Assembly: GCA_035604955.1 (NCBI GenBank)
Contig: DATNHM010000056.1
Coordinates: 22,733 to 86,732 of the forward strand
DNA length: 64,000 nucleotides
Direction: 5' to 3'
Origin: Candidatus Limnocylindrales bacterium
GTDB lineage: Bacteria > Verrucomicrobiota > Verrucomicrobiia > Limisphaerales > UBA11358
Shown here: positions 1 to 64,000 of the stretch, piece by piece
Numbering within the stretch: position 1 is the first letter of the stretch
Layout of the letters: every line of letters starts with the position of its first letter
The notes under the pieces: model-generated
Told to the model about the DNA's origin: nothing
The model's input: the letters and a program-made list of their open reading frames with translations, nothing else
The model's database searches: none
Made by a program: the position numbers and the translations under genes

Positions 1-967
1 GGTCCAGGAAAATTTCACAAACGCGGAAGAAATCGGCGGCCGTTTCTACACGGCGGATTTCAAACAGGAATTTTTCATTGATGCCTTCGCCAATGAAGTT
101 CATGAACTTCTTCATCCGCTGCACTTGCGCTGATTCTTTCACGTCAGGCGTGATCTCGCCTTCCCGGAGTTCGCGGATGTAAGCCAGCACATCGCGGCCG
201 GTGGGCAGTGTGATTTTTTCGCCGCGCAACCCGGCGCGAATTTGATCAAACAGCCATGGATTACGAATCGCGCCGCGTCCGATCATCAACCCGCGGGCGC
301 CGGTTTCCGCGAGCAATTGTTTCGCCTGCGCGGCGCCGTGGACGTTGCCGTTCGCCAGCACGGGGCATTTCAATTCCTGCACCGCCCGCGCAATCAAATC
401 ATAGCGCACGCCGGGCCGATACATCTGCTTTACAGTGCGGGCGTGGATGGTGAGCAAATCAATCGGATGCTTCGCAAACAGCGGCAGTAACGCGTCGAAT
501 TCGGCGGGCGATTCGAAGCCAATGCGGGTTTTGACGGTGAACGGAAGCGTCACGGCGTCGCGAAGCGCGCCGAGGATGGCATCAATCTTTTGCGGTTCGC
601 GCAACAGCCCGCCACCTGCGCATTTGCGATAAACCACCGGTGCGGGACAACCGAGATTCAATTCAATTGCGGCGACGGGATATTCTTGCAGCCCCTTTGC
701 GGTGCCAACCAGCGCCGGGACATCGTTGCCAATGAGCTGAGCCACAACAGGTTTTCCGGTGGGATTTTCGGTGATGGACTGGAGAATCCATTTATCGAGT
801 TGGGACTGGCTGTAAACCCGGAAGTATTCCGTCCAATAGACATCCGGCCCGCCATAACGCGCGATAACGCGCATGAAGCTGAGCGTCGTCACGTCCTGCA
901 TCGGCGCGAGCGCAAGCAATGGAGCTTCACTGCGGAGCAGTTTTGAAAATACTGCGGACGGAATCAC
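1..967 (-). CDS. dus: tRNA-dihydrouridine synthase (Dus family); C-terminal end runs off the window
   Basis: Not in the ORF track because there is no stop inside the window. Manual reverse-strand translation gives ...LAPMQDVTTLSFMRVIARYGGPDVYWTEY...ELNLGCPAPVVYRKCAGGGLLREP...TVKTRIGF...LTIHARTVKQMY...ANGNV...GLMIGRGAIRNPWLF, a Dus-type FMN barrel signature. Start is ambiguous: GTG at 967 or ATG at 901. Confidence 0.8.
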   Translation of the reverse strand, partial: MIPSAVFSKLLRSEAPLLALAPMQDVTTLSFMRVIARYGGPDVYWTEYFRVYSQSQLDKWILQSITENPTGKPVVAQLIGNDVPALVGTAKGLQEYPVAAIELNLGCPAPVVYRKCAGGGLLREPQKIDAILGALRDAVTLPFTVKTRIGFESPAEFDALLPLFAKHPIDLLTIHARTVKQMYRPGVRYDLIARAVQELKCPVLANGNVHGAAQAKQLLAETGARGLMIGRGAIRNPWLFDQIRAGLRGEKITLPTGRDVLAYIRELREGEITPDVKESAQVQRMKKFMNFIGEGINEKFLFEIRRVETAADFFRVCEIFLD

Positions 968-1048
968 ACGCGATGTTAAACGGGATAAACCGGGAAAGGC
1001 GAATAATTCTTGCCTTTGCCGACGGTGTCCGCAACTTGAGGGGCAGTC

Positions 1049-2089
1049 ATGCGTGGAAACATTTTCATCGGCACGGACAGCGGCGCGACCACCTCAAAAA
1101 TCGCCGCCGTCCGGGAAAACGGCGAGGCTATTACCACCCGGATTCTTCAGCGGCCGACCAATGCGCAGAGCGGGCGCGAGGCCGTCATCAGCGGCTGGAT
1201 TGCGGGTATCAACGAATTTCTCGCGCAGAATCGCCTGGAATGGCCGCAGGTCCAGGGCGTCGGTCTCGCCATCCCCGGCCCCTACGAACGTTACGGCGTG
1301 CTCGGCAAGTCCGCCAATTTCCCGGCGGGTTTTGCGGGCTGGAACGTCCATCAGGAATACAGCGCGGCGCTGGCCCGGCAGGCCGGGCGACCGGTGCAAC
1401 TGACCGTGAACAACGACGGCCATTGCGGCGGCGTGGCCGAGGCACGGATGGCGCGAGGCGACCGCAAGCGGTCGGTGCTGATGCTGATGCCCGGCTCCGG
1501 CCTGGGCAGCGCGTTTGTGGATGAAAACGGCCTGCCGCTCATCGGTCAGACGCTGACCGCCATGGAAACCGCCCACATGGCCGCGCCGCTGCATCTGTTC
1601 GGCCTCGACAGCCCGCCGTTCCCCTGCGGTTGCGGGAGAAATTGGGGCTGCGTTGAAGCCTATACCGCCATCTCCGGCCTGCCGCATCTGCTGGGGGAAA
1701 AATTGAAAAAATTTCCCGACCACGAGCTCGCCCGGTCTACCGCGCCGGTGAAGGAAAAAGTCTTGTCACTCCGCAGCCGCGCACAAAAGGGCGACGCGCT
1801 GGCGGAGGAGATTTTCGATTTCCAGGCGCGGGCGATGGGTTTCCACGTGGCGAACCTGGTGATTCTTCTCGATCCGGGCATCGTCATCATTGGCGGCGGG
1901 CTGATGGATCACGAAACAACCACGCCGGAATTCCGCGAGCGCTACCTGCGCATCGTTCGCGAGACCGCCATGCCTTATCTCTGGCCAGCCCAGCGTGACA
2001 CCCTCAAAATTGTCCCCGCGGTGCTGGGCGAATTATCACAGGCCATCGGCGCCGCGCTGGTGGCTTTTTATCAAAGCCGCGAAACTTGA
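1049..2089 (+). CDS. ROK-family sugar kinase (glucokinase/N-acetylhexosamine kinase-like)
   Basis: 346-aa ORF. N-terminal ATP-binding IGTDSGATTSK, and the ROK zinc motif PCGCGRNWGCVEAY followed by IIGGGL. Confidence 0.85.
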   Translation: MRGNIFIGTDSGATTSKIAAVRENGEAITTRILQRPTNAQSGREAVISGWIAGINEFLAQNRLEWPQVQGVGLAIPGPYERYGVLGKSANFPAGFAGWNVHQEYSAALARQAGRPVQLTVNNDGHCGGVAEARMARGDRKRSVLMLMPGSGLGSAFVDENGLPLIGQTLTAMETAHMAAPLHLFGLDSPPFPCGCGRNWGCVEAYTAISGLPHLLGEKLKKFPDHELARSTAPVKEKVLSLRSRAQKGDALAEEIFDFQARAMGFHVANLVILLDPGIVIIGGGLMDHETTTPEFRERYLRIVRETAMPYLWPAQRDTLKIVPAVLGELSQAIGAALVAFYQSRET

Positions 2090-2151
2090 CACGAATTTCA
2101 CGAATTGAATTGGGCTTGAGCACCCCGATAAGACGGTATCACATGTCTTGC

Positions 2152-2844
2152 TCAGGGCTTTGAATAATCTGTAACGTGATTAGTCGAGCCGTCCTTGTTA
2201 TACCAAACTCCAAATCCAACTCTGACATTATTGCTATATTGCACCTGATATTGAATCTGTCCGGAGGGAAAATATTGAGTGTATAAACCGTTCGCTTTCC
2301 AATTTTCATAGTGCCAGACCTGACTTTTTGAACCATTTGGATAGAAGGACGTAAATTCACCAGAACGGCTACCGTTGGTGTAATTGGCTTCTGAGGATTT
2401 TTGACCATTGGCATAATATGTGATCCAAACGCCGCTGAAATTGGTAGCCGGCAACATAAAATAATCGCGCCATCTCGATACAAGTTTCCATCCCGTGAGA
2501 GGTCTGGCGTGAATATCATTGTTGTTGAACTCGCAACCGAGAAGCCAATAATCGTCTAGCCGATATTCCCGATATTCACCTATACCTCCGAACCCAGTTT
2601 CAGGCTGAGCGCTTAACTTGTAAGAGCGCAACAACGCCAAGATATTCGTCTCATCTTCGCCGTTTCTAATGTGGCAGGTGAAGAAGAACCATTTGAGTTT
2701 GGATGGCGGCTTGGCAGTGGCTCGAAGAATTTTTGCAGTGGCATCTCTAGTTGCCTGGGACGGAGAAGCAAGGTCTGCCGTCGGAGCGGTAGCAGGTTTG
2801 CATCCTGAGATTAGAATCAGCAACACTGCAAAGAATCGTTTCAT
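2152..2844 (-). CDS. MORN-repeat-variant (YwqK-like) lipoprotein
   Basis: Internal start MKRFFAVLLILISGCKP (lipobox LISGC) chosen over the longer ORF-track start at 2934. The C-terminal half has repeats of the type YYANGQKSSEANYTNGSRSGEFTSFYPNGSKSQVWHYENWKANGLYTQYFPSGQIQYQVQY. The gene is visibly AT-richer than its neighbours. Confidence 0.6.
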   Translation of the reverse strand: MKRFFAVLLILISGCKPATAPTADLASPSQATRDATAKILRATAKPPSKLKWFFFTCHIRNGEDETNILALLRSYKLSAQPETGFGGIGEYREYRLDDYWLLGCEFNNNDIHARPLTGWKLVSRWRDYFMLPATNFSGVWITYYANGQKSSEANYTNGSRSGEFTSFYPNGSKSQVWHYENWKANGLYTQYFPSGQIQYQVQYSNNVRVGFGVWYNKDGSTNHVTDYSKP

Positions 2845-2981
2845 GAAATCTGCAATTGTCGGCGCCTGGTTCTGGCGCGCTGCATTACCAAACCACTTTC
2901 CCCAATTTCCATCAAGCCTTAACCGTTCACCCACTTTTGTTCAGTTGAACTTGGCCGCCGTATCGGCTATGGTGTGACCCT

Positions 2982-4358
2982 ATGACTTTGACGGAAAAAA
3001 TCCTCGCCCGGGCGGCCGGCAAGCCGCGCGTGCAGGCCGGCGACAATATCTGGGTGAACGCCGACGTGCTTATGACGCACGATGTATGCGGGCCGGGCAC
3101 CATCGGCGTGTTCAAACGCGAGTTCGGCCAGGACGCGAAGGTCTGGGACAAAACCCGGATCGTCATCATCCCCGACCACTACATTTTTACCGCCGATTCC
3201 AAGTCCAACCGCAACGTGGACATCCTGCGCGATTTCGTGAAGGAACAGGACATCGCGTATTTCTACGACGTGATTGACGACCCGAACGGCCACTGGCATT
3301 TCGACACGGGCAAGGGCCATCTAAAGAAGCAGTACGGCTCGCATTACGCGGGCGTCTGCCACACGGCCTTGCCGCAAAAGGGCCACACGCGGCCCGGCGA
3401 AATCCTGTTCGGCACGGACTCGCACACCTGTATGGCGGGCGCGTTCAACCAGTTCGCGACCGGCATCGGCAACACGGACGCGGGCTTCGTCATGGGCACG
3501 GGCAAGTTGCTCATCAAGGTGCCCGAGACGATGCATTTCCGGCTCGAAGGCAAATTGCAGCCGGGCGTGATGGCCAAGGACGTGATTCTCCATTGCATCG
3601 GCGAAATCGGCTTCGACGGCGCAACGTATCGCGCGATGCAATTCGACGGGCCGGGCGCGGCGTCACTCTCGATTGACGACCGCATGACCATCGCGAACAT
3701 GGCCATCGAGGCGGGTGGCAAGAACGGCATTTTTGAATTCGATTCGCGCACGCAGGAATACGTGGACGCGCGGGTAAAATTGAACGGCACGAAATCCACT
3801 TACAAGCCGGTCGAGCCGGACAAGGACCAGAAATTCGTGTACGAGCTGGTCGTGAACCTCGACCAGCTTGAACCAACGGTGGCGTGTCATCCCGATCCGG
3901 GCCAGCGCAAGAAAGCGAAAGAGATGGGACACATCAAGCTCGACCGCGCTTATGTCGGCTCCTGTACCGGCGGCAAGACGAGCGATTTTGTTGAGTTCGC
4001 CCGCGTGTTGCGCGGGCATCACGTGGCCATTGACACGTTCGGCGTGCCAGCGACGCCGGAGATTGTGCGTGATTTGCAGACGACTTACTGGGGCAAACAG
4101 ACCGTCTGGGACATCCTCGTGGACGCCGGCGTGCAGATGACCGAGAACGCCGGTTGCGCCGCGTGCCTCGGCGGGCCGGTGGACACATTTGGCCGCATCA
4201 ACAAGCCCGGCATCAAATGCATCAGCGCGACGAACCGGAATTTTCCCGGCCGCATGGGCGACAAGGAATCACAGGTGTTCCTCGCCTCACCGATGACGGT
4301 GGCCGCGAGCGCGATTGCGGGGAAAATTGTGGATCCGCGCGAGTATTTGGTGAATTAA
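2982..4358 (+). CDS. leuC: aconitase-family dehydratase large subunit (3-isopropylmalate / homoaconitate dehydratase LeuC/HacA type)
   Basis: 458-aa ORF. MTLTEKILARAAGK..VQAGDNIWVNADVLMTHDVCGPG, GTDSHTCMAGAF, and Fe-S cysteines in VGSCTGG and AGCAACLGG. No small subunit gene follows it. Confidence 0.75.
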   Translation: MTLTEKILARAAGKPRVQAGDNIWVNADVLMTHDVCGPGTIGVFKREFGQDAKVWDKTRIVIIPDHYIFTADSKSNRNVDILRDFVKEQDIAYFYDVIDDPNGHWHFDTGKGHLKKQYGSHYAGVCHTALPQKGHTRPGEILFGTDSHTCMAGAFNQFATGIGNTDAGFVMGTGKLLIKVPETMHFRLEGKLQPGVMAKDVILHCIGEIGFDGATYRAMQFDGPGAASLSIDDRMTIANMAIEAGGKNGIFEFDSRTQEYVDARVKLNGTKSTYKPVEPDKDQKFVYELVVNLDQLEPTVACHPDPGQRKKAKEMGHIKLDRAYVGSCTGGKTSDFVEFARVLRGHHVAIDTFGVPATPEIVRDLQTTYWGKQTVWDILVDAGVQMTENAGCAACLGGPVDTFGRINKPGIKCISATNRNFPGRMGDKESQVFLASPMTVAASAIAGKIVDPREYLVN

Positions 4359-4402
4359 ATCATTTCGCTTGTAACTTAAATCGTCCGCCGCATGATTTCA
4401 TC

Positions 4403-4966
4403 GTGCGAGCAAAGTGGTGGACAATTGTACTGTGGCTGCCGCTGCTGACAGGCGGATGCGCGACGGAAGCGCTTTGGAACAAAACCCAACTGGATGCCTG
4501 GAACGAACCTGCCGACAACTCCAGGCTGCAACTGTTCGACGCCAGCCGGCAAAAGGATTTTCTGGTTATTTATGAAGAATACTCGGAACGACACGATTCA
4601 ACCCGCACCCGAGCCTATTTTTTGAATCGAAACGCAAAACGCGTCGAGCAGGGGCGCAAGCCGCACTTTGTCAGCGCTCGTTGGTCACACAAACTGCCGC
4701 CGGTACCGGTATCCCAAACCCCGCCTGTATCCGGCACGAATTTCCCGCAAACCATTTTCGCCGTTATCTCAACCAACACACAGTCCTTCACAATTTATTC
4801 CAGCGAACACAGAACGAACCATGATTTGCCGGTGTATAACGATGGCTGGGGACGGATTGACCGGATGGCTTTGACGCCGGTGGCGGTCGTGGCGGATTTG
4901 ACCATCCTTGGTGGCTGCCTTGGTTACATCTGGTTGCAAAGCGGCGGGCCTGGTTACTCTCGTTGA
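4403..4966 (+). CDS. hypothetical lipoprotein with C-terminal TM segment
   Basis: In-frame GTG at 4403 gives VRAKWWTIVLWLPLLTGGCATE (signal plus lipobox). The ORF-track start at 4154 would overlap leuC by 200 nt. No recognisable family. Confidence 0.45.
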   Translation: MRAKWWTIVLWLPLLTGGCATEALWNKTQLDAWNEPADNSRLQLFDASRQKDFLVIYEEYSERHDSTRTRAYFLNRNAKRVEQGRKPHFVSARWSHKLPPVPVSQTPPVSGTNFPQTIFAVISTNTQSFTIYSSEHRTNHDLPVYNDGWGRIDRMALTPVAVVADLTILGGCLGYIWLQSGGPGYSR

Positions 4967-5110
4967 AGTTTCAAACCGGATTTTGCAGAAGAAGAATTTT
5001 TAAGGTTTCGCCGGCTTCGCAGCAATAAATAAATCGTGGAGGTCACGCCGTTGTCTGGAATTGCTGACCCGCGCGAGTATCCAGGAAATTAGCTGCGGAG
5101 GTTCAGCGTC

Positions 5111-5860
5111 TTACCGGCTGCTGAACTTTTCCAACTCCGCAATGAAGGCCCTCGGACCACCGGCGGCATAGCCCACCTGCCGTCCCAGCTCATTGCCCGC
5201 ATAGTCCACCAACACATAGGTTGGATAACCGGTGACATGGTATCGGTCCGCGAGCGCCCGATTGGCTTGTTTGAGCGCGTCATCCTGGGGCTTGGTGCGC
5301 GGAAAATCCACCAACACCAATTCCAGATGGTTTTGGGCATACGTGGCGAATTGGTCCGTTTCCAATACTTCATGGTCAAACTTGATGCACCACGGACACC
5401 AATCCGAACCGGTAAAGTCGAGTAGTACCATTTTACCGTCCGTCCTTGCCTGCGCCAGCGTCTGGGAAAAATCAGTGCTCCAGTTCAAGTCCGACGTGTG
5501 GGTGATGGCTGATGGTCGCGGCCGGCTTTCGCCGGACGGTGCAGGCGCGGCGGGAGCATAAATGACAACCCGTTGATATGCGGCGTTGGCCCGGGCTTGT
5601 TTTTGTTCCACCTGACCGGCATTTACCGGATTATAGTGAAAATATTTTTGCAGGTCAGGGCTGAGGCTCTTCAACTTCGCGTTGGCCATGCCTTTGCCAT
5701 TGTTGTAGGTGAAAAAAACATCGGTGGCGGTAACACTGAGCACGGTGATATTACTATAAATGTCAGTGCCGGACTGAAGCACCGGCAGTTTTTCATCAGC
5801 CCAAACCGACACCGCACCCAGCAAACCGAGAGCGGTAATTATGGTAAGACGCAGGTTCAT
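5111..5860 (-). CDS. secreted thioredoxin-fold protein (CPWC active site)
   Basis: Signal peptide MNLRLTIITALGLLGAVSVWA. C-terminal domain KMVLLDFTGSDWCPWCIKFDHEVL...VTGYPTYVLVD is typical of Thioredoxin_7/DsbD-gamma-like proteins. Confidence 0.75.
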   Translation of the reverse strand: MNLRLTIITALGLLGAVSVWADEKLPVLQSGTDIYSNITVLSVTATDVFFTYNNGKGMANAKLKSLSPDLQKYFHYNPVNAGQVEQKQARANAAYQRVVIYAPAAPAPSGESRPRPSAITHTSDLNWSTDFSQTLAQARTDGKMVLLDFTGSDWCPWCIKFDHEVLETDQFATYAQNHLELVLVDFPRTKPQDDALKQANRALADRYHVTGYPTYVLVDYAGNELGRQVGYAAGGPRAFIAELEKFSSR

Positions 5861-5977
5861 GCCGGCTGTTACAGCAAGCTACCTGCCAAATTTCTTCCCG
5901 TAAAAGCAATGTGAAAGGGCGAGCGCTAACGCCCCTCTAGTTCGGCAGATCGCCGGGAAACGTCTGCGGACGCTTCG

Positions 5978-7516
5978 TCAGGGCGAGGTCACCTGGTAGA
6001 AGCGCTGCGGGCTGTTCGGCGCCTGCGCATCGGTGAACTGGAACTGGCCTGAGGTGATTACAATCGGCGCGCCCAGCATGGTCCAACTGCTGAACGGCAG
6101 CGCGAGATTGGTGGTACTGAACACGGTGAAACTGGCGCCGGGCGTGTTGGTAAAGGTGTTGGTAAAGGAGAACTGGAACGAGCCGTTGCCACTCTCCGCA
6201 GGTCTGGTCAAACGCAGCGGATTGCCACCGAGGGGTTTCTGTGCCTCGAACGCGCCGATGTCGCTGCCGTCGCCGCCAAAGGCGTTGGGAATGCCGGGAA
6301 AATCAATGGGCCGCTGGAAGCCGCGCTGGTCGGTGTTGAGATGCAATCCCGGGGCGGCGTAGCGGTTGCCCTGATCTATGGCCGGGCTGCCCCACAACAG
6401 CGCGTGCGTAAAGGTCGGGCCGCCGTTGTTCTGCAACGGACCGAGCAGCGGATTCGTGTTGATCTGGTCAGCCGTACTGGTCAAGTAGCCGCCGCCGTCA
6501 TCACTGCTCAAGTTGTAACCGTCCGAGGTGACCGTGCCAGCGAGAGAGAAGATTGTTGCGCCCGACGTGCCGGCATTGAGGATGGTGTCCCCGATCTCTA
6601 GCGTCGCGCTGCCATCGAACCTGCCGTCGTTCTCGATCCCGCCGTCGCCGGCTGAATTGCCGCTGAAAGTGCCGGCGTTAATCGTCAGCGTCACACTGCT
6701 GCCACCCCACGCCCCACCGTTGATGATGGCCCCGCCGCCGCCGGCCGTGTTGGTGCTGAAGGTGCTGACGTTGATCGTCAGCGTCGCGTTGCCGTACCCG
6801 CCGTCGTTGAAGATGCCGCCGCCGTAGTTGGCCCAGTTGCCGCTAAGGGTGCTGGCGTTGACCGCCAGCATCGCGCTGCCGTACTCGCCGTCGTTGAAGA
6901 TGCCGCCGCCGACGGATGCGTTGTTGCCGCTGAGGGTGCTGGCGTTGACTGTCATTGTCGAATTGCTGTTGTAGATGCCGCCGCCTGAACCGCCCGGAGC
7001 GCCATTGCCGGAGATGGTGCAGTTACTGATTGTCACACTGGAGCTGTTGTAGATGCCGCCGCCGTCCAGCAAGGTGCTATTATTGGTAATGACACTGCCA
7101 GTCAAGGTAAACACACTTCCGGCGCCGCCCCCGGCGTAAATCCCCGCGCCGTTCAGGTTGGTAGTGTTGCCATTGGCAATCGTCAGCCCGCTGATGGTCA
7201 CATTGGTTCCAGTGACATTGAACACGCGGGAGGCGTTGTTGCCGCTCACCGTTAGCGCACTGGCGCCGGGACCGAGCATGGTCACGCTGTTGGGAACGTT
7301 CAGTTGGCCGTTGGTCAAAACGATTGTGCCGGTGACGCCGGTCATGTCAATGGTGTCGCCATTGGTTGCACTAGCGAGCGAGGCGCGCAGCGAACCGGAG
7401 CCGCTGTCATTGGTGCTGGTGACGGTGTAGGTTGTCGCCCGCAGACGGATGGGCGTGGCGCACAATAACGCCAACAAAGCGATGCGGAGGGTGAGTGAGG
7501 TGAGCTTGGTTTTCAT
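5978..7516 (-). CDS. secreted parallel beta-helix repeat protein (choice-of-anchor-Q-like) with a conserved C-terminal ~70-aa domain
   Basis: Signal peptide. Repeated coils NASTLSGN.A..GGGIFNDG.YG.A.L (about 87-nt DNA repeats around 6800-6960). The motif NPLLGPLQNNGGPTFTHALLWGSPAIDQG is typical of choice-of-anchor Q proteins. C-terminus FTVFSTTNLALPFSSWTMLG...GQFQFTD...PQRFYQVTSP resembles the terminal domains of the 3066-aa protein. Confidence 0.7.
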   Translation of the reverse strand: MKTKLTSLTLRIALLALLCATPIRLRATTYTVTSTNDSGSGSLRASLASATNGDTIDMTGVTGTIVLTNGQLNVPNSVTMLGPGASALTVSGNNASRVFNVTGTNVTISGLTIANGNTTNLNGAGIYAGGGAGSVFTLTGSVITNNSTLLDGGGIYNSSSVTISNCTISGNGAPGGSGGGIYNSNSTMTVNASTLSGNNASVGGGIFNDGEYGSAMLAVNASTLSGNWANYGGGIFNDGGYGNATLTINVSTFSTNTAGGGGAIINGGAWGGSSVTLTINAGTFSGNSAGDGGIENDGRFDGSATLEIGDTILNAGTSGATIFSLAGTVTSDGYNLSSDDGGGYLTSTADQINTNPLLGPLQNNGGPTFTHALLWGSPAIDQGNRYAAPGLHLNTDQRGFQRPIDFPGIPNAFGGDGSDIGAFEAQKPLGGNPLRLTRPAESGNGSFQFSFTNTFTNTPGASFTVFSTTNLALPFSSWTMLGAPIVITSGQFQFTDAQAPNSPQRFYQVTSP

Positions 7517-7758
7517 AGATTCGGGTTCCGGTTTTTTTTGTACGCGGGTCGTTGGTTGAAACAGACGCGGCTCAGCGGCTCGTGGTGGAACTTTTATAAT
7601 TCCTATTGCTTATCGTCAAAGCACAACTAAATAGCAAGATTAATGTTATTGAATTTTGACCTTGCCCGAGGCCGGCTAGCGGCCAGCCGGACTCAGCGCT
7701 CAGGGACATTACCCGAAATTCCGGGCACAGAAGCGAAAGAATGGCAGATGCTTGAGCT

Positions 7759-9579
7759 TTATTTCGCCACTTCGGATGCGCCAGGAAGAGGTGGCCTCGG
7801 CGGCTTCGTCGGTTTTTCCCCAGATTCAGGCTGGCCGGTGTCCGAACCGGCCGGCGCAGGCGGAAGTGCCTGCTCATCCAGCGGATGTTCGTGCTTCTGC
7901 CATTCCTCGGACACGCGGCCGTTCCAGCACGCCGTGTTCAGCGGATAGATGTCGGGATCAAAAATGACGTGATAGAAATGCCAGACCACAATGGCCAGGC
8001 AGGCCAGCACGGCCTCGTAGTAATGAATCGTCAGCGCCACGTCCACAATCCAGCGCGGCAGGAACCGGGTCACGTCCAGCTTGAACCAGATCATCAACCC
8101 GGTCGCGCCCATGATGATGGTGCCCCACAATACAGCCCAGTATTCCATTTTCTCCGCATAACCGAACCGGCCGACTTTTGGCTTTTCGTCGCTCAATCCG
8201 ACGAGAAAACGCGCCATACATCGCAGGTCGGTGAAGTCTTTCTTCACCGGCAGCAAATCCTTGACCAGTCGCCGACCTTCCCTGGTCATCACAATGTGGA
8301 TAAGGTGATAAAGCCCCGTCAGCAGCAGCACGATGCCGGCGATGCGATGAATCCAGCGGCGCACGGGTTCGCTCGAACCGAGCATCTGCGCCAGACCCGA
8401 ATCGGGAAATTTCAAGGCGAACCCCGTGATGGCCAGAGTGATGAAGCTCAACGCCAGTACGGCGTGTTGCCAGCGGTGCGACAATCCCATGCGGAGCACA
8501 GGCCGACCGCTGGCGCGCAGATGGGCCGCGACTTTTTTGTGGAACAACAGGACGTTGTGCACGAGCATCGCGCCGACCACGACGAAGATCAGCGCCAGAT
8601 AAATCCGCCGCACCCACCAGTTGATTTTGCCCGCCAAATCCCGCCGTTCGGGCGTCGCCGACAGGTCCGAGTGAATTTTGCCGCTCACGAACATTTTATC
8701 CGCGCCGGGATGGCAACTTCCGCACGTGGCGACGAGATTATTGGTGTTGATGCTCGAACGCGGGTCGGATGACGGAAGAATAAAATGGTAGCCGTGGCAA
8801 CTGGCGCAGTTGGCAACGACGGTTGAGCCGTTTTGCGCCGCCAATCCGTGATAACTTTCCAGATAAGTTTTTACCCGGTCGTCCGGGAGATTGTACTTTT
8901 GATCGAGATAGACCGAGGCGTGGCAACGGCTGCAAACTCCGGAAATTTCCAGCGGCGTTCCATCTTTCAGCGCTTCGATTTTATGTTCCGAATGGCAATC
9001 GGTGCAGGTGGGTGCGTCGCGCTGGCCGGTGGCCATGGCCTTGCCGTGAACGCTGCCCGCCACGTCGCGCGCTTCCTGCGCGTGACAACGGCCGCACGTC
9101 TGTGCCTGCTGCACAAAGTGGAGCGGAGACGCCGGCGATGTCGGCGGGAGAATGCCATGCGAACCGTGGCAATCCACGCAGGTGGCGGCATCCTCGTGGC
9201 CCGCCTTGCGCGCCAGGCCGTGAACGCTGGCGCCATAGCTTTCACCCTGCGGTTCATGGCACCGCGCACAATTCACCGGCGGCACAGGCCGGCTGTCAAC
9301 GGGATGCGCCGGCGTGATGTCGGTATGACAACTGACACAGGAATTTGTTTTGTGGACTGACGCCGCAAATTTGGCTTCGTCCACGAACAATGAGATCGCC
9401 CGACCGGCGGCATTGGTGGCCGTTAGTGTGTTGTCCGCATGGCAAACCAGGCAATCGTTGTTCGACATCGCCGGCGCCGCCGCGGCCCCGGCGGCGAGAA
9501 CCAGCCCGAACCCGGTCAAGGCGACTTTTAGCGTTCGTACAACATTGCCCACTCTATAAAAATCCGTGGGCCCGGGCAA
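7759..9579 (-). CDS. nine-haem c-type cytochrome fused to a membrane di-haem cytochrome b (FdnI/HydC-like) domain; CbcL-like
   Basis: Nine CxxCH motifs counted: CLVCH, CVSCH, CARCH, CVDCH, CGRCH, CTDCH, CSRCH, CASCH, CGSCH. These are followed by 4-5 TM helices with conserved His (HRWQH, HRIAG, HYYEA). Confidence 0.85.
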   Translation of the reverse strand: MPGPTDFYRVGNVVRTLKVALTGFGLVLAAGAAAAPAMSNNDCLVCHADNTLTATNAAGRAISLFVDEAKFAASVHKTNSCVSCHTDITPAHPVDSRPVPPVNCARCHEPQGESYGASVHGLARKAGHEDAATCVDCHGSHGILPPTSPASPLHFVQQAQTCGRCHAQEARDVAGSVHGKAMATGQRDAPTCTDCHSEHKIEALKDGTPLEISGVCSRCHASVYLDQKYNLPDDRVKTYLESYHGLAAQNGSTVVANCASCHGYHFILPSSDPRSSINTNNLVATCGSCHPGADKMFVSGKIHSDLSATPERRDLAGKINWWVRRIYLALIFVVVGAMLVHNVLLFHKKVAAHLRASGRPVLRMGLSHRWQHAVLALSFITLAITGFALKFPDSGLAQMLGSSEPVRRWIHRIAGIVLLLTGLYHLIHIVMTREGRRLVKDLLPVKKDFTDLRCMARFLVGLSDEKPKVGRFGYAEKMEYWAVLWGTIIMGATGLMIWFKLDVTRFLPRWIVDVALTIHYYEAVLACLAIVVWHFYHVIFDPDIYPLNTACWNGRVSEEWQKHEHPLDEQALPPAPAGSDTGQPESGEKPTKPPRPPLPGASEVAK

Positions 9580-9648
9580 AAACGCTCTACGCGGCTTGGC
9601 ATTTGTTGCGCCTTTTTTGGCGGTGACGGATGCGGATCCTCCACGCCA

Positions 9649-11892
9649 TCAATGCGTCAGACGCGTCGCCATGGCGTAGATGATCAGAATCAGCAGGATA
9701 ATGCCGAGGCCGAAGAAGAAATAGCCGAACGAGCGCGCGATGTTTTTCCAGCGTTCCCATTCATCCTTCACGCGGTGCTCGTCCAGTTTGCCTTCCGCCA
9801 CGAGACGGTCGTACCAGCGTTTGCGCTCGTGCAGCATTTCGGTTTTGGAAACGCGGCCGGAGAAGATGACCGTATCCATCGGGAATTTCTCGATGCGAAA
9901 ATGCGTGTTGAAGAAATGGATTGAGAAAATGAAGCCCGCCGCCAGCAATGCCTCGTCCGAGTGCAGGATGAGCGCGATGTTGATGATCCAGCCCGGCAGG
10001 AAGCGCGTGAAAAATGTCGGGAACCACATGATCAGTCCCGACGCGCCGATGATAGCTACACCCCAGAACACGGCAAAGTAATCGAATTTTTCCCAATACG
10101 TCCAGCGGTCGAACTCGGGTTTCGGGCCTTTGCCGAAGAACCACTTGTTGTGCGCCACGAAATCACGCCAGTCCTGCAGCGTGGGCACCATGGAGTCAGG
10201 ACCGAACAATGTTTTCCAAAGCCGGTTGAGTTGGAATCGGCCGCTGGCCGGGTCGCGCAGCGATTTCCGGCCTTTCCACGCCTTGCCCGCCAACGCGACG
10301 AGGTGAAGACCGAAGTAAAAAAAGGTGACGATGGCGCCGAGACGGTGCAACGTCCGCGCGGTTTCCGGGCCGCCAATGACGCTGAAGATCGTTTTGGCCC
10401 AGTCGGTGTAATAAAATTTGAGGGGCATGCCGGTGATGACCAGCAGGAGAAAACTCGTCACGACCAGGAAATGCAGGAAACGCTCAAACGGCGAGAAACG
10501 CGTGAACCATTCGCCGTCCACCTGCGTTTGAATTTTCGCTTCGCGGAATTTCTTCGAGTCGTGCAGGTAGAGATAAATCGCGCGCACCAGCCAGCCGAGG
10601 GTGTGCAGGCCAAAGAACGCGAACGTGCCGATGAGCAGGCCGGTCATGGCCAGAAACACCGCATGGAGCAGTGGATAATTTTTCCCGTCCATCGGATTGG
10701 CGTGGGGTTTGTATTCAGTGAATTTGGCCGTGGCACCGGGATGACATTGCTGGCAGGTGGCCAGAATGTTGGTTTTGGACAGATGCGACCGCGGATCAGA
10801 GGGCGGCAGCACGTCGTGATAGCCGTGGCAATCGTAACAGGCGGCGACCTGCGGGGCGGCGTTGGGTTTGCCCAACGCCACGGCCTTGCCATGGTAAGTA
10901 TCCCGGTAACCTGCCAGCCGGTCAGCGTGGCATTTGCCACAACGTTCGTCGCTGATGGCTTTGAAATTGTTGCCTTCCGGATTCACAATTTCGTGCGCGG
11001 TGTGGCAATCCGTACAGACCGGCCCGCGCGGATCGCCCCTGGCCAATAATTGGCCGTGAATGCTCCGGTTGTATGTTTCTTCGACGCCGAGATGACATTT
11101 ACCACAGGTCCGGGCGACGTTGGCGTGGTTGATGGGTGAATCGCGATCCACGGCGCGCTTGATGTCATGGACACCGTGGCAATCGTCGCACGACGGCGCG
11201 ACGATCAGGCCCATCTTGAGCAATGCCTGCCCGTGAATGCTGTCCATGTATTGCGCCGCCGCCTCGGGATGATTGATTTCGTATTCCTTCGTCAGTCCCC
11301 GATTGCTGTGGCATTTTGCGCATGTCAAGGGCAGGTTCATCTTGAATACGGGCGAAGCCGGGTCCTTGACCGGGAGAATGCCGTGTGAGCCGTGGCAATC
11401 CCAGCAATTCGCCGCGCCGGAGGCGCCAAGCATGTGGCTCACGCCGTGAATGCTTGTGGCATAATCCTTCGCTTCCTTTTCATGACAGTGCGCGCAGTCG
11501 GGCGGACCCAACGGGTCGTGAACAAGGTCTTTGACGCCAGTGTGACAATCCACACAGGCGAGGTTGGCATGGACTGATTTCTGAAAGACATTCGTCGGAA
11601 AAACCAGCGATTCGGTTTTGCCGTTGACCACGCGCGTGGTGTTGGGATCAAGATGGCAACCCAGGCAATCCGCGTTGGCAAATTTCGCCGGCGCGTTGGT
11701 CGGGGCGGTTTCCTGGGCCGTCGCAACGCTGACCACCAACCCGAAGCAGGCCAGCAGGCAAATCACTGCCGCTCCGACGGCCTGATGCCGGACCACACCC
11801 GGGCGCAAAATGAACACCGGGCAATCGCCGGTCACCGCCGCTACGGTTGTTTTATTTGCACTCATCGTGAATTTTTCTGCCCGCATCGGCAA
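9649..11892 (-). CDS. eleven-haem c-type cytochrome fused to a membrane cytochrome b domain (paralogue of the downstream gene)
   Basis: Eleven CxxCH motifs counted: CLGCH, CVDCH, CAHCH, CWDCH, CAKCH, CDDCH, CGKCH, CTDCH, CGKCH, CYDCH, CQQCH. A polytopic C-terminal half follows. An alternative start MSANK lies at 11865. Confidence 0.85.
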   Translation of the reverse strand: MPMRAEKFTMSANKTTVAAVTGDCPVFILRPGVVRHQAVGAAVICLLACFGLVVSVATAQETAPTNAPAKFANADCLGCHLDPNTTRVVNGKTESLVFPTNVFQKSVHANLACVDCHTGVKDLVHDPLGPPDCAHCHEKEAKDYATSIHGVSHMLGASGAANCWDCHGSHGILPVKDPASPVFKMNLPLTCAKCHSNRGLTKEYEINHPEAAAQYMDSIHGQALLKMGLIVAPSCDDCHGVHDIKRAVDRDSPINHANVARTCGKCHLGVEETYNRSIHGQLLARGDPRGPVCTDCHTAHEIVNPEGNNFKAISDERCGKCHADRLAGYRDTYHGKAVALGKPNAAPQVAACYDCHGYHDVLPPSDPRSHLSKTNILATCQQCHPGATAKFTEYKPHANPMDGKNYPLLHAVFLAMTGLLIGTFAFFGLHTLGWLVRAIYLYLHDSKKFREAKIQTQVDGEWFTRFSPFERFLHFLVVTSFLLLVITGMPLKFYYTDWAKTIFSVIGGPETARTLHRLGAIVTFFYFGLHLVALAGKAWKGRKSLRDPASGRFQLNRLWKTLFGPDSMVPTLQDWRDFVAHNKWFFGKGPKPEFDRWTYWEKFDYFAVFWGVAIIGASGLIMWFPTFFTRFLPGWIINIALILHSDEALLAAGFIFSIHFFNTHFRIEKFPMDTVIFSGRVSKTEMLHERKRWYDRLVAEGKLDEHRVKDEWERWKNIARSFGYFFFGLGIILLILIIYAMATRLTH

Positions 11893-11957
11893 CAGCCGGC
11901 CTTTTCGCGGTTTCTCTCCGCGCTCCTGTGCGCACGAATTACAGCCTTCCGGTGGTG

Positions 11958-12287
11958 CTACTTCTTGAAAGTCCGCATGTAAGCCACCAGACCCTTGATA
12001 TCTTCGTCGGACAGATTTGCGGCCGGCCTCATCACGTTCTTACCGTCACTGGTCTTGAAACCTTCCTTGATGGCCTTGTACGCGGCATCATCGGTCAGCG
12101 CGGCCTGAACACTGGCATCAGTGTAGTCTTTACAGTTGAGCCGCTTGCCCATGTTGGTCTGGCCCTTGCCATCAGCGCCATGGCAGCGGGCGCATGAGGC
12201 AGCCCAGTTATCCTTCGGGTCCGCGGCGGAAGCCGCCAGGGCGGCGGTAAAACCCATGACGCCGGCAAATAGAATTATCTTTTTCAT
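11958..12287 (-). CDS. small monohaem class-I c-type cytochrome
   Basis: MKKIILFAGVMGFTAALAASA signal peptide, a single CARCHGADGKG haem site, and a distal Met region (NVMRPA). The internal start at 12287 is preferred to the ORF-track start at 12341. Confidence 0.8.
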   Translation of the reverse strand: MKKIILFAGVMGFTAALAASAADPKDNWAASCARCHGADGKGQTNMGKRLNCKDYTDASVQAALTDDAAYKAIKEGFKTSDGKNVMRPAANLSDEDIKGLVAYMRTFKK

Positions 12288-12537
12288 CGTTGTTGGCTTG
12301 TTTTCGTGTTTTGGGGGCGCAGTTATTCGCGCCTTTTCCAATAATAGCGTCGTTGATGAGGTCAGTATTCACTACCCATGTTTTGGCCAACGCACGGCAT
12401 TTTTTGCGTTACAAAAGAAAACAACCGATTGGAATGCTGGCGAAGCACTGGCGGAAAACGGGTGACGGAGCCGCGGATAGCGGATCCGCGCTTCCGCAGC
12501 GGCGGGCATTCCTCCAAACCAACGCTGCCGGTTCCGG

Positions 12538-13833
12538 TTATTTCGGCAGATTCGACCCGGGCAGATAAATCGTGAAGGCGGTGCCTTCGCCGGATCGGGT
12601 GTGGACATGCAGCGCGCCGTGAGCTTCCTTGATCAGCCGCTGAACGATGCTGAGGCCCAGCCCGGTCCCCTGGCGCGCGCCCTTGGTGGTAAAGTAAGGT
12701 TGAAAAATCTTTGGCAATACCTCCGGTGGAATGCCCGGTCCGTTGTCGCGCACCCACAGTTTGACCACAGGCGAGGTGTTGTCCGCGCCTTCGACATTGA
12801 GCAACCGGTCATTCGGGGTGTCCTTGAACTTGGAGAGATCCAGCGGCGTGCGCAGAATCTCGCCGCCAATTTCCACACGATGCTTCTGCGGCACGCATTG
12901 AAAGGCGTTCACGGCCAGGTTGAGCAAAATCTGGATGAGGTCGGTGCCGTTGATTTTGACGCCCGTGTCCTCGGCCAAAGGCGTGATGCTGAATTCGTTC
13001 TCCTGCACGCTGGGGTGCACCCGCATGAGTTGCTCCAGGTCCTTGAGCAACTGATTGACACTGACGCGCGGAGCGTGTTCGTCCGACTGGCGGCGGAGAA
13101 AACCGAGATACCGCCGGGAAATTTCAATGCAATTGCCCACCTGCCGCGCGATGATGCGCAGGCGGTCCTTGATGAACTCCAAATCCTCCAGTTCCATTTG
13201 CGAAGTGCGGTTGAGCCGCTGGCTGAGCACCTGCACAAAGCCGGAAATGACCGTCAACGGGCCGTTGATGTCATGGATGATGCTGGCATAGATGTCGCCG
13301 CGCGTCTTGGCGATCTGTTCCTCGATGCGTTGGTTCTGCAATTCCGTCAGCAACTCCTGGACTTTTTCCGCACTATTGTGAATTTCGCCCTCGAGGACCC
13401 GGCGTTGCATGGCCTGCGCGACGGCGCTGCGAATGGTCGCAATGTCGAACGGCTTGTTGATGTAATCGCACGCGCGCAGCCGCAGCGCCTGCCGGATGGT
13501 GTCCGTCGTCTCGAACGCCGTGATCATGATCGCCTCGATTTCCGGGTTCACGAATTTGAGGCGTTCCAGCGCCTCGATGCCCGACATGCCCGCCATGCGG
13601 ATGTCCAGCACCGCCACGTCCACCGGATGCTTTTGCGCCAGCTCAATCGCCGTCGGCCCGTCCTCGGCCATCAGCAAATCGTATTCGTCCTTGAAAATGA
13701 CGCGCAACGACTGGCGCGGGCCGTCCTCATCATCCACAATCAACAATACACCACGCCGTTTGATTGGTACCGGCTCAATGACATCGGCAATGACAGGCTC
13801 CGTCTCTACTTCAGAATCAGCGGTCAAGATCAT
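12538..13833 (-). CDS. hybrid response-regulator receiver / histidine kinase
   Basis: N-terminal REC (LLIVDDEDGPRQSL...VAVLDIRMAGMSG), HisKA H-box IIHDINGPLTVISGF, and HATPase G-boxes VRDNGPGIPPE and GTGLGLSIV. Confidence 0.85.
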   Translation of the reverse strand: MILTADSEVETEPVIADVIEPVPIKRRGVLLIVDDEDGPRQSLRVIFKDEYDLLMAEDGPTAIELAQKHPVDVAVLDIRMAGMSGIEALERLKFVNPEIEAIMITAFETTDTIRQALRLRACDYINKPFDIATIRSAVAQAMQRRVLEGEIHNSAEKVQELLTELQNQRIEEQIAKTRGDIYASIIHDINGPLTVISGFVQVLSQRLNRTSQMELEDLEFIKDRLRIIARQVGNCIEISRRYLGFLRRQSDEHAPRVSVNQLLKDLEQLMRVHPSVQENEFSITPLAEDTGVKINGTDLIQILLNLAVNAFQCVPQKHRVEIGGEILRTPLDLSKFKDTPNDRLLNVEGADNTSPVVKLWVRDNGPGIPPEVLPKIFQPYFTTKGARQGTGLGLSIVQRLIKEAHGALHVHTRSGEGTAFTIYLPGSNLPK

Positions 13834-13904
13834 AGATTGAAATCAAGTTGCTCGGTTCAATTTCACTGAAAACATCTAATAGGCCCATTCTACGCAAAAT
13901 GGCC

Positions 13905-14468
13905 TCACTCACAAGCGCAAAGCGTGCCAGATTTTGACAATCCCGAATGCAACAGGGCCAGCGCCTGCCGGGCGGTGATTTCCTTGAATTTCCTGCGTTC
14001 ACAAGCGTTGAATCTGCGCTCCACCACGGTTCCGAATGCCCCGGCCAGGGCAATGAAAACCGTCCCCACCGGCTTGGTTTTTGTCCCGCCGCCCGGTCCG
14101 GCAATGCCGGTGATGCCCAGCGCAAAATCCGCGCCGAACTTTCTCCGCGCCCCTTCGGCCAACTCGCGCGCCACGGCTTCGCTCACCGCGCCGTGCGACG
14201 TGAGCGTTTCCCTCCGGACGCCAAGAAATTTTTGCTTGGCCGCGTTGCTATAGGCCACCACGCCGCCCAGCAATACCGCCGAGGCGCCGGGCACGTTCGT
14301 GAGCCGGTGCGCCAGGCAACCGCCCGTGCAGGATTCGGCCAGCGCGAGCGTCTGCTTTCGTCCCGCGAGCCGCCGGAGCAACTCCGCTTCAAGTCTGAAG
14401 TCCGTCCTGGAACCAACGTTCTTGCCGGCAACGGATTTGGGCATGGCGGGATTCCGGGCAGCCTTCAC
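13905..14468 (-). CDS. pncC: CinA-family C-terminal domain protein (nicotinamide-nucleotide amidohydrolase PncC-like)
   Basis: [44 protein letters not shown]...[12 protein letters not shown] is the CinA_C signature. Confidence 0.75.
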
Positions 14469-15292
14469 GGCGAGCGGCGCGGTCGAAAATTCTGGATTTC
14501 AGCGGTGAATGTTCCGACGACGTAACTTTTCATCTCGTCCGGCAGACAAAGATAAACCTTTCCCGGCAACCGATTGCTGGAAACCGTTCCGAATTCCAGC
14601 CTCATCGCATAACCATTGGTAAATGATTCTGTGACTCGCATATTGCCATCCCGCCAAACCAGTGCGACTGCCGGAATGGAACCGGTCTGATTGGCGCCGA
14701 CTTCAAAATTCCTGCCGCTCAGCACTTCCATTTCGTTCGAGGCATCGTCGCTGTGGACAAGAAAAATGTTCGCCGCCATCTCCGCCTGCCAGCCCGGGCC
14801 GGACCGCAACGTCAGGAAATCATGCAGCAAAACCGCCTCCCGATAGACGAAATCCCTGCCGTGAATTTTTCCCGCCGCGGCTTTTTTCGGGTAAACCGCA
14901 TTCTTCAAATCCAAAGTCCAAAGCGGGCTGATCGCCATCGGCACCGCATTGGTTTCCGCCATCGCCGTCCGCCCCGGCTGCGACTGGACAATCTTCTCGC
15001 GCACGAACAGCGCCGTGACAACGGCGCACGCCAGAATCAGCGCGAAGATCAACAACGCGGGTTTCCTTTGATGCACCACGGGCGAGGCTGCCTTCGTGGA
15101 GGGCGCGGGCGGGAGGATGACCGGCTTGAGATATTGCGTCGCGGACAGTTGATATTTTGAACCCACCGCCGGCGCCTTGGGCACGATGACGATTTGGAAA
15201 CAGGTCGGGCATTCCACTTGCGCGCCGCTGGCACTCGAATCCACCGCCATGCGTTGGCCGCAAACCGGGCAGGCAAATTTGAACTCGCTCAT
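14465..15292 (-). CDS. hypothetical zinc-ribbon membrane protein
   Basis: [18 protein letters not shown]...[13 protein letters not shown] (CxxC...CxxC), then one TM helix ([17 protein letters not shown]) and an uncharacterised domain. Start chosen at the internal Met. Confidence 0.45.
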
Positions 15293-15436
15293 GGCTGACC
15301 GGGAAAACATTTCACATCCACGCCCCAGCGGCAATGAGGATTTTAAGTAATTTTAATCCGTCTTTGGGATTGAATTTTGCCGCCGCATCTCAAAACCTGT
15401 GTTGATCCGCGTTCAGCGGCGATTTAACCAAAGCAC

Positions 15437-16852
15437 ATGAAAAAAATTTCTCCTGTCTCCCGCAGCGGACGGTTTGCCGGCGGCCCGGCGGCAGAGCTGG
15501 CTCAATTCACCCAATCCGTCTCGTTTGACCGGCGGCTCTGGCGGCACGACCTCCTCGGTTCACTCGTCCACGCCGACATGCTCCAAAAAATCGGCGTGCT
15601 CTCACGCGCCGAACGCAACAGCATCGTGCATGGCCTCAAAACCCTCGCCCGGGAAATCGAACAGGGAAGATTCCGGTGGAAGGCCGGGCTCGAAGACGTC
15701 CACATGAACATCGAGGCCGAATTGACCCGGCGCGTGCCTGCCGGCGCAAAACTGCATACCGCCCGGTCGCGTAACGACCAGGTTGCTCTCGACGTGCGGC
15801 TCTGGCTGCGCGATGAAATTGTCATGTTGCTCGGGGAAATCGCCGATTTGCAGCGGACCCTGGTTTCGCTCAGTGAAAAGAACGCCGACGTGCTCATTCC
15901 CGGCTACACGCACCTGCAACGCGCGCAGCCGGTCTATCTTGCCCACCACCTGCTCGCCTATGTTGAGATGCTCGAACGCGATTGCGAACGGCTTTGGGAT
16001 TGCCACTCGCGCGTGAACGTCTGTCCGCTCGGCAGCGGCGCGTTGGCCGGCTCCACCCTGCCGCTCGACCGTGAATTCGTCGCCCGGCTGCTCGGCTTCG
16101 TGGACGCCAGCGGCCGGCCACAGCTTACGCAAAATTCCATGGACGCTGTCAGCGACCGGGATTTCGCCGTCGAATTCTGCGCCGCCGCCGCGTTGCTGGC
16201 CGTTCATTTCTCCCGGCTGGCAGAGGATTTGATCCTTTGGACGAGCGCGGAATTCAACTTCATCAAAATCGCCGATGCCTACACGACCGGCTCCTCGCTG
16301 ATGCCGCAGAAGAAAAATCCCGACATTGCCGAACTGGCGCGCGGCAAATCCGGCCGCGTCATCGGCAACCTCGTTGCCCTGCTGACGTTGCTGAAAGGCT
16401 TGCCGATGACTTACAACCGCGATTTGCAGGAGGACAAGGAACGGCTGTTCGACACCACCGACACGGTTCGCGCCACCACGCGCCTCCTGACCGCAATGTT
16501 GCGGAATACAAAAATCAATCGCGCCGCGTGCGAAGTTGCCGCGAATGACCCGGCCTTGCTGGTAACCGACCTGGCAGATTATCTCGTGCGGAAAGGAATG
16601 CCGTTTCGGCAGGCGCATCATGTCGTCGGCGCGGTTGTCGCGCTGGCGGAAAAACTTGGCAAACCGCTGAACCGGCTGACGCTCGCCGAATTGCAGTCCG
16701 TGGACCCGGTGACCGGGACCAAATTTTTTGGCCGCGACGCGCTGGCGGTGTTCGATTTGAAACGCGCAATGGCAAAGCGCCATCTCACCGGCGCGCCGGG
16801 AACAAAGGAAGTCGCGAAGCAACTCACGCGCTGGCGGGAACAGCTTTCGTAG
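15437..16852 (+). CDS. argH: argininosuccinate lyase
   Basis: 471 aa. Motifs HTARSRNDQVALDVRLW, YTHLQRAQP, and the fumarate-lyase signature GSSLMPQKKNPD. Confidence 0.95.
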   Translation: MKKISPVSRSGRFAGGPAAELAQFTQSVSFDRRLWRHDLLGSLVHADMLQKIGVLSRAERNSIVHGLKTLAREIEQGRFRWKAGLEDVHMNIEAELTRRVPAGAKLHTARSRNDQVALDVRLWLRDEIVMLLGEIADLQRTLVSLSEKNADVLIPGYTHLQRAQPVYLAHHLLAYVEMLERDCERLWDCHSRVNVCPLGSGALAGSTLPLDREFVARLLGFVDASGRPQLTQNSMDAVSDRDFAVEFCAAAALLAVHFSRLAEDLILWTSAEFNFIKIADAYTTGSSLMPQKKNPDIAELARGKSGRVIGNLVALLTLLKGLPMTYNRDLQEDKERLFDTTDTVRATTRLLTAMLRNTKINRAACEVAANDPALLVTDLADYLVRKGMPFRQAHHVVGAVVALAEKLGKPLNRLTLAELQSVDPVTGTKFFGRDALAVFDLKRAMAKRHLTGAPGTKEVAKQLTRWREQLS

Positions 16853-17586
16853 TGAGTTCAAAAAAAGAAACGAGGCAATTTGTTCTTGGGTTTTTCAATC
16901 CGAGCTTATTCGGCATTTATGTTTTTATTGCTGTCCTGTCTGTGGTCATTTTTGGTGTTTATCTTTACGGATATGGTTGTTGGTTTCGAGCTGGTGACTT
17001 TGTTTTCATATTTATCATCCCGACAATTTGCATTCTGTTTCTGATTGTCGTTTCGGCAGGTTGGTCGCAGGCGCAAATTTGGAAGCGTCTGTTAAAGCAG
17101 CCAGAAACAAATCAAATGCCCTTGTCCGAATTGTTATACAGGGCCGCAATTGTGGCTTTTGTAATCTTTTTTTTGAGCGCTGGCGTTGGTGCAAAAACCC
17201 GTGAAACACGCACCCGGCGAATTTGCAGAGACTGCAACACCCTGATTGCCGATCTCGAAAAGGAAAAGAAATTGGACGGCATCTATCCGACTAATGCCGT
17301 GGTTTTGGTGAAAGGAAATACAGTTTTACACCGTAAATATTTTTTTTATTACGGTCAGCCTAGTACGAATGGAATTGAATGGTCTGCCGATAAAATTGCC
17401 GAAGCGAACATAAGCCTTTTTATCACAACAAACAGTTTTCAATTAGTGGTGCCAATTGAAAAAATGTCCCCGATTAGTTTTTCCAGCTTTTTTGTTTATT
17501 CCTATACTTCCGAGCATCCTTATTGGAACAAAACGAAACTTCACTGGTTCCTCGGCGGCGCTTTTATTGACGAACCAGAACATTGA
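16852..17586 (+). CDS. hypothetical membrane protein, AT-rich orphan
   Basis: GTG start overlaps the argH stop (TAGTG). Three or four predicted TM helices sit in the first 110 aa. Lines I counted are about 35-40% G+C, much lower than the flanks. No family recognised. Confidence 0.45.
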   Translation: MSSKKETRQFVLGFFNPSLFGIYVFIAVLSVVIFGVYLYGYGCWFRAGDFVFIFIIPTICILFLIVVSAGWSQAQIWKRLLKQPETNQMPLSELLYRAAIVAFVIFFLSAGVGAKTRETRTRRICRDCNTLIADLEKEKKLDGIYPTNAVVLVKGNTVLHRKYFFYYGQPSTNGIEWSADKIAEANISLFITTNSFQLVVPIEKMSPISFSSFFVYSYTSEHPYWNKTKLHWFLGGAFIDEPEH

Positions 17587-17668
17587 ATCCTGAAACTTTG
17601 GTTGATTCTGTCTCAATACCAATCGTCTTGCATGAATGGCGGCGCGGCATGTCGCGCTTGTTTCCCCT

Positions 17669-17940
17669 GTCCTTTCAGGACAAATTTTTTCACCTGTTTG
17701 TTCCAGACACTAACGTGTCTGGCTAATGTCCGCCGTCGCTCCGCAACAAACTTCGTGCCGTAGGCACAAGTGGATATTAGCCAGCCACAAGGTGGCTGGT
17801 AACGTTCCGCAAAAAAATCCTCCCCGTCCCGGCGGGACGGCGGAAACATCCGTGCTCAATCCATTTGCAAATTCGGCCGTCCTTTCAGGACGAATTCATT
17901 TGCACATCTTGACCAGACACGTTGTATCCGGCTAATGTCC
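17669..17940. repeat. cluster of REP-like hairpins upstream of the RAYT gene
   Basis: Hairpins read directly:
- GTCCTTTCAGGAC (17669-17681 and again 17879-17891)
- CCAGACAC-TAAC-GTGTCTGG followed by CTAATGTCC (17703-17731)
- GTGCC-GTA-GGCAC (17755-17767)
- GGATATTAG followed by CCAGCCAC-AAG-GTGGCTGG (17772-17799, inverted orientation)
- CCGTCCCGGCGGGACGG (17824-17840)
- degenerate CCAGACAC...CCGG followed by CTAATGTCC (17913-17940). Confidence 0.75.
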
Positions 17941-17966
17941 AATGTCGCTTCGCGATAATATGGCGT

Positions 17967-18413
17967 ATGCCATCAACTCATTTAAGCCTGCACTACCACA
18001 TCGTCTTCAGCACGAAAGACCGGCACCCGTTCGTTGCCGATGCGTGGCGTTCACGCTTGCACGAATATCTCGGTGGACTGGTCCGCGCAGCGGATGGAAT
18101 CCCCGAAGCCATCGGTGGCACGGCGGATCATGTTCATTTACTGGTTGGTTTGCGCGCAACCCATGCGCTCGCGGCGTTCGTGCAGGACGTCAAACAGTCT
18201 TCGTCGCGCTGGATACACGAAGTCATCGGCATAAAGAATTTCGCGTGGCAACCAGGTTATGGCGCATTTACGGTGAGTGTTTCAAACTGCGAGGCGGTCA
18301 AAGAATACATTGCCCATCAAGCAGAACATCACCGGACAAAATCATTTCAAGAGGAATATGTGACTTTTCTCCAAAAACACGGTGTGGAATACGATGAAAA
18401 ATATTTGTGGTGA
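17967..18413 (+). CDS. IS200/IS605-like Y1 transposase of the REP-associated (RAYT) type
   Basis: MPSTHLSLHYHIVFSTKDRHP...GGTADHVHLLVGL (HuH motif)...SSRWIH...QPGYGAFTVS...YIAHQAEHH. Start taken at the internal Met at 17967. Confidence 0.85.
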   Translation: MPSTHLSLHYHIVFSTKDRHPFVADAWRSRLHEYLGGLVRAADGIPEAIGGTADHVHLLVGLRATHALAAFVQDVKQSSSRWIHEVIGIKNFAWQPGYGAFTVSVSNCEAVKEYIAHQAEHHRTKSFQEEYVTFLQKHGVEYDEKYLW

Positions 18414-18424
18414 GCTTATCCGGC

Positions 18425-18504
18425 GTCCCTTGCGGGACACAATCCGGTTTGGTCTGGCTTTCCAGCCACTTCGTGGCTGGCTAATATCCAGTGTTCCTTT
18501 GGAA
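18425..18504. repeat. REP-like hairpins downstream of the RAYT gene
   Basis: GTCCC-TTGC-GGGAC (18425-18438). CCAGCCAC-TTC-GTGGCTGG followed by CTAATATCC (18462-18489), the same stem and tail as the upstream copies. GTTCC-TTT-GGAAC (18492-18504). Confidence 0.75.
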
Positions 18505-18506
18505 CA

Positions 18507-19544
18507 ATGAGAACGCAAATGTCAAAACTGTTGAAAGAGTTGCTCAAGGCAACCTCGCGCTCGTTTTACCTGACTTTGCGCGTGTTGCCGGCCCGGGTGC
18601 GCCCGCAAATCGGCCTCGCCTACCTGCTCGCGCGCACCACCGATACCATCGCCGACACGGAAATTGTCCTGCTGGCGCAACGGCTTGACGCGCTGCAACA
18701 ATTGCGTCAACGCATCCTGGGTAAATCCACCGCACCGCTGAATTTCGGCGGACTCGCCCAACAACAAGCCTTGCCCGCCGAGCGTCTCCTGCTGGAAAAG
18801 GTCGAAGCCAGTCTGGCACTATTGCAAAAACTTTCGCCTGCCGATCTGCAACGGGTCCGGGGCGTGCTGGACATCATCATCAGCGGCCAGCAACTGGATT
18901 TGGAGCGGTTCGCCGGGGCCTCCGCCGAAAACATCATCGCGCTCAAATCCGCCATTGAACTCGATGACTATACCTATCGGGTCGCCGGCTGTGTGGGCGA
19001 GTTCTGGACCCAAGTGTGCCGCGCGCATCTGTTCCCGCGCGCGGAACTGGAAGATGCGCAACTGTTCGGCGACAGCATCCGTTTCGGGAAAGGATTGCAA
19101 CTCGTCAACATTTTGCGCGATTTGCCGGCGGATTTGCACAAGGGCCGCTGTTACTTGCCGTCCCTGGAATTGGACCAGGCCGGCTTGATGCCGTCGGTCC
19201 TGTTGTCACCCGTGAACGAATCCCGGTTCCGCCCGCTTTACCACCGTTACCTCGATTTGGCGGAATTGCATCTGCAGGCGGGCTGGAATTACACCCGTTC
19301 ACTGCCACGCGGGCAGATGCGGGTGCGGCTGGCCTGCGCATGGCCGATTTTGATAGGCGCCAAAACGATTGAGCGACTGCGCTCCGCCAACGTGCTGGAA
19401 CTGCGGCAAGGCGTCAAAATTTCCCGGGGCGCAATCCGGGTAATTTTGCTGCGTTCGGCGCTGCTTTATCCGCTGCAAACCGCATGGCAAAAGCAGTTTG
19501 TCGCCAGCCCGAAAGCTGTTGCATCCAGCCCCAAATTAGGGTAA
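18507..19544 (+). CDS. squalene/phytoene synthase family protein
   Basis: SRSFYLTLRVLP, first Asp-rich motif ARTTDTIAD, YTYRVAGCVGEF, and LQLVNILRDLPADLHKGRCYLP. Confidence 0.8.
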   Translation: MRTQMSKLLKELLKATSRSFYLTLRVLPARVRPQIGLAYLLARTTDTIADTEIVLLAQRLDALQQLRQRILGKSTAPLNFGGLAQQQALPAERLLLEKVEASLALLQKLSPADLQRVRGVLDIIISGQQLDLERFAGASAENIIALKSAIELDDYTYRVAGCVGEFWTQVCRAHLFPRAELEDAQLFGDSIRFGKGLQLVNILRDLPADLHKGRCYLPSLELDQAGLMPSVLLSPVNESRFRPLYHRYLDLAELHLQAGWNYTRSLPRGQMRVRLACAWPILIGAKTIERLRSANVLELRQGVKISRGAIRVILLRSALLYPLQTAWQKQFVASPKAVASSPKLG

Positions 19545-19553
19545 GGAAACATC

Positions 19554-20378
19554 ATGCGAATTTCCAAGTTGTGCCTTGTGGTTTGCGCGGTGGCCCTCAG
19601 CGCCACTTCCCCGACTGTCCGCGCAGACGACAACCCCGCTCAAGCCGCCGCCCGAGCAGCGTTGGAGGAACAAATGCGCGCATTGGACATGCAACCGGCG
19701 CCGACGAATGCGCCAGTGCCCGCCCCCGTGACGCCGGCGCAACCGGCCCAGCCTGCGGTCAAAGCGCCGGCTCAACCCGCGGTGACAACCCCGCCGCCGG
19801 TGTCCAATCCGCCGGCGATGGAAACCAATCAATCCGCCGCGCCTGCGGCAACGATGCCAACAACGAACGTACCGCCGGCCCAGCCGCCACCGGTTGCCGT
19901 CACTCCCTCCGGGGCGACTGTGCAGCAGCCAACCAATCCGCCGGCGACAACAGCCCCGGCGATAACTCCCGCGCCCCGCGTTGCGCCGGTTCAAACGACC
20001 AAACCAGCGACGTCATCGGCTTCGAGTTCGGGGAATAGTTTATTTGCCCCGGTGCCGCCGCCCTCGGGCGGTACCCCCGCCGGGGCAATGCCGGAGGAAA
20101 GCATGCCGTCATCCACTGCGTCCGCGGTGCCAACGGCGGTTCAAGTCCCGGCACCCGCCCCCGTTCAATCCCTCCCCCTGGAGCCGTCACGAAAGAATAA
20201 CAGCGCGGCTATTCCGGGAGGAGAACTGGGTCTGAAACCAATCGTGGCGCCGCCGCTGCCGATTTCCGCCACTCAACAAGCGCAACTCCAGGCTTTGCTG
20301 GAGAAATACAATTCCGGCGCCATCACGCCGGTGCAATACCAGACCGAGCGCGCCAAAATTCTGAACCAATCCCGTTAA
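19554..20378 (+). CDS. secreted Pro/Ala-rich low-complexity protein with SHOCT-like C-terminus
   Basis: Signal peptide MRISKLCLVVCAVALSA, a long P/A/T-rich region, and the C-terminal LLEKYNSGAITPVQYQTERAKIL, which resembles the SHOCT short C-terminal domain. Confidence 0.55.
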   Translation: MRISKLCLVVCAVALSATSPTVRADDNPAQAAARAALEEQMRALDMQPAPTNAPVPAPVTPAQPAQPAVKAPAQPAVTTPPPVSNPPAMETNQSAAPAATMPTTNVPPAQPPPVAVTPSGATVQQPTNPPATTAPAITPAPRVAPVQTTKPATSSASSSGNSLFAPVPPPSGGTPAGAMPEESMPSSTASAVPTAVQVPAPAPVQSLPLEPSRKNNSAAIPGGELGLKPIVAPPLPISATQQAQLQALLEKYNSGAITPVQYQTERAKILNQSR

Positions 20379-20395
20379 GAACCGCCTGCTTTCCT

Positions 20396-20428
20396 GCCCG
20401 CCGGTTCTTATCGGCGGGCTTTTTCTTT
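20396..20428 (+). terminator. Rho-independent terminator
   Basis: GCCCGCCG-gttcttat-CGGCGGGC followed by TTTTTCTTT, 18 nt after the stop at 20378. Confidence 0.65.
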
Positions 20429-20465
20429 GCCACCCTCAGCCGCCAACTTTAAACTCTGACCGCAC

Positions 20466-21764
20466 ATGCACGATTTTCGTTACCTCGGCAAAAAATTGTT
20501 CTGCGAAGGCGTCGCCGTGGAGGCGCTCGCGCGCCGGTTCGGCACGCCGCTTTATGTTTATTCGCAGCACACGCTGACGGACCATTTTCGAAAACTCGAC
20601 CGCGCTATGTCGCCGGTGGAGCACCTGGTTTGTTTTTCGGTCAAATCCAATTCCAACCTGTCCCTGTTGTGCGCGCTCGCCAGGCTTGGCAGCGGTTTTG
20701 ACATTGTGAGCGGCGGTGAATTGCAACGTGTCCTCGCGGCCGGCGGCGATCCGCGCGGGTGTATTTTTGCCGGCGTCGGCAAAACGGAAAACGAAATTGA
20801 ATTTGCGCTGCGGCAGAACGTGTATTCGTTCAATGCGGAAAGCGAGGCGGAATTGCAGCGCATTCATCGCGTGGCCGCGCGGCTCAAGCGCATCGCGCCT
20901 GTCGCCGTGCGCGTGAATCCGAACGTCGCGGCGCACACGCACGCCAAAATCACCACCGGCACCTACGAGAACAAATTCGGCATCGCGTTCGAGCAAATCG
21001 AAGGCGTCTATGCCCGGGCGGCCCGGTTGAAAAACCTGCGCCTGCGCGGACTGCAAATGCACATCGGTTCGCAACTGACCAGCGTTGCGCCCTTCGAACA
21101 AGCCGTGCGCAAAGTCCTGCCGCTGGTGCGGCGGCTCGCGGAGAGATACGAACTGGAATTTCTGAGCATCGGTGGCGGACTGGGAATCGTTTACCAGCCT
21201 GCGCTGGCGAGCGGTTCACCCGGCTGGTGGAAAACCGCGGCCGCGAAAAACATTTTGACGCCGGCGAGTTATGCCGCGCGTCTGCTGCCGCTGTTGCAAC
21301 CGCTCGGCGTGAAAATTTTGCTGGAGCCGGGCCGCTTCATTTCCGGCAATGCGGGTATTCTGGTCACGCGCGTCGAATACGTGAAACGCACCGGCCAAAA
21401 GAATTTTGTGATCGTGGATGCCGCGATGAATGATTTGATTCGCCCGGCGTTCTACGATGCGTATCACGAAATCGTGCCGCTCGTCCGCAAAACCGGCGGA
21501 ATGATGAGAGCCGATGTCGTAGGCGGCATCTGTGAATCCGGCGATTATTTTTGCAAGGACCGCCCGCTGCCAGGGGTCGGTGAGGGTGATTATCTGGCGT
21601 TGTTGAGTGCCGGGGCCTACGGGTTTGTCATGGCGTCAAATTACAACACACGCCCCCTGGCTGCCGAGGTTCTGGTGAGCGGCCGCCGCGCCGCGGTGGC
21701 CCGCGAACGCCAGCCAGCCAAAGAAATTTGGTCGGGCGAGAAAGTTGTGGCATGGTTAAGGTAG
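20466..21764 (+). CDS. lysA: diaminopimelate decarboxylase
   Basis: 432 aa. TPLYVYS, the PLP-lysine region FSVKSNSN, GSGFDIVSGGEL, and CESGD near the C-terminus. Confidence 0.95.
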   Translation: MHDFRYLGKKLFCEGVAVEALARRFGTPLYVYSQHTLTDHFRKLDRAMSPVEHLVCFSVKSNSNLSLLCALARLGSGFDIVSGGELQRVLAAGGDPRGCIFAGVGKTENEIEFALRQNVYSFNAESEAELQRIHRVAARLKRIAPVAVRVNPNVAAHTHAKITTGTYENKFGIAFEQIEGVYARAARLKNLRLRGLQMHIGSQLTSVAPFEQAVRKVLPLVRRLAERYELEFLSIGGGLGIVYQPALASGSPGWWKTAAAKNILTPASYAARLLPLLQPLGVKILLEPGRFISGNAGILVTRVEYVKRTGQKNFVIVDAAMNDLIRPAFYDAYHEIVPLVRKTGGMMRADVVGGICESGDYFCKDRPLPGVGEGDYLALLSAGAYGFVMASNYNTRPLAAEVLVSGRRAAVARERQPAKEIWSGEKVVAWLR

Positions 21765-21768
21765 TACC

Positions 21769-22956
21769 GTGAACACCGAATTTTCCATCGCCGCGCACTG
21801 GCCGGACGGCTTTGATGAAAGCAGGCTCCGCCTGTGGGCAGAAAATCTGCGCGCACAGCTTCTGGCGCCCCAGGTTTCACTCGGCCTGGTTTTCATGTCG
21901 CCGAAATTCTTCGCGCATGCGCGGCCGACGCTGGAAATTTTGCGTGTCCATGCCCGGATTCCCCTGCTGGCGGGTTGTTCCAGCACCGGATTGATCGCCG
22001 GTTCAAACGAAATCGAAGGCGCGACGGGATTTGTGCTGGCGCTCTATTCCCTGCCGGGAGCGGAATTGCAGGGGTTTCGTTTTACGCAGAAACAGGTGGA
22101 AGAGGCCAATGGCCGGGCCTACTGGCATTTGGAAACCGGCCTCGAGCCGAAGCGCACGAATGGCTGGCTCGTGTTCATTGACCCGTTTCATCTCGATGCG
22201 GAAAGCTGGCTCCGTTCGTGGAACGAAGCTTACGCGCCGCTACCGGCGCTCGGCGGCCTGGCCAGTGGGGTTTTCTCCGATCAAACCACGCAGATCTATT
22301 TGAACGGCGACGTGTTTGAGGACGGCGGCGTCGCCGTTTCCGTCGGCGGCGACGTAAAACTGGCGAGCGTCATTTCCCAGGGTTGCACGCCCATTGGTGA
22401 GACGTGGACGCTCACGCGCGTCGAACATAATTTAATCCGCCAAATTGCGAATCGCCCCGCTTATGCGGTGCTGGCAGAGACGTTTCAGAAACTTCCGCCC
22501 GCCGAACAACAAAAGGCACGCGGCAACCTGTTCATCGGCCTGGTCGTCAACGAATACCTTGAGGATTTTCACCGGGGCGATTTCCTCGTGCGCAATCTCA
22601 TCGGCGGCGACCCGAACTCCGGCGTGCTGTCCGTCGGCGCGATGCCGCGTGCGGGGCAAACCATGCAATTCCAACGGCGCGACGCGGCGGCGGCAAACGA
22701 GGACATGAACGAGTTGCTCTCCCGCGCCAAAAAACAGCTTGCCGCAACGACGATTTACGGCGGCTGCCTCTGCTCCTGCAACGGCCGCGGCCAGAATCTG
22801 TTTGGCCGGCCAAATCATGATGCCGAAATGGTACAGCAACGGCTCGGCCCGCTGGGCCTGACCGGGTTTTTCTGCAATGGTGAAATCGGACCGGTTGGTG
22901 AAAAGAACTTCCTCCACGGTTATACTGCTTCGCTGGCGCTGTTTGTGAAAAAGTAA
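21769..22956 (+). CDS. FIST-domain signal-sensing protein
   Basis: 395 aa with FIST_N/FIST_C organisation. The C-terminal GFFCNGEIGPVGEKNFLHGYTASLALF is the typical FIST_C ending. Confidence 0.8.
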   Translation: MNTEFSIAAHWPDGFDESRLRLWAENLRAQLLAPQVSLGLVFMSPKFFAHARPTLEILRVHARIPLLAGCSSTGLIAGSNEIEGATGFVLALYSLPGAELQGFRFTQKQVEEANGRAYWHLETGLEPKRTNGWLVFIDPFHLDAESWLRSWNEAYAPLPALGGLASGVFSDQTTQIYLNGDVFEDGGVAVSVGGDVKLASVISQGCTPIGETWTLTRVEHNLIRQIANRPAYAVLAETFQKLPPAEQQKARGNLFIGLVVNEYLEDFHRGDFLVRNLIGGDPNSGVLSVGAMPRAGQTMQFQRRDAAAANEDMNELLSRAKKQLAATTIYGGCLCSCNGRGQNLFGRPNHDAEMVQQRLGPLGLTGFFCNGEIGPVGEKNFLHGYTASLALFVKK

Positions 22957-22976
22957 CCCCGAACACTTTCGGGGTT
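22955..22976 (+). terminator. stem-loop overlapping the FIST stop codon (weak terminator candidate)
   Basis: AACCCCGAA-cact-TTCGGGGTT followed only by GCATTTGCC, a poor U-tract. Confidence 0.3.
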
Positions 22977-23011
22977 GCATTTGCCCGCCGACCCGCCATG
23001 CTCGCGGGAAA

Positions 23012-23461
23012 ATGGTTTCTCCGGAAGAACACCCGACGGAATCGAATCCCGCCGCACCCCCGCGAAGTCCGGGTGGCGAACGGCGACGCGGCCGGCGCGG
23101 CGGGCGCGGGCGTGGCCGCGGGCGTGGTCCACGCCCGGCCACGCAAATCGCGCCAGGCGATCAGCCCGCGGGCGCGCCTGCCGAAGAAACCACGGCGCCG
23201 CCCCCACCAGGGCTTTCAAATGTTGCCCCGGCTGGAAAAGATTCTTCCGCCATCAGCCGGGCGATTGACGAAGTACGGCAAATCGTCGAATCACTCGAAC
23301 AGGCTTTGGAGCAAATGGAAGAAGTGCAGGAACTGGTTGAAATGGCGGACCGCCAGAAATCCGCCGACGAACGTGAAATTGAATCATTGCGCCGGGCACT
23401 CCGAAGAATGCAGTCGCCGCGCGGCCACAAAGACACGCCGCACGAACAGGGCGGCGGTTAG
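23012..23461 (+). CDS. hypothetical protein (RG-rich N-terminus, acidic coiled-coil C-terminus)
   Basis: 149-aa ORF with GERRRGRRGGRGRGRGRG, then IDEVRQIVESLEQALEQMEEVQELVEMADRQ. No family recognised, and the high-GC context makes ORF calls less reliable. Confidence 0.4.
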   Translation: MVSPEEHPTESNPAAPPRSPGGERRRGRRGGRGRGRGRGPRPATQIAPGDQPAGAPAEETTAPPPPGLSNVAPAGKDSSAISRAIDEVRQIVESLEQALEQMEEVQELVEMADRQKSADEREIESLRRALRRMQSPRGHKDTPHEQGGG

Positions 23462-23733
23462 AATCCCTCAAACACCCGGGCCAGGCGGTGGTTCACGTAG
23501 AGAACATTGCGGGAGCCGAACAGAGGTTTGCGCCGCTTTTCAATCCGCACCGGCCATTGTTCGGCATCGCCAACCATAAAGTCAAAAACTTCATGGATCG
23601 GCTCGTTTAACAGGCGGACGGCGCGGCGGACGGGTTTGTTGTCCACGCGAATGAGCAAGGTGCCGCACAGTTGGTTGAAATTAAATTCGACGTGGTGCTT
23701 TTCCACGTCGCCGACCTCAAAAGAGAACTTCAT
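23458..23733 (-). CDS. hypothetical small protein
   Basis: 91-aa ORF with balanced composition (MKFSFEVGDVEKHHVEFNFNQLCGTLLIRVDNKP...). It converges on the previous ORF with a 4-nt overlap. No family recognised. Confidence 0.4.
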   Translation of the reverse strand: MKFSFEVGDVEKHHVEFNFNQLCGTLLIRVDNKPVRRAVRLLNEPIHEVFDFMVGDAEQWPVRIEKRRKPLFGSRNVLYVNHRLARVFEGF

Positions 23734-23910
23734 AGATATACGTCTTGTGACGCCGCCCTCTGCGCAAATTCCATGCCGCTCCCCCCAAAAAAAATGCGAA
23801 CGGAATTTTCAACGATAATTTGTGGACTAATCAAAAATTCGGACCTGACCGGCGCGGCCACAGGCTGAAAAACTGTCTCAAAACCGTTCAGCGGCAATTC
23901 CATTCTGGCA

Positions 23911-26148
<2,238 letters not shown>

Positions 26149-26207
26149 AATGAAAGCGCAGCCAATTTTGCGTCGTCAGTAACGCGCGGTTGCGTTAGTT
26201 TGGCGGC

Positions 26208-26948
26208 ATGTTATCGGCCAAACCCTGGCGGGTGGAAGTGGTGGTCTGGTTTTGCGCGGCGCAATTGGTCAGTCTTTGTGTGGGACTGACCCTCATCGGC
26301 GTGCTGCAAAAAGCCGGGTTCGCCGCGTTTCAACCGCCCGCCGGCGCCGGCGCGGTGTTGCTCAGCACGCTGGCTTTTCAAGGCGCATCGTGGGTTCTGA
26401 TTTTCATTTTCCTGCGGCTGCATCAGGTGAACTGGCGCGACGCGTTTGGTCTGCACCGGACGGCCTTGAACCGCGCCTGGTTCCCGGCCGTGCCGGTCGT
26501 CATCCTGTTTTTGCCGCCGGGGGTGTTGTTCCTGCATTCCGCGTTCGTTTACCTGTTCACCAGGATCGGCTGGCAACCTCAAGCGGAGACCGCGGTAACC
26601 GTGGTGATGAATGCGAAGGCCTGGTGGCTGCGTATTTATTTGGGTGTGTTCACCGTGGCGATCGCGCCGGTCGCCGAGGAATTCATTTTCCGCGGCATGT
26701 TGTATCCATTCATTAAACAATCCGGCTGGCCGCGGATGGCGTGGCTGGGCGTCAGTTTTCTGTTCGCCCTGATTCACTGGGATGCGACGGCGTTTGTGCC
26801 GCTGTTCCTGCTGGCGCTGATGCTCACGTGGCTTTACGAAAAGACCGACAGCCTGCTCGTGCCCGTCACGGCGCATGCCCTGTTCAACGGGGTGAGCCTC
26901 GCCCTGCTCTGTGTCTTTCAAAATGAAATCGGCTCAGGTTCGTCATGA
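26208..26948 (+). CDS. CPBP-family intramembrane glutamic endopeptidase (CAAX protease-like)
   Basis: Polytopic protein with the motifs APVAEEFIFRGMLY, LFALIHW and VTAHALFNG. Confidence 0.85.
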   Translation: MLSAKPWRVEVVVWFCAAQLVSLCVGLTLIGVLQKAGFAAFQPPAGAGAVLLSTLAFQGASWVLIFIFLRLHQVNWRDAFGLHRTALNRAWFPAVPVVILFLPPGVLFLHSAFVYLFTRIGWQPQAETAVTVVMNAKAWWLRIYLGVFTVAIAPVAEEFIFRGMLYPFIKQSGWPRMAWLGVSFLFALIHWDATAFVPLFLLALMLTWLYEKTDSLLVPVTAHALFNGVSLALLCVFQNEIGSGSS

Positions 26949-27877
26949 ATGAATTTGAACTCATCGCCCAATTGACGAAGACGCTGCCCGCCAATCCAAC
27001 GGTGGTGACCGGCGCGGGTGACGATTGCGCCGTGCTGGATTTCGGCCTGCCGGACAAATTGTTTCTGTTCAAAACCGACGCGGTGGTGGAAGGCGTTCAT
27101 TTTGAAAAGGACACGCCGCCGGAAAAAATCGGGCGCAAGGCGCTCGCGCGCTGCCTGAGTGACATCGCGGCCATGGCCGGAACGCCGACCGCGGCGGTGG
27201 TGACTCTCGGCTTGCCGGAACTTTTCAAACCGGCGACGGTCGTCAAAATTTATGACGGCCTGAACGCTCTCGCCCAAAAGCATGGCGTGGCCGTGGTCGG
27301 CGGGGAAACGACGGCCAACCCCGGGCGCATTTTTATTTCCGTCGCCTTGCTGGGAACCGTCCGCCGGGGGAGGCAAATCCTCCGTTCGACCGCCAGGGCC
27401 GGCGATGCGATTTTTGTGACTGGTGAACTCGGCGGTTCAGCCGCCGGCCGGCATCTTGATTTTGAACCACGGCTGGCCGAGGCACGCTGGCTGATGGAAC
27501 ATTTTCCGGTCCACGCGATGATTGATGTGAGCGACGGACTGGCCGGCGATTTGCGCCACCTTTTGAAGGCCAGCGGTGTCGGCGCCGAGCTTTTGAAAAC
27601 CGCCGTTCCCGTCAGCCGGGCGGCGAGGGAAAGCGCCCGCAAAAATCCGTTCGGGAAAACGCCGCTGGCGGCCGCCTTGTCCGAGGGCGAGGATTTTGAA
27701 TTATTGTTCACGGTGGCCGCCGGCGACGCGGTGAAATTGAGCGACGCCTGGAAAAAACATTTTCCGAAACTGAAATTAAGCTGCATCGGGAAAACGGTTG
27801 CCGGCGAAGGCATCACCCTCCGCGACAAGTCCGGCGCGCAAAAACTGAACGCCCATGGCTACGTTCATTTCGCATAG
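26945..27877 (+). CDS. thiL: thiamine-monophosphate kinase
   Basis: MNEFELIAQL...GAGDDCAVLD...FKTDAVVEGVHF...GGETT, the AIR-synthase-related fold signature. Overlaps the upstream gene by 4 nt. Confidence 0.9.
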   Translation: MNEFELIAQLTKTLPANPTVVTGAGDDCAVLDFGLPDKLFLFKTDAVVEGVHFEKDTPPEKIGRKALARCLSDIAAMAGTPTAAVVTLGLPELFKPATVVKIYDGLNALAQKHGVAVVGGETTANPGRIFISVALLGTVRRGRQILRSTARAGDAIFVTGELGGSAAGRHLDFEPRLAEARWLMEHFPVHAMIDVSDGLAGDLRHLLKASGVGAELLKTAVPVSRAARESARKNPFGKTPLAAALSEGEDFELLFTVAAGDAVKLSDAWKKHFPKLKLSCIGKTVAGEGITLRDKSGAQKLNAHGYVHFA

Positions 27878-28286
27878 TCCGGCGGAGACCCGATCCCTCG
27901 GCGAATCGTGGGGGCGCACGGCGGAGCGCGGACTGGTGATTGCGCTGTCCGGCGGCCTGGGCGCGGGCAAAACGGAACTGGTGAAGGGCCTTGCGCGCGG
28001 GCTGGGCGCCACGGCGCGGGTGCATTCACCGACGTTCACTTTGGTGAATGAATACGACGGCGGACGATGGCGGTTGTTTCATTTGGACCTCTACCGGCTG
28101 GAGACACCGGGACAAATCATCGCGGCGGGGCTGGAGGAGTTTTTTCAACCGGACGGCGTGACGGTCATTGAATGGGCCGAGCGAATTTACGATTTACGAT
28201 TTGCGATTGACGATTTGAAAAAGGTGCAAATCGAAATTTTGAACGAATCGGAACGAAGAATATTTTATGACGGTTTTGGCGCTTGA
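27855..28286 (+). CDS. tsaE: tRNA t6A37 biosynthesis protein TsaE
   Basis: Walker A LSGGLGAGKTELVKG, SPTFTLVNEY, and LFHLDLYRL. Confidence 0.9.
   Translation: MATFISHSPAETRSLGESWGRTAERGLVIALSGGLGAGKTELVKGLARGLGATARVHSPTFTLVNEYDGGRWRLFHLDLYRLETPGQIIAAGLEEFFQPDGVTVIEWAERIYDLRFAIDDLKKVQIEILNESERRIFYDGFGA
28181..28215. repeat. heptanucleotide tandem repeat inside the 3' part of tsaE (GCGAATT TACGATT TACGATT TGCGATT GACGATT)
   Basis: Read directly. Translated as ...ERIYDLRFAIDDL... It is followed by a partner CAAATCG that can pair with CGATTTG. Confidence 0.85.
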
Positions 28287-28977
28287 ATTTTCGTCGGCCC
28301 AACGCAGTGTGGCGGTGCTTGACCTGGAGGCGGGCGGCGCTTCGTCATTGCCCAAAAAAGACGGGGCCAGGACCAGGCCACGCCCTCCAGCTAAAATGGC
28401 GGAGGCCATCGAAGCCGGCGCCGGCGGAACCAACGTGTTCAGCCTGATGGAAAAGGCCCTGGCCGGGGCGGGTCTGGCGCGCGAACAAATCGAGGTCATC
28501 GTGGTCGGGCTCGGGCCCGGCTCCTACACCGGCATCCGCGTGGCCATCTCGATAGCGCAAGGTTGGCAACTGGCGCGCGGGGTAAAATTGCTGGGTGTCA
28601 GCAGCGCCACATGCCTGGCGGCGCAGGCGCAGGCGCAGAAAATTTTCGGCCGGGTAAACGTGGTGGTGGATGCGCAGCGAAACGAATTTTATCTGGCCTC
28701 GTATGAAACCTCGTCGCGCGGTTGGCAGGAAACCAGGCCGTTGCGGATTGTGTCCCTGGCCGAAATGCAAACCCAGGCCGACGCCGGCGAAATCTGGGTT
28801 GGCCCGGAAGTGACCCGGTGGCTGGCACGGGGAAAAATCCTGTTTCCGTCGGCGGTGACCTTAGGACGGCTCGCTTTTGGACGAAATGATTGTGTGAGCG
28901 GCGACAAATTGGCGCCGATTTACCTGCGGGAAACAGGTTTCATCAAAGCGCCGCCTCTCAATCCAGCCGCGTTTTGA
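28267..28977 (+). CDS. tsaB: tRNA t6A37 biosynthesis protein TsaB
   Basis: MTVLALEFSS...VVGLGPGSYTGIRVAISIAQGW. It has an unusual ~35-aa G/A/P-rich insertion after the first strand. Confidence 0.85.
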   Translation: MTVLALEFSSAQRSVAVLDLEAGGASSLPKKDGARTRPRPPAKMAEAIEAGAGGTNVFSLMEKALAGAGLAREQIEVIVVGLGPGSYTGIRVAISIAQGWQLARGVKLLGVSSATCLAAQAQAQKIFGRVNVVVDAQRNEFYLASYETSSRGWQETRPLRIVSLAEMQTQADAGEIWVGPEVTRWLARGKILFPSAVTLGRLAFGRNDCVSGDKLAPIYLRETGFIKAPPLNPAAF

Positions 28978-29164
28978 ATGGGGCAAATCGCGGTATCCTG
29001 CCGAAGCCGCCGCGTGAGGACAAATGTCGAAATACGGGACAGGTTGCCGTTCATTGGCTTCACCCTCTCAACCATTTCCGGCCTGAAATACCGCAAAAAA
29101 ATGGTATATGCTTTGCTACAATCAACCGATGGCAGGCAGGTGCCTCGTTATATCTACATGTTGT

Positions 29165-29629
29165 ATGGCCCGTATTGAACGAACCGACAAGCGGAAGGCA
29201 AGCACGGCATTCACCCTGGTGGAGGTGGTAATGTCCATCGGCATTTTGTCCCTGGTGATGGGAGGGATGATTTTCGGCTATGTTCAAACCAACCACCGGA
29301 CGGAATGGAGTTCCATGTCGCTGGATGCCCAGTCTTTTGCCACCGAGGCCATCGAACAAGCCCGGGCGGCACAATTGGCTCTGGGGGGAGGAACGGTTAT
29401 CAATCAATATTCGCAACCGCCATTTAGTAATGGCACTTACACCCGAACCAACACCATGCTGATTCCCTCCACCGGCCGATTAACGAACGTTGTAACCACC
29501 GTCAGCATCACCAACCTTTCTTCCAACCCGACCCTGTACCAGTTCCGGGCGGACTGCGTCTGGTATTTCCCCGGCCGAACAAACAAGTTCACCAACACCA
29601 TAATCACCTGGCGTGCACCGGACCGATAA
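29165..29629 (+). CDS. prepilin-type N-terminal cleavage/methylation domain protein (GspI/PilV-like minor pseudopilin)
   Basis: MARIERTDKRKASTA|FTLVEVVMSIGILSLVMGG, with Glu at +5. Internal Met chosen as start. Confidence 0.7.
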   Translation: MARIERTDKRKASTAFTLVEVVMSIGILSLVMGGMIFGYVQTNHRTEWSSMSLDAQSFATEAIEQARAAQLALGGGTVINQYSQPPFSNGTYTRTNTMLIPSTGRLTNVVTTVSITNLSSNPTLYQFRADCVWYFPGRTNKFTNTIITWRAPDR

Positions 29630-29633
29630 ACGA

Positions 29634-30242
29634 ATGAAACTGATGCCAAATGATCCGCCGTGCCGGCCGCCGGTTTGGTTCGCCACGGTTCGTGCCTTTA
29701 CCTTGACGGAAATCATGGTCACCATGGCCGTTTTTGCCCTGGTGGTAATTGCGATGGTTTCTTTGCAAATCTTTGGGTTCAAGTTAAACTCACTCACCTC
29801 CAACAAACTGGTGACCACGGGCAACAGCCTTAAAGCCCTGGATCAAATGCAGAACCAAATCCGCGGAACACCCAATCCGGTGTTTATCGGAAACTTCAAT
29901 ACCGGCAACAACAAATTTACGGCCGTTGCCAATGGCCAGCCGGCCATCGGTAACGCCATGCAAGTTTCCAACAGTGCAACCAGCGTCCTTACCTTTTATT
30001 TGAACACCAACACCCATATTCTTTATGAATCGGGAAGTGTCACCAACACTCTCGCCCACGCGGTGACCAATTCACAGCCTTTCCAGGCCGAGGACTGTTT
30101 TGGCAGCAACTTCATCGCGGGCAGCTCAGGGCATTACACCGTTAAAATGACGTTGCAGTACAGCAACTGGCTTTATTCGATACCGACCAATGTCTATGAC
30201 ACCTATCGCCTGGAAGCCCGCGCCACCCCTCGTTCGCAATAA
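29634..30242 (+). CDS. prepilin-type N-terminal domain protein (GspJ/PilW-like minor pseudopilin)
   Basis: MKLMPNDPPCRPPVWFATVRA|FTLTEIMVTMAVFALVVIAMVSL. Confidence 0.7.
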   Translation: MKLMPNDPPCRPPVWFATVRAFTLTEIMVTMAVFALVVIAMVSLQIFGFKLNSLTSNKLVTTGNSLKALDQMQNQIRGTPNPVFIGNFNTGNNKFTAVANGQPAIGNAMQVSNSATSVLTFYLNTNTHILYESGSVTNTLAHAVTNSQPFQAEDCFGSNFIAGSSGHYTVKMTLQYSNWLYSIPTNVYDTYRLEARATPRSQ

Positions 30243-30273
30243 ATGAAAACACCCCAGGACGGAGACAGCCGCT

Positions 30274-32070
30274 ATGAAAAGAACACACAAACCATCCGCT
30301 CGCCGTAACCAGGGCTACGCCCTCCTGATTACGATCGTATTCATCGGCATCGCACTGCTGCTGCTGGGCAGCGTGATGAATTGGACCAACAGCAGCGCCC
30401 GACAGACCGAGCGGAATAATTTGTTCAGCCTGGGCACCGGCGCAGCGGAGGCAGCGGATGAAAGTGTCATCGCCACGGTGGCGCGCGATTTTGCTTATGG
30501 ATCCGCCAAAGCGGCGACCAACTACACCGGCGCCAGTTTTATTCCCAGTCAAGCCGGTTGGCCGGTCAGTTTTTCGTTCAGCAACACTCCCACGTTGATC
30601 TTCCCCAGCATGTACGGCAGCAACTTGCCAACCCAGGTCTTTGCCGTATTGGGCTGGCAATTCCAGGGTTCCTTCGGCATGGTGACCACCGGCATCGTCA
30701 CCTCCACCGCCACGGCCCTCAACCAGCCTTACAATGTTTCGGCCACGGTGAAGGAAACCTTTCAACTGGCTACCATTCCCCTTGCCCAAAAAGCCATCTT
30801 TTACAACATGAACATGGAAATCTGCCCGGGCGCCAACATGACGGTGAACGGGCCGACCTATGTGAACGGACAGATTTACGCCGACCCGGGAGCGAGTTTA
30901 ACCTTTGCCGGAACGGTGAACACAACCATGCCGACGGTGATCTACACTCGCAGCCCCAACGATCAGCAATCCAGCACCGCCAATCCGACCGTCGTCTATA
31001 CGGTCACAAACTCTCCGATGACAAACTCCGCGCCATTGGTGCTGCCGGTGGGGACCAATGGTTATTCAGCCACCACCAATACATCCAGCGCGGCCGCCAT
31101 TCTCGATCTGCCGCCGGCGGGCACGGACGCCAATTCGGCCGTGGGCCAGGAATACGCCTACAACGCGGCTGATGTTATCATTTCAAATTCCTCCAGTGGC
31201 TTGATTTCGGCGTTTTATCAGAACAGCAATAATGTGAATCAATTCACTGCCATCCCTTATAATGCGACGAATGTCGTGGGCAGTGTAACGAACAAGTACT
31301 ACTCATTCGCCACCAACGCGTCGTTCTACGATTATCGTGAAGGCAAAACGGTCAAGGCCGTTCAGCTTAACGTTGGCGCTTTCAACTCCTGGCTCACCGG
31401 CGCCGGAGCAACCTATAACAACCAAAACAGCAGCGGCAGCACCAGCAAGGGGCACGGTATCAATTCCGTTTATATTTACAACAACGCCCCCTCCAGCAGC
31501 ACACAGCTGCCCGCGGTGCGGGCGTCCAATGGGGGCACTCTCGCCACCCAAGGTCTTACGATCGCCACGCCGGATCCCATTTATGTGCTGGGCAATTACA
31601 ACGCCAGCGGCGTATCACTGAATAACGGCACCAACGTGGTTAATGCCGCGCCCGCCGGCTTCATGGGAGATTCCATCACGATTCTATCCACAGGCTGGAG
31701 TGACAGCTACACCTCGAGCACCGCGCTCAGCTCGCGAAACCCCGGCAACACCACCGTCAACGCGGCAACCCTCGAAGGCATTGTGCAATCAGTCACCGTC
31801 AGTGGCACCAAACATTACAGCGGCGGCGTGGAAAATTTCCTCCGCTTGCTGGAGAACTGGTCTTCTTCCACAACCCTGACCTACAACGGTTCCATCATTG
31901 TTTTGTTCCAAAGCCGCTTTGCCACGAATTACTGGCAGACTCCCGGCAATTATTACAATGTCCCGACTCGTGCCTGGGCCTTTGATGTCAATTTCGAAAC
32001 CCAGGGCGGACTCCCGCCAATATTCCCCAGTGCCAAGGCCATGATCCGCCAGAATTGGGCCGCTTATTGA
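30274..32070 (+). CDS. large PilX_N/GspK-like pseudopilin-associated protein (598 aa)
   Basis: MKRTHKPSARRNQGYALLITIVFIGIALLLLGS is the non-cleavable PilX/GspK-type N-terminus. The rest is a T/S/N-rich beta-type sequence. Confidence 0.6.
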   Translation: MKRTHKPSARRNQGYALLITIVFIGIALLLLGSVMNWTNSSARQTERNNLFSLGTGAAEAADESVIATVARDFAYGSAKAATNYTGASFIPSQAGWPVSFSFSNTPTLIFPSMYGSNLPTQVFAVLGWQFQGSFGMVTTGIVTSTATALNQPYNVSATVKETFQLATIPLAQKAIFYNMNMEICPGANMTVNGPTYVNGQIYADPGASLTFAGTVNTTMPTVIYTRSPNDQQSSTANPTVVYTVTNSPMTNSAPLVLPVGTNGYSATTNTSSAAAILDLPPAGTDANSAVGQEYAYNAADVIISNSSSGLISAFYQNSNNVNQFTAIPYNATNVVGSVTNKYYSFATNASFYDYREGKTVKAVQLNVGAFNSWLTGAGATYNNQNSSGSTSKGHGINSVYIYNNAPSSSTQLPAVRASNGGTLATQGLTIATPDPIYVLGNYNASGVSLNNGTNVVNAAPAGFMGDSITILSTGWSDSYTSSTALSSRNPGNTTVNAATLEGIVQSVTVSGTKHYSGGVENFLRLLENWSSSTTLTYNGSIIVLFQSRFATNYWQTPGNYYNVPTRAWAFDVNFETQGGLPPIFPSAKAMIRQNWAAY

Positions 32071-32194
32071 TTTGTGATTGACGAATAGGGTCATTCAATC
32101 AGTGTCAATCAGTGCAAAAATCGCTCTTTCCCCACGGTCCGATCCGTCCGGGCCAGGCCAGCCATGAATTCAGAATCGTGGAGAACCCGGGTTT

Positions 32195-32728
32195 ATGGCG
32201 ATTGCTGGTACAACCCCTGCTCGCAGCATTGGTGTGAAATTTAAAATTCCGTTTTTCGCCGAACCAACGCAAGCAGGGCAAAAGCCCGGCAGGCGCTTCC
32301 ATGCGCCCGGCCCGCCGGCCGGCCCGCCCGCGAAAATTCTGGTGGTGGATGACAACACCCTGTTTGCGAAAGCGATCAGCCTCAAACTGGCAGCGTGGGG
32401 GTATCAAGTGGTAACGGCCCTGGACAGCGCGGAAGCCATATCGGTGGCGCGTTTGGGAAAACCGGATTTGATTCTGCTGGACATTGGTTTTCCCCCTGAC
32501 GTCGGCGGAGTATTGTCGGATGGGTTCCGCATTATGGAATGGCTTCATCACCTGGATGAATCCTCGAAAATTCCCTTTATCATCATCACCGGCAGCGACG
32601 ACGCGAGAAACAAGGAGCGCGCTTTGGCCAACGGAGCGGTGGCCTTTTTCCAGAAACCGGTCAATCACGATGAGCTGCTCAAGGCGATTCGCGCCAGCTT
32701 GAGCGCCAACGCTCCTAAATCGGCCTGA
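32195..32728 (+). CDS. single-domain response regulator (REC)
   Basis: KILVVDDNTLFAKAI...PDLILLDIGFP...PFIIITGSDD...GAVAFFQKPV. Confidence 0.8.
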   Translation: MAIAGTTPARSIGVKFKIPFFAEPTQAGQKPGRRFHAPGPPAGPPAKILVVDDNTLFAKAISLKLAAWGYQVVTALDSAEAISVARLGKPDLILLDIGFPPDVGGVLSDGFRIMEWLHHLDESSKIPFIIITGSDDARNKERALANGAVAFFQKPVNHDELLKAIRASLSANAPKSA

Positions 32729-33974
32729 AGCCGGATTTTTCGGTTAATGCCTGTTCCCGTTCCAGCAAGGTGGGATGCGAATAGAAAAATCCGCTGTACC
32801 AGGGATGCGGGGTCAGGTTGCTCAAATTCTTCTCGTTCAGCTTGCGCAACGCGCCAACCAAAGATTGTGCCTCGTTCATCACGCGCGCGGCGAAGGCGTC
32901 GGCCTGATATTCGTAACGGCGCGACCACCAGTAAATGAGCGGAGAGAACCAGAACGTGACCGTGCCCGCCAGCAATCCAAACAACAACAGCGCCGGCGCG
33001 ACGTTCCCCGGCGCAAAACCAAAAGCGCGGTAAAACCATTCCTGCCGGGCCAGAACGGCAATGAAATAAAAACCGGCCAGTGAGCTGATGGCCGAAAAGG
33101 CCAGCATTTTCGGGATGTGTTTCTTCTGATAATGGCCGATTTCGTGCGCGAGCACCGCCTCCAGTTCCGGCTCGGCCAATTGCTGGACCAGCGTGTCGAA
33201 CAGCACGATTTTCCGGAACCGCCCGAACCCGGTGAAGAACGCGTTCGAATGCCGCGAACGTTTGCTGCCGTCCATCAACTGGATGCTCCGGGCACGGAAT
33301 CGGGTCCGCTGTGCCAGCGCCAGCAGCCGCTCGCGCAGGCTGCCTTCCGGCAGTGGCGTAAATTTGTTGAACAGCGGCAGAATCAAAACCGGCGCCAGCA
33401 CCAGCATCAGGCATTGAAACGCGAGCAACGCGGCCCACGCCCACAGCCACCACCACGCGCCCGTCCATTCGACTATTTTCAGCACAAACGCCAGCAGCGG
33501 GTAACCGAGCGCAACCGCCAGCAGCAACCCTTTCAATCGGTCCGCCCACCAGATTTTTGGCGTGGTGGTGTTGAACCCGAATTGCTCCTCCAGTCGGAAC
33601 TGCGAGAACCAATCGAAGGGCAAACCGGGCAACGACAGGGCCAAACCGACTGTAAACAGAAATGCCGCCATCGCCCATGCCGACTGGCCCAAGCCGTTGG
33701 AAAACAACTCCAACGCCCGCGGCAGAACACCGCTGAATAAAAAAACCAGCAGGACCATCGTGGACCAGGCATCTTCCAGGTTTCCTAATCGTCCCTTGGC
33801 CAGCGTGTAGGCAATGGATTTTTTGTAGGTTGGTTCGTCAATGGTTTCACGGAAGGCCGGAGGAATTTCGCCGGCGTGCGCGAGCACGTGGCGGCGGTTC
33901 AGAGCGGCCAGCCAGAGTTCCGCCGCCAGCCGGGCGAGAATCAATCCCAAAGTTAACAAGACAACGACGCTCAC
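32715..33974 (-). CDS. M48-family zinc metallopeptidase (Ste24/CAAX prenyl protease-like)
   Basis: Polytopic N-terminal half, the HExxH site VLAHEIGHYQKKH, and a downstream E in YEYQADAFA. Confidence 0.85.
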   Translation of the reverse strand: MSVVVLLTLGLILARLAAELWLAALNRRHVLAHAGEIPPAFRETIDEPTYKKSIAYTLAKGRLGNLEDAWSTMVLLVFLFSGVLPRALELFSNGLGQSAWAMAAFLFTVGLALSLPGLPFDWFSQFRLEEQFGFNTTTPKIWWADRLKGLLLAVALGYPLLAFVLKIVEWTGAWWWLWAWAALLAFQCLMLVLAPVLILPLFNKFTPLPEGSLRERLLALAQRTRFRARSIQLMDGSKRSRHSNAFFTGFGRFRKIVLFDTLVQQLAEPELEAVLAHEIGHYQKKHIPKMLAFSAISSLAGFYFIAVLARQEWFYRAFGFAPGNVAPALLLFGLLAGTVTFWFSPLIYWWSRRYEYQADAFAARVMNEAQSLVGALRKLNEKNLSNLTPHPWYSGFFYSHPTLLEREQALTEKSGFRPI

Positions 33975-33993
33975 AAATCATTCCGGCGGGCAG

Positions 33994-34214
33994 AATCCCA
34001 AAGGGATTCCATCGTTCAGCCCAAGGCTGATCTCGCTCCGCGAGGTTACCTTGGGTCAATCGCCCCATCAGTCACAACCCTGACAGGGTTGTACCGCCCT
34101 TCACCACGATTGATTCAACCTCGATGGGGTTGATGCAATTTTGATCCGCCACCCGGCGTAGCCGCAACTTCATCGCGTCAACGCCGGGCTGATGGATGAA
34201 ATCCCTTTGGGATT
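33994..34214. mobile_element. 221-bp MITE-like element bounded by 29-bp terminal inverted repeats
   Basis: Left end AATCCCAAAGGGATTCCATCGTTCAGCCC (33994-34022). Reverse complement of the right end (34186-34214) is AATCCCAAAGGGATTTCATCCATCAGCCC, giving 26/29 identity. The interior is rich in hairpins (CAGCC-CAA-GGCTG, ACAACCCTG/CAGGGTTGT, TCAACC..GGTTGA). No coding capacity. Confidence 0.65.
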
Positions 34215-34245
34215 TTCCCCAGGCACGGCTGTGGACCAAACAAAC

Positions 34246-35484
34246 TCACCACTTCAACTCCGGCAACCGGCGGGCGACTTCCCCGGCATTGGCGCGGCTG
34301 TTGAAGGCGCTGATGCGAAAATAACCTTCGCCTTTGGAGCCGAAACCGCTGCCGGGCGTGATGACCACGTTGGCTTCGTTCAATATTTTGTCGAACGCCT
34401 GCCAGCTCGTGACGCCTTTCGGCGCCCGCACCCAGAGATAAGGCGCGTTCAAGCCGCCGAAAACTTTCAGCCCGGCCTGCTTCGCGCCTTCGCGCAAGAC
34501 CTTCGCGTTGCCCAGATAATGCTCGATGAGCGCCCGCACCTGCGCCTTGCCCTCCGGCGAGTAAAGCGCTTCCGCGCCGCGCTGGACAATGTAACTCACA
34601 CCGTTGAATTTTGTCGTCATGCGCCGCAGCCAGAGCGGATGCAGCGGCGTTAATTCGCCGGCCGCGGTCTGCGCGTTGAGCGACTTGGGGACGACGGTGA
34701 ACGCGCAACGGACGCCGGTGAATCCGCCGTTCTTCGAACAACTGCGAAATTCGATGGCGCAGTCGCGCGCGCCGGGAATTTCGTAAATCGAATGCGGCAA
34801 CGCCGGGTCGCTGATGTAGGCCTCGTAGGCCGCGTCGAACAGGATGACGGCCTTGTGTTCGAGCGCGTATTTCACCCACGCCTCAAGCTGTGGCCGGTTC
34901 GCCGCCGCCCCGGTCGGATTGTTCGGCGAGCAAAGATAGATGATGTCCACGTGCCGTTTGGGCGGTTCGGGAATGAACCCGTTGCCGGGCTTGCACGGCA
35001 GATAAACCAGCCGGGCATAAGCGCCCGCCTCGTTGGCCTCACCGGTGTGGCCGGCCATCACGTTCGTGTCCACGTAAACCGGATAGACCGGGTCGCTGAT
35101 GGCGATTTTGTTTTTGTGGCCGAAGATGTCGAGGATGTTGCCCGTGTCGCATTTAGTGCCGTCGCTGACGAAGATTTCGTCGTCAGCCACGTCGCAACCG
35201 CGGGCGCGGAAATCGTTTTGCGCGATGGCCGCGCGCAGCCATTCGTAGCCCTGTTCCGGGCCGTAGCCGTGGAACGTCTCGCGCACGGCCATTTCATCCA
35301 CCGCCCGGTGCAGGGCGGCAATGGCGGCGGGCGGCAACGGCTCGGTCACGTCGCCGATGCCGCACCGGATAAGGCGTTTGGCCGCTTCGGGGTTGGCGTC
35401 GCCAAACGCCTTCACCCGCCGGCCGATTTCCGGAAACAGATAACCGGCTTTGAGCTTGAGATAATTGTCGTTTAACCGGGCCAT
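34246..35484 (-). CDS. dapL: LL-diaminopimelate aminotransferase
   Basis: [27 protein letters not shown]... with PLP-lysine context [13 protein letters not shown]. This is the DapL type known from Chlamydiae, Verrucomicrobia and plants. Confidence 0.9.
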
Positions 35485-35575
35485 GAACGTCGCTGGGTGG
35501 GAAAACCCAGGACTCGGAATTTACGGCAACGAACCCGTCGAGGCAAGCCGGGGTAGTGGGCCATTTTGAGGGTAG

Positions 35576-35617
35576 GGACGGCTCGCTGAGCCGTCCGGAC
35601 GCGTCGGCGACGCGTCC
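35576..35617. repeat. twin GC-rich REP-like hairpins
   Basis: GGACGGCTC-gct-GAGCCGTCC immediately followed by GGACGCGTC-ggc-GACGCGTCC. Confidence 0.8.
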
Positions 35618-35669
35618 CTGCCAGATTTATTGGGCTCGCGAGGACGTTCGGCCCTCCGAAAGCTCGCCG

Positions 35670-35882
35670 CTAATGCTCGAGCAGCCGGAAGAATTTCGGG
35701 CTGGTGGCCGGGCCGGTCTGGTTGGTGTCGGTGAACGTGAACACACCACCACTCTAGGTAAGCGTCGGGCTGGCCAAATTGCCGATGACATTCCAACTGA
35801 GCGGCTGCAGCGTCAGATTGGTCGTTCAGTCTACGTCATAGACATAGTTCGTCGAATCGTCCTGCTGGATTCGCACGCCGCC
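35670..35882 (-). pseudogene. relic of a C-terminal domain paralogous to the end of the 3066-aa protein
   Basis: Reverse translation gives GGVRIQQDDSTNYVYDVD*TTNLTLQPLSWNVIGNLASPTLT*SGGVFTFTDTNQTGPATSPKFFRLLEH*. This aligns with ...WVAPTNYQYSVLWTTNLGLPLSNWFVLSNPVLGLSNGVYTFTDTNQTGPATSPKFFRLLER*. In-frame stops lie at 35826-35828 (TGA where Trp is expected) and 35754-35756 (TAG). A 49-nt stretch is identical to 37440-37488. Confidence 0.75.
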
Positions 35883-35905
35883 AAGCGCTCTGCACTATTT
35901 GCCGG

Positions 35906-36658
35906 TTATGATCTGGTGACAGAAATGACATCCTGATAAAGCTTTGGCATGGATGCATTCGACACCCCCGACCAAGATCCGTACTCAATACGATCAACAC
36001 GAAGCCCCACCTTGGCTATCATCTGTGAGATGAATTTCTCCTCGTACGCCACCACACCTTCGCGGCAAATATGTTTGCGCAAGGTGCGATAACCCTCCCA
36101 CACGTACGGAAATCGGTTGGCTGTTTTCCCTTGAGCGAGGCGTCTGAGAATTTCCTCTGTGAGCAAAAAGAAAGTCAGGTAGGTCCGGAGTCCGGGCTTG
36201 GCGGTCCGCTTGATTTCCGTCAAATACCTCTCCACGCCTTCTGGAAGCATGTGAGTGAAGACGCTATTGGCGATGAAGAATGAGAACTTTTCTGCTGGGT
36301 AAGGGAAGGCTAGTTCACTGTCTTTTATCTTGCCAAGCGGATTGTAGAGCAAATTGTAGCAATCCAGGTGGTCGAAGTGAGGACCGATGTTGCGGTTTGC
36401 CCACTCAATCCCTATGGGCACAATATCAAATCCACGGTACGATCCCTGGGTCAAGAACTTCAGCAAGGGTGGCGCAAGCCGACCACTTGAGCAACCAATG
36501 TCCAGGACATCATCCGTCGGCTTGATGCCGAGCCGCTGGATGAGGCTGAACGTCTCCTCGCCCGAAGGATCGCTCAGTGATCCACAGTAAGACAGGGGTT
36601 TTCCGCGCAGCTTCGCCCTCAAAGGCGCGCTTGGGTATAATGCTCTCAGGATGTTCAT
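35906..36658 (-). CDS. class I SAM-dependent methyltransferase
   Basis: Motif I VLDIGCSSGRL, then FDIV...ANSVFTHM. G+C is lower than the surrounding DNA (about 52% in the one 60-nt line I counted). Confidence 0.7.
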   Translation of the reverse strand: MNILRALYPSAPLRAKLRGKPLSYCGSLSDPSGEETFSLIQRLGIKPTDDVLDIGCSSGRLAPPLLKFLTQGSYRGFDIVPIGIEWANRNIGPHFDHLDCYNLLYNPLGKIKDSELAFPYPAEKFSFFIANSVFTHMLPEGVERYLTEIKRTAKPGLRTYLTFFLLTEEILRRLAQGKTANRFPYVWEGYRTLRKHICREGVVAYEEKFISQMIAKVGLRVDRIEYGSWSGVSNASMPKLYQDVISVTRS

Positions 36659-37434
36659 GGTGGGAATGTGTGCTCAGATCAAAATGTCACCTCGCCTGGC
36701 GATGTGGCAATACGAGTTATTCGGCTCAAGCAAACCCGGCTTCAAATCCGAATTCCCGGCGCAATGGAATTGGAATACGGCTTTCTTGAGTGATCGCTTT
36801 GTGATTCGCTGTTGCACAAAATTAAAGGGGTTTTATAATAGAAATGTCCGGTAGGACGAACAAGACAATATTTTTCTTCCAAAAAAGTTCGCGGGCGGAA
36901 ACATTTTGAAGCAGGGCTAGAACCGACGCCGACAAGGCATTCAAACCGGTCGTCTGTCCCATGGCATTGTCATCCTGAACCTGGCCCGCACCGGTATTGG
37001 CCTCGGCGTGCAGGTCCAACGAGGAGCTGACGGGATAAATGACGGCCTCGGTCCGGTCACTCCAGCTTCCGGTTGGGGGAAGCGGACGACCAGGATTTTG
37101 GCAGCGAAACTTCGTGAATTTTTCATGGGTTTGCCTTTTTTGAATGGTCCCCGGCATCGCGAGTGTCCGATTCGTTCTCGAATTCAAGATTACGTTCAAA
37201 ACACCAATCAGAGAGCTACGCCCGCCCGGAGGCGAAATGGCCCGCAGGGTTTTCTCCTGCGGGTTTGACAACGCCGACAGCATCGGGATACCTGTCGTTT
37301 TTCATTCATGCCATCATACTTCAGCTGATTTTTCGCGCTCCGGCCCCACCGCTCATCGGGCATACGGAGGGCATTGCTCCGTCACTGCCCTGGACAGGAA
37401 AGTGGCGAAGCATTTCCCTCCAAATCTGCGCCGG

Positions 37435-40400
37435 TTAACGCTCGAGCAGCCGGAAGAATTTCGGGCTGGTGGCCGGGCCGGTCTGGTTAGTGTCCGTAAA
37501 GGTGTACACGCCGTTGCTCAAGCCCAGCACGGGATTGGACAGGACGAACCAGTTCGATAACGGCAATCCGAGGTTCGTCGTCCAGAGCACCGAATACTGG
37601 TAATTCGTCGGCGCCACCCACTGGAACCAGACGGCGTTGCCGATCATCGCGGTGTTGATGATGGTCAGCGACTGCGGGATGGGCGTTGAATAGGGATATT
37701 CAACGAGCCGGTAGAATTTCAGCGGCCCCCAGCCGCCCGTCAGCGAGCCGTCATCCAGGAACTGGAAGAGGCCGTATGCCGCGTTGGTGGGCGACAGGGC
37801 CACCGGCCACTTCAGAACCACATTGGAGATGGTATGCCACGCAATCGCCGGCGCGAGGTTGGTCGCCCATTCCACCTGGAACTGGTAATTCGTCGGCTCG
37901 GTCCATTGCAGCAGGATCTCATTGGTCCCGCCGACATTGGTAACCGTGATGCTGGAGATGGACGGCGGGTTGGTCGGCGGCGAGCCGTAGGCAAAATTCA
38001 CCTGAAAAGAGAATATCACGTTGCTGGTGCCGAGGCTTTGGATGCCGAGATAATAATTCGCGCCCGGCACGAGCGGCGGCGTGGAACTGCCCGTGAGCAC
38101 GAACGTGCCGCTGGTGTTGGTGGACACCAACAGCACATCACCGGCGCCGGTGTTGCCGGTGGGGGGAGTGTTCTGGTTGAACCACACGTCCACCGGGCCG
38201 CTGGCAGAGACCAACACATTGGTCGCTGCAATGGCGTTGGTCGGCACGGTCACCGTCAACGGCGTGATAGTCCCGGACACCACGATATTGGTCACGGGCG
38301 TCGAGTTCGTAATCGGTCCGGAAAGCAGATTGGCCACCAGCCGGTAAAACTTTTCGGGCGGCCATCCGCCGGTCAGCGAGCCGTCGTCAAACCAGGAATA
38401 ATCCCCGTTGGTGGGCGTGTAGGTGACGTTGATGACCGGGTTCGAGACCGTGTTCCAGGGAATCACCGGCGCGAGATTGGTCTTCCACTGGATGGTATAT
38501 TGATCATTGGTCGGCCCAGTCCACTGGAGCAGAAAGCCATTTGTTCCGTTGACGTTCGTCTGCGTGAGGGTGGGACCGGTGATGGGAATGGGAATCACGA
38601 GATGGAAATCCACCTCCAACCCGAAGTTCACGGGCACATTGTTGGTGTTTTGCACACCCAGGTAATAAGTCGCGCCGGGCACGAGCGGCGGCGTGCTGCC
38701 CGCGCTCAAAATGGAAATGCCGCTAGTCGCATTGGGAATCAGGAGATAATCCGGCGGATTGGTGCCCGTGGGCAATCCAGTCTGATTAAACCAGACATTG
38801 ACCGGCAGGCTGGCAAAGAGCAGCAGATTGGTGGCGTAATCGGCATTCGTCGGCAGCGTCACCGAATAATAGACAAAGCTGTTCGTCGGAACGGAATTGG
38901 TGGTGGGCACGCCGTTGGTCAGGGAAGAGGCGATATGGTGGAAATTCACCACCAGCGCGTAAGTGGCATTGCCGGCATTCGTGTTTTGGACAGCCAAATA
39001 ATAAGTCAAGCCGGGCAGCAGCGGCGGCACCGAGTTCGTGCTCAGTACATTGGTTCCGCTGAGCGCGTTGGCAATCAGGAGATAGTCCGGCGGTGTCAAG
39101 CACACCGGCGGCCTGCTTTGATTGAACCACATGTTCACCGGCACGGTGGAAGAGAGCAGCAGATTCGTGGCATAATCGGCGTCCGGCGGCACCTTCACCG
39201 AATAATAGTCCACGCCATCTCCTGAAATGGCTCCAGCAACGGTGTTCGTTACCGGCACGCCGGGGGTCACCGGCGTTGTCTGGAAGTAATGGAAATTCAC
39301 CTGGAACCCGCTCGTTACGGGGAAGGCATTGGGATTTTGCAGGCCGATGTAGTAAATGCCGCCGGGCACGATGTTCGTGGGCACGCTGAAGGTGCTCAAT
39401 ACCGATGTGCCATTGATCACGCCGCTCAACAGCAAATTATTGCCCGGCGGTGGAGGGGTGGCGGAATTAAACCATACGTTCAACGGGCCGGTGGCAAAGA
39501 CCAGAATGTTCGTGGCGACATCCGCGTTGGCCGGCACATTGATCAGGTAATTGGTCCAGCCGCCGGCGGGAATCACATTGGTCGCCGTGGTGCCGGGCGG
39601 AATCGCGTTGGCATTGGTGCCGAAGGTCACATAATTGAACCGCAACTGCCAGCTCAGCAGTTCCGGTATGGGATTGGTGGCGCCCACACGGTCATCCTGG
39701 ATTTCCAGCGTCCAATTACCCTGCGCATTCAGCCCGTCATACGTGTCCAGCGACTGTTCGGGCAGATAGTAAAGGTTATTGACGGACGGTGATAAGCTGA
39801 AGGAATCCAGTAACATGCCTGGTTCCACACTAGCAATCTGCAGCGGCGTTGCGTTCTGGGTGGCCGTGAAAACGATCGTTTTCGTCTGCCACGCGGAGTC
39901 GTTGCCCAAGAGTGTAGTGGGCGTGCCGCCGTTGATGCTGACCTGAGCCTCGGCCAGCGATTGGGGATTGGGCTCGCCAGAATCGAACTTGCCGGCGGAG
40001 CCGTTCTGGTAAATCGCCTTGATCTCAGAAGCGGACAGGGCGCGGTTGTAAATACTGATTTCATCCATCAATCCCGCGTAACGGGTGCCATTGAGAGCCT
40101 CCGCGTTGTTCCGCCATCCCAAATTCACGGGCTCTCCGATACTCGGCGGAATATCAGGTGTTGCAACGTTTACCTGCACCTGTCCGCCATTGTAGTACAG
40201 ATATTCGGTGGCGGTTGCGAGGTTATAGGTAAACGCGATATGGCTCCACGCGTTGGCAGGGACGATTCCGCCGGAACTGGTGATGGCCACGTTGGCGTTA
40301 GGACGAAGATTGGCATAGATAGCACCCGGAATGGTGCTCAGTCCGGAACCATTGATCCACAAGTGCGCCGCCGAACCTTGACCGGGACCTCCGTAGTCAA

Positions 40401-43400
40401 TAATCGGCTCATATTGGCTTGTGGTGGGATAAATCCAGCCTTCAAAGGTCAGATTGCTCACTGCCAGACTCGCGGAAGGTCCGATGGTTACCGAACTGGA
40501 ACTGCCATTGAAATTGAAGGCCTGCCCAACTTTACCTGCCTGGTAGGTGATGTTCGGCGCGCTGACGGCGTTATTGCCAAAGCCGCTGCTGTCATTGGTG
40601 TTATTTTCGGCGCGCCACCATCCGACAATGCCCGGCCCGCGATAGCGGAAGGTCAGGACATAAGTCTGGCCAGCCACGGTGGGCAGGGTGCTGGAAACCG
40701 TGCCATTGGCCAGCGCCAGGAATTGGTTTCCGGCGTCGGCATTGGCAGGATCATTCACCACACTCACCTGATTGCCGAGTACGTTCCACACATTCGTTCC
40801 GTCATTGAAAGTGGTTGTGTAATCCCCTGGCGTAGCGGAATCAAAACCACTGGCAGCAAGGTTGGTTGAAGATGTGTTCGGCAAAAACGGCGGTACCGCA
40901 AACTTGATGGGTGTGGTCGTCAGGTTCGTGTTCTCGGTGAAGACCAGATAATTGTAATTGGTGATGACGGCAGTCACGCTCGCGGCGTCCAGCAACATCC
41001 CCGGTTCAAGGCCTTGAATCTGCAATGCGGTGGTGCCGCTGGTGGCTGTAAAAGTAATGGTTTGGGGCTGCCAGGTGGTGTTGTTGCCAAAGAAGGTGTT
41101 GGTGGTGACGCCGTTAATGCTGACTTGCGCTTCAGCCAGGGCCCCTGGAATAGACTTGTTGGGATTAAAATCGCCGTTTGTACCGTCGGCGTAAATGGCC
41201 TGGATTTCAGACGCGGACAAACTTCTGCCATAGAAACCGAGCTCGTCAATCGAACCGTCGAAGTAATCCTGGGTAACACCGGGCGCTCGCAGCCACGCGC
41301 CAATCGTCACCGGCGTGGTGGACGCGTACACCGGTACCGGGGCATTGATGTGCACGCCAACCGGCGCCCCGTTCACATAAAGGCGCCGAGTTCCCGTCGC
41401 GCTGTCGTAAGTCGCGGCGACATGATTCCATTGATTCAAAGTCAGCACATTTGCGACAACGAACGCCTGAAACACAGCATTGCCCTGATTCGCCAAATCG
41501 CTGATCGAAAAGCCAAGACCCTTCCCCACGTCGGTTTGAAAACTGTAACTCCGTTCGTTGCTATAAGTCCCTTGGTCTCCCCATTTCACCAAAATCTTTG
41601 CTTCTTTATCAACCAGCGGATAAATCCATCCTTCAATCGAGAAGGCCCCCGTAGGATTGAGGGAAGGCGCGTTGAGAATCCCGACATCGTTGTTCGCCCC
41701 GTTAAAGCTAAAGGCCGAACCAACTTCGCCCAAACCATAAGCGCCGGTGCCGTTCCAAGTGCCGTCATTTCCACCACCCGCGCTGTCAAGCGGGTTGTTC
41801 TCGCCGCGCCACATGCTGACGATGTCCGGCCCACGATACTGGAACGTCAGAGTATAGGTGGCGCCCGGTACCGTAGCCAGGGTCGTGTACAGCGTGCCAT
41901 TGGCCAGCGCCAGCAGGTTGCTATTGCCTGTATAGGCATTGACCGGGTCGGTTTGAACGCTGACTTGATTGCCGGCCACAATCCAACCGCCCACGGGCTG
42001 GCCGGCGGCATAGTCTCCCGGCGCCACCGTATCAAAGTCGCTGGCCAGCGCATTATTGGTGGTAACGGTGGCGACCCCGCCTGCGCCGTTGGGATCGGTG
42101 CCGCCGCGGTTTTCCATCAGCAACTCGCGCGTGCCGTCGGGACTGATCAAGTGGAACACCAGATCCGAAATGCGCGGATGCTGCACCGCAATGGCCACGT
42201 CCATTGACGAAATGATTTGGTTGTCCGGCACGTTGATCTGATCGGTCGTCACGGCGTCATCCAGAATCGGGATGGGCGTGTCGGTGGAACTGTAAATCGT
42301 CTGGGCCGGCACAAACGGCAGGTCAATGGTCGCAAAAAGGGTCACCTCTTGTACCGCCGACTTGGGGTTGGGATTAAACAGGCCGATAAAATAGCGGCCC
42401 GAAACCAATGGCGGGCCGAGGGATATAACGCCATTCGGAGTGAGCGGCACCACCGCATCATAATTATTTGTGGTCGGCTCCGAGCCGAATTTGACAAAAA
42501 GTTCGACCGGCGGAGTGGCCGTGTCGGTAAGGTTTGTGGCATAAACCGTCAGGTCGGTCGCCCCGGGCGGCACGTCAACGAAAGTGTAAACCCAACTGCC
42601 GCCTGGAACGTAATTCGTTATGACGCCAACCGTGGGATCCAGGTGCGGGTAAATCGTTGTGGTGAAACCGTTCACCGCTCCGGTTTGCGTCAGTGAATCA
42701 TCCACTTCATTCAACATCCACACGCCGAGGCCTTGTTGGCCGAAATAGCCGATCAAACTACCCGGCCCATCCGACGGGCGCGAACCGGGAATGCCGCCGC
42801 CCGCGCTGTCGTCATAGGTCAGGAAATACGGTCCGGGCGGACCGCCCAGGGAATCGTGATTATTCAGCACATCGGCGTGAGCGCCATTGAGCGTGAGCGT
42901 GCCGATCAGGTCGCCGAAATTCTGATGCGTAATCTCGTTGGCAACCGTGACCGTTCCCACCGTCTCCGGATAGATCGCCAGGCCGAAGACGTAGCCTTTG
43001 CCCGGAACGGTCGGGCTCCCGTCGGGGATATTCATTGGCACCGGCACGCCATACACCGTCTGAACTCCGTTGTTCATTGTGCTGAACGGTGCCGCGCTGA
43101 AGATGGCAATGAAGCCGTACTCGGCCGATTGCTGATCCTCCGACTTCACGCCGACATAATAAACGTTCGGAGCAGGTCTTGACCACGAATTGGTGTCCAC
43201 GACAAATTCCGTGGTTCCTCGCCCCAACGATGCGCCGGCGAATGGGCCGCCGGGCGGCGCGCCAATCTGCGTGCCGACGACGGCGTTGGAAATCGCCGCG
43301 GGGTTCAGATTGGTGATTGACGGATCGGTGGTCACGTACATGTCAATGTCCGCTTCGCGCGTGGCATTGCCGACCGAGGTTTGATAAACACCCAGGCGAG

Positions 43401-46400
43401 GAATGGAGAGCGTGTCTGGGTCAGGCGCGTTCGGGTTAAATGTGATAAACGCCGCGTTGGAAAGACTGGACGGGTTGAGGTTGGTGACGACATAGAATTG
43501 CCACTGGTTGGTCTGGCCGACGGTCACCTGCCAGTTGTTCGGCCCGAAACCCTCCGGAGCGCTGGCGGTGAACGGAATCGTATTCGTGCCCAGCAATGGG
43601 CTGTTCGCGCCGGCAAACTGGTTCAGCAATTCTGCAAAGCTGGTGGCCGTAGGCCCGCTTCCTGCAGAAGTTTGGGAGGGATAAGTGATTTGCTGGTCGC
43701 CCGTGGCGTTGTACACCGACGAAGTGGTGTTGGAGGTCACCATCATCACATTAGTCAGCCCGCTGTTGCCGGTGGAAATCACCAGCGCATAATCCTGAAC
43801 GACATTGTTGGTCTGCGCGGTGACGGCGTTGACGTTGACGCGGTAGCCCAGGACGGTGACGGAAAAATTCGTGCCCGCCCCCGGCTGCAAATAAACGTTT
43901 TGCACGTTGTTGATGGAGTCAAAGACCGGCGGCGTGTTGGTGGCGTGCGGGTTGTTAACCGTCGAAGAGCCAATGTCGTTGCCGTAATAGACAATCGGAT
44001 TGGTCGGGTTGCTGAGGTTGGTCACGACCAAAACCAGGTTGTTCACGAGTTTGATGGCGGCGGCGGGGTCGCCGGGCGGATCGGTCCACGCCAGCGTCAC
44101 GCGCAACGGCGCCCCATTGGTGGCAAAGGTGACTTGATAGGTCTGGCTGCCTCCGGTCGCCAAGGCATTGGCCGGGCTTTGGTCCTGAATGTAAGCGGAA
44201 CAAGCCACGCTGAGCTGGTTGGTGACGCCCGGCGGCAGCGAATCCGGCAGGTTTACCAATCCCCAGCCTTCGTAATTGAGCGTGTTTTGGACCAGGAAAT
44301 TGTAGAGGCCTGTCGCCTGCCCGCCGTTGATGATCATCGCCTTGAGCATCGCCGGGCTGGGCAGAACGTTGTAGGCATTGAAGTAAAATTGCTGCATCAA
44401 CGCCAGCACGCCCGACACGTCCGCCGCCGCCATGCTGGTGCCGGTTTCATAGCGGTAATACGGCCCCTGCCCGGTGCTGAGGGAATTAGGCGTCCCAATG
44501 GAATTGTCCAGATTGCTCAACGCCAGAAAATAATTCCCGCTGCCGTTGGTCGTGATGACATCCGTCCGCAAATCGAAAATCACCTGATTGGGCGTGTTGT
44601 TGCTGATGGCAAAATTGAAACCGAAAAAGCTTTGCGAATTGTAAATCGCTGTGAGGCTTGGAGTCCCGGTAGTGCCGGGAATCAACACTGGATAATTGGT
44701 GAAGGGACCGTACACAGTCGGCGAACCGAACAAAGTAATTCTCAGGGGAAGATCGGCAAAACTGAACGGCGAGTTGGCATTCGGAAAAGTCCAGATCTGG
44801 CATTCCACCGTATTGGTCGGAATCGTCGGAAACGGCCGGGAAACAATTGAACCCGGCTGGACCGTGAAACCGGTGTAATATTTTGACTGGTCGTTGGTCG
44901 GGTTTTGATAAAAATACGTTCCGATGTCCCATTGTTCGGAGCGGGTGGACAGGGTGAACGTGCCCGGCGCGCAGACATCCGGTTTGTAACGGCCAACCGA
45001 GCCTTCGATGCCGACGCCTACGTTGCCCCGGCTCGAAAATCCGGCGACGCGATAGCGGGTGGAAGTCTCATCCGCCCACGACGTGTTGGGTGAACCGTCG
45101 GCATTGGTCACCGTGACCGAGATGTTGCGGTCTTCCTGAATCGCGCCGACCGTGATGACGTCCTTGGCCGTGGCGGGCGACTCAATCGAGTCGGCTACGC
45201 CGCCGCCGAGGTCCTCGCTGTCGCTGCCGTTGCCGGCGTTGCCGGCGGCGAAGACAAACAACACCGGTTGCGAACCTGTGACAAAGGGAAGTGCGTCGCG
45301 CGTGGCCGCGTCGTAGCTGGCCGCCGCCAGGTCATAAACGCTGTCGCCTTCATAGACCCAACTGTTGTTGGAAATGAGCGCGTTGGTCAGCGCCGGAACC
45401 GTCTGAAAATAATAGTCGGAAATGAAATTTGAAGTCGCCTCCGCGCCGCCGAAAATGCCACCCACCGAATACAACGTCGCTCCCGGCGCCATGCCGCGAA
45501 ATTCGTAATTGGTGCCCGTGCCGCCGGGCAGAGTTGAACCCGGCGCGTTGGTCACGGTCGTGGATTTCGCGCCGTCACCGGCGATGATGCCCGCCACGTG
45601 CGTGCCGTGGCCGTTGGTGTCCACCAGGCTTTGCGGCGCGTCCCCAATGACGCCGGGGGTAATTTTGTTATAGTTGCCGCCGCCGGATAAATCGGGATGC
45701 TGAGCGTCAATGCCGGTATCGTTCACCTCCACCGTCACACCCGCGCCCGTCAACCCCAGATAATTGGTCGCCGTAAGACTGTCGGCGGCCACGCCATTGG
45801 CGGCGCGCGACAAATCATTCGCCACGGCGCGCCGATGGAATGGCTCCACGATTTGGACCCCGGGCAGAGTGGCCAGGGCCGTCCAATTTTTCGGCGGAAT
45901 GACGCGCACGACGGGACCGAACGGCGACTGGTCATCGCCCACGACCTGGCCGCCGAGTTTTTCAATTTGCTGGACCGTCGCCGGCGCGTTGTCGGCAAAC
46001 AATCCGAGTTTCAACGCCTGGCCGTCCGCCAACTGATTTTGGTTGACCGCCGGATAAAGGAGCGATGACTGTATCTTGTAATACGGTTCGTAGGGAACAA
46101 CCGTCTGCGTCTGCGGATTGGCGCTCAAAACTCCGGCCACGCTGGCGGAGGCGCGCACCAGATAGGCGTCGTTCGGAATATAGGCAACCATCGTCGCGCC
46201 CGCCTGCGCGAGCATGGCCCGGAAGGCATTGTCAATCGGGCCGCGCGCCTGGACGATGTATGCGCCGGGGTCGCCCGGCGATTGCAGGTTTTTGGGGAAG
46301 ACAAAATTGAGCGGCAGGCTCGTATCCATCAACGCGTTCGCCAATAAAATCGCATGGCGGTCGCCGACCAACTGGCCGATGGATTTGGTGGTGTTGCTCA

Positions 46401-46635
46401 GACGCCCGGCAAACCTGTTGGTGTTCCACTCCGCCAGGCTGATTTGCGTCACGTTTGTGTTGATTACCCCCTGGCTTGAAACCACCGGCGCGGTTGAAGC
46501 GGGATGGGTGGCGACCGTCGTCGGGACGATGTTGCTTATCTGCCCCGGCGAATGGTTGCCGTGGTGCCAAAGCAGCCAGGCCCCGGTCCCACACAACAGG
46601 CACAACAGCCCCCAGATCAATGATCGCGCACGCAT
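37435..46635 (-). CDS. giant (3066 aa) secreted multidomain subtilisin-like S8 serine peptidase with P-domain-like, LamG-like and repeated beta-sandwich modules
   Basis: N-terminal signal/anchor MRARSLIWGLLCLLCGTGAWLL. Catalytic triad contexts VNDTGID (Asp ~306), GHGTHVAGIIAG (His ~343) and GTSMAAADVSGVLALM (Ser ~734). Post-catalytic LRVTLAWTDPPGD. Proprotein-convertase P-domain-like segments (HQNFGDLIGTLTLNG; VQHPRISDLVFHLISPDGT; NWTLEIQDD). Two LamG-like modules (GWIYP...DELGFYGRSLSASEIQAIY; GWIYP...MDEISIYNRALSASEIKAIY). About five copies of a ~105-aa PPC-like module (..NVWFNQ...PPLVPGATYYLGVQN..). Three copies of a terminal QW..PTN.QY...W.TNL...W......F.D......KFYRL domain. Confidence 0.9.
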   Translation of the reverse strand: MRARSLIWGLLCLLCGTGAWLLWHHGNHSPGQISNIVPTTVATHPASTAPVVSSQGVINTNVTQISLAEWNTNRFAGRLSNTTKSIGQLVGDRHAILLANALMDTSLPLNFVFPKNLQSPGDPGAYIVQARGPIDNAFRAMLAQAGATMVAYIPNDAYLVRASASVAGVLSANPQTQTVVPYEPYYKIQSSLLYPAVNQNQLADGQALKLGLFADNAPATVQQIEKLGGQVVGDDQSPFGPVVRVIPPKNWTALATLPGVQIVEPFHRRAVANDLSRAANGVAADSLTATNYLGLTGAGVTVEVNDTGIDAQHPDLSGGGNYNKITPGVIGDAPQSLVDTNGHGTHVAGIIAGDGAKSTTVTNAPGSTLPGGTGTNYEFRGMAPGATLYSVGGIFGGAEATSNFISDYYFQTVPALTNALISNNSWVYEGDSVYDLAAASYDAATRDALPFVTGSQPVLFVFAAGNAGNGSDSEDLGGGVADSIESPATAKDVITVGAIQEDRNISVTVTNADGSPNTSWADETSTRYRVAGFSSRGNVGVGIEGSVGRYKPDVCAPGTFTLSTRSEQWDIGTYFYQNPTNDQSKYYTGFTVQPGSIVSRPFPTIPTNTVECQIWTFPNANSPFSFADLPLRITLFGSPTVYGPFTNYPVLIPGTTGTPSLTAIYNSQSFFGFNFAISNNTPNQVIFDLRTDVITTNGSGNYFLALSNLDNSIGTPNSLSTGQGPYYRYETGTSMAAADVSGVLALMQQFYFNAYNVLPSPAMLKAMIINGGQATGLYNFLVQNTLNYEGWGLVNLPDSLPPGVTNQLSVACSAYIQDQSPANALATGGSQTYQVTFATNGAPLRVTLAWTDPPGDPAAAIKLVNNLVLVVTNLSNPTNPIVYYGNDIGSSTVNNPHATNTPPVFDSINNVQNVYLQPGAGTNFSVTVLGYRVNVNAVTAQTNNVVQDYALVISTGNSGLTNVMMVTSNTTSSVYNATGDQQITYPSQTSAGSGPTATSFAELLNQFAGANSPLLGTNTIPFTASAPEGFGPNNWQVTVGQTNQWQFYVVTNLNPSSLSNAAFITFNPNAPDPDTLSIPRLGVYQTSVGNATREADIDMYVTTDPSITNLNPAAISNAVVGTQIGAPPGGPFAGASLGRGTTEFVVDTNSWSRPAPNVYYVGVKSEDQQSAEYGFIAIFSAAPFSTMNNGVQTVYGVPVPMNIPDGSPTVPGKGYVFGLAIYPETVGTVTVANEITHQNFGDLIGTLTLNGAHADVLNNHDSLGGPPGPYFLTYDDSAGGGIPGSRPSDGPGSLIGYFGQQGLGVWMLNEVDDSLTQTGAVNGFTTTIYPHLDPTVGVITNYVPGGSWVYTFVDVPPGATDLTVYATNLTDTATPPVELFVKFGSEPTTNNYDAVVPLTPNGVISLGPPLVSGRYFIGLFNPNPKSAVQEVTLFATIDLPFVPAQTIYSSTDTPIPILDDAVTTDQINVPDNQIISSMDVAIAVQHPRISDLVFHLISPDGTRELLMENRGGTDPNGAGGVATVTTNNALASDFDTVAPGDYAAGQPVGGWIVAGNQVSVQTDPVNAYTGNSNLLALANGTLYTTLATVPGATYTLTFQYRGPDIVSMWRGENNPLDSAGGGNDGTWNGTGAYGLGEVGSAFSFNGANNDVGILNAPSLNPTGAFSIEGWIYPLVDKEAKILVKWGDQGTYSNERSYSFQTDVGKGLGFSISDLANQGNAVFQAFVVANVLTLNQWNHVAATYDSATGTRRLYVNGAPVGVHINAPVPVYASTTPVTIGAWLRAPGVTQDYFDGSIDELGFYGRSLSASEIQAIYADGTNGDFNPNKSIPGALAEAQVSINGVTTNTFFGNNTTWQPQTITFTATSGTTALQIQGLEPGMLLDAASVTAVITNYNYLVFTENTNLTTTPIKFAVPPFLPNTSSTNLAASGFDSATPGDYTTTFNDGTNVWNVLGNQVSVVNDPANADAGNQFLALANGTVSSTLPTVAGQTYVLTFRYRGPGIVGWWRAENNTNDSSGFGNNAVSAPNITYQAGKVGQAFNFNGSSSSVTIGPSASLAVSNLTFEGWIYPTTSQYEPIIDYGGPGQGSAAHLWINGSGLSTIPGAIYANLRPNANVAITSSGGIVPANAWSHIAFTYNLATATEYLYYNGGQVQVNVATPDIPPSIGEPVNLGWRNNAEALNGTRYAGLMDEISIYNRALSASEIKAIYQNGSAGKFDSGEPNPQSLAEAQVSINGGTPTTLLGNDSAWQTKTIVFTATQNATPLQIASVEPGMLLDSFSLSPSVNNLYYLPEQSLDTYDGLNAQGNWTLEIQDDRVGATNPIPELLSWQLRFNYVTFGTNANAIPPGTTATNVIPAGGWTNYLINVPANADVATNILVFATGPLNVWFNSATPPPPGNNLLLSGVINGTSVLSTFSVPTNIVPGGIYYIGLQNPNAFPVTSGFQVNFHYFQTTPVTPGVPVTNTVAGAISGDGVDYYSVKVPPDADYATNLLLSSTVPVNMWFNQSRPPVCLTPPDYLLIANALSGTNVLSTNSVPPLLPGLTYYLAVQNTNAGNATYALVVNFHHIASSLTNGVPTTNSVPTNSFVYYSVTLPTNADYATNLLLFASLPVNVWFNQTGLPTGTNPPDYLLIPNATSGISILSAGSTPPLVPGATYYLGVQNTNNVPVNFGLEVDFHLVIPIPITGPTLTQTNVNGTNGFLLQWTGPTNDQYTIQWKTNLAPVIPWNTVSNPVINVTYTPTNGDYSWFDDGSLTGGWPPEKFYRLVANLLSGPITNSTPVTNIVVSGTITPLTVTVPTNAIAATNVLVSASGPVDVWFNQNTPPTGNTGAGDVLLVSTNTSGTFVLTGSSTPPLVPGANYYLGIQSLGTSNVIFSFQVNFAYGSPPTNPPSISSITVTNVGGTNEILLQWTEPTNYQFQVEWATNLAPAIAWHTISNVVLKWPVALSPTNAAYGLFQFLDDGSLTGGWGPLKFYRLVEYPYSTPIPQSLTIINTAMIGNAVWFQWVAPTNYQYSVLWTTNLGLPLSNWFVLSNPVLGLSNGVYTFTDTNQTGPATSPKFFRLLER

Positions 46636-46707
46636 AAACTACCTCATCGTTGTTTAGTATTTCACAAGATTTTCTTTAAAGCGAGAAAAGAATCCGAAAG
46701 TTTCAAC

Positions 46708-46737
46708 CACGGATAGACACGGATAAACACGGATTGA
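46708..46737. repeat. 3 x 10-bp direct repeat upstream of the giant gene
   Basis: CACGGATAGA CACGGATAAA CACGGATTGA, 73-102 nt upstream of the ATG at 46635. Confidence 0.85.
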
Positions 46738-46743
46738 TTGGTA

Positions 46744-46766
46744 GGGCGGGCAGTCCCCTGCCCGCC
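46744..46766. repeat. GC-rich REP-like hairpin
   Basis: GGGCGGGCAG-tccc-CTGCCCGCC. It is followed by further small hairpins (CGTC..GACG, GCGCA..TGCGC). Confidence 0.7.
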
Positions 46767-46950
46767 GCCCGTCTGAACGCAAAAGACGGCGCGCACGGAG
46801 TGATGCGCCCTGCCTGCGAACGTTTTTGTTCTATCCGCGTGCATCTGTATCCATTTGTGGTTCAATTTGCTTTCTTCATTCGGCCCCAATCGGCTCGCGG
46901 GTACGCTCGCCCCACCAACCCTGCCAGATTGTCTTCTTTATTCTTCATTC

Positions 46951-46978
46951 AGCCTTCAGCCTTTAGCCTTTAGCCTTT
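46951..46978. repeat. heptamer array AGCCTTC AGCCTTT AGCCTTT AGCCTTT
   Basis: Read directly, 3 nt downstream (in gene orientation) of the stop of the 1454-aa gene. A weaker 7-nt periodicity (TCTTTAT TCTTCAT) continues to about 46933. Confidence 0.9.
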
Positions 46979-46981
46979 ACT

Positions 46982-49900
46982 TCAGTCGGCCGGCAAAACG
47001 TTAAACTGTTCAATCACCGCCGTGTTGTTGGTCACCGACGGTACCGTAATCCAATAGTACACGTTCGGAGCGGGATTGGTCAGAACAACACTGTTAACCC
47101 GCGTGCCATTAAAGCGCACCACGGCGCGGGTGGCCGCCTCCGCCACCACCTGATAATTCGTGACCATGCCGAAAAACGGCCCGCTGCCGGTGTAGATGCC
47201 GTTCGGCGCAGGCTTCAAGGTCTGGCCATAGCTGTAAATGACGTAGCGCGGCGTATCGCTGACGTGCAACAGCGACATCACCTGCTCCGGCAGCCACTCG
47301 TACATCTCGTCGCTGACGCCATTTACCTGTTGGACGGTATCGTTCCAGTTCAGGAACGGCGATTGCCAGGTCAATTGCGGAACGGCCAGAATATCGCCGA
47401 CATGCTCAAACGAGCCGACCAGGCCGTCCGGATTGACGAAATTGGTGCGGGTTTGATTGATGCCCGCCACCAGTTGCCCCAGAGCCGAATTCAATCCCGG
47501 CGGGCCGGCGGGATTAATCGCAAACGGGGTAAAATTCCCCAATGAGCCATTGTGTTGGTCGGGCGGGGTCAAGGACCATACAGGCTGAGCCGCCCCTTTA
47601 ATGGTCGCGTCAATTGCATTATTGGAAAGCACGATGACACCACTGAACAAAGCCGACCACGCCGCAAGTCCGGCCTGCGGCGAAGGGTTCCCGGCATCCA
47701 CATTCACCGATAATTGGCCCAGCGTGGCGTTGTTGTTGGGCGCCGCAGTGAAAATATCAAACAACAGCCGGTCCTGTGCTGGCGCAGCGTTGGCCGCGTC
47801 ATAGTATTGGCCGTTGACGGACGAGGTGAGCAGCGTGTCCCCAGTCCACTGTGCCCAAGTGTTGGTTCCGATGTAGTTCGTGGTGCTACCGCTCACCAGG
47901 GTTTGCTGAAGAATGTCCGGCGACTTGAGATAAACCGTCTGCCACGGCGTGCCGCGATGGACCCGGCCCAGCCAGCCGACCGACGGGAATTTATAACTCG
48001 GAAAATCCCAGTCATCCGACTGCCACACCAGCGGATCCTTGAGGGCCAAATTGGAGGGATTCTGGTCTTCGTTTGGCAGCCTCCAATTGCCGCCCCATGG
48101 CCGGTAACTCTGGTTCAACTGGCCAAGATTGCCGTTTGGACTGTTGGTCATCAGGCTGTCCACGTACCTATCGTACACAATGGCGCTTTCTCCGTTCAGA
48201 CCCCAATTCAAATCGCCGGCCAGGTAATGAACCAAGGGATCGTTCGCCTGCCAGGAAACGTGTTGGACGACCGCGGCCGTGGGCGTATAGGGCGCTTGGT
48301 TGGAAAGGCTCGTCTGACCGATAGCAATGGCCGTCGCTTCACCAGCGCCGTAAGGCGGAGGCGGCGTGTAACCCATAAAGGCGCTGAATCCCGCGATTTC
48401 ATTGGCAAGCTGGGTGGGAGAGGTCGTATTCCAAATACCGCTGGATGAACTGGCTGTATAAAGGCCCATGGATACACCCACTTGACTGAGAATCCCGACG
48501 GGCACCCCACTTTGATCGAAGTTCGTATTCCACAGCTCGCTTCCGCTGGCTTGAGCAGTATTGATCGGAGCGTTATAGTTGGTGATGATTTCGGAGGTCA
48601 AATCGCGGTAACTGTCCGGCCCGCTCAACTGCACGTAGTCAATCACCCGATTCGGATTAACGGTGGTATCCAACATAAACACCTGAAATTCGTTGGACGT
48701 GGTCAAAAACCAATGCGGTTGAGGATAGAGGTTGCCGTTGATGTTCACGCCCGTTTCAAAAGGCAACGCCTGATTGGTCGTCAACGAACGCGGGGGATAA
48801 GTGATCCCATTGTACGTCAGCCCATTGATGAGGTATGTCGAGTTGGTGATGACGGTGACGTTCGTATAGAGTGGAATCTGGAATGAGAGCTGGGAACCAA
48901 GCGGATCCGTCACCGGATTGTAACCGGGCCAGACATATCCAGCGGTAATTTGAAGGTTGCTGGCAATCGGGAAAGCCGGATAGTCGGCGGAGAAGCCTTC
49001 ATCGTTCGTCAGGGCCGCATGCCTTAAATTATCCCTCACATAAATGACCATGCTGTCGTTAAATGAATTGGTGTACGAATTCCAGCATTCCACGCCAAAC
49101 TGATTGGAAATGTTGAGGTTGAACATTTGATTAAAATGGTAGTCGCCGGGATTGTTGGCGTAAGTGTCATTGGTGCTCAGACGCGTGACCTGCAACTTGC
49201 GGGTCAGTTGAAAGGCGCTTTCCATGTCGAATTTGTTGAAATGCGGGAAACCTTTCTTCGCGCCAATAATCCACGGCACGCCATAGACGTTCACATTCGT
49301 GTAAACAAAAGCGGGGCCATAACCGACAGGGTTAGGCGGATCAGGAATGGGACTTATCAAATCGGTGACCTCCACCGGCAGAGCCAGTTGAGGATCGCCT
49401 GGACCCGTGACAGTCCCAAGCTCAATTTGCCCGTTGGCATCGTAGTAGGAGCCGACCGGTTCATAACCGGCGATATAAACATTGGTGAAGCCGTTCTCAT
49501 TGGTGACCCAAAACGTCGGGCGGAAAACAGACGGGAAATTAGCACCAAGTGCGAACGTATTATTTGTGGTGGCATCATAAATATTGGCGGCGAGCTGGAG
49601 GACGCGCTGAACGGCGGGGGTATAGACAAATTGGTTATCCACAAACACCGGAACGTGTGAAATGCCAAAGGGCAAGGGAATGTTCGTGGGGTTCAGCACG
49701 GGATTGGCCGCCGTACTGATGTTGGTGAAACTGCCGTAAGTCGCCACGTAGTTTGATGGGTTTGCCACCATCCATTCCTGCGAATAATCGCGCAGCATCC
49801 GGTCGGCGGCGTTGGTGAAAAATTGCAGCGGCGTCCACGGAATGAGATTCGTTTCCATGTCGGGAACGACGTTGCCGTTGGCATCCACGTTCACGTAATT

Positions 49901-51346
49901 AATGTTGAGCTTGTTCTGCTCCGGCGCGGATGCCACGCCCATCTGCGAGAGCAGCCGGTAATAGGTGTAGCGGTTATAGGTGGAAGGCCCACCGTCAGCC
50001 AAAGTCAAATGATTGGTGAAGGAGATGGAAGATTCACTCGGGTTAAACAACTCCTGCAAATCAAAAAATTGATTGGTGTTGGGAGCGCCGGCCCATGGCA
50101 GCGTGGGGTCATCCCGATTACGTCGATTACCCGCTTCGTTGATGGGCGCTGGCGTGGTTTGCAGCGGCCCGTCGCTGTATTCATCAATGTTGTCAAATGG
50201 GACAGTGCCAGACACCGGAAAATTGGGAGGCTGGTTGGCAAACAACAAATTGGCGCGCTTCAAACTCAGATAGTTGTTCTGGTAGCGATAAGCCAGCAGC
50301 GCCCGCGCGTCGTTAAAAGCCACTCCTTGGTTTTCGTAATTCGGGTAAGGTTGATTTTGATACCAATAGTATGTCACGTTGGGTGGCATGGTCGGAAGCC
50401 ATTGGTTGGTGTTCAAATCCGCAAGAAACGCGGCCAGATTGATTTCCCATGAGCCAACACCCTGATTACGCAAAAAGGAGTCGATCCCAGGTCCAAACGG
50501 AGAGGGATTCACACGAATCCGCCCATTTTGGGCCGGTTGTCCTTCGTCGCGAACCTGATTGTAAATGGCATTCAAATCCAGCGCGTTGCCGATGGGCACG
50601 GCAATAAAGGCGTAACGCGCCACAAACGGATTGTTGGGCCCGTACGGCTGGTCCGGATGTTGCAACACACCCACCCATTCCGGGTCGCCCGTTTCGGACA
50701 CGTAATTGGTCACGGGCAAGCCATCAATAATATTGACGATGGGGGAACCATTATTGCCAATTTCCGGCACCCAGCCGTTCGCGTCGTTCGTGCCATTGCG
50801 GTTCAAGTCGAGGTAGAAACGGAAATCGAGCGGGGCGTTCGGATTGGCATTGGTCTGGATGAACACCGGCGGGCGCGGGAGGTAATACAAGTTGCCCAGG
50901 TTCAATAGAAAATCGTTCAACGTCAGCGGATTTCCATTCGCATGTTCATATTGATAATTGACGTTGGTAAAGGCGGCGACGCCAGTCCAAAATCCGCTGG
51001 AATTGATGTAATTGGTCGAGACCAGGAGGCCGAAATTGTAGGGATTGGTGGTGGCGAGCGCATTGGCTACGATTTGTCCCTCGGCAGCGGCCAATGCGTC
51101 ATCGGCGGCCAATTTTGCCGAGGCGGTGTCGGTCGCGGTGGTCACCGCGCCGCGTTCACGCCGGCTGATGGCGAGGAACGTAAGGGCCATGAACGTCACC
51201 ACCGCCAGCAAAATCAGCGTGATGATCAAGGCAACGCCGTGTTGGGAGTGACGAGTGACGGGTGACGAGTGACACGAATGCGTCACGCGTGGCGCGCTGT
51301 TTTTCTCGTCACTTGTCACTCGCCACATGTCACATTTTAGTTTCAT
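46982..51346 (-). CDS. 1454-aa GspK/PilX-like protein, last gene of a four-gene minor-pseudopilin cassette
   Basis: N-terminus ...SQHGVALIITLILLAVVTFMALTFLAISRRERG is the GspK/PilX_N type hydrophobic helix without the G|F cleavage site and Glu5. A large N/T/P-rich extracellular region follows. The 4-nt overlap with the upstream gene suggests translational coupling. Confidence 0.75.
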   Translation of the reverse strand: MKLKCDMWRVTSDEKNSAPRVTHSCHSSPVTRHSQHGVALIITLILLAVVTFMALTFLAISRRERGAVTTATDTASAKLAADDALAAAEGQIVANALATTNPYNFGLLVSTNYINSSGFWTGVAAFTNVNYQYEHANGNPLTLNDFLLNLGNLYYLPRPPVFIQTNANPNAPLDFRFYLDLNRNGTNDANGWVPEIGNNGSPIVNIIDGLPVTNYVSETGDPEWVGVLQHPDQPYGPNNPFVARYAFIAVPIGNALDLNAIYNQVRDEGQPAQNGRIRVNPSPFGPGIDSFLRNQGVGSWEINLAAFLADLNTNQWLPTMPPNVTYYWYQNQPYPNYENQGVAFNDARALLAYRYQNNYLSLKRANLLFANQPPNFPVSGTVPFDNIDEYSDGPLQTTPAPINEAGNRRNRDDPTLPWAGAPNTNQFFDLQELFNPSESSISFTNHLTLADGGPSTYNRYTYYRLLSQMGVASAPEQNKLNINYVNVDANGNVVPDMETNLIPWTPLQFFTNAADRMLRDYSQEWMVANPSNYVATYGSFTNISTAANPVLNPTNIPLPFGISHVPVFVDNQFVYTPAVQRVLQLAANIYDATTNNTFALGANFPSVFRPTFWVTNENGFTNVYIAGYEPVGSYYDANGQIELGTVTGPGDPQLALPVEVTDLISPIPDPPNPVGYGPAFVYTNVNVYGVPWIIGAKKGFPHFNKFDMESAFQLTRKLQVTRLSTNDTYANNPGDYHFNQMFNLNISNQFGVECWNSYTNSFNDSMVIYVRDNLRHAALTNDEGFSADYPAFPIASNLQITAGYVWPGYNPVTDPLGSQLSFQIPLYTNVTVITNSTYLINGLTYNGITYPPRSLTTNQALPFETGVNINGNLYPQPHWFLTTSNEFQVFMLDTTVNPNRVIDYVQLSGPDSYRDLTSEIITNYNAPINTAQASGSELWNTNFDQSGVPVGILSQVGVSMGLYTASSSSGIWNTTSPTQLANEIAGFSAFMGYTPPPPYGAGEATAIAIGQTSLSNQAPYTPTAAVVQHVSWQANDPLVHYLAGDLNWGLNGESAIVYDRYVDSLMTNSPNGNLGQLNQSYRPWGGNWRLPNEDQNPSNLALKDPLVWQSDDWDFPSYKFPSVGWLGRVHRGTPWQTVYLKSPDILQQTLVSGSTTNYIGTNTWAQWTGDTLLTSSVNGQYYDAANAAPAQDRLLFDIFTAAPNNNATLGQLSVNVDAGNPSPQAGLAAWSALFSGVIVLSNNAIDATIKGAAQPVWSLTPPDQHNGSLGNFTPFAINPAGPPGLNSALGQLVAGINQTRTNFVNPDGLVGSFEHVGDILAVPQLTWQSPFLNWNDTVQQVNGVSDEMYEWLPEQVMSLLHVSDTPRYVIYSYGQTLKPAPNGIYTGSGPFFGMVTNYQVVAEAATRAVVRFNGTRVNSVVLTNPAPNVYYWITVPSVTNNTAVIEQFNVLPAD
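51246..51333. repeat. inverted heptamer arrays (GRGTGAC x4 / NNGYCAC x4)
   Basis: 51246-51273 is GAGTGAC GAGTGAC GGGTGAC GAGTGAC. 51306-51333 is TCGTCAC TTGTCAC TCGCCAC ATGTCAC. They lie in the first 100 nt of the 1454-aa ORF. Confidence 0.9.
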
Positions 51347-52371
51347 TGGTACGCCGTCTGGTCAACGTTGCGGATCACCACGCGCTGGCGGAACAGATGC
51401 ACCTGCCCGACGTGGTTCGACAAATAAGCCGTCTGCGCGTAGGCCGGCGCCACGTTGGGCAAACCTTCGGCGCGCTGGAGCGTGCTGTCTTCCAGCACCC
51501 CCAGCTCCACCTGCACCGACGCGGGCACGGTGTTGCTGTACATGTAAAAGCCAAACACACCGGGGACGGATTGCAGGAAAAAAAGCGTGTTTTGGTTGGT
51601 AAATGTATTATTTCCCCCGCTGTAATAATACTCGGCGGTGTTCGTCATTTCCAAACCATTGGGATCGTAAGGGCGCACTGTCAAATCCACCACGCCATCC
51701 ACCAAATGGCTCCAATACGCGGAATTGGTCGGTTGCGTTAAAGTTGACATAAAGGCGTTGTACAGCGAAGCGGGCAGCGCGGCTTGCACATTCGTGGTCG
51801 CATAGAAACGGTAGAGGGCATAGATGTCGTTCGTATCCGGTGGCGGCCTGTTCGCGACCACCGTATAACCCGTGCCCACCCAGGTCGGGCTGCCGCCGAT
51901 ATTTTGACGGCTCAGGCTGAAAAAGCTTTCCAGCAGGTTGGTGCGCAACTGGCTGCTGGCCGTCAACGACTGCATCAACGGCGGCGGAGCAGTAAGATAG
52001 TTTGCCAGCACAGTGTAAAAATTGAAGTTATTGTTCGTGTTGAGATTGTCCGCGTAATTCCCGTATTTCCAAAGGCTATTAGTGTTAACCGGGCTTGAAG
52101 ATGGCGTCATGGCTTCGAGATCGCTGGTGATCAGGCCCATGGCCAGGCGGCCGGATTCGAGAATATCGGTCTGGGTGAGGCTGGCGCGAAAGGCCTTCTG
52201 GGTGCTGTTGAAGACCGTCATCAGCGCCAGCACGATAAGCGACAGCAAGGCCAGCGTCACCAGCATCTCGACCAGAGTGAAGCCAGCGCAAGTAAAGGCC
52301 AAAGGCTGAAGGCTGAAGGCTGAAACCTCCTTTCGCTCCTGACGCATTATTTTTATTTTAGACTTTAGCAT
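51343..52371 (-). CDS. prepilin-type protein (GspJ/PilW-like minor pseudopilin), 342 aa
   Basis: ...SAFSLQPLAFTCAG|FTLVEMLVTLALLSLIVLALMTVF. An alternative start MRQERKEV lies at 52347. Confidence 0.75.
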   Translation of the reverse strand: MLKSKIKIMRQERKEVSAFSLQPLAFTCAGFTLVEMLVTLALLSLIVLALMTVFNSTQKAFRASLTQTDILESGRLAMGLITSDLEAMTPSSSPVNTNSLWKYGNYADNLNTNNNFNFYTVLANYLTAPPPLMQSLTASSQLRTNLLESFFSLSRQNIGGSPTWVGTGYTVVANRPPPDTNDIYALYRFYATTNVQAALPASLYNAFMSTLTQPTNSAYWSHLVDGVVDLTVRPYDPNGLEMTNTAEYYYSGGNNTFTNQNTLFFLQSVPGVFGFYMYSNTVPASVQVELGVLEDSTLQRAEGLPNVAPAYAQTAYLSNHVGQVHLFRQRVVIRNVDQTAYQ

Positions 52372-52384
52372 TTAGCCTTTAGCT
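52295..52384. repeat. inverted heptamer arrays (AAGGCYG x4 / TTTAGNN x4)
   Basis: 52295-52322 is AAGGCCA AAGGCTG AAGGCTG AAGGCTG. 52357-52384 is TTTAGAC TTTAGCA TTTAGCC TTTAGCT. Confidence 0.9.
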
Positions 52385-52390
52385 TTTTCT

Positions 52391-53383
52391 TCATGGCGCG
52401 CTGGTGAACGTTTGCGGCTGGAAAAAATACAACCACTCTTTGTTATTGTAATCGCCGGTTTGAACCATTTGACCGGCGACCGATGTCCGGAATGTCTGGC
52501 GGCCATTGCCCGGGGCGCCGTTGGGCAGCAACGGCCAGAGGAACGTGAACCGCAGTTCACGCAGGTTGGAGGTGAGTTGCTGAGCTGGGGAACCCAGCAC
52601 CACCCATGGAGCAGAAGGCTGCCTTGGATTTTTACCGGTATTGGCAGCAGTTGCCCGCCAGGTAAGCCCAGCCCAGTAAACCTCGTCTCCAGCCTTGTAC
52701 TGCGTGGCCACTTGCCAAATCGGCGGGATGTAAACCGCCACCGGCACATTCTGACAAATCATCTTGTAGCTGAAGGAGTCACTGCGAATAATATCATTGT
52801 CCTGTGGCGGTTTTTCCACTGCCGGCCCGCTGAGAGAACGAACGTAAACGACCACGTAATTGCTGATGCCGCCTTCGACCAGATTGAGAATGGGCGCGCC
52901 GTTGCCCTGGTTGATATATTCCGGTGTGCTGAGCAACCCGATGATGTTCATGCCGTTGGTAAGGGGCGCGCCGGGCGGCGTACCGGCGGTCGGATACTTT
53001 GGAGCGATAGTGAAATTGGTGTAAGTATAACTGTTCACTCCGGGTTGAGGCAAAGCACCGATGGTCGGGTAGTACGCCCAGTAATTCGTGATCGCCAGAA
53101 CGTAATTGGTCAGGTCATCCAGGCCGCGTGCGCCGTTGCGGATGTTTTCGATGAACACGGTGGCGTCCTGGCCAATCAAGGTCTCCTCGCGATTGTCCTT
53201 CTGGACGTTGAGGCCGGCGGGCAGCACGCCGATGATGGCCACCAGCGCAATGCCGATGATGGCCAGGCAAATGGCAATCTCCACCATGGTAAAGCCGGCA
53301 CAGGCAAAGGCTGAAGGCTGAAGGCCGAAGGCTAAAACCTTTTCCCGCGCCCAGCGCGCATCCATTGTTTTAGAATTTAGCAT
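52391..53383 (-). CDS. prepilin-type protein (GspI/PilV-like minor pseudopilin), 330 aa
   Basis: ...LAFGLQPSAFACAG|FTMVEIAICLAIIGIALVAIIGVLP. An alternative start MDARWAREK lies at 53365. Confidence 0.75.
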   Translation of the reverse strand: MLNSKTMDARWAREKVLAFGLQPSAFACAGFTMVEIAICLAIIGIALVAIIGVLPAGLNVQKDNREETLIGQDATVFIENIRNGARGLDDLTNYVLAITNYWAYYPTIGALPQPGVNSYTYTNFTIAPKYPTAGTPPGAPLTNGMNIIGLLSTPEYINQGNGAPILNLVEGGISNYVVVYVRSLSGPAVEKPPQDNDIIRSDSFSYKMICQNVPVAVYIPPIWQVATQYKAGDEVYWAGLTWRATAANTGKNPRQPSAPWVVLGSPAQQLTSNLRELRFTFLWPLLPNGAPGNGRQTFRTSVAGQMVQTGDYNNKEWLYFFQPQTFTSAP

Positions 53384-53403
53384 TTAGACTTTATCCTTTT
53401 AGT
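53307..53403. repeat. inverted heptamer arrays (AAGGCNN x4 / TTTANNN x5)
   Basis: 53307-53334 is AAGGCTG AAGGCTG AAGGCCG AAGGCTA. 53369-53403 is TTTAGAA TTTAGCA TTTAGAC TTTATCC TTTTAGT. Confidence 0.9.
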
Positions 53404-53404
53404 G

Positions 53405-54301
53405 TCATTGCAATTTCGGTTCTCTCAGCGTCGCGCGGCCGGTCAGCGGGTCAATGTCAATGAGGTTGTAGGCGTTCGTGCTGTTGCCCAGCGGAGCTTC
53501 ATAAACCTGCGGCGACCGGAGCTGAAACGTCTTGGTGGCCGGGTCCACCGCCGGCAACAGGCTGCCACGCGCCAGCGGGATGTATTCATGTTGGGAGGCC
53601 ACGGTCTGCCCGTCATCCGTCAACTGGCCGAGGTAGTTGAAGGCGATGTAAGGCAGATAAAAAGGGGAGCCAAAGGCGGGAGTGTTCGTTTCCGCGGGAA
53701 ACGGAATGGTGTTGGTGTAAGCAAAGGGATAAATCGAGAAAAATTTTGTGGGATCAATTGGATCTTTGAATTGGTAAGGCTGGGTGGGCTGATAAAATTT
53801 CCATTGGGCGATAAACGTGCCGTCGGGCAGCGACTGCCAGGGGGCGAGATAGTGCCATTGGTGGTTTCCGGGCTGATCGCCCACCGCGCCGAGAGCGGCA
53901 AACGTGTAACCGGTCAGTTGCTTGTCGCACAGATTGGTCGTGGCGGGCAGGGCCTGTAGCGCCGCGGACAGGTTGTTGTTCCAAAAATTCGCCGGGACGA
54001 AAACCATATAAACCGTGGTGCGCTGGCTGATGGCCAGTTGGCGGGCACGCGCGACGTCGTTGAGCATCTGCTGGTCGGCGGCGGTCATGGCGTCCGCGTG
54101 GCCGAAGTTTTTGAGCGCCGGCACGGCCAACGCCGCCAGCAGGGCCATGATGCTCAACACAATCAGCATCTCGACCAGGGTAAAAGCCCGGCGGGTGACG
54201 GGTGACGGGTGACGGGTGACAAGACACGGGACGCGGGCACACACAGCACTGGCTGCCCGGCTCTCGACACTCGACACTCGACACTCGACACTCATAATCA
54301 T
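53405..54301 (-). CDS. prepilin-type protein (GspH/FimT-like minor pseudopilin), 298 aa
   Basis: MIMSVECRVSSVESRAASAVCARVPCLVTRHPSPVTRRA|FTLVEMLIVLSIMALLAALAVPAL...DVARARQLAISQRTTVYMVF. Confidence 0.75.
   Translation of the reverse strand: MIMSVECRVSSVESRAASAVCARVPCLVTRHPSPVTRRAFTLVEMLIVLSIMALLAALAVPALKNFGHADAMTAADQQMLNDVARARQLAISQRTTVYMVFVPANFWNNNLSAALQALPATTNLCDKQLTGYTFAALGAVGDQPGNHQWHYLAPWQSLPDGTFIAQWKFYQPTQPYQFKDPIDPTKFFSIYPFAYTNTIPFPAETNTPAFGSPFYLPYIAFNYLGQLTDDGQTVASQHEYIPLARGSLLPAVDPATKTFQLRSPQVYEAPLGNSTNAYNLIDIDPLTGRATLREPKLQ
54193..54297. repeat. paired heptamer arrays (GGGTGAC x4 / CTCGACA x4-5)
   Basis: 54193-54220 is four perfect GGGTGAC units. 54263-54297 is CTCGACA x4 plus CTCATAA. 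The arms are only partly complementary (about 5 of 7 positions). Confidence 0.9.
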
Positions 54302-55164
54302 TGCCAGCTCAGAATGTTGTCTTTGTTGGCGCCCGTGTTGGCACTGGCATTGGGATCCACCTTCCCATCCGGCCCGGCCGACCAGACCATTACGTTGCCG
54401 TGGAACCGGAAATTGTCGGCGGTGCCATCGGGATCAATCAAACCGTTTAGTCCCGGATTCGAATTTCCACTCGGACCTGACACGGCTGACAAGCTGTAAA
54501 AGGCGTCCTTTGCCTGATTGTCCGCATTCACGTCCAGGGTGATGACGTAGGGATTTTTCCACGGATCGCGATAAACCAGATCCGGCCCCACGCCCGGCAG
54601 ATTCGGAGCACTGACCATTTTGGCGTTCAGGAAAACGGTTTGCTGGGGGTTCTTTTGGTGGTTTTGGTTGACCGCAGTCACCGTGGTGTTGGTGATGTCC
54701 ATCAAAATGGCGATGACTTCCGAATTGTTGGTATTATAGGTGACTGCCGGAGGATTCAGCAGGTTGAATTTGGCATTCGCCACGCCATTGGTCCCGTAGG
54801 TGAAACTCCCGCCATTTGCTGACGCCGCGTTCTGCGCCAGGCTGGAAACCGGCATGCGGCTGTAGGTCGAATCATAATTCTGAATGGCCGTGACGAGGTC
54901 GCTGATTTGCAACTGCGCCTGCCTCTTCTGCGCTTGCAGTTTGGCTGCCGACAGGGCCGGCAACAGCATGGCCGCCAGAATGGCGATGATCGCGATGACC
55001 GTCAGCAATTCCACAATGGTAAAAGCCCGCCTTCGTTCCACTCCGGCGCGGCAAGCGTGACGGGTGACGGGTGACGCGTGGCACGAAAAGTCGGCGCGCG
55101 CTTCGTGTTTAATCTCGCCACTCGTCACCTGCCACCCGTCACGTTTTATCATTTTGGTTTTCAT
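54298..55164 (-). CDS. GspG/PulG-like major (pseudo)pilin, 289 aa
   Basis: MKTKMIKRDGWQVTSGEIKHEARADFSCHASPVTRHACRAGVERRRA|FTIVELLTVIAIIAILAAMLLPALSAAKLQAQKRQAQLQISDLVTAIQNYDSTYSRMP. The start at 55164 is preferred to the ORF-track 55389, whose extra 75 aa cover repeat-filled intergenic DNA. Confidence 0.75.
   Translation of the reverse strand: MKTKMIKRDGWQVTSGEIKHEARADFSCHASPVTRHACRAGVERRRAFTIVELLTVIAIIAILAAMLLPALSAAKLQAQKRQAQLQISDLVTAIQNYDSTYSRMPVSSLAQNAASANGGSFTYGTNGVANAKFNLLNPPAVTYNTNNSEVIAILMDITNTTVTAVNQNHQKNPQQTVFLNAKMVSAPNLPGVGPDLVYRDPWKNPYVITLDVNADNQAKDAFYSLSAVSGPSGNSNPGLNGLIDPDGTADNFRFHGNVMVWSAGPDGKVDPNASANTGANKDNILSWQ
55055..55142. repeat. inverted heptamer arrays (GNGTGRC x4 / NNGYCAC x4)
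   Basis: 55055-55082 is GCGTGAC GGGTGAC GGGTGAC GCGTGGC. 55115-55142 is TCGCCAC TCGTCAC CTGCCAC CCGTCAC. Confidence 0.9.
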
Positions 55165-55201
55165 AGGTTTGAAAAAGTGTTGTGCCGGGAATGTTGAAGC
55201 C

Positions 55202-55288
55202 GGAAGGGAGAAGGAGGAAACACTCCGCGAACGATTGAACCCGGCCAAATCGTTTCTGTCTTCTGCCTTCCGCCTTCCGCCTTCCGTT
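55202..55288. repeat. purine run GGAAGGGAGAAGGAGGAAACA facing heptamer array TTCTGCC TTCCGCC TTCCGCC TTCCGTT
   Basis: 55202-55222 and 55261-55288, read directly. GGAAGG and CCTTCC cores are complementary. It is intergenic, between the two GspG-like genes. Confidence 0.8.
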
Positions 55289-55467
55289 CCAACCGCACCA
55301 CCAGGCGCGGACGCCACGCGCGGTCGTGCCATTGAACCGGAATCGGAAGGGAGCGGAGCGCGGGCGGCCCGCCCGCGAGTTCCGGGCACGGCTTCGCGCG
55401 GACGAGCCGTCCGCGCTCCTGCGGCGGCGGGGTCAACCGGATGTTGTCGGCGTTGCGCATAAAAAAC

Positions 55468-56226
55468 TCAGGGCACCGAGTTGTTGTTGAGCTGCACCGA
55501 TTTGGTCCAGTTGCAGATGAGGTTGGTATTCCCGGCAATTTCGAGTTGAATCCACAAGTCATACGAGCCGGGATTGTTGGTTCCGGGATAGGCGTAACGC
55601 CAGGGGTTCACGCCGGAGTTGGCATTTCCCAGCGGATTGTAGCTGTTATCCGGTCCGCCGGAAGGAGTGACCAGGAGGTTGACCGGTGTGCCGCCGACCG
55701 TTACCTTGGAAATTTGATTGGTGTTCAGGTCCGGCAGAAAATTTCGGGCCGGTTGCGCGGATTCGTCGCCGCCGGGTTTGGCGCAATTCATGAAGCCACC
55801 CACCCCCGACCCAAACACGGTACCCAACGAGGCTGCGGGAATCGTGGCGGTGTGGTCCAGGGTCATGTAGTTGCCATTGGTCGGAATGGTCCCTGCCAGT
55901 TCATAATACAATTGGTTGGTCAAGGGACCATTGGGACAGGCCGGCGGATAAAAACCGTAGGCGGATTTGTACTGTTCCAGCGCGGTCTGCAACTGCGACA
56001 TCTGGGCCTGGGCGTTGTGAATAAACGCCTGCCGCCGCACCGCGCTGCCCACCGGCAGAATGAGCGCGGCAATCACGGCAATGACAGCAATGACCGTCAG
56101 CAGTTCAATCAGGGTAAAAGCCAACGGGTGACGGGTGACGGGTGACGGGTGACGAGCATACCCAGAACCCGCCACGTTTGTCTCGTCACGCGTCACTCGC
56201 CACTTGTCACAGTTGTTCGTTTTCAT
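55468..56226 (-). CDS. GspG/PulG-like major (pseudo)pilin, 252 aa
   Basis: MKTNNCDKWRVTRDETNVAGSGYARHPSPVTRHPLA|FTLIELLTVIAVIAVIAALILP...QMSQLQTALEQYKSAYGFYP. Confidence 0.8.
   Translation of the reverse strand: MKTNNCDKWRVTRDETNVAGSGYARHPSPVTRHPLAFTLIELLTVIAVIAVIAALILPVGSAVRRQAFIHNAQAQMSQLQTALEQYKSAYGFYPPACPNGPLTNQLYYELAGTIPTNGNYMTLDHTATIPAASLGTVFGSGVGGFMNCAKPGGDESAQPARNFLPDLNTNQISKVTVGGTPVNLLVTPSGGPDNSYNPLGNANSGVNPWRYAYPGTNNPGSYDLWIQLEIAGNTNLICNWTKSVQLNNNSVP
56126..56210. repeat. inverted heptamer arrays (GGGTGAC x4 / NNGYCAC x4)
   Basis: 56126-56153 is four perfect GGGTGAC units. 56183-56210 is TCGTCAC GCGTCAC TCGCCAC TTGTCAC. Confidence 0.9.
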
Positions 56227-56498
56227 CGTTCACGCACTTCGTGTTCCATTCGTTCGCTGAGCCACTGCTTGATCATGCTCTGGTAATTCAAGTAACGCGA
56301 CCGCGCCAGGCGTTTGATGCGCGCCAGCATCCGCGGGTCCATGCGCAACGTGATGGTCACGGACTCGGCGGATTCGGCGCTGCTGGCCACGGCCGCGTCC
56401 ATCAGGCGCAGGTCCGGCCGGTTCTCCGCCCAAAAGTCCGCCTCGGCGTCTTCGGTGTCGAAGAGCGGGACTTCTTCCCATCTGGCAAATGTTCGCAT
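56223..56498 (-). CDS. brnA: BrnA-like (CopG/RHH-type) antitoxin
   Basis: MRTFARWEEVPLFDTEDAEADFW...SVTITLRMDPRMLARIKRLARSRYLNYQSMIKQWLSERM. Start taken at the Met after the heptamer array. The stop overlaps the ATG of the next pilin gene (ATGA). Confidence 0.6.
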   Translation of the reverse strand: MRTFARWEEVPLFDTEDAEADFWAENRPDLRLMDAAVASSAESAESVTITLRMDPRMLARIKRLARSRYLNYQSMIKQWLSERMEHEVRER

Positions 56499-56500
56499 AA

Positions 56501-56589
56501 CTGTGACCTGTGACCTGTGACGAGTGACGTGATTTTCACGCCCGCGATTCGCCAACCATTCGCGTCACTCGTCACCCGTCACTTTTCAC
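56501..56589. repeat. inverted heptamer arrays (CTGTGAC x3 + GAGTGAC / NYGTCAC x3 + TTTTCAC)
   Basis: Arrays at 56501-56528 and 56562-56589. They span the brnT stop and the brnA 5' region. Confidence 0.9.
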
Positions 56590-56875
56590 CCGCGCTCAGT
56601 GTCTGGTCCATTTTCCGCTGGTAAAAGAACCGTTCTTCCGGCTCGAACGGGCGCGCCAACAAGACGCGCACCAGCCGCCCATTGGCCCGGTACACGCTGA
56701 AAATGCCGATGCCACCCGCCGACATGCCCAGGTTGAAAAAGCGCGCCTGCACGCCAAATCGCGGCGAGTCCGGCAGCAGCCGGATGGCAAACGGGTCTTC
56801 AAAGGACTCTTCAATTTCCAACGGAGTCAAAGAACCATCCGTTGCAAACGGCGGATTATTCCAATCAAACTCCAT
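56579..56875 (-). CDS. brnT: BrnT-like (DUF497) toxin
   Basis: MEFDWNNPP...LTPLEIEESFEDPFAI...FSVYRANGRLVRVLLARPFEPEERFFY matches the BrnT pattern (F.WD...FEE...F.DP......R.ISAR.A...ER..Y). It lies directly upstream of a BrnA-like gene. Confidence 0.6.
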   Translation of the reverse strand: MEFDWNNPPFATDGSLTPLEIEESFEDPFAIRLLPDSPRFGVQARFFNLGMSAGGIGIFSVYRANGRLVRVLLARPFEPEERFFYQRKMDQTLSAGEK

Positions 56876-56921
56876 AACGAGCTAACTGTAAATAACACGC
56901 CCATGCAATGTGTTTACAATG

Positions 56922-56951
56922 TATTTACGCATGGATGCTGTTCTTTGTCAA
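56922..56951 (-). promoter_or_regulatory. candidate sigma70-type promoter for brnTA
   Basis: On the minus strand: TTGACA (56951-56946), an 18-nt spacer, then TAAATA (56927-56922), about 47 nt upstream of the brnT ATG. The surrounding DNA has GTAAATA/TATTTAC and CATGC/GCATG inverted repeats that could be an operator. Confidence 0.3.
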
Positions 56952-56997
56952 CGGTTTTTTTCGAACCGGAGCGAAATGGCTTTGGACCAGTCAATTA

Positions 56998-58308
56998 TCA
57001 GTCCCCGCCGCTGCCGCCGCTGCCGGACAGGTTGCTGATCATGGCAATCAACGGCAGGAACATGGCGATGACGATGCTGCCCACAATGACGGCCAGAAAG
57101 ATGATCATGATGGGCTCCAGCAGGGAAGTCATGGCCGACACGGCATTGTCCACTTCTTCATCGTAGTTGTCGGCAATGCGCAGCAGCATTTCCGGCAGGG
57201 CGCCGGTCTGTTCACCGACGTCCACCATGCTGACGACCATGGGCGGAAAGACCCCGGAACCTTCCAACGGCGCGGTGATGGTCTCGCCTTCCTTGACGGC
57301 CTCATGGACCGCGCCGACGGCGTTGGCGATGATGACGTTCCCGGCGGTTTCCTTGACAATGGTCAGCGCCTGCAAAATCGGAACGCCGCTGCTGACGAGC
57401 GTGCCGAGGGTGCGGGTGAAGCGGGCGATGGCCACCTTGTTGATGACCGGGCCCAGGACCGGAACTTTCAATTTGAACTTGTCCCAGACGTGCCGGCCGA
57501 TTTTGGTCCGGATGATCAGCATAAACACCACCACGAAGGCCGCGACACAGATGGAGGTTACGAAGAAGTGATCCTTGACGGCGGAACTGACCGCCAGCAC
57601 AAAGAGGGTGAATTTCGGCATCTTGACATTCATGCCTTCAAAGACCCCCTGAAACCTCGGGATCACAAACGTCAGCAGCAGGATCATGATGCCCGTCGCC
57701 ACGATGAGCACGGCGATCGGATAAAACATCGCCGCCTTGACCTTGCCCTTGATCTTCTGCGCCTTTTCGGAAAATTCCGCCAGGCGTTTCAGCACCACTT
57801 CCAGCACGCCGCCCAGTTCGCCGGCCTTGACCATGTTGACGAAGAGGCGGTTGAAAACCCTGGGATGCTGCGCGAGCGCCTCGGAAAACGTGCTGCCGCC
57901 TTCGATCGCGAGCGCCAGCTCGCCGAGAATGCCCCGGAGGGTGGCGTTGCGCTCCTGTTTTTCGAGCACGCGCAAACCGCGCAGGAGCGGCAAACCCGCG
58001 TCCACCAGCGTGGCCAACTGGCGCGTGAACGTCGTCAACACCTTCGGCTTTACCCGGCCGCTCAGTCCGGGAATTTTGATCTGGATATCGAGCGCGCCCC
58101 CCCGCTTTTTGCCGCCGCCGGCCCGGGGCGCTGCCTTGCTCTTCTTCCGCGTGATTTTTTCCTGCGGTTTTTCGGCCTCGACAATTTTGGTCGGGAAGAA
58201 ACCCATTTCCTTGACGCGGCCAATGGCCTCGTTCTGGCTGGCGACTTCGATCGTGCCTTTGGTTTCTTTGCCGTGCGCATCCAGCGCCACGTAACTATAT
58301 TTCGGCAT
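56998..58308 (-). CDS. pilC: type IV pilus / T2SS platform protein (PilC/GspF family)
   Basis: 436 aa. MPKYSYVALDAHGKETKGTIEVASQNEAIGRVKEMGFFP, two T2SSF repeats, and three TM segments. Confidence 0.9.
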   Translation of the reverse strand: MPKYSYVALDAHGKETKGTIEVASQNEAIGRVKEMGFFPTKIVEAEKPQEKITRKKSKAAPRAGGGKKRGGALDIQIKIPGLSGRVKPKVLTTFTRQLATLVDAGLPLLRGLRVLEKQERNATLRGILGELALAIEGGSTFSEALAQHPRVFNRLFVNMVKAGELGGVLEVVLKRLAEFSEKAQKIKGKVKAAMFYPIAVLIVATGIMILLLTFVIPRFQGVFEGMNVKMPKFTLFVLAVSSAVKDHFFVTSICVAAFVVVFMLIIRTKIGRHVWDKFKLKVPVLGPVINKVAIARFTRTLGTLVSSGVPILQALTIVKETAGNVIIANAVGAVHEAVKEGETITAPLEGSGVFPPMVVSMVDVGEQTGALPEMLLRIADNYDEEVDNAVSAMTSLLEPIMIIFLAVIVGSIVIAMFLPLIAMISNLSGSGGSGGD

Positions 58309-58319
58309 AAACTAAAACA

Positions 58320-58409
58320 GTCCCCGGTCCCCGGTCTCCAGTCCCCCGTCAAAGGACCGCGAACGCTGCGGACTCGACTGTGGACTGCGGACTGTGGACT
58401 GCGGACTCA
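58320..58409. repeat. inverted heptamer arrays (GTCCCCG-type x4 / GGACTGY x6)
   Basis: 58320-58347 is GTCCCCG GTCCCCG GTCTCCA GTCCCCC. 58368-58409 is GCGGACT CGACTGT GGACTGC GGACTGT GGACTGC GGACTCA in 7-nt register. The region is intergenic, between the second ATPase gene and pilC, with the last 3 nt overlapping the ATPase stop codon (58407-58409). Confidence 0.9.
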
Positions 58410-60110
58410 TGTATATTTGACGATTTCCTCAATAGTGGTATCACCTTCAAAAATACCGCGCAAGCCGTCTTCGCGCAAGGTCACCATCCCCAGCTCGACG
58501 GCTTTCTGGCGCACCACCACCGTCGGCGCGCGTTCATTGATCAGGGTCCGAATCGCCTCGCTGATGATGAGCAATTCGAAGATGCCCTTCCGGCCCTTGT
58601 AACCGGTGTCGTTACAGGTGGAACAGCCGCGGCCATAATGAAAAACCTTGTCGCCCAGGTCGTGCGGCGAAAGATTCAACAGGCCCAGTTGTTCCTCCGT
58701 CGGTTCGAACGGCGTCCGGCAATTCGAGCAGATGGTCCGGACCAGCCGCTGGGCCAGCACCGCCATCAAGGTCGAGGAAATCAGAAACGGCTCGACCCCC
58801 ATGTCCAGCAGGCGCGTCACCGCGCCCGGCGCGTCATTGGTGTGCAACGTGCTCAAGACCAGGTGGCCGGTCAGCGACGCCTGGATGGAAATCTGCGCCG
58901 TTTCCAGGTCGCGCATTTCCCCCACCATGATAATGTCCGGGTCCTGGCGCAAGAACGACCGCAACGCCTTGCCGAACGTCATGCCCGCCGCCTCGTTGAT
59001 GGCCACTTGCATAATGCCCTCGATGTCATATTCCACCGGGTCTTCGGCGGTGAGCAGTTTGGAATCAAGGGTATTGATGCGCCGCAGACAGGAATAGAGC
59101 GTCGTGGTTTTGCCGGAACCGGTCGGGCCGGTCACAATCATGATGCCGTTGGGACGTTGAATCGCCTCGGTGACATAATCGTGCACGTATTTGGGGAAGC
59201 CGAGTGTTTCAATGTCCAGGTTGACCGCCGCGCGGTCGAGCACGCGCAACACGACCGATTCGCCGAACTGGGTCGGCAGCGTGGAGACGCGCAAATCAAT
59301 CTGCCGGTTGGCCATGGGGAAATTGATGCGCCCGTCCTGCGGCAGCCGCTTTTCGGAAATATTCAGGCCGGACATGACCTTGATGCGCGAAATCACCGGC
59401 AGGGCGAGGTGTTTCGGCGGGGGCGACATTTCATAGAGGGCGCCGTCCACGCGGTAACGGATGCGGAACTCGGTTTCAAACGGCTCGAAATGAATGTCAC
59501 TGGCGCGGTCCTGGATGGCCTGGAACAGGACCAGATTCACAAATTTCACGATGGGCGCCTGGTTGGCCAGGTCTTCGGCCAGCTTCGCGTCATCGGCGGC
59601 TTCGCTCGCTTCGCGGGCGATTTCGGCATCCTCACCCAGTTCCTTGAGAATCGCGGAGACGTCCCCCGTTTCCTCCTGGCCGTAATGCTGGTCAATCGCC
59701 TTTTGAATGTCGGCGGGGTCGGCCACCACCACCTGCACGTCCTTTTTGACCGCGAAATGGATTTCGTCCGGCCGCCCCGGGTCGAGCGGGTCGGCCAGCG
59801 CCACCTGCACCGTGCCGTCGTGGGCGGCGACCGGCAGGCACTGATACATGCGCGCGACATTGGCCGGAATCGTCTGTAACAACTCGGGCGTAAATTGGAC
59901 ATCGCGCAGGGAGATGACCCTGGTGCCCAGATAATTCGCCATCACCTGCAGGATGTCGTCGAGCTGCATGATCCCGAAATCCTGGAGCAGATGAATGACC
60001 GGCGTGCCGCTGCGTTTGAATTCGGCGGCGACCTCCTCGTACTGCAGGTCGTCAATCAACCCCAGTTCTTTGACGAGGGACAGCAACGGATTGGAAACTT
60101 CTTCGGCCAT
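58407..60110 (-). CDS. pilB: GspE/PilB-family secretion/assembly ATPase (copy 2)
   Basis: 567 aa. N-terminal T2SSE_N-like domain, Walker [11 protein letters not shown], Asp/His boxes ([17 protein letters not shown]), and the tetracysteine CSNC...CSTC. Confidence 0.9.
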
Positions 60111-60122
60111 TTTATCAAAATA

Positions 60123-61241
60123 TCATTTTGCCCCGGATTTGGACGGGGCGGGTTCGCCCAGGGACTGGGCCAGCTCCAGTTCCTGCAATTTTTGCTGGAT
60201 CGTCGTCGGGTCCTGCGCCTTGGTGATGACTTCCTCGCGCGCAATCATGCCCTGCAGGTACTTGTCCATCAGGAACGAGTCGAGCGTCACCATGCCGTAT
60301 TTCGCGCCGGTCTGGATGTCCGAGTTGATGCGGAACGTCTTGTTGTCGCGGATCAGGGCGGCGATGGACGGCGTGTTGACCATGACTTCAAAAACCGCCA
60401 CGCGGCCCGGCTTGTCAATCCGCGGAATCAGCAACTGCGAAATCACCGCCTGCATGACGGTGGAAAGCTGAATGCGCACCATTTCCTGCTGGTTGGTCGG
60501 AAACGCGTTGGTGATGCGGTCAATCGTCTTGGCCGCGCCCGTGGTGTGCAGCGTGCCGAAAACCAGGTGCCCCGTTTCCGCCGCCGTGATGGCCGCTTCC
60601 ATGGTTTCCAGGTCGCGCATTTCACCGACGAGAATCACATCGGGGTCCTGGCGCAACGCGCGGCGCAGCCCCTCGGCAAAATTCGGCACGTCCACCCCGA
60701 TCTCGCGCTGCGTGACCAGCGACTTTTTATGGTGATGGTAATACTCAATCGGGTCTTCGATGGTGATGATATGCACCTCGTCGCGCTGCTCATTAATGAC
60801 GTTGAGCATGGAGGCCAGCGTGGTGGTTTTGCCGGAACCGGTCGGCCCGGTCACCAGCACCATGCCGCGCGGCTTGTACAGCAATTCCGTGGTGCTGGGG
60901 GGAACGCCGATTTGCTCCAGGGTCAGCAACTTGTTGGGAATCTGCCGGAGTACCAGGCCAAAGTTGCCCTTCTCCTTGAAGACGCTGACGCGGAACCGCG
61001 CCACGTCACCGAAGGCAAAGCCAAAGTCCGCGCCGCCGTGTTCGCGGGTGCTCTGAATATGTTCCTCGGACGTGATGCTGCGCATCAATTCCTCGGCATC
61101 CTCCGGTTTGAGCGCCGGGCCTTCCACGCGGTGCAGAATGCCGTGTACCCGGATGGTCGGCGGCGTGCCCACGCGGATGTGCAGGTCGGACGCGCCTTCC
61201 GACACCACCAACTGCAACAGATCGGACATGGAGTAGGACAT
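60123..61241 (-). CDS. pilT: twitching-motility retraction ATPase PilT
   Basis: 372 aa. [38 protein letters not shown], and [20 protein letters not shown]. No N-terminal extension. Confidence 0.9.
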
Positions 61242-61250
61242 AAAATTTCA

Positions 61251-61369
61251 AAGGCTGAAGGCGGAAGGCGGAAGGCTGAAACCCCGGGCAGCCGCCCGGA
61301 AGTTTACGGCGGGCATCGGTTCCGGGTTTGATTTTTCGTTCTTCATTCTGCCTTCTGCCTTCTTCATTA
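61251..61369. repeat. inverted heptamer arrays (AAGGCKG x4 / TKCNTTC x5)
   Basis: 61251-61278 is AAGGCTG AAGGCGG AAGGCGG AAGGCTG. 61335-61369 is TTCGTTC TTCATTC TGCCTTC TGCCTTC TTCATTA. The loop contains the hairpin CCGGGC-agcc-GCCCGG. Confidence 0.9.
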
Positions 61370-61371
61370 AA

Positions 61372-63075
61372 TTATGACTCGTCGCCGATGGTCGCCCGGA
61401 TGACTTCCTCGGGCGTCGTCAGGCCGGCGAGCACCTTGCGAATGCCGTCTTCGCGCAAGGTGCGCATGCCCATTTCGCGGGCGCGGGCGCGCAAAACGGA
61501 CGAGGCCGCCTTGTCGTAAATCAATTTGCGCGCCTCATCATCAATGGTGAAAATTTCGAAAATGCCCATGCGCCCGCGGAAGCCCGTGTTCGAACAGTCG
61601 CTGCAGCCACGGCCCTTTTGGATCGTCGCCCCCTGCAGATTGTCGGCCGTCAGGTTTAAGGCGCGCAACTCCTGCTCGGTCGCCTGATACGGTTGCACGC
61701 AGCGGCGGCAGACCTTGCGCACGAGGCGTTGCGCCATGAGACAGCGCGTGGACGAGGCGACCAGAAACGGTTTCACGCCGATGTCCACCAGACGGGTGAC
61801 CGCGCTCGGCGCGTCATTGGTGTGCAGCGTGGAGAAAACCAGATGGCCGGTCAGGGACGCGTTGATGGCAATGGACGCGGTCTCGAGGTCGCGAATTTCA
61901 CCAATCATCACCACGTTCGGCGCCTGGCGCAGAATCGAGCGCAACGCGGCGGCAAACGTGAGGCCGACGGGTTCATTGACCTGCACCTGGTTGATGCCGG
62001 ACAGAATATATTCCACCGGGTCCTCGACCGTGATGATTTTGCGGTCGGGCCGGTTGATGAAGTGCAGGCAGGAATACAGGGTGGTGGTCTTGCCGGAACC
62101 GGTCGGCCCGGTCACCAGCAGAATGCCGTCCGGCAGGCCGATCAGGCGCTCGAAGGTCTGCTGGTCGTCCGTGAAAAATCCCAGTTCGGCCAGGCCGAGC
62201 CGCAAGCCTTCCTTGTCAAGGATACGCATGACGATGCTTTCGCCGTGATACGTTGGCAGGCACGACACGCGCAAGTCAATGAGCTTGTTCCCCACCTTGC
62301 TCTGGATGCGCCCGTCCTGCGGAATGCGATGCTCGGAAATGGACATGTTCGACTGGATCTTCAGCCGGGTGATGATGGACGCCTGCAACCGTTTGGGCGG
62401 GGCCTTCATCTCGTGCAGCACACCGTCAATGCGGTACCGCAGCCGGAAACGCTTGCTCAAGGGTTCCAGGTGGATGTCCGAGGCGCGCATCTTGAAAGCG
62501 TCCACGATCATCTGGTTGACCAGCCGGATGAGCGGCGCGTCCGCGTCCACGATCGCGTTGTCGTCGTCAAGTCCGCCCTGCGGCACTTCGACCTCGCTTT
62601 CGGTGAGCTCCTGGATCGCCTTGTCCACCACCGTCTGGCCCGTGCCGCCATAATACTTGTTCAGCGCGTTCTCGATGTCCGGTTCCGACGCCACGCGCAA
62701 CTCGATCTCCGCGTTGAGCAGATGCGTGAGCGTGTCAATGGTGTTCAGGTCCGACGGGTCGGCGATGGCCACGGCGACCTTGCCGTCGGTTTTGAAAACG
62801 GGGACGACGCGGTATTTTTTGGCGATGTGGCGCGGGATGACGGAAATGACGTCGTCGGGAATTTTCAAGCCGCCCAGTTGAATGACTTCCGCGCCGAATT
62901 GGGCGGCCTTGGCCTGGGTGACATCCGCCGGGCGGACGAGCTTGTTGGCCAGCAACAAGTCCACCACGCCCACGCCGGAAGTTTCGGCTTCCCGGCGCGT
63001 TTGCGCAACCTGGTCGGCATTGACAATGCCCAGGTCCACCAGCACGTCTGCCAGATAATCGTCTTTTTCAGCCAC
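61372..63075 (-). CDS. pilB: GspE/PilB-family secretion/assembly ATPase (copy 1)
   Basis: 567 aa. T2SSE_N-like N-terminus (YLADVLVDLGIVNADQV..., VVDLLLANKLVRPADV...), [27 protein letters not shown], and the tetracysteine CRRC...CSDC. Confidence 0.9.
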   Translation of the reverse strand: MAEKDDYLADVLVDLGIVNADQVAQTRREAETSGVGVVDLLLANKLVRPADVTQAKAAQFGAEVIQLGGLKIPDDVISVIPRHIAKKYRVVPVFKTDGKVAVAIADPSDLNTIDTLTHLLNAEIELRVASEPDIENALNKYYGGTGQTVVDKAIQELTESEVEVPQGGLDDDNAIVDADAPLIRLVNQMIVDAFKMRASDIHLEPLSKRFRLRYRIDGVLHEMKAPPKRLQASIITRLKIQSNMSISEHRIPQDGRIQSKVGNKLIDLRVSCLPTYHGESIVMRILDKEGLRLGLAELGFFTDDQQTFERLIGLPDGILLVTGPTGSGKTTTLYSCLHFINRPDRKIITVEDPVEYILSGINQVQVNEPVGLTFAAALRSILRQAPNVVMIGEIRDLETASIAINASLTGHLVFSTLHTNDAPSAVTRLVDIGVKPFLVASSTRCLMAQRLVRKVCRRCVQPYQATEQELRALNLTADNLQGATIQKGRGCSDCSNTGFRGRMGIFEIFTIDDEARKLIYDKAASSVLRARAREMGMRTLREDGIRKVLAGLTTPEEVIRATIGDES

Positions 63076-63281
63076 GGCTCAAATATACACGGACTATATG
63101 TGTGGAAAGCAAAAAAGACTACGCTTGAAAATCGCGATGTCAATGCGGAGCAAAGAATTTCCGGTGGAAGGGCGAGACGCCCCGGCCGGGAATTCTCCAC
63201 CCGCCACCGGGTCCAAACAGGATTGCGCAGCAGTGCACCCCTCGAATAGCCTTGGGTAAAACCAAAAGCCCCTTAACCAGC

Positions 63282-64000
63282 ATGGCCCTGAACCTGCGAA
63301 TCCGGCCCGGGAAAGCCTTTCCCGCCGCCAGGGAATGTTATGCCACCCTCGGCGTGAATGTTGACCACGCCCTGCAAACGCTGGCGCGCATGCCCATTTC
63401 CCTCCATTGCTGGCAGGGCGATGACGTCGGCGGGTTTGAAAATTTCGGCACGGCGCTGGGAGGCGGGCTGGTCGCCACCGGCCATTATCCGGGCAAGGCC
63501 CGCACCCCGGATGAACTTCGCGCCGACCTCGAGAAGGCCTTTTCCCTCATTCCCGGCAAACACCGCCTGAACTTGCACTCGTGCTACGGCGAATTCGGCG
63601 GCAAAACGGTGGACCGCGACGAGATCACACCGGTCCATTTCCACAACTGGATCGCCTGGGCGAAGCAAAATGGCATCGGCCTGGACTTCAATCCGACCTG
63701 TTTTTCCCATCCGCAGGCCGCCGATGGTTTCACGTTATCGCATCAGGACCAGGCGGTCCGGCGCTTTTGGATCGAGCATTGCCTCCGTTGCCGCGAAATC
63801 GGCGCCGCCTTCGGCCGGGAGCTCGGCACAACGTGCATCACCAACGTCTGGATTCCTGACGGCATGAAGGACACACCGGCCGACCGCAACGCACCCCGGG
63901 CGCGCCTGGCTGAATCGCTTGACGTCATTTTCAAGAAACCGATTTCGCCGAAACTGAACCTGGATGCCCTCGAACCCAAACTGTTCGGCATCGGCTCCGA
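63282..64000 (+). CDS. rhaA: L-rhamnose isomerase, N-terminal ~239 aa (runs off the window)
   Basis: Not in the ORF track because there is no stop in the window. Manual translation gives [56 protein letters not shown]...[29 protein letters not shown]...[12 protein letters not shown]. The [13 protein letters not shown] block is characteristic of RhaA. Confidence 0.8.

Follow-up and report, generated by a model that had tools for sequence, protein, structure and literature searches.

A conserved 13-gene type IV pilus-like locus ending in a giant S8 subtilase-lectin gene in Limisphaerales/Pedosphaera-type Verrucomicrobiota

The minus strand of the 64,000-nt stretch of DNA analysed here (the window) carries, from 63075 to 37435, a single conserved operon-like unit of 13 genes in the order PilB1-PilT-PilB2-PilC-BrnT-CopG-pilin1-pilin2-D-B-C-A-S8. 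By analogy with known systems, and with roughly even confidence, we propose that it may encode a retractile type IVa (T4a)-like pilus with a tip complex that would export or present the S8 protease, a dedicated partner in the PilY1 position.

Gene order and conservation

An initial annotation of the window had listed this series of genes, and every ORF was recovered with matching coordinates and sizes (Table 1); two of the starts were revised. For pilin 2 the probable start is ATG 55164, as in the JGI gene call (also 288 aa), and not GTG 55389. The CopG-like ORF reads open back to TTG 56555 (110 aa in that form), and its most likely start is ATG 56498, in agreement with the starts of orthologues, whose gene calls are 91 aa. 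Stop and start codons overlap (ATGA) between the CopG-like gene and pilin 1, pilin 2 and D, and C and A.

Table 1 Features of the locus in window coordinates.
Feature	Position	Strand	Description
PilB-like assembly ATPase 1	61372..63075	-	567 aa, GTG start, first gene of locus
PilB1-PilT intercistronic hairpin	61251..61368	-	GAAGGCA-type arm / AGCCTTC-type arm
PilT retraction ATPase	60123..61241	-	372 aa
PilB-like assembly ATPase 2	58407..60110	-	567 aa
PilB2-PilC intercistronic hairpin	58320..58407	-	heptamer arrays
PilC/GspF platform protein	56998..58308	-	436 aa
BrnT-like protein	56579..56875	-	98 aa
BrnT-like-CopG-like intercistronic hairpin	56499..56582	-	heptamer arrays
CopG/BrnA-like ribbon-helix-helix protein	56223..56498	-	91 aa from ATG 56498 (most likely start)
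Pilin 1	55468..56226	-	252 aa including 36-aa leader ending ...HPLA/FTLIELL
Pilin 2	54298..55164	-	288 aa from ATG 55164 (most likely start); mature part begins FTIVELL at 55023
Minor pilin D	53405..54301	-	298 aa; FimU/GspH position
Minor pilin B	52391..53383	-	330 aa; PilV/GspI position
Minor pilin C	51343..52371	-	342 aa; PilW/GspJ position
Giant pilin-like protein A	46982..51346	-	1454 aa; PilX/GspK position
A-S8 junction	46636..46981	-	346 nt, nested hairpin repeats
Giant secreted S8 subtilase-lectin	37435..46635	-	3066 aa; last gene of locus

Among 80 species-level genomes of Limisphaerales/Pedosphaera-type Verrucomicrobiota, the 13-gene order was held across this order of soil and peat bacteria, with PilC in place in 58/62 loci, PilB2 in 55/58, and PilT in 53/56. 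Unrelated genes flanked the locus on both sides in the relatives compared, including 5' of PilB-like ATPase 1. Searches bore out the earlier observation that the window lacks a secretin, a prepilin peptidase (PilD), and PilMNOP: none turned up elsewhere in the window or adjacent to the locus in relatives. GspC, D, L, and M were likewise missing from the genes searched in the window.

Motors, pilins and the A protein

Motors. The motor identities assigned earlier were confirmed with Pfam and NCBIfam models. Both PilB-like ATPases contained T2SSE (446.8 bits in ATPase 1, 456.6 in ATPase 2) and MshEN domains. ATPase 1 scored 622 bits to TIGR02538 PilB (cutoff 675.65) and 602 to GspE (cutoff 630.25), and ATPase 2 was slightly below both cutoffs at 627.6 and 620 bits. 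The top PDB matches were Geobacter and Myxococcus PilB for ATPase 1 and Myxococcus PilB for ATPase 2. The two share 46% identity, and homologues of ATPase 1 were at least 86% identical across the 120 best clusters. Degeneracy in either copy had been raised as a concern, but GPTGSGKT, Walker B, the His box, and the four Cys were intact in both. PilT exceeded the PilT/PilU cutoff (TIGR01420, 444.8 vs 319.1 bits) and had a median identity of 87% among relatives. PilC had two T2SSF domains (211 bits) and scored ~400 bits to each of the PilC and GspF equivalog models, under both cutoffs. Judged by these matches, the motors are nearest to type IVa pilus proteins and not to type II secretion system (T2SS) proteins.

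Pilins. Five pilin-like genes (pilins 1 and 2, D, B, and C) matched the N_methyl motif. Their prepilin leaders were long (median 39 aa, range 30–47) and ended at a canonical prepilin peptidase site, G or A followed by F-T-L-x-E. Pilin 1 had a sub-threshold T2SSG match, and its N-terminus scored 36 bits to GspG (cutoff 88.85). Pilin 2 had N-terminal matches to GspG and Myxococcus PilA under cutoffs, and its AF2 model (pLDDT 50) gave no usable fold. The best NCBIfam matches of D were Verru_Chthon cassette protein D, ComGD, and GspH, restricted to the N-terminus and under cutoffs, and in the PDB its profile matched pilin alpha-1 helices alone. B weakly matched Verru_Chthon cassette protein B and PilV, and its profile had no match in the PDB. 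C had N-terminal matches to GspJ and Verru_Chthon cassette protein C, also under cutoffs. The GspG/H/I/J/K labels of the initial annotation are thus upheld by gene order and N-terminal helix matches, all below family cutoffs, but by nothing further.

A protein. The 1454-aa A protein belongs to a family of 2003 representatives. Its N-terminus is class-III-like but lacks Glu5 (...QHG/VALIITL), and carries a hydrophobic segment resembling that of pilins. Only its first ~60 aa matched known families, namely Verru_Chthon_A and GspK. There was no Pfam match (N_methyl included) and no sequence match in the PDB, and the AF2 model (pLDDT 54, fold not usable) returned no structural match.

The Verru_Chthon cassette (TIGR02596, TIGR02598, TIGR02599, TIGR02600; proteins D, B, C, A), on which we found no literature, comes from the same phylum and likewise places three prepilin-like proteins, in matching order, ahead of a ~1300-aa protein with a pilin-like N-terminus. 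Its models were the best or near-best N-terminal NCBIfam matches for our D, B, C, and A genes. However, all four scores were far under the cutoffs (A, 27.6 vs 332.3 bits, over model positions 1–56 of 1296), as were those of distant A-family members. The genes described here therefore make up a family of their own, laid out in an analogous way.

The combination of T2SS-like pilins with type IV pilus motors had been called an atypical mixture. It is less paradoxical than it seemed: T4a pili possess counterparts of H/I/J/K, namely FimU/PilV/PilW/PilX, with PilY1 after them, and the present gene order parallels that operon. As in the type IVa systems of Pseudomonas (fimU-pilVWXY1E) and Myxococcus (minor pilin/PilY1 clusters, PMC7541494), PilB-type, PilT, and PilC motors and class III signal pilins occur with four minor-pilin-like genes in a row, the last without Glu5, and then a large non-pilin protein that is exported by Sec and varies in its adhesive part. 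The locus differs from these systems in having two PilB paralogues flanking PilT, a BrnT/BrnA-like pair fixed between motors and pilins, leaders of the length given above, a protein without known fold at the K/PilX position, a giant S8 subtilase-lectin with an intact catalytic triad and no PilY1 domain at the PilY1 position, and pilMNOPQ and pilD unlinked.

The locus might instead be a T2SS in all but name, in which a short GspG-like pseudopilus with an H/I/J/K-like tip acts as a piston to expel S8 and PilT merely resets it. The GspG-like pilin N-termini, the cassette order, and the source annotation of pilin 2 homologues as PulG/T2SS protein agree with this, as does the pilin 2 C-terminus (SAGPDGKVD...NKDNILSW), whose SxGPDG...D.I..W motif resembles that of GspG. 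ATPase 2 and PilC also came to within 10–20 bits of the cutoffs for GspE and GspF, and a protease gene placed beside the machine is usual for T2SS substrates. We nonetheless consider this reading unlikely: a T2SS has no retraction ATPase, whereas PilT here is above its family cutoff; both ATPases favored PilB over GspE in NCBIfam and the PDB alike; GspC, D, L, and M are missing; and the pilins, at 215–245 aa when mature, are far bigger than GspG, which is half their size.

BrnT/CopG-like pair and junction hairpins

The initial annotation placed brnT-brnA between PilC and the pilins, and the pair is present there. The window copy of the BrnT-like ORF had no Pfam match, but 23/30 orthologues matched PF04365 BrnT_toxin (best E 2.6e-6). 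The CopG-like protein matched PF12441 CopG_antitoxin (40.2 bits, cutoff 28) and, weakly, the NCBIfam BrnA model. Each gene was in place in 63/64 loci, with median identities of 84% (BrnT-like) and 79% (CopG-like), among the best-conserved proteins of the locus. The pair is therefore a fixed core component and no incidental or mobile insert. In pairing a small BrnT-fold protein with a CopG/RHH antitoxin-family protein encoded after it, the locus resembles the Brucella abortus BrnT/BrnA type II toxin-antitoxin. Unlike a mobile, patchily distributed toxin-antitoxin module, the pair here keeps one operon position across species-level genomes and is better conserved than PilC.

Hairpins built from heptamer arrays occurred at almost every cistron junction. 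The AGCCTTY family, earlier noted as marking the junction before the protease, is indeed found there, as a RAAGGCT array (its reverse complement) at 46979-46932, immediately 3' of the A stop, but it is not confined to that junction. Period-7 arrays lay at 61368-61346 and 61280-61251 between PilB1 and PilT. The PilB2-PilC hairpin consisted of arrays at 58407-58376 (AGTCCRC) and 58343-58320 (GGGGACC/GACTGGA), and both arm lengths were different in strain L087 (96% identical). Between the BrnT-like and CopG-like genes lay arrays at 56582-56561 (GTGACGN) and 56529-56499 (GTCACNN). Within the pilin genes the arrays encode the long prepilin leaders: at 56204-56184 and 56156-56120 in pilin 1 (RNA fold z = -2.7), where a terminator-like hairpin (55482-55465) directly follows the stop; as a leader hairpin at 54293-54190 in D; and as an AGCCTTC array at 53332-53307 in B. 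For C, arrays lay at 52387-52364 and 52328-52302. The BrnT-like/ribbon-helix-helix pair and the junction hairpins may together set pilin gene expression, and the stop/start overlaps and hairpin-occluded starts are compatible with translational coupling.

The S8 protein and its proposed role

The S8 protein contained Peptidase_S8, P_proprotein (P-domain), and two Laminin_G_3 domains (Pfam), and an N-terminal hydrophobic signal or anchor of Sec type, without a pilin signal. Family-model searches found no PilY1 domain in S8 or A. The triad Asp306, His343, and Ser734 was kept in 64–65 of 65 orthologues. The N-terminal 1600 aa were ~50% conserved and the C-terminus was variable (39% identity), with other modules in relatives (lectin C, RCC1/WD40); proteins of this type span 2000–4600 aa.

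The invariant triad, the P-domain, which recalls proprotein convertases, and the unusual leader length would suit an enzyme that processes the pilus itself, trimming A, the large pilins, or the long leaders, or shedding pili. That role seems very improbable, as the leaders already end at the site cut by prepilin peptidase, and a protein of this size with lectin, LamG, and propeller modules exceeds the needs of a processing protease.

The linkage of S8 to the pilus genes, suggested earlier, passed the synteny test: in loci with at least 3 kb of downstream flank, the giant S8 gene lay 3' of A, in the same orientation, in 66/67 cases, at A identities down to 36%. The 346-nt repeat-filled gap before the secreted S8 peptidase was confirmed. 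Its RNA forms nested long-range hairpins (z = -1.3), and one weak terminator-like site (46808-46791) means that S8 could be transcribed separately in this genome. In relatives the gap ranged from 4 to 1235 nt.

S8 could also be a conserved yet mechanistically independent neighbor, a surface or secreted protease-adhesin using another export route and kept adjacent by a common surface-colonisation or polymer-foraging programme and shared regulation. We hold this possible though doubtful. The lack of any PilY1-like or pilin-like feature in S8, the long gap with its terminator-like hairpin, and a C-terminus as modular and variable as in many free adhesins are in its favor, and one relative (L037) had the pilus genes without S8. 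Against it stand the conserved adjacency and co-orientation, gaps of 4–30 nt in several genomes, a much closer spacing than genes that are only co-regulated normally show, and the single junction-repeat system that runs on across the A-S8 boundary.

Under the proposed pilus-tip model, the two PilB-like ATPases and PilT would act on PilC to power extension and retraction, the fibre would be built from pilins 1 and 2, and D, B, C, and A would form a priming and tip complex comparable to FimU/PilV/PilW/PilX or GspH/I/J/K. Sec would carry S8 over the inner membrane, after which it would dock on the tip complex and be pushed through the outer membrane. Several observations count against this model: S8 and A have no PilY1 domain, no secretin, PilD, or PilMNOP gene is linked to the locus, L037 lacks S8, and at 320 kDa S8 is a large cargo for a secretin channel. 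The conserved N-terminal region may serve catalysis and docking, and the lectin-like C-terminal modules substrate binding. S8 could then be displayed at the pilus tip, as its PilY1 position suggests, or released in the manner of TcpF and CofJ, tip-docked T4b cargo whose gene lies within the pilus operon, or of the Dichelobacter nodosus subtilases. Optimal secretion of the latter (AprV2, AprV5, and BprV, with a P-domain-type C-terminal extension) requires type IV fimbriae (PMC3480457). Both cases would tie a subtilisin-like protease with a P-domain to type IV fimbriae, in ours by inference; the Dichelobacter enzymes are of ordinary size and encoded outside the pilus operon, whereas the S8 protein here is giant, multi-domain, and syntenic with the pilus genes.

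Gene content and synteny of the locus

All thirteen ORFs proposed in the initial annotation, which was read from the sequence alone, were real and lay on the minus strand where it had placed them. Domain searches (Pfam, NCBIfam) bore out the identities given to the motors, the CopG-like protein, the pilins and the giant subtilase (S8). Two gene starts needed correction: those of pilin 2, matching the JGI gene call, and of the CopG-like gene, matching its orthologues, most likely lie at the ATG codons in the table. The repeat-filled gap ahead of the protease gene was confirmed.

Homologues of protein A, the pilin-like giant preceding S8, numbered at least 1510 in a word-indexed protein collection, where the few source names pointed to Verrucomicrobiota, and a single-sequence search of a 50%-identity library gave 2003 family representatives at E <= 0.001. 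Among ~185,000 species genomes (one genome per species), tblastn confirmed 545 relatives of A, and an identical A protein was present on a JGI metagenome contig. A forms a large family of its own. All window proteins were mapped by tblastn onto the best 80 of the 545 loci. These were mostly labelled Verrucomicrobiia, Limisphaerales, subdivision 3, Limisphaera or Pedosphaera, with a few otherwise labelled and apparently mis-binned. Loci L066 and L077 stem from genomes labelled Limisphaera and Pedosphaera, and near-complete carrier genomes include CAWDIX010000002.1 (4.64 Mb) and CAWBKH010000002.1 (2.28 Mb). The 13-gene order PilB1-PilT-PilB2-PilC-BrnT-like-CopG-like-pilin 1-pilin 2-D-B-C-A-S8 was kept essentially everywhere in these best 80 loci, down to 36% A identity, and gene calls with Pfam labels on three long contigs left it unchanged. 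Genes upstream of PilB1 in two relatives were unrelated to the locus and different from each other, and an opposite-strand methyltransferase lay downstream of S8 in one relative; unrelated neighbours on both sides indicate that the unit spans PilB1 to S8. The locus is among the most rigidly conserved large gene arrays of Limisphaerales/Pedosphaera-type Verrucomicrobia. Soil and peat are rich in these bacteria, but hardly any are in culture, so that their surface machinery is little understood.

Features of the pilus locus and its surroundings, with presence in relatives counted over loci with long enough flank only
Feature	Coordinates	Strand	Product or size	Presence in relatives
Adjacent cytochrome fusion genes	7759-11892	minus	606 and 747 aa
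ATTGCCG x5 array	24578-24612
ATTTACG x3 array	28185-28208
Second small pilin set	29108-32070	plus	173, 209 and 598 aa
Giant S8	37435-46635	minus	3066 aa	66/67, <= 3.5 kb downstream of A; exception L037
A-S8 gap	46636-46981		346 nt
GC-rich palindromic element	46741-46810	minus
Array right after A stop	46979-46932	minus
Heptamer-array region	46932-61368	minus (coding strand)
Protein A	46982-51346	minus	1454 aa
Pilin 2, most likely start	ATG 55164	minus	288 aa
Terminator-like hairpin, pilin 1	55465-55482	minus
BrnT-like, then CopG-like	56223-56875	minus	BrnT-like 98 aa	BrnT-like 63/64
CopG-like, most likely start	ATG 56498	minus	91 aa	CopG-like 63/64
PilC			PilC/GspF	58/62
PilB2		minus	567 aa	55/58
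PilT		minus	372 aa	53/56

Two side features of the window were recorded. The second pilin set comprised prepilin-like genes with FTLVEV (173 aa) and FTLTEI (209 aa) motifs, closed by a 598-aa protein without a Pfam domain, whose N-terminus resembled GspK but lacked Glu5. The two cytochrome genes each encoded a multihaem cytochrome c fused to a cytochrome b561/Ni-hydrogenase-type membrane domain.

Motors, pilins and class of machine

Motors. PilB1 and PilB2 were of equal length (567 aa), 46% identical to each other, passed T2SSE in Pfam and carried an MshEN N-domain. Both were intact: the GPTGSGKT Walker A and four cysteines were kept, as had been claimed, and so were Walker B and the His box. 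They scored 622 and 628 bits against TIGR02538 (PilB; cutoff 675.65) and 602 and 620 bits against the GspE model (cutoff 630.25), each closer to PilB than to GspE and just under both equivalog cutoffs. Their nearest PDB sequences were Geobacter and Myxococcus PilB, then Thermus PilF, then GspE. PilT was a full PilT/PilU family member (444.8 bits against TIGR01420; cutoff 319.1). PilC/GspF had two T2SSF stretches (PF00482, 211 bits) and scored 403.6 bits against the GspF model (cutoff 424).

Pilins. Five genes matched N_methyl and showed a class III motif (G/A followed by F-T-L-x-E and a hydrophobic helix). Leaders of T4a pilins are short; those here, at 30-47 aa, are much longer. The pilins matched GspG over the N-terminal ~60 residues only, at 36 bits (cutoff 88.85), and annotation pipelines label their homologues PulG or 'type II secretion system protein'. 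An AF2 model of pilin 2 had a pLDDT of 50, with the N-terminal helix alone confident. A terminator-like hairpin with a T-run lay right after the pilin 1 stop, ahead of a ~300-nt gap to pilin 2; pilin 1 as an abundantly expressed major pilin would fit this arrangement.

Minor pilins and A. The initial annotation had labelled the next four genes, the minor pilins D, B and C (298, 330 and 342 aa) and A, as GspH-, I-, J- and K-like. Gene order and N-terminal likeness stood. Matches of D, B, C and A to GspH/ComGD, PilV, GspJ and GspK were N-terminal only and all far below cutoffs, and the globular folds gave no match: profiles of D, B and C against PDB sequences matched N-terminal pilin alpha-1 helices or nothing. 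The labels therefore rest on gene order and on Glu5, present in D, B and C and absent from A. The N-terminus of A was pilin-like and the only part to resemble a pilin, and A had no match in Pfam or in a profile search of PDB sequences. Its AF2 model, built with 57 homologues, had a mean pLDDT of 54 with only ~450-1010 of the fragment confident, and Foldseek against the PDB gave no match below E 0.08.

The D-B-C-A order, with three prepilin-like genes and then a giant, occurred in the window and 80 loci, as in the Verru_Chthon cassette. Matches to the cassette models were again confined to the N-termini and far below cutoff, with 34.7 bits for D (cutoff 70), 20.7 for B (51.4), 29.6 for C (256.5) and 27.6 for A (332.3). 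Membership of A in the Verru_Chthon A family was rejected, with distant A-family members again matching only the first ~50 model positions; A is like Verru_Chthon protein A in architecture and not in family membership.

Class of machine. The pipeline labels and N-terminal GspG matches would suit a machine that works as a T2SS-like piston and sets S8 free. We regard this as improbable: all scores against the T2SS equivalogs (GspE, GspF, GspG) were under cutoff, and unlike a T2SS the locus has the retraction ATPase PilT, while GspC, GspD, GspL and GspM were not found in the 64-kb window. The locus shares PilT, PilC and class III pilins with T4a systems. It differs from them in that the PilQ secretin, PilMNOP and the prepilin peptidase PilD were absent both from the window, as the initial annotation had noted, and from the locus flanks in relatives, and in that no PilY1-family domain matched in A or S8 (Pfam, NCBIfam), the likeness to PilY1 being one of gene position only. 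Outside the locus, the other 37 kb of the window held ordinary metabolic genes, and the secretin, PilD and PilMNOP may be encoded elsewhere in the genome. In T4a pili the counterparts of GspH-K are FimU, PilV, PilW and PilX, followed by the non-pilin PilY1 (PMC7541494). The best reading of the layout is accordingly a T4a-like pilus operon with S8 in the PilY1 position.

The S8 protease and its linkage to the pilus genes

The 3066-aa protein comprised a Peptidase_S8 domain (PF00082, 111.7 bits), a proprotein-convertase P-domain and two LamG-type domains. A TafC match was dismissed as irrelevant, as only a LamG-type domain was shared with the haloarchaeal fimbrial protein. Of 65 orthologues, 64-65 kept Asp306, His343 and Ser734, and 63 kept the oxyanion Asn424; conservation of the triad and oxyanion Asn indicates that S8 is under selection as an active protease. 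Identity across the clade was about 50% over its first ~1600 residues and about 39% over the modular C-terminal part, where relatives have lectin-C or RCC1/WD40-type modules. Total length in relatives ranged from about 2000 to > 4600 aa, and the gene was split in two in one genome. This pattern is what one would expect of a conserved catalytic/docking core with a diversifying binding end. A protease that processes pilus parts could share such catalytic conservation; in view of the diversifying, lectin-bearing C-terminal part, we consider that role very improbable.

The proposal that protease and pilus genes are linked was clearly upheld against its own refuting outcome, a protease unlinked in relatives: S8 lay downstream of A in all loci but one of those with long enough flank. 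The A-to-S8 gap ranged from 4 to 1235 nt and was < 30 nt in several genomes. In the exception, the related locus L037 (14257-24248), the pilus gene set was complete and the 10 kb downstream had no S8; A was directly followed by an ATTTACG/CGTAAAT array pair and then by unrelated ORFs.

S8 is thus genetically linked to the pilus, and we infer a physical link as well. In the most economical reading, to which we give an even chance, the machine is a T4a-like pilus capable of retraction, and the S8 protease-lectin would be exported or displayed by its D-B-C-A tip complex. Tip-docked cargo is carried by T4b pili, and PilY1 sits at the T4a pilus tip. A further precedent is that of the Dichelobacter subtilases, for whose optimal secretion type IV fimbriae are needed (PMC3480457). 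The S8 N-terminus was Sec-type hydrophobic with no pilin signal. S8 could instead be a neighbour exported independently and co-regulated with the pilus; given its nearly invariant placement behind A, we hold this a live but doubtful alternative. If the pilus does deliver the protease, as in the tip-complex reading, the cargo/tip repertoire of type IV filaments gains a ~320-kDa enzyme, and pili would be tied to extracellular protein/polymer degradation in soil carbon turnover.

Literature searches returned nothing on this locus, the Verru_Chthon cassette, or heptamer hairpins in pilin genes. The system is built of known part types and is not a new category. A pilus specialist would find unexpected the syntenic giant protease, two PilB paralogues co-conserved within one operon, the fixed BrnT/BrnA-like pair, the 1454-aa tip pilin-like protein and the leaders encoded by repeat hairpins.

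Heptamer arrays and the BrnT-like/CopG-like pair

Array layout. Almost all junctions between cistrons of the locus carried tandem arrays of 3-6 heptamers, each usually followed by a complementary array 20-40 nt on. The window contained 19 period-7 arrays, 17 of them within 46900-64000, while periods 5, 6, 8, 9 and 10 gave 0-1 each. At non-pilin gene junctions the hairpin filled the intergenic spacer. At pilin genes the upstream stop often overlapped the start (ATGA at CopG/pilin 1, pilin 2/D and C/A), and at these overlaps the arrays lay inside the leader-peptide coding sequence, with leaders reading VTRHPSPVTRHP or LAFGLQPSAF. The RNA folds had z-scores from -4.3 to -0.4.

Such hairpins also occurred in the related loci L005-L084. 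In 1.65 Mb, relatives had 379 period-7 arrays versus 54 of period 6 and 19 of period 8, and 360 of the 379 fell between PilB and A. Heptamers varied in sequence among genes and genomes, and the paired layout was kept. Strong duplexes were found with adjacent sequence for 57% versus 33% with sequence 1 kb away (Wilcoxon p = 8e-22). Near class III sites, 176 of 184 arrays fell in a reading frame that stays open from an upstream ATG (median leader 39 aa), and the pilin-gene leaders they encode were hypervariable. Arrays were rare in the most distant relatives. In one related locus, L080, ~300 nt of GGACTGT/TGTGGAC heptamers lay between pilin 2 and D (~6898-7200) and accounted for 13 of its 19 detected arrays, so arrays can expand greatly.

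Protease junction. The initial annotation took a heptamer family at the junction before S8 as a mark of linkage. The array right after the A stop followed the same scheme, with an equivalent in 19/74 relatives, and the A-S8 gap folded as nested hairpins, which supports the view that the protease junction is in the same regime; as a mark it is not specific, arrays being present at almost every junction. Nested in these hairpins was a GC-rich palindromic element (…GGGCAGGGGACTGCCCGCCCTAC), single copy in the window (checked over 46741-46763) and absent from the other loci compared except L001, a contig that matches the window without difference from 46684 to 55397.

Possible functions. Rfam gave no match to a known RNA family in the locus, and promoter and terminator counts there were at or below chance. 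One possible role of the hairpins is translational coupling, with start regions being occluded; they may represent a new kind of control element between cistrons that also serves as coding sequence. Phase variation by slippage is also possible. Metagenome scans with flank patterns gave no match for repeat-number polymorphism, and arrays did not differ between two assemblies made independently from one strain. In a long-read assembly of 96% identity, indels of 6, 18, 7 and 9 nt lay inside arrays, which sequencing error may explain.

BrnT-like/CopG-like pair. The 98-aa protein is a diverged BrnT: PF04365 (BrnT_toxin) matched 23 of its 30 orthologues and not the window copy itself. The CopG-like protein matched CopG_antitoxin at 40.2 bits (cutoff 28). 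The adjacent BrnT-fold and CopG/RHH arrangement is common to this locus and BrnT/BrnA toxin-antitoxin modules; those are mobile and patchy, whereas the pair here is fixed and syntenic. Median identities were 84% (BrnT-like) and 79% (CopG-like), versus 87% for PilT, 81% for PilB2, 78% for PilC and 46-51% for the pilins. High identity and fixed position argue for a domesticated regulatory pair and against a mobile addiction module, making this a candidate case of toxin-antitoxin domestication.

All parts may be joined in one speculative picture, unlikely to hold as a whole. A retractile type IV pilus with a giant tip pilin would carry the giant, catalytically active subtilase-lectin there; the protease would hang from a line that can be drawn back, and so attack protein or glycan substrates or haul them in. 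The operon would be set cistron by cistron by heptamer-array hairpins that also encode hypervariable leaders and are perhaps read by a domesticated BrnT-like RNase and its ribbon-helix-helix partner.

The sole period-7 arrays in the window outside the pilus locus were the ATTGCCG and ATTTACG arrays, whose heptamers form pilin-leader arrays in relatives, e.g. in the loci L005 and L040.

Follow-up and report, generated by a model that had tools for sequence, protein, structure and literature searches.

A KP-43-like subtilase with apparently nested lectin-like domains encoded at the end of a type IV pilus-like operon in a soil Verrucomicrobium

A protein of 3066 residues encoded in the 64,000-nucleotide stretch of DNA analyzed here (the window) is, judged from its sequence, an S8A subtilase most closely related to KP-43 and SubHal. 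Its gene occurs in a single copy in the 4.29-Mb genome of a soil Verrucomicrobium and closes a type IV pilus-like operon, a terminal position that is conserved among relatives and corresponds to the slot taken elsewhere by PilY1 or MshQ. We think it rather probable that the product is a secreted, catalytically competent lectin-protease, a KP-43/SubHal-type enzyme grown into a branched form by extension, either displayed on the filament or exported by it. The segments of the protein and the neighboring genes are listed in Table 1.

Table 1. Segments of the S8 subtilase and genes of the associated operon, with positions in the window
Feature	Residues	Position	Strand	Basis
Whole S8 subtilase gene	1-3066	37435..46635	-	Single open frame, 3066 codons plus stop
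Hydrophobic N-terminal signal or anchor segment, non-prepilin type	1-25	46561..46635	-	Sequence reading
Conserved pro-region	60-285	45781..46458	-	Strong conservation in family alignment
S8 core, N part, with D306, H343 and N466	297-568	44932..45747	-	Pfam Peptidase_S8 profile 1-227; KP-43 alignment; residue conservation
Predicted beta-domain insert, family-specific, in hairpin just ahead of catalytic Ser	569-717	44485..44931	-	Unaligned to KP-43
S8 core, C part, with S734	718-800	44236..44484	-	KP-43 alignment; residue conservation
KP-43-type C-terminal beta domain, WTDPPGDP motif	801-945	43801..44235	-	Aligned to KP-43 up to residue 426
Conserved region	946-1189	43069..43800	-	PPC-type pattern by eye
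Uninterrupted, weakly P-domain-like module (HQNFGDL ... GVWMLNEVDD)	1190-1335	42631..43068	-	hhalign
PPC-like module M0	1336-1447	42295..42630	-	Pfam PPC 22.2 bits; hhalign
Pn, N-terminal half of split P-domain	1448-1526	42058..42294	-	P_proprotein profile 3-51 at aa 1477-1525; splice test
An1, N half of jelly roll 1, DUF642/choice-of-anchor-C-like	1530-1603	41827..42048	-	Splice test; relatives' jelly rolls
LamG 1, within jelly roll 1	1604-1827	41155..41826	-	Laminin_G_3, 92 bits
Ac1, C half of jelly roll 1	1828-1900	40936..41154	-	Splice test
An2, N half of jelly roll 2	1928-2001	40633..40854	-	Splice test
LamG 2, within jelly roll 2	2002-2221	39973..40632	-	Laminin_G_3, 85 bits
Ac2, C half of jelly roll 2	2222-2289	39769..39972	-	Splice test
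Pc, C-terminal half of split P-domain	2290-2345	39601..39768	-	P_proprotein profile 53-86 at aa 2297-2333; splice test
PPC-like modules M1, M2, M3	2346-2690	38566..39600	-	Chunked BLAST; hhalign
Terminal-type module T1	2691-2778	38302..38565	-	hhalign; genome frame search
PPC-like module M4	2779-2892	37960..38301	-	hhalign
Module T2	2893-2982	37690..37959	-	hhalign; genome frame search
Module T3, C-terminal end ...KFFRLLER	2983-3066	37438..37689	-	Genome frame search
Upstream partner, 1454-aa GspK/PilK-like protein with "Verru_Chthon A"-like N-terminus		46982..51346	-	Profile match; synteny
Five prepilin-type genes, same operon		51343..56226	-	N_methyl / TIGR02532 matches
GspF/PilC, two GspE/PilB-type ATPases and one shorter T2SSE-family ATPase		56998..63075	-	Profile matches

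The catalytic motifs are all present, with D306 in NDTGID, H343 in GHGTH, the oxyanion residue N466 in AAGNAG, and S734 in GTSMAA. The original prediction, made from this DNA alone, had called the S8 triad intact (Asp near 306, His near 343, Ser near 734), and this holds: His, Asn, and Ser are each found in all 32 of the family members compared, and Asp in 31 of them. The protease is apparently active. Scores against the Pfam Peptidase_S8 model were 111.7 to 130.5 bits (cut-off 21.8), and the D-H-S order together with the oxyanion Asn places the core in S8A.

The best solved relatives are the oxidatively stable S8A enzymes KP-43 and SubHal (PDB 1wmd and 5fax), at E 3e-25 with the single sequence and 3e-49 with the family profile. 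They share the D-H-N-S order and are closest in the core and the beta domain after it; in the HMMER comparison with KP-43 (1wmd), residues 289-568 correspond to KP-43 13-234 and residues 718-938 to KP-43 239-426, so that the core is followed directly by the C-terminal beta domain, as in the KP-43/SubHal type. The compact two-domain form of these enzymes, with a short hairpin before the Ser, is not retained, as 149 residues of the insert stand opposite only 4 of KP-43. Relative to KP-43, which has 434 residues in all, the 3066-residue protein adds about 145 residues between KP-43 positions 234 and 239, an N-terminal region of about 280 residues, and a C-terminal extension of about 2100. Foldseek with an AF2 model of residues 281-960 returned KP-43 first and then generic two-jelly-roll proteins. 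The overall pLDDT of this model was 52.8; the core was poor and only the insert was confident, probably because the alignment was shallow and confined to the family. NCBIfam matches to the anti-phage protein IteS and to mycosin were dropped as generic S8 similarity with scores far below the cut-offs.

At the extreme N-terminus the consensus MRxRxxxWxxxxLLxxAGAW is kept in the alignment of relatives. The pro-region had no match in the Pfam search, and its two halves showed no relation to each other in hhalign; from its motif only, we would take it to be a subtilase propeptide.

The insert ahead of the catalytic Ser sets this family apart. About 165 inserted residues had been proposed at residues 565-728, which is essentially right, the KP-43 alignment moving the limits to those in Table 1 and giving an extra length of about 145 to 149 residues. 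From APG to GTS there are 173 residues here and 151 to 177 in the 32 relatives, compared with 28 in KP-43 and 16 in subtilisin BPN'. Structure prediction makes the insert a beta domain of its own, with eight strands and one helix modeled at pLDDT 80-87 across residues ~580-700, and it is possibly PPC-like, as suggested by hhalign with module M0 (probability 82%, E 1e-5). Its mean identity within the family is 41%, compared with 64-65% in the core. One objection raised at the outset was that such an insertion might be common to an already described S8 subfamily. In our search no described S8 subfamily turned out to have it, and among 1.84 billion proteins only 57 representative clusters matched; almost all are either long proteins, matching at residues ~490-760, or short fragments. 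As far as these searches reach, the insert is confined to the family of the 3066-residue protein.

The C-terminal extension contains domains that appear to be nested in one another. BLAST of protein chunks, which we used to locate internal repeats, recovered the two super-repeats of about 360 residues in the original prediction, at residues 1525-1897 and 1922-2291, with about 50% identity and E down to 1e-29. Each holds a LamG domain well above the gathering cut-off of Laminin_G_3 (PF13385; 92.1 and 84.9 bits against 27.6). These LamG domains had been proposed to sit inside split jelly rolls, and the profile test bore this out. After the flanking halves An and Ac were joined, each pair matched choice_anch_C in one unbroken alignment (profile 18/21-145 of 157, 44-49 bits), compared with 26-29 bits for the N halves and 0-14 for the C halves when left unjoined; a DUF642 match likewise crosses the junction after joining. 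The same treatment of Pn and Pc gave one P_proprotein match (PF01483; profile 3-86 of 86, 52.2 bits against a gathering score of 21). The native P halves score 28.1 and 22.7 bits separately, and the full-length match was reached solely on joining. These results support a reading in which each LamG interrupts a jelly roll and both units together, about 765 residues, interrupt one P-domain. The nesting would then be three deep, LamG in jelly roll in P-domain, one level deeper than had been proposed. Membership of the jelly rolls in a named family is not supported, since the joined halves score 21.9-24.4 bits against 27 for DUF642 (PF04862) and 44-49 against 120 for choice-of-anchor C (TIGR04362), but a relation in fold is (E 2e-11 to 6e-13).

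The relatives provide uninterrupted versions of the same jelly rolls (P0034, P0052, P0060, P0083, and P0114). The joined jelly rolls align with these end to end over 124 columns (probability 99.4-99.6%, E 6e-22 and 9e-24), and the alignment crosses the An/Ac junction, which falls on a short loop, without a gap. Where homologues have both P halves (89 proteins), these are always split, by 400 to 1338 residues with one to three units within. In relative P0023 a C-type lectin lies inside the LamG, and excising the lectin restores the Laminin_G_3 profile from position 2 to 151. The AF2 model of residues 1440-2360 had a mean pLDDT of 73.7 and a pTM of 0.48, with both halves at 75-86. It gave LamG-type Foldseek matches only, among them 5hon at TM 0.77, a match not attributed to one LamG copy. 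An NCBIfam match to "TafC fimbrial protein" was dropped, as it reflects LamG similarity to a haloarchaeal Tat-fimbria subunit.

Taken singly, the halves match the profiles poorly if at all, and Pn, Pc, An, and Ac could instead be separate small or decayed domains, with An-LamG-Ac an ordinary tandem. We regard this as very unlikely: the joined matches are continuous with complementary profile ranges and additive scores, uninterrupted copies run gap-free over the junction, both P halves persist in all 89 proteins despite the variable stretch that separates them, and both halves are modeled with good pLDDT.

Nested insertions in general follow an A1-B1-C-B2-A2 pattern and reach up to six levels in cyanobacterial RNA polymerase (PMC13114784). 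The pattern proposed here is the same, but each insert is larger than its host, a LamG of about 220 residues in a jelly roll of about 145 and 765 residues in a P-domain of about 135. The family would therefore be a bacterial case of nesting three to four levels deep with guests that all exceed their hosts, contrary to the usual size trend of domain insertion (PMC13114784). The "split-domain display" of the RTX (T1SS) adhesins is similar in that a stalk beta-sandwich is interrupted in one loop by domains of the sugar-binding type, and it would thus occur outside the RTX group too. The hosts differ, being Ig-like repeats in RTX adhesins and a P-domain and DUF642-like jelly rolls here, as do the depth of nesting (three here, four in relatives) and the kind of protein, which is the protease of a pilus operon and not a T1SS adhesin.

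P-domains of this profile are known from kexin and furin and from Aeromonas ASP (PDB 3hjr), and the family profile also matches the ASP P-domain. Together with the database name "subtilisin-like proprotein convertase family protein" and the JGI names, the P_proprotein matches could suggest a kexin/furin-like (S8B) protease that processes long-leader pilins or other exoproteins. We find this hardly credible. The catalytic domain is nearest to KP-43 and not to the kexins, and the P-domains lie more than 390 residues from the core, the certain one being split by 765 residues, and are not packed right behind it as in the kexin/furin type. Prepilin leaders are normally processed by an aspartic prepilin peptidase, and lectin heads on a stalk of about 2000 residues would be unexpected in a periplasmic processing enzyme.

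The rest of the extension is a chain of smaller modules. Three P-domain-like segments had been described, of which two (Pn and Pc) are apparently halves of a single P-domain; the third, residues 1190-1335, stands as a separate, weakly P-like segment that has no Pfam match and aligns with joined Pn+Pc over 86 columns crossing the junction (hhalign E 3.3e-4, probability 38%). The KP-43 C-domain showed no relation to the P modules in hhalign. For residues 946-1189 we found neither a Pfam nor an hhalign match, and the two halves of this region (X1 and X2) were unrelated by hhalign to each other and to M0. The count of about five PPC-like modules of ~105 residues was correct, the limits of M1 to M3 being residues 2346-2455, 2456-2570, and 2571-2690. 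The five appear mutually homologous by hhalign, with nine of the ten pairs at 96-100% probability (M0 with M1, M3, and M4 at 96-98%) and the pair of M0 and M2 at 67%. Residues 1352-1419 of M0 reach 22.2 bits, below the PPC (PF04151) gathering score of 25.9, and the other four modules are tied to M0 solely via hhalign. The three terminal domains of ~80 residues were also found, as modules T1 to T3 of about 85 residues each (mutual hhalign probability 99.6-99.9%).

The S8 gene and the pilus genes upstream are all on the same strand, and in the window the S8 gene comes right after the three I/J/K-type minor pilin genes (51343-54301) and the giant PilK/GspK-like gene. We compared related loci that had 8 kb or more of sequence upstream. 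In 55 of the 58, three minor pilin genes are followed by a GspK/PilK-like gene (~1400 residues) and then directly by the S8 gene; the other three have no pilin neighbors. Because of this conserved last position, the protein is probably shown on or exported by the filament. There is a precedent in a large non-pilin protein whose gene follows pilIJK homologues and which docks at the tip via its extreme C-terminus (PMC13533445). The tip adhesins PilY1/PilC (type IVa pili) and MshQ (MSHA pilus; PMC13533445) resemble our protein in that they are very large, are not pilins, have a signal-like segment at the N-terminus, and are encoded right behind pilI/J/K-type genes in conserved order. In this tip class the extreme C-terminus completes the beta sheet of the PilK-type minor pilin; the likeness of our protein to the class is known from gene position. 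Unlike PilY1, the 3066-residue protein carries a protease, and the PilY1 beta-propeller (PF05567) is absent from its whole-protein Pfam matches at E <= 0.1; a genome-wide PF05567 search gave no matches here or in the control genomes and so says nothing on this point.

The upstream genes match GspG/H/I/J/K models as well as pilin models. At their N-termini they match the models of the Verru_Chthon cassette (TIGR02596/98/99/02600) and of T2SS GspH-I-J-K, but with scores far below the cut-offs (e.g., 27.6 versus 332 bits), so they are related in kind and are not members. No secretin gene was found on the contig; four confident ones lie on other contigs of the genome. We read the shorter T2SSE-family ATPase as a PilT-like retraction ATPase, which points to a retractile pilus.

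The original prediction of a fibre-associated degradative adhesin agrees with the strict conservation of the gene's place after the minor pilins, and the following can be put forward as a working interpretation. The catalytic core carries the family-specific predicted beta domain of ~145 residues looped out of the hairpin right before the catalytic Ser, and this domain, beside the primed side of the cleft, may gate or select substrates. A chain of beta-sandwich modules (the KP-43 C-domain, the P-like module, and PPC-like modules) follows the core. From the split P-domain, between profile positions 51 and 53, would leave a 765-residue branch of two jelly rolls, each looping out a LamG from one hairpin, and this nested design could push the lectin heads sideways from the stalk. 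The LamG heads, and in relatives the C-type lectin heads as well, might bind glycans on polymers or cells, and the protease might cut the captured material. By analogy, the filament would bear the protein at its tip, as with PilY1 or MshQ, or export it in the manner of a T2SS.

A less likely but reasonable alternative is that the protein, with the same architecture, is a free exoenzyme, released or cell-wall bound, that travels as cargo of a T2SS-like use of the filament or of a separate pathway reading the T module. The subtilases of Dichelobacter nodosus depend on type IV fimbrial machinery to be secreted, and there are many proteases among T2SS substrates; both are precedents for an exoenzyme, and the matches of the upstream genes to Gsp models point the same way. 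The T module also occurs in 24 other frames of the genome, and in 21 of these it lies 0-3 residues from the stop. These frames include astacin, GH18, GH5, and glucoamylase-like enzymes, with signal-peptide hydrolases among them, so that the module, ending some 20 other frames, looks more like a general sorting tag than a tip dock. Against a free exoenzyme are the presumed PilT-type ATPase of the operon and the position of the S8 gene, locked behind the PilK-like gene in the 55 loci, while the genes of the other T-tagged frames lie dispersed across the genome. We continue to favor the filament-displayed or filament-exported lectin-protease.

A bolder version, which we consider doubtful, is that the T module (...RFYRVxxxP-COOH) serves the type IV filament as a signal for docking or sorting and loads the lectin-protease, and perhaps the ~20 T-tagged frames, onto the 1454-residue PilK-like tip subunit, the retractile pilus then being a "fishing line" by which degradative enzymes are carried or handed out. 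An FYRL-type ending also closes both internal T copies, and its conservation alone is therefore not proof of tip docking. If the proposal were true, cargo of a type IV filament or T2SS-like system would be marked by a signal defined in its sequence; we know of none at present. The PilY1/MshQ slot and the genome-wide C-terminal tag together offer a testable link between type IV filaments and enzymes.

Relatives occur in at least 545 species-level genomes, mostly of Limisphaerales from peat, soil, and lakes. A literature search on this protein family found no specific paper. The domain map could be used to design constructs of the core with or without the insert, of isolated LamG heads, and of the T module. 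The automatic annotation "proprotein convertase" is misleading for this family.

The S8A/KP-43 protease, P-domain, DUF642-like jelly roll, LamG and PPC parts of the 3066-aa subtilase are of known kinds. New here are the exact domain map (tabulated below), the splitting of the P-domain, how deep the nesting goes, a family-restricted insert at the catalytic serine, and the finding that the T module is used terminally across the genome.

Coordinates of the subtilase gene, its domains and associated features
Feature	Residues (aa)	Window (nt)	Strand
Subtilase (S8) gene, single open frame of 3066 codons		37435-46635	-
Insert before catalytic Ser	569-717
KP-43-type C-terminal beta domain	801-945
Weakly P-like, uninterrupted module	1190-1335
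PPC-like module M0	1336-1447
P-domain, N half (Pn), P_proprotein match	1477-1525
First super-repeat	1525-1897
Linker between nested units	1898-1927	~40855-40944
Second super-repeat	1922-2291
P-domain, C half (Pc), P_proprotein match	2297-2333
T1-T3, T-module copies in S8 gene	2691-2778, 2893-2982, 2983-3066	37438-38565
Other T-module frame, example		5978-7516	-
Relic of last T module (G000:C56:58408-58608)		~35676-35876	-
GspK/PilK-like gene (1454 aa)		46982-51346	-

The two super-repeats are about 50% identical in a chunked self-BLAST, and each contains one Laminin_G_3 domain (92 and 85 bits) whose flanks give partial matches to choice_anch_C (profile 18-103) and DUF642. The original prediction of a LamG nested in a split jelly roll was examined by joining the flanks of each inserted domain in silico and matching them to profiles. 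The joined halves gave one continuous choice_anch_C alignment (profile 18/21-145 of 157, 44-49 bits), compared with 26-29 bits for the N halves and 0-14 bits for the C halves unjoined. A DUF642 match spans the junction (profile 64-137 of 138), and the separate halves give none. The same jelly roll occurs without interruption in five relatives, all of them proteins with DUF642 in their precomputed Pfam list. The joined halves align with these natural copies over 124 columns (probability 99.4-99.6%, E 6e-22 and 9e-24), and the junction falls gap-free on the loop Y-x-x-N-P-...-P. This end-on-end match bears out the nesting and indicates that LamG is looped out of a single hairpin of the DUF642-like jelly roll. 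Few stretches of this region are as conserved across the family as the linker between the two units (consensus YLxFTExTNLTTTPIKFAxPPF).

A further level of nesting, beyond the domain-in-domain arrangement first proposed, is indicated by the P-domain. The P_proprotein matches of its two halves, about 770 residues apart, are complementary (profile 3-51 and 53-86). Joined, they gave a single match over profile 3-86 of 86 (52.2 bits, E 7e-14); separately they score 28.1 and 22.7 bits. Of the three P-domain-like segments originally described, P-type matches are indeed present, but two are halves of one domain and the third is only weakly P-like. This third, uninterrupted module aligns over the Pn/Pc junction (86 columns, E 3e-4, probability 38%) and lends the split modest support. 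Among homologues mapped with module queries, all 89 with both P halves have them split, by 400-1338 aa. Between the halves, 35 homologues have one jelly roll-LamG unit, 18 have two and 16 have a unit with an interrupted LamG; the remainder have other combinations. Profile and comparative evidence thus point to a P-domain interrupted by two linked jelly rolls, each in turn interrupted by LamG. This layout is compatible with an AF2 model covering aa 1440-2360 (pLDDT 73.7 overall, 75-86 in the halves); a Foldseek search with the model returned LamG-type matches only (best 5hon, TM 0.77). In some family members LamG is itself interrupted by a C-type lectin domain; in the homologue P0023 this domain scores 34.6 bits, and its excision restores Laminin_G_3 profile 2-151. 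Relatives therefore reach four levels, with P0023 aa 1685-2235 reading as C-type lectin in LamG in jelly roll in P-domain.

Domains nested within domains have been described before, to a depth of six levels in RNA polymerase (PMC13114784), but in the subtilase each guest exceeds its host in size. In RTX adhesins, split domains push ligand-binding domains out of the stalk (PMC12077191, PMC10865825). The subtilase shares this split-domain design, but uses it recursively and in a protease.

Pfam Peptidase_S8 matches the protein in two stretches, the first being profile 1-227 at aa 297-568. Among solved proteins, KP-43 (1wmd) and SubHal (5fax) come closest, and the family profile matches them with an E of 3e-49. 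Residues 289-568 align with KP-43 13-234 and residues 718-938 with KP-43 239-426, the latter alignment identifying the C-terminal beta domain (WTDPPGDP), for which Pfam has no model. The predicted triad is intact: D306, H343 and S734, together with N466, all lie within canonical motifs, with H, N and S invariant among 32 members and D present in 31, a conservation that argues for a working enzyme.

The resemblance to KP-43 in the core and beta domain does not extend to the length before the catalytic Ser. The interval from APG (556-558) to GTS (732-734) is 173 residues, and 151-177 in 32 relatives, compared with 28 in KP-43 (counted from sequence) and 16 in subtilisin BPN'. The extra ~145-149 residues, originally estimated at ~165 (aa 565-728), lie in the turn of the hairpin running into the catalytic Ser. 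In an AF2 model of the catalytic region that was otherwise poor (mean pLDDT 52.8), the insert was predicted with confidence (pLDDT 80-87) and has eight strands and one helix. Mean identity is 41% in the insert and 64-65% in the core, so the insert evolves faster. Whether such an insertion is common to a described S8 subfamily was checked by searching with it alone against 1.84 billion representative proteins. Nearly all of the 57 clusters matched were either long proteins, with the match near residues 490-760, or pieces of them. The insert is thus characteristic of this family rather than of a described S8 subgroup. By analogy with subtilisin structures, it flanks the primed side of the cleft and may act as a lid or exosite. 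The hhalign link between the insert and M0 is weak (probability 82%, E 1e-5).

The five PPC-like modules anticipated were found, M0 and four between aa 2346 and 2892. They are mutually homologous, with nine of ten pairs at hhalign probabilities of 96-100% and M0 against M2 at 67%, although the Pfam PPC score reaches just 22.2 bits against a cut-off of 25.9. The three terminal domains likewise proved homologous (T1-T3, ~85 aa each; 99.6-99.9%). Residues 946-1189 and the N-terminal residues 60-285 are conserved and match no Pfam family.

The genes ahead of the S8 gene, on the same strand, encode two GspE/PilB-type ATPases, a shorter T2SSE-family ATPase that we read as PilT-like, GspF/PilC and five prepilin-type proteins. 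The 1454-aa protein encoded immediately before it has a GspK/"Verru_Chthon A"-type N-terminus, past which Pfam finds no domain, and is 35-70% identical across related loci. Three homologues inspected singly have the same neighbor genes. Homologues of the three minor pilins and of the giant GspK-like gene lie immediately upstream, in the same orientation, in 55 of the 58 related loci that have 8 kb or more of upstream sequence; of 15 shorter loci, 14 have at least a GspK-like fragment. In the remaining three of the 58 (L029, L066 and L079), pilin and GspK-like genes are absent from the ~9 kb upstream, and these S8 genes may be relocated or second copies. The S8 gene stands where pilY1 does in fimU-pilVWXY1 and where mshQ does behind mshDOP. 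The last ~10 residues of PilY1/MshQ are reported or predicted to complete the beta sheet of the PilK-type pilin (PMC13533445). Unlike PilY1, the S8 protein has no propeller among its Pfam matches, and its sequence contains no prepilin motif.

Of the full-length family members listed, nearly all have a (K/R)F(Y/F)R(L/V) motif 3-6 residues before their end. An HMM of the T modules, for which there is no Pfam or NCBIfam model, matched 24 other open frames of the window's genome, 21 of them with the module 0-3 residues from the stop. In all 17 frames examined, an FYR/FFR-type motif lies a few residues short of the stop; most have proline as the last residue, and many start with a signal-peptide-like N-terminus. 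Five were scanned with Pfam, giving an astacin, a glucoamylase-like enzyme, GH18, GH5 and one without a match. This placement at the C-termini of secreted hydrolases makes the T module, borne three times by the giant protease, a candidate sorting or docking tag. The protease is probably displayed on the filament, at its tip like PilY1 or MshQ, or exported by it; less probably it is a released or wall-bound exoenzyme. The tip-display and exoenzyme readings differ in whether the tag addresses the filament. The T-module relic, 64% identical and with two stop codons, sits downstream of the S8 gene, past a methyltransferase gene.

More than 499 relatives were scored, mostly from Verrucomicrobiota MAGs and usually named "subtilisin-like proprotein convertase family protein", "S8 family serine peptidase" or "LamG-like jellyroll fold domain-containing protein". 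When one genome per species was scanned by pattern, at least 545 genomes proved to have a relative. The best 80, 48-93% identical, all span query aa 281-960; going by their titles, most are Limisphaerales, Verrucomicrobia subdivision 3 or Verrucomicrobiia of peat, soil and lakes. A public metagenome holds a protein 99% identical to ours, and the window's own genome (4.29 Mb, 94.7% complete) has one copy of the gene. Limisphaerales-type S8 genes also occur on contigs titled as Bifidobacteriaceae, Bifidobacterium, Acidobacteriaceae, Akkermansia muciniphila or Methylomirabilota MAGs (L028, L029, L036, L040, L052, L072, L074 and L081), five of the eight with a GspK-like gene upstream. These titles are probably caused by mis-binning or mislabelling in public records.

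Follow-up and report, generated by a model that had tools for sequence, protein, structure and literature searches.

Paired heptamer arrays in a pilus-like operon

The window (the whole 64 kb stretch of DNA analysed here) carries on its minus strand an operon of the Verrucomicrobiota type II secretion/type IV pilus-like kind, which includes genes for two ATPases, PilT, PilC, a CopG/BrnA-like protein, five pseudopilins and a 1454-aa prepilin-like protein. Ten sites in this operon (J1 to J10) bear paired heptamer-repeat palindromes: two short arrays of ~3–5 units of 7 nt, inverted around a 20–70-nt spacer. The arrays listed in the first-pass annotation of this DNA are all present in the sequence, with coordinates that are exact or off by a few bases. 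A tandem-array scan of the whole window (at least three copies, at most two mismatches, periods 7–12) returned 19 arrays of period 7, against 0, 1, 0, 0 and 0 for periods 8, 9, 10, 11 and 12. Seventeen of the 19 fall within 46.9–61.4 kb, giving a density of 17 per 14.4 kb in the operon versus 2 in ~50 kb elsewhere. Four GTGAC/GTCAC pairs rank among the window's strongest short-range inverted repeats, with 80–87% complementarity over 22–30 nt. As initially judged, the arrays are not CRISPR repeats, and none coincides with an intrinsic-terminator-like site; an Rfam search with the elements matched no family.

Heptamer arrays also occur outside the operon: two unpaired ones lie within ORFs. One (28184–28216, plus strand) consists of ATTTACG units that are translated in the frame of a TsaE-like ORF, close to its C-terminus, where they encode EWAERIYDLRFAIDDLKK, and its unit family recurs in leaders of related operons. 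The other (24576–24613, minus strand) consists of ATTGCCG units read in frame inside a 745-aa ORF, and this unit is also present in the first-pseudopilin leader of a related locus (L132). A second pilin-like operon at 29–32 kb is indeed without arrays, and its genes have short, ordinary leaders.

Within the operon, arrays are strongly clustered at gene boundaries, as they are in ~90 related operons. The earlier description of the pairs as lying at cistron junctions holds for the boundaries, but six pairs are not intercistronic: these fall, entirely or in part, within the 5' coding region of a downstream prepilin-like gene, and the other four occupy untranslated spacers. With the operon encoded on the minus strand, whichever run comes first in plus coordinates forms the mRNA's 3' arm, a correction of the previous reading. 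All ten pairs are assigned to the minus strand.

An untranslated pair typically begins at the stop codon upstream and ends a few bases short of the next start codon. J1 (61251–61369) lies between the ATPase1 stop (61372) and the pilT ATG (61241), with a 5' arm of GAAGGCA-type units (61335–61369) and a 3' arm of four GCCTTC[CA] units (61251–61280). J2 (58320–58409) takes up the 98-nt spacer that separates the stop of ATPase2 (58407) from the pilC ATG (58308) and comprises GTCCGCA/GTCCACA units in the 5' arm and GGGGACC/GGGGACT units in the 3' arm. J3 (56501–56589), a GTGAC/GTCAC pair between a 98-aa gene and the CopG/BrnA-like gene, has the TGA of its first GTGAC unit as the upstream stop, and the downstream ATG (56498) follows 3 nt beyond its 3' arm. 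J6 (55199–55288) is a weak pair in the untranslated stretch of ~300 nt that separates the first pseudopilin gene from the second, with three GGAAGGC units in the 5' arm and a pyrimidine run of loose periodicity in the 3' arm; the array reported at 55202–55222 is present, although its heptamer periodicity is loose. Finally, an array of TAAAGGC/TGAAGGC units (46946–46981, minus strand) begins 2 nt past the stop of the operon's last gene, and no inverted partner for it was found in the window.

Translated leaders and hairpin folding

The new point is that leader peptides in six pilin-like genes are unusually long and contain arrays translated in frame. At J4, J5, J7 and J10 the reading frame runs through both arms, and these belong to a 36–47-aa leader that precedes the FTLIE motif. 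J4 (56124–56210, GTGAC/GTCAC) lies inside the first pseudopilin ORF (55468–56226), whose ATG overlaps the upstream stop (ATGA) and whose leader, MKTNNCDKWRVTRDETNVAGSGYARHPSPVTRHPLA, is followed by FTLIELL, with the N_methyl motif starting at residue 36. J5 (55053–55146, GTGAC/GTCAC, 87% complementary) lies inside the second pseudopilin ORF (ATG at 55164), with leader MKTKMIKRDGWQVTSGEIKHEARADFSCHASPVTRHACRAGVERRRA before FTIVELL. J7 (54192–54297) is inside the third pseudopilin ORF (53405–54301), which has an ATGA overlap with the upstream gene; its 5' arm consists of four GAGTGTC units, stop-free in all frames, and its 3' arm of four GTCACCC units. J10 (51245–51333, GTGAC/GTCAC) lies inside the ORF of the 1454-aa prepilin-like protein (46982–51346), again with an ATGA overlap; the leader MKLKCDMWRVTSDEKNSAPRVTHSCHSSPVTRHSQHG precedes VALIITL, and a Verru_Chthon_A N-terminal match begins at residue 37.

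The remaining two pairs, J8 and J9, are paralogous members of the AAGGC family whose start codon is within the 5' arm or loop and whose 3' arm is translated; the leader measures 22–30 aa depending on the ATG chosen. At J8 (53305–53403, fourth pseudopilin), the 5' arm is of a CTAAA type with TAA stops and is mostly untranslated, the first ATGs occurring in the 5' arm and loop; the 3' arm, four AGCCTTC units, encodes the leader portion KVLAFGLQPSAFACAG that ends at FTMVE. J9 (52294–52387, fifth pseudopilin) has its ATG within the loop, and its leader MRQERKEVSAFSLQPLAFTCAG precedes FTLVEML. The long leaders are probably removed by prepilin peptidase.

The mRNA (minus) strand of each junction was folded and compared with 200 dinucleotide shuffles. 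Five junctions gave strong excesses (J3, z = −6.4; J5, −6.27; J10, −5.76; J7, over 54190–54300, −4.5; J4, −3.84), with the predicted J4 fold containing a G.U pair at its GUGGC unit. Four were weak (J2, −2.66; J1, −1.85; J9, −1.81; J6, −1.7), and J8 (53304–53406) showed no folding excess over its shuffles (z = +0.16). With five of the ten junctions at z = −3.8 to −6.4, the long segmented hairpin originally predicted is solid in roughly half the pairs, and in the AAGGC/TTTAG family it is weak. Nor is it a general property: among 178 related leader regions, 17% had z < −3 and 28% z < −2 (2–3% in gene-body controls), the median was −0.43, and 72% lay above −2. From these folding predictions, the low share of related leaders that fold better than shuffles may reflect decay.

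Turnover and reading frame in related operons and other phyla

Across ~90 related Verrucomicrobiota operons, arrays occur at matching junctions and comprise 92 unit families in all. In 80 related loci, 256 arrays of period 7 were found versus 0–6 for other periods, with 0.72 arrays per kb in the operon versus 0.09 per kb just outside. Orthologous junctions carry differing units and some sites are empty. The J1 junction, for example, holds the same unit family in loci L123 and L124, another family in L125 and nothing in L126; the J2 junction holds a GTGAC-family pair in L123 and L124 and an empty 21-nt spacer in L125, where the J5 orthologue likewise has a 13-aa leader and no element. Operons whose PilC proteins are 96% identical have different unit families at one and the same site, and near-identical leader elements are found in non-orthologous genes. 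The common property is, as first proposed, the architecture (a 7-nt unit in ~4 copies with an inverted partner 20–70 nt away) and not the sequence, and the operon is a persistent hot spot for arrays of changing sequence.

Upstream of the FTLIE motif, no stop interrupts its frame across the arrays in any of 45 prepilin-like genes drawn from nine lineages, and in each the frame reaches a start codon (ATG, apparently GTG in a few) that overlaps, abuts or lies near the previous stop; the other two frames contain at least one stop in 89 of 90 comparisons. In a wider set, the 150 nt upstream of the motif lacked an in-frame stop in 129/190 genes, compared with 47/380 for the other frames. No convincing out-of-frame allele was seen among the 190 genes, and comparisons over 17, 21 and 6 kb of near-identical contigs revealed neither indels nor copy-number polymorphism, leaving the suggestion of a slippage hot spot unsupported. 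Of the 35 units in which the TGA of GTGAC would fall in frame, 31 read GTGGC, four are other variants, each seen a single time, and none reads GTGAC. Among units that are out of frame, 34 are GTGAC and 11 GTGGC, and untranslated elements of other phyla have 253 GTGAC and no GTGGC. Since TGG is the sole single-base change that retains the RNA pair, as G.U, its near-exclusive replacement of in-frame TGA hints at selection for RNA pairing.

The GTGAC...GTCAC pattern matched at least 120 stretches in reference genomes, from Acidobacteriota, Verrucomicrobiota, Planctomycetota, Nitrospirota, Chloroflexota, Bacteroidota and other phyla. In 120 loci of other phyla, 448 arrays had period 7 versus 1–11 for other periods. 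In these pairs the two arms usually complement each other perfectly, also at the two variable bases, and the pairs usually fill the entire stop-to-start spacer between genes, with the upstream stop inside or a few nt from the 5' arm and the next ATG peaking 6–14 nt past the 3' arm.

Origin and possible roles, and comparison with known systems

We favour, at a probability of about 0.6, a reading in which the repeat palindromes arise and decay, tolerated between cistrons and in a leader that is probably cleaved off, and probably with some RNA stem-loop effect. Arrays would arise through 7-nt replication slippage, intrastrand template switching could keep the two arms alike, and recombination may copy whole elements among paralogous leaders, with decay afterwards. 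An insert that folds back would survive by holding stop and start close together, and a leader removed by prepilin peptidase could tolerate extra codons provided that in-frame stops are lost (GTGAC to GTGGC). Younger copies would form 25–30-bp stem-loops on the mRNA at or just after each start codon, which probably affect translational coupling or RNA cleavage and may be dispensable at any single junction. Neutral tolerance alone explains neither the hot-spot status of this operon nor the array-free neighbouring pilin-like operon, and roles of the elements in RNA processing or stoichiometry are possible.

A more fully functional account, in our view possible but doubtful, holds that the elements are selected cis-acting RNA stem-loops (RNase III/selective-processing sites or termination–reinitiation gates) that set how much of the ATPases, PilC and the individual pseudopilins is made relative to one another, with the cleavable leader as a disposable coding sleeve. 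It would suit the continued occupancy of junctions in ~90 related operons despite sequence turnover, the 25–30 bp stems with z down to −6.4, hairpins whose 5' foot is at the upstream stop and whose 3' foot is 3–14 nt from the next start, the use of TGG for TGA in 31 of 35 in-frame units with the G.U pair retained in the predicted fold, and the stoichiometry-controlling intercistronic stem-loops described for certain other operons (PMC4423207). However, most related leader regions fold no better than shuffles, several junctions are empty in some lineages, and folding of the mRNA strand is no stronger than that of the antisense strand, which is favoured by a mean of 2.05 kcal/mol (n = 42, p = 0.03). 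Moreover, the array of the last gene is unpaired, the distance from ATG to stem ranges from +8 to +22, and such arrays also occur unpaired within unrelated ORFs. Recurrence of the GTGACNN, AAACTTG, ATTTACG and GGGACCG families across distant phyla points instead to mobile or copied units (MITE- or REPIN-like), placed at gene starts by some enzyme and spread horizontally among soil bacteria, as do the family difference between operons with 96% identical PilC and the whole elements common to non-orthologous genes. This origin is unlikely: filled and empty sites show no target-site duplication, loops differ among copies in one genome, unlike in recent master-copy transposition, and each arm is a tandem array instead of a REP-type imperfect palindrome. 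In addition, an unsystematic look noticed no transposase gene beside the elements, and homologous recombination via the conserved FTLIELL-coding flank is a simpler account of the sharing among paralogues.

A unit length that is not a multiple of 3, in arrays within the 5' coding region of surface-structure genes, recalls contingency loci, where adding or dropping a single 7-nt unit of a translated array would shift the frame and switch individual pseudopilins on or off. The uniformly in-frame leaders, the contigs free of indels and the short tracts of ~4 units make this quite improbable, as do the in-frame 21-nt triples of heptamers by which translated arrays have grown (L157) and the elements in untranslated spacers and unrelated ORFs. 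We give still less credence to DNA G-quadruplex or i-motif elements, as proposed for four-unit GGGNNNN heptamers. The GGGTGAC x4 arrays (56126–56153 and 54193–54220) do have four G3 tracts, on the template strand and at most 50 bp from the ORF start, a position like that in PMC4692102. Yet most unit families in the window and its relatives, among them AAGGCTG, ATTTACG, ATTGCCG, GAGAGTC and AACATCG, lack G runs, and the preference for four units extends to G-run-free families, with like size, pairing and position largely observed.

Among known repeats, REP, BIME and REPIN elements are also short, extragenic, hairpin-forming sequences between co-directional genes, and REPINs likewise have two inverted arms around a spacer and a comparable total size (70–110 nt). 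Each arm of a REP element is an imperfect palindrome bearing a conserved 5' tetranucleotide, and a RAYT transposase is linked to such elements, whereas here the arms are tandem heptamers, no RAYT was seen, loops are unconserved and many sequence families coexist. The opa genes of Neisseria contain CTCTT repeats in the signal-peptide coding region that are long, direct, highly variable in length and frame-switching. As here, the unit is not a multiple of 3 and lies in the segment encoding the removable leader of a surface protein; unlike in opa, the present tracts are short, form inverted pairs, do not vary in length and are in frame in every case. Intercistronic stem-loops serve as RNase III sites in phage T7. 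In other operons, stem-loops at such positions are described as controlling stoichiometry through selective RNA processing and stabilisation (SRPS; PMC4423207). Both resemble the present elements as long stem-loops at cistron boundaries in operons for multi-subunit machines; as described, however, each such structure is present in a single copy and has a mapped effect of cleavage or protection, and none is made of tandem heptamers or lies inside the next ORF.

The closest likeness is to the heptameric SSRs of Xanthomonas (GGGAATC) and Nostoc (GGGGA(C/T)T) described by Rehm et al. in 2015 (PMC4692102), which share the 7-nt unit with a preference for about four copies, the enrichment between co-directional ORFs, near ORF starts and in the non-coding strand, frequent inverted pairs capable of forming stem-loops, and the retention of pair type among relatives as length and sequence vary. 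Those genomes have one dominant G-rich unit, in contrast to the many unrelated units in one operon here; the six pairs read in frame within prepilin leaders also set the present case apart, as does the inapplicability of a G-quadruplex to most units. The STRR arrays of Calothrix and Nostoc and those of Geobacter (PMC2700814) and Beggiatoaceae (TAACTGA; PMC4679880) are likewise few-copy tandem heptamers at many genomic sites, often directly upstream of start codons and sometimes intragenic. For none of them has a connection with leader peptides or with one particular operon been described, and TAACTGA sets are nearly always direct (one indirect repeat among 170 sets; PMC4679880), not inverted as here. 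The elements are not a new class, as convergent heptamer-array pairs are known in Xanthomonas at 70–75 per genome, with a four-unit preference and between co-directional ORFs (PMC4692102). Heptamer arrays adjoining start codons are known in other bacterial groups (PMC4679880, PMC2700814), and four-heptamer elements in Geobacter metallireducens include GGGACCG (PMC2700814), the unit of the J2 3' arm. The present elements belong to a widespread class, along with the Xanthomonas SSR pairs and the heptamer arrays known from cyanobacteria, Geobacter and Beggiatoaceae.

Heptamer arrays at gene boundaries of the secretion/pilus operon

The minus-strand operon with arrays at 46.9–61.4 kb of the window reads, in order, a PilB/GspE-like ATPase (ATPase1), PilT, a second PilB/GspE-like ATPase (ATPase2), PilC/GspF, a 98-aa protein, a CopG/BrnA-like protein, five proteins with a prepilin N-methylation motif, and a 1454-aa protein. 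Five ORFs match PF07963, three of these matches scoring over the curated cut-off; the N-methylation motif starts 28–37 residues in for four ORFs and, for the second gene read at its longest, at residue 119. At its N-terminus, the 1454-aa protein resembles a prepilin and, from residue 37, weakly matches Verru_Chthon cassette protein A. The 98-aa protein had no match in Pfam or NCBIfam, which leaves brnT as a tentative label; its gene and that of the CopG/BrnA-like protein (56223–56875) look like a toxin–antitoxin pair, and the two are kept at the same operon position in every relative examined (including contigs L123–L133). Credibly named PilC homologs are assigned to Verrucomicrobiota or Verrucomicrobiae. 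The window is nearly identical to L001 (Ga0136449_100000329, a 127-kb JGI metagenome contig): over 17 kb (window positions 46998–64000), the two differ by 9 substitutions and 0 indels. At one of these sites L001 has a stop codon (TAA) and the window a sense codon, so the public record splits the 1454-aa ORF into two genes.

A scan requiring three or more copies and no more than two mismatches returned 19 period-7 arrays in the window, 17 of them between 46.9 and 61.4 kb, and 0–1 array for each of periods 8–12. Tandem Repeats Finder (TRF) placed a period-7 array at each position where the first-pass annotation had read heptamers, with 3.0–4.7 copies in most arrays, consistent with a preference for about four units; in relatives, the modal array span is 4–5 units, partial flanking units counted. 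Ten inverted pairs, all at boundaries of co-directional genes, have 18–70 nt between their arms. Arm complementarity is 80–87% in the GTGAC family and lower in other families, and the four GTGAC/GTCAC pairs rank with the best short-range inverted repeats anywhere in the 64 kb. The segmented hairpin predicted by the first-pass annotation held only in part when the mRNA strand was folded against 200 dinucleotide shuffles: five junctions stood out clearly (z = −3.8 to −6.4), four were marginal (−1.7 to −2.7), and one showed no excess stability (+0.16). The array at the last gene of the operon is unpaired.

Elsewhere in the 64 kb there are two heptamer arrays, both unpaired, both absent from the first-pass list, and both translated inside ordinary ORFs. 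An ATTGCCG array of 4.7 perfect copies (24576–24613) lies in a minus-strand ORF (23911–26148, 745 aa), where it is read in frame as SAIGNRQ repeats. An ATTTACG array (28184–28216) lies near the C-terminus of a housekeeping-type, TsaE-like plus-strand ORF (27855–28286), also in frame (EWAERIYDLRFAIDDLKK); the same unit is the source of FTIYDLRF peptides in pseudopilin leaders of related operons. The pilin-like operon at 29–32 kb, previously read as lacking arrays, indeed has ordinary 14–21-aa leaders, and no arrays were found there.

Comparison of orthologous operons, at 73–96% PilC identity, identifies the secretion/pilus operon as a persistent hot spot for heptamer arrays. Gene order is identical in all lineages examined in detail, and arrays return at the same boundaries with different units. 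At the ATPase2/pilC boundary, the window has GTCCGCA/GGGGACC, L123 and L124 have arrays of GTGAC type, and L125 has just an empty 21-nt spacer; at the fourth pseudopilin, the arrays are of AAGGC type in the window, of GTGAC type in L123 and L124, and of GAGAGTC type in L125. Across 80 related metagenomic loci, 256 period-7 arrays were counted, versus 0–6 at neighboring periods. Their distribution over 92 unit families bears out the proposal that architecture, not sequence, is the common property. The suggested preference for cistron junctions reappears in these loci as sharp peaks at ATPase1/pilT, ATPase2/pilC, and downstream 5′ ends, with almost no heptamer arrays in gene bodies, and the preference for this operon as a density of 0.72 arrays per kb in the pseudopilin part versus 0.09 per kb just outside it. 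No target-site duplications were recognizable when filled and empty junctions were compared.

Several further features of the region were recorded. The operon is followed directly, on the same strand, by a giant 3066-aa ORF (37435–46635, minus strand), and the 350-nt spacer between them holds a 10-nt tandem repeat (CACGGATAAA, 2.7 copies, 46708–46734). A PDDEXK_3 (GxxExxY-type) gene adjoins the operon in L124, L125, and L126, and none is present in the window. Two minus-strand terminator-like hairpins with T tracts could act as an attenuator after the major pseudopilin (55465–55482, right where the first, GspG-like pseudopilin gene ends) and as the terminator of the operon (46791–46808, some 175 nt past the last gene). 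Another kind of palindrome, also GC-rich (GGGACGAGC.. and GGGCGGGCAGTCCCCTGCCCGCC types; 25175–25246, 35571–35622, 46741–46770, and 55355–55419), recurs in the window and may form a separate hairpin repeat family. An 87-nt tandem repeat (6761–6949, 2.2 copies, 85% match) lies within the minus-strand ORF 5978–7516.

Translated arrays in prepilin leaders

Judged from reading frames, the arrays in the prepilin-like genes are shown to be coding sequence, both by their in-frame translation and by the removal of stop codons. Three of the window genes, those for the first and third pseudopilins and for the 1454-aa protein, begin with an ATG that shares bases with the preceding stop codon (ATGA), and both arms lie between this start and the FTLIE motif. 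Six window ORFs contain translated heptamer arrays, with a unit length that is not a multiple of three. Among 45 prepilin-like genes from nine lineages, the motif frame is open upstream through the arrays in all 45, each time as far as a start codon that lies at or close to the preceding stop; 89 of 90 other-frame comparisons contain at least one stop. For 190 genes in the 80 related loci, the 150 nt upstream of the motif lack an in-frame stop in 129, compared with 47 of 380 for the other frames, and the median leader is 45 aa. The leader N-terminus (MKT..) is conserved and the remainder variable. One ortholog has a plain 13-aa leader, MKTTSARSRRQPA directly before FTLVELL, which we read as an empty site.

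An intact GTGACNN array presents TGA in every frame. Where the TGA of a translated 5′ arm would fall in frame, GTGAC is absent: 31 units read GTGGC and four carry other variants, one each, versus 34 GTGAC and 11 GTGGC for out-of-frame units; in untranslated elements of other phyla, units with GTGAC on both sides read GTGAC 253 times and GTGGC 0 times among the matches listed. The in-frame change from GTGAC to GTGGC accounts for the degenerate NNGYCAC runs of the first-pass annotation and for recurrent ..D.W[RQ]VT.. peptides. In one relative (L157), a translated array has been enlarged as an in-frame 21-nt heptamer triple, giving five SD.W.VT repeats. Pseudopilin gene starts are set inconsistently by gene callers, and database entries with N-terminal repeats of the kind VTRHPSP, SDEWRVT, or FTIYDLR likely show translated heptamer arrays. 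On contig L131 (15161–16915), a single 617-aa ORF seems to join the fourth and fifth pseudopilin genes, probably through an assembly frameshift in this long-read assembly.

Probable origin of the elements and possible selection on the stem-loop

The heptamer step may have arisen from a slippage bias of bacterial simple sequence repeats (SSRs), a 7-nt bias of this kind having been hypothesized by Mrazek et al. (cited in PMC4692102 and PMC4679880), and the mirrored arms would fit intrastrand template switching. Near-identical leader elements occur in non-orthologous pseudopilin genes (for example, two within L157 are 91% identical across 91 nt, and two in different genes of L170 and L190 are 90% identical across 97 nt), which argues for copying between paralogs, most simply through recombination via the conserved FTLIELL-coding flank. 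Elements would then decay: among 178 leader regions of relatives, z is below −2 in 28% and below −3 in 17%, with a median of −0.43, compared with 3% and 2% of gene-body controls. A fold-back insert between a stop and a start should do little harm, as should one in a leader that, from knowledge of the family, prepilin peptidase would remove.

The palindromes could constitute a continually renewed and selected RNA device of the secretion/pilus operon, in which a start-proximal or translated stem-loop at every cistron would gate termination–reinitiation or RNase III cleavage and set pseudopilin stoichiometry, the cleavable leader serving as a disposable coding sleeve for RNA structure inside an ORF; we put the chance of this at roughly one in five. 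That the stem-loop itself may be under selection is suggested by the continued occupation of junctions across the clade and by the route of stop removal, since no single-base escape from TGA other than TGG, which is taken nearly every time, preserves the RNA pair (as G·U), and this pair is present in the predicted fold. Against selection on the stem-loop, some sites are empty, folding is weak in most related leaders, the last gene has its unpaired array, and unrelated ORFs hold unpaired arrays as well; moreover, the sense strand has no folding advantage, the mean difference of 2.05 kcal/mol favoring the antisense strand (p = 0.03). A repeat tract of non-triplet unit within six ORFs would also be expected of a phase-variable contingency locus, but phase variation is unlikely: the leaders examined are all in frame, no out-of-frame allele was found, and the copy-number differences anticipated between close contigs did not appear, with 0 indels in the three near-identical comparisons (window/L001, L132/L133, and L127/L128).

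The operon offers a natural experiment on heptamer function and origin. The same dozen gene boundaries are filled in roughly 90 related operons, units turn over fast, some sites are empty, and half of the elements must be readable as protein; the operon thus allows the coding constraint (TGA to TGG) to be told apart from RNA pairing and from mutational origin at one locus. If the selected-device reading were true, it would give a concrete function to the long-unexplained heptamer repeats of bacteria; if the stem-loops are functional, the prepilin leader would offer intragenic RNA elements a safe site of a new kind.

Distribution in other phyla and relation to known repeat classes

One genome per species was scanned for GTGACNNGTGACNNGTGAC, a 15–45-nt gap, and GTCACNNGTCACNNGTCAC, and at least 120 stretches matched. 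Among the matches listed, the majority are in Pyrinomonadaceae/Blastocatellia, and others are in Verrucomicrobiota, Planctomycetota, Nitrospirota, Anaerolineales, Bacteroidota, Omnitrophota, and several more. In these listed matches, the arms are usually perfectly complementary, both variable bases included; the stop of the upstream gene is often the TGA of an early GTGAC unit (median distance −1 nt, n = 105), and the next in-frame ATG peaks 6–14 nt past the last GTCAC. The surrounding loci (865 kb, matches listed) contain 448 period-7 arrays versus 1–11 for periods 8–11, and many further heptamer families occur there in inverted pairs, several per 8-kb locus. A prepilin motif lay beside 0 of 130 GTGAC elements of other phyla among the matches listed, which rules out a general link of these elements to pilin genes. 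In the Pyrinomonadaceae locus L049 (5973–6292), two GTGAC/GTCAC hairpin elements directly flank a tRNA gene (6091–6160), a possible sign of a role, or of tolerance, at sites of RNA processing.

Other classes of repeat were compared. A search of Rfam at a permissive threshold returned no family for the window region, only chance microRNA hits at 56124–56214, and no family match for 15 loci from other phyla. The earlier view that the pairs are neither terminators nor CRISPR repeats stands: no heptamer pair was called as an intrinsic terminator (GC-rich stem plus U tract), with 18 terminator-like sites in the region versus 22.1 expected, and spacer arrays are lacking, with gene order fixed across relatives. 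Integron attC sites were rejected on the same fixed gene order and the lack of conserved core sites. REP/REPIN elements were also rejected: the arms are direct tandem arrays, not imperfect palindromes with a conserved head, and loops and units vary between copies where near-identical copies would be expected. Among annotated neighbors, no RAYT (Y1) transposase appeared. G-quadruplex formation, applicable to the GGGTGAC and GGGGACC arrays only, was dropped as a unifying feature because most units lack G runs.

That bacterial genomes contain an excess of tandem heptamers has been recognized since about 1990–2007, and inverted pairs have been known since 2015; we know of no accepted function or origin for either. 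Heptamer arrays in Xanthomonas and Nostoc are enriched between co-directional ORFs (Rehm et al., PMC4692102), and Xanthomonas has 70–75 convergent pairs per genome that could form stem-loops, with no function known (PMC4692102). In Beggiatoaceae, cyanobacteria, and Bacteroidetes, heptamers of the sequence TAACTGA lie immediately ahead of start codons (PMC4679880). Geobacter metallireducens carries 49 elements of four heptamers each (PMC2700814); their unit, GGGACCG, is also that of the 3′ arm at the ATPase2/pilC junction. The pairs of the window share with the Xanthomonas/Nostoc class the 7-nt unit, about four copies, an inverted partner, and a location between co-directional ORFs. They differ from that class in the G-rich, quadruplex-forming unit, G3 tracts occurring here in two array types only; that unit defines a G4 subclass, not heptamer SSRs in general. 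The pairs are accordingly not a new class but a variant of known heptamer-repeat pairs, and what is genuinely new is their persistent occupation of one secretion/pilus operon and their in-frame domestication inside prepilin leaders.
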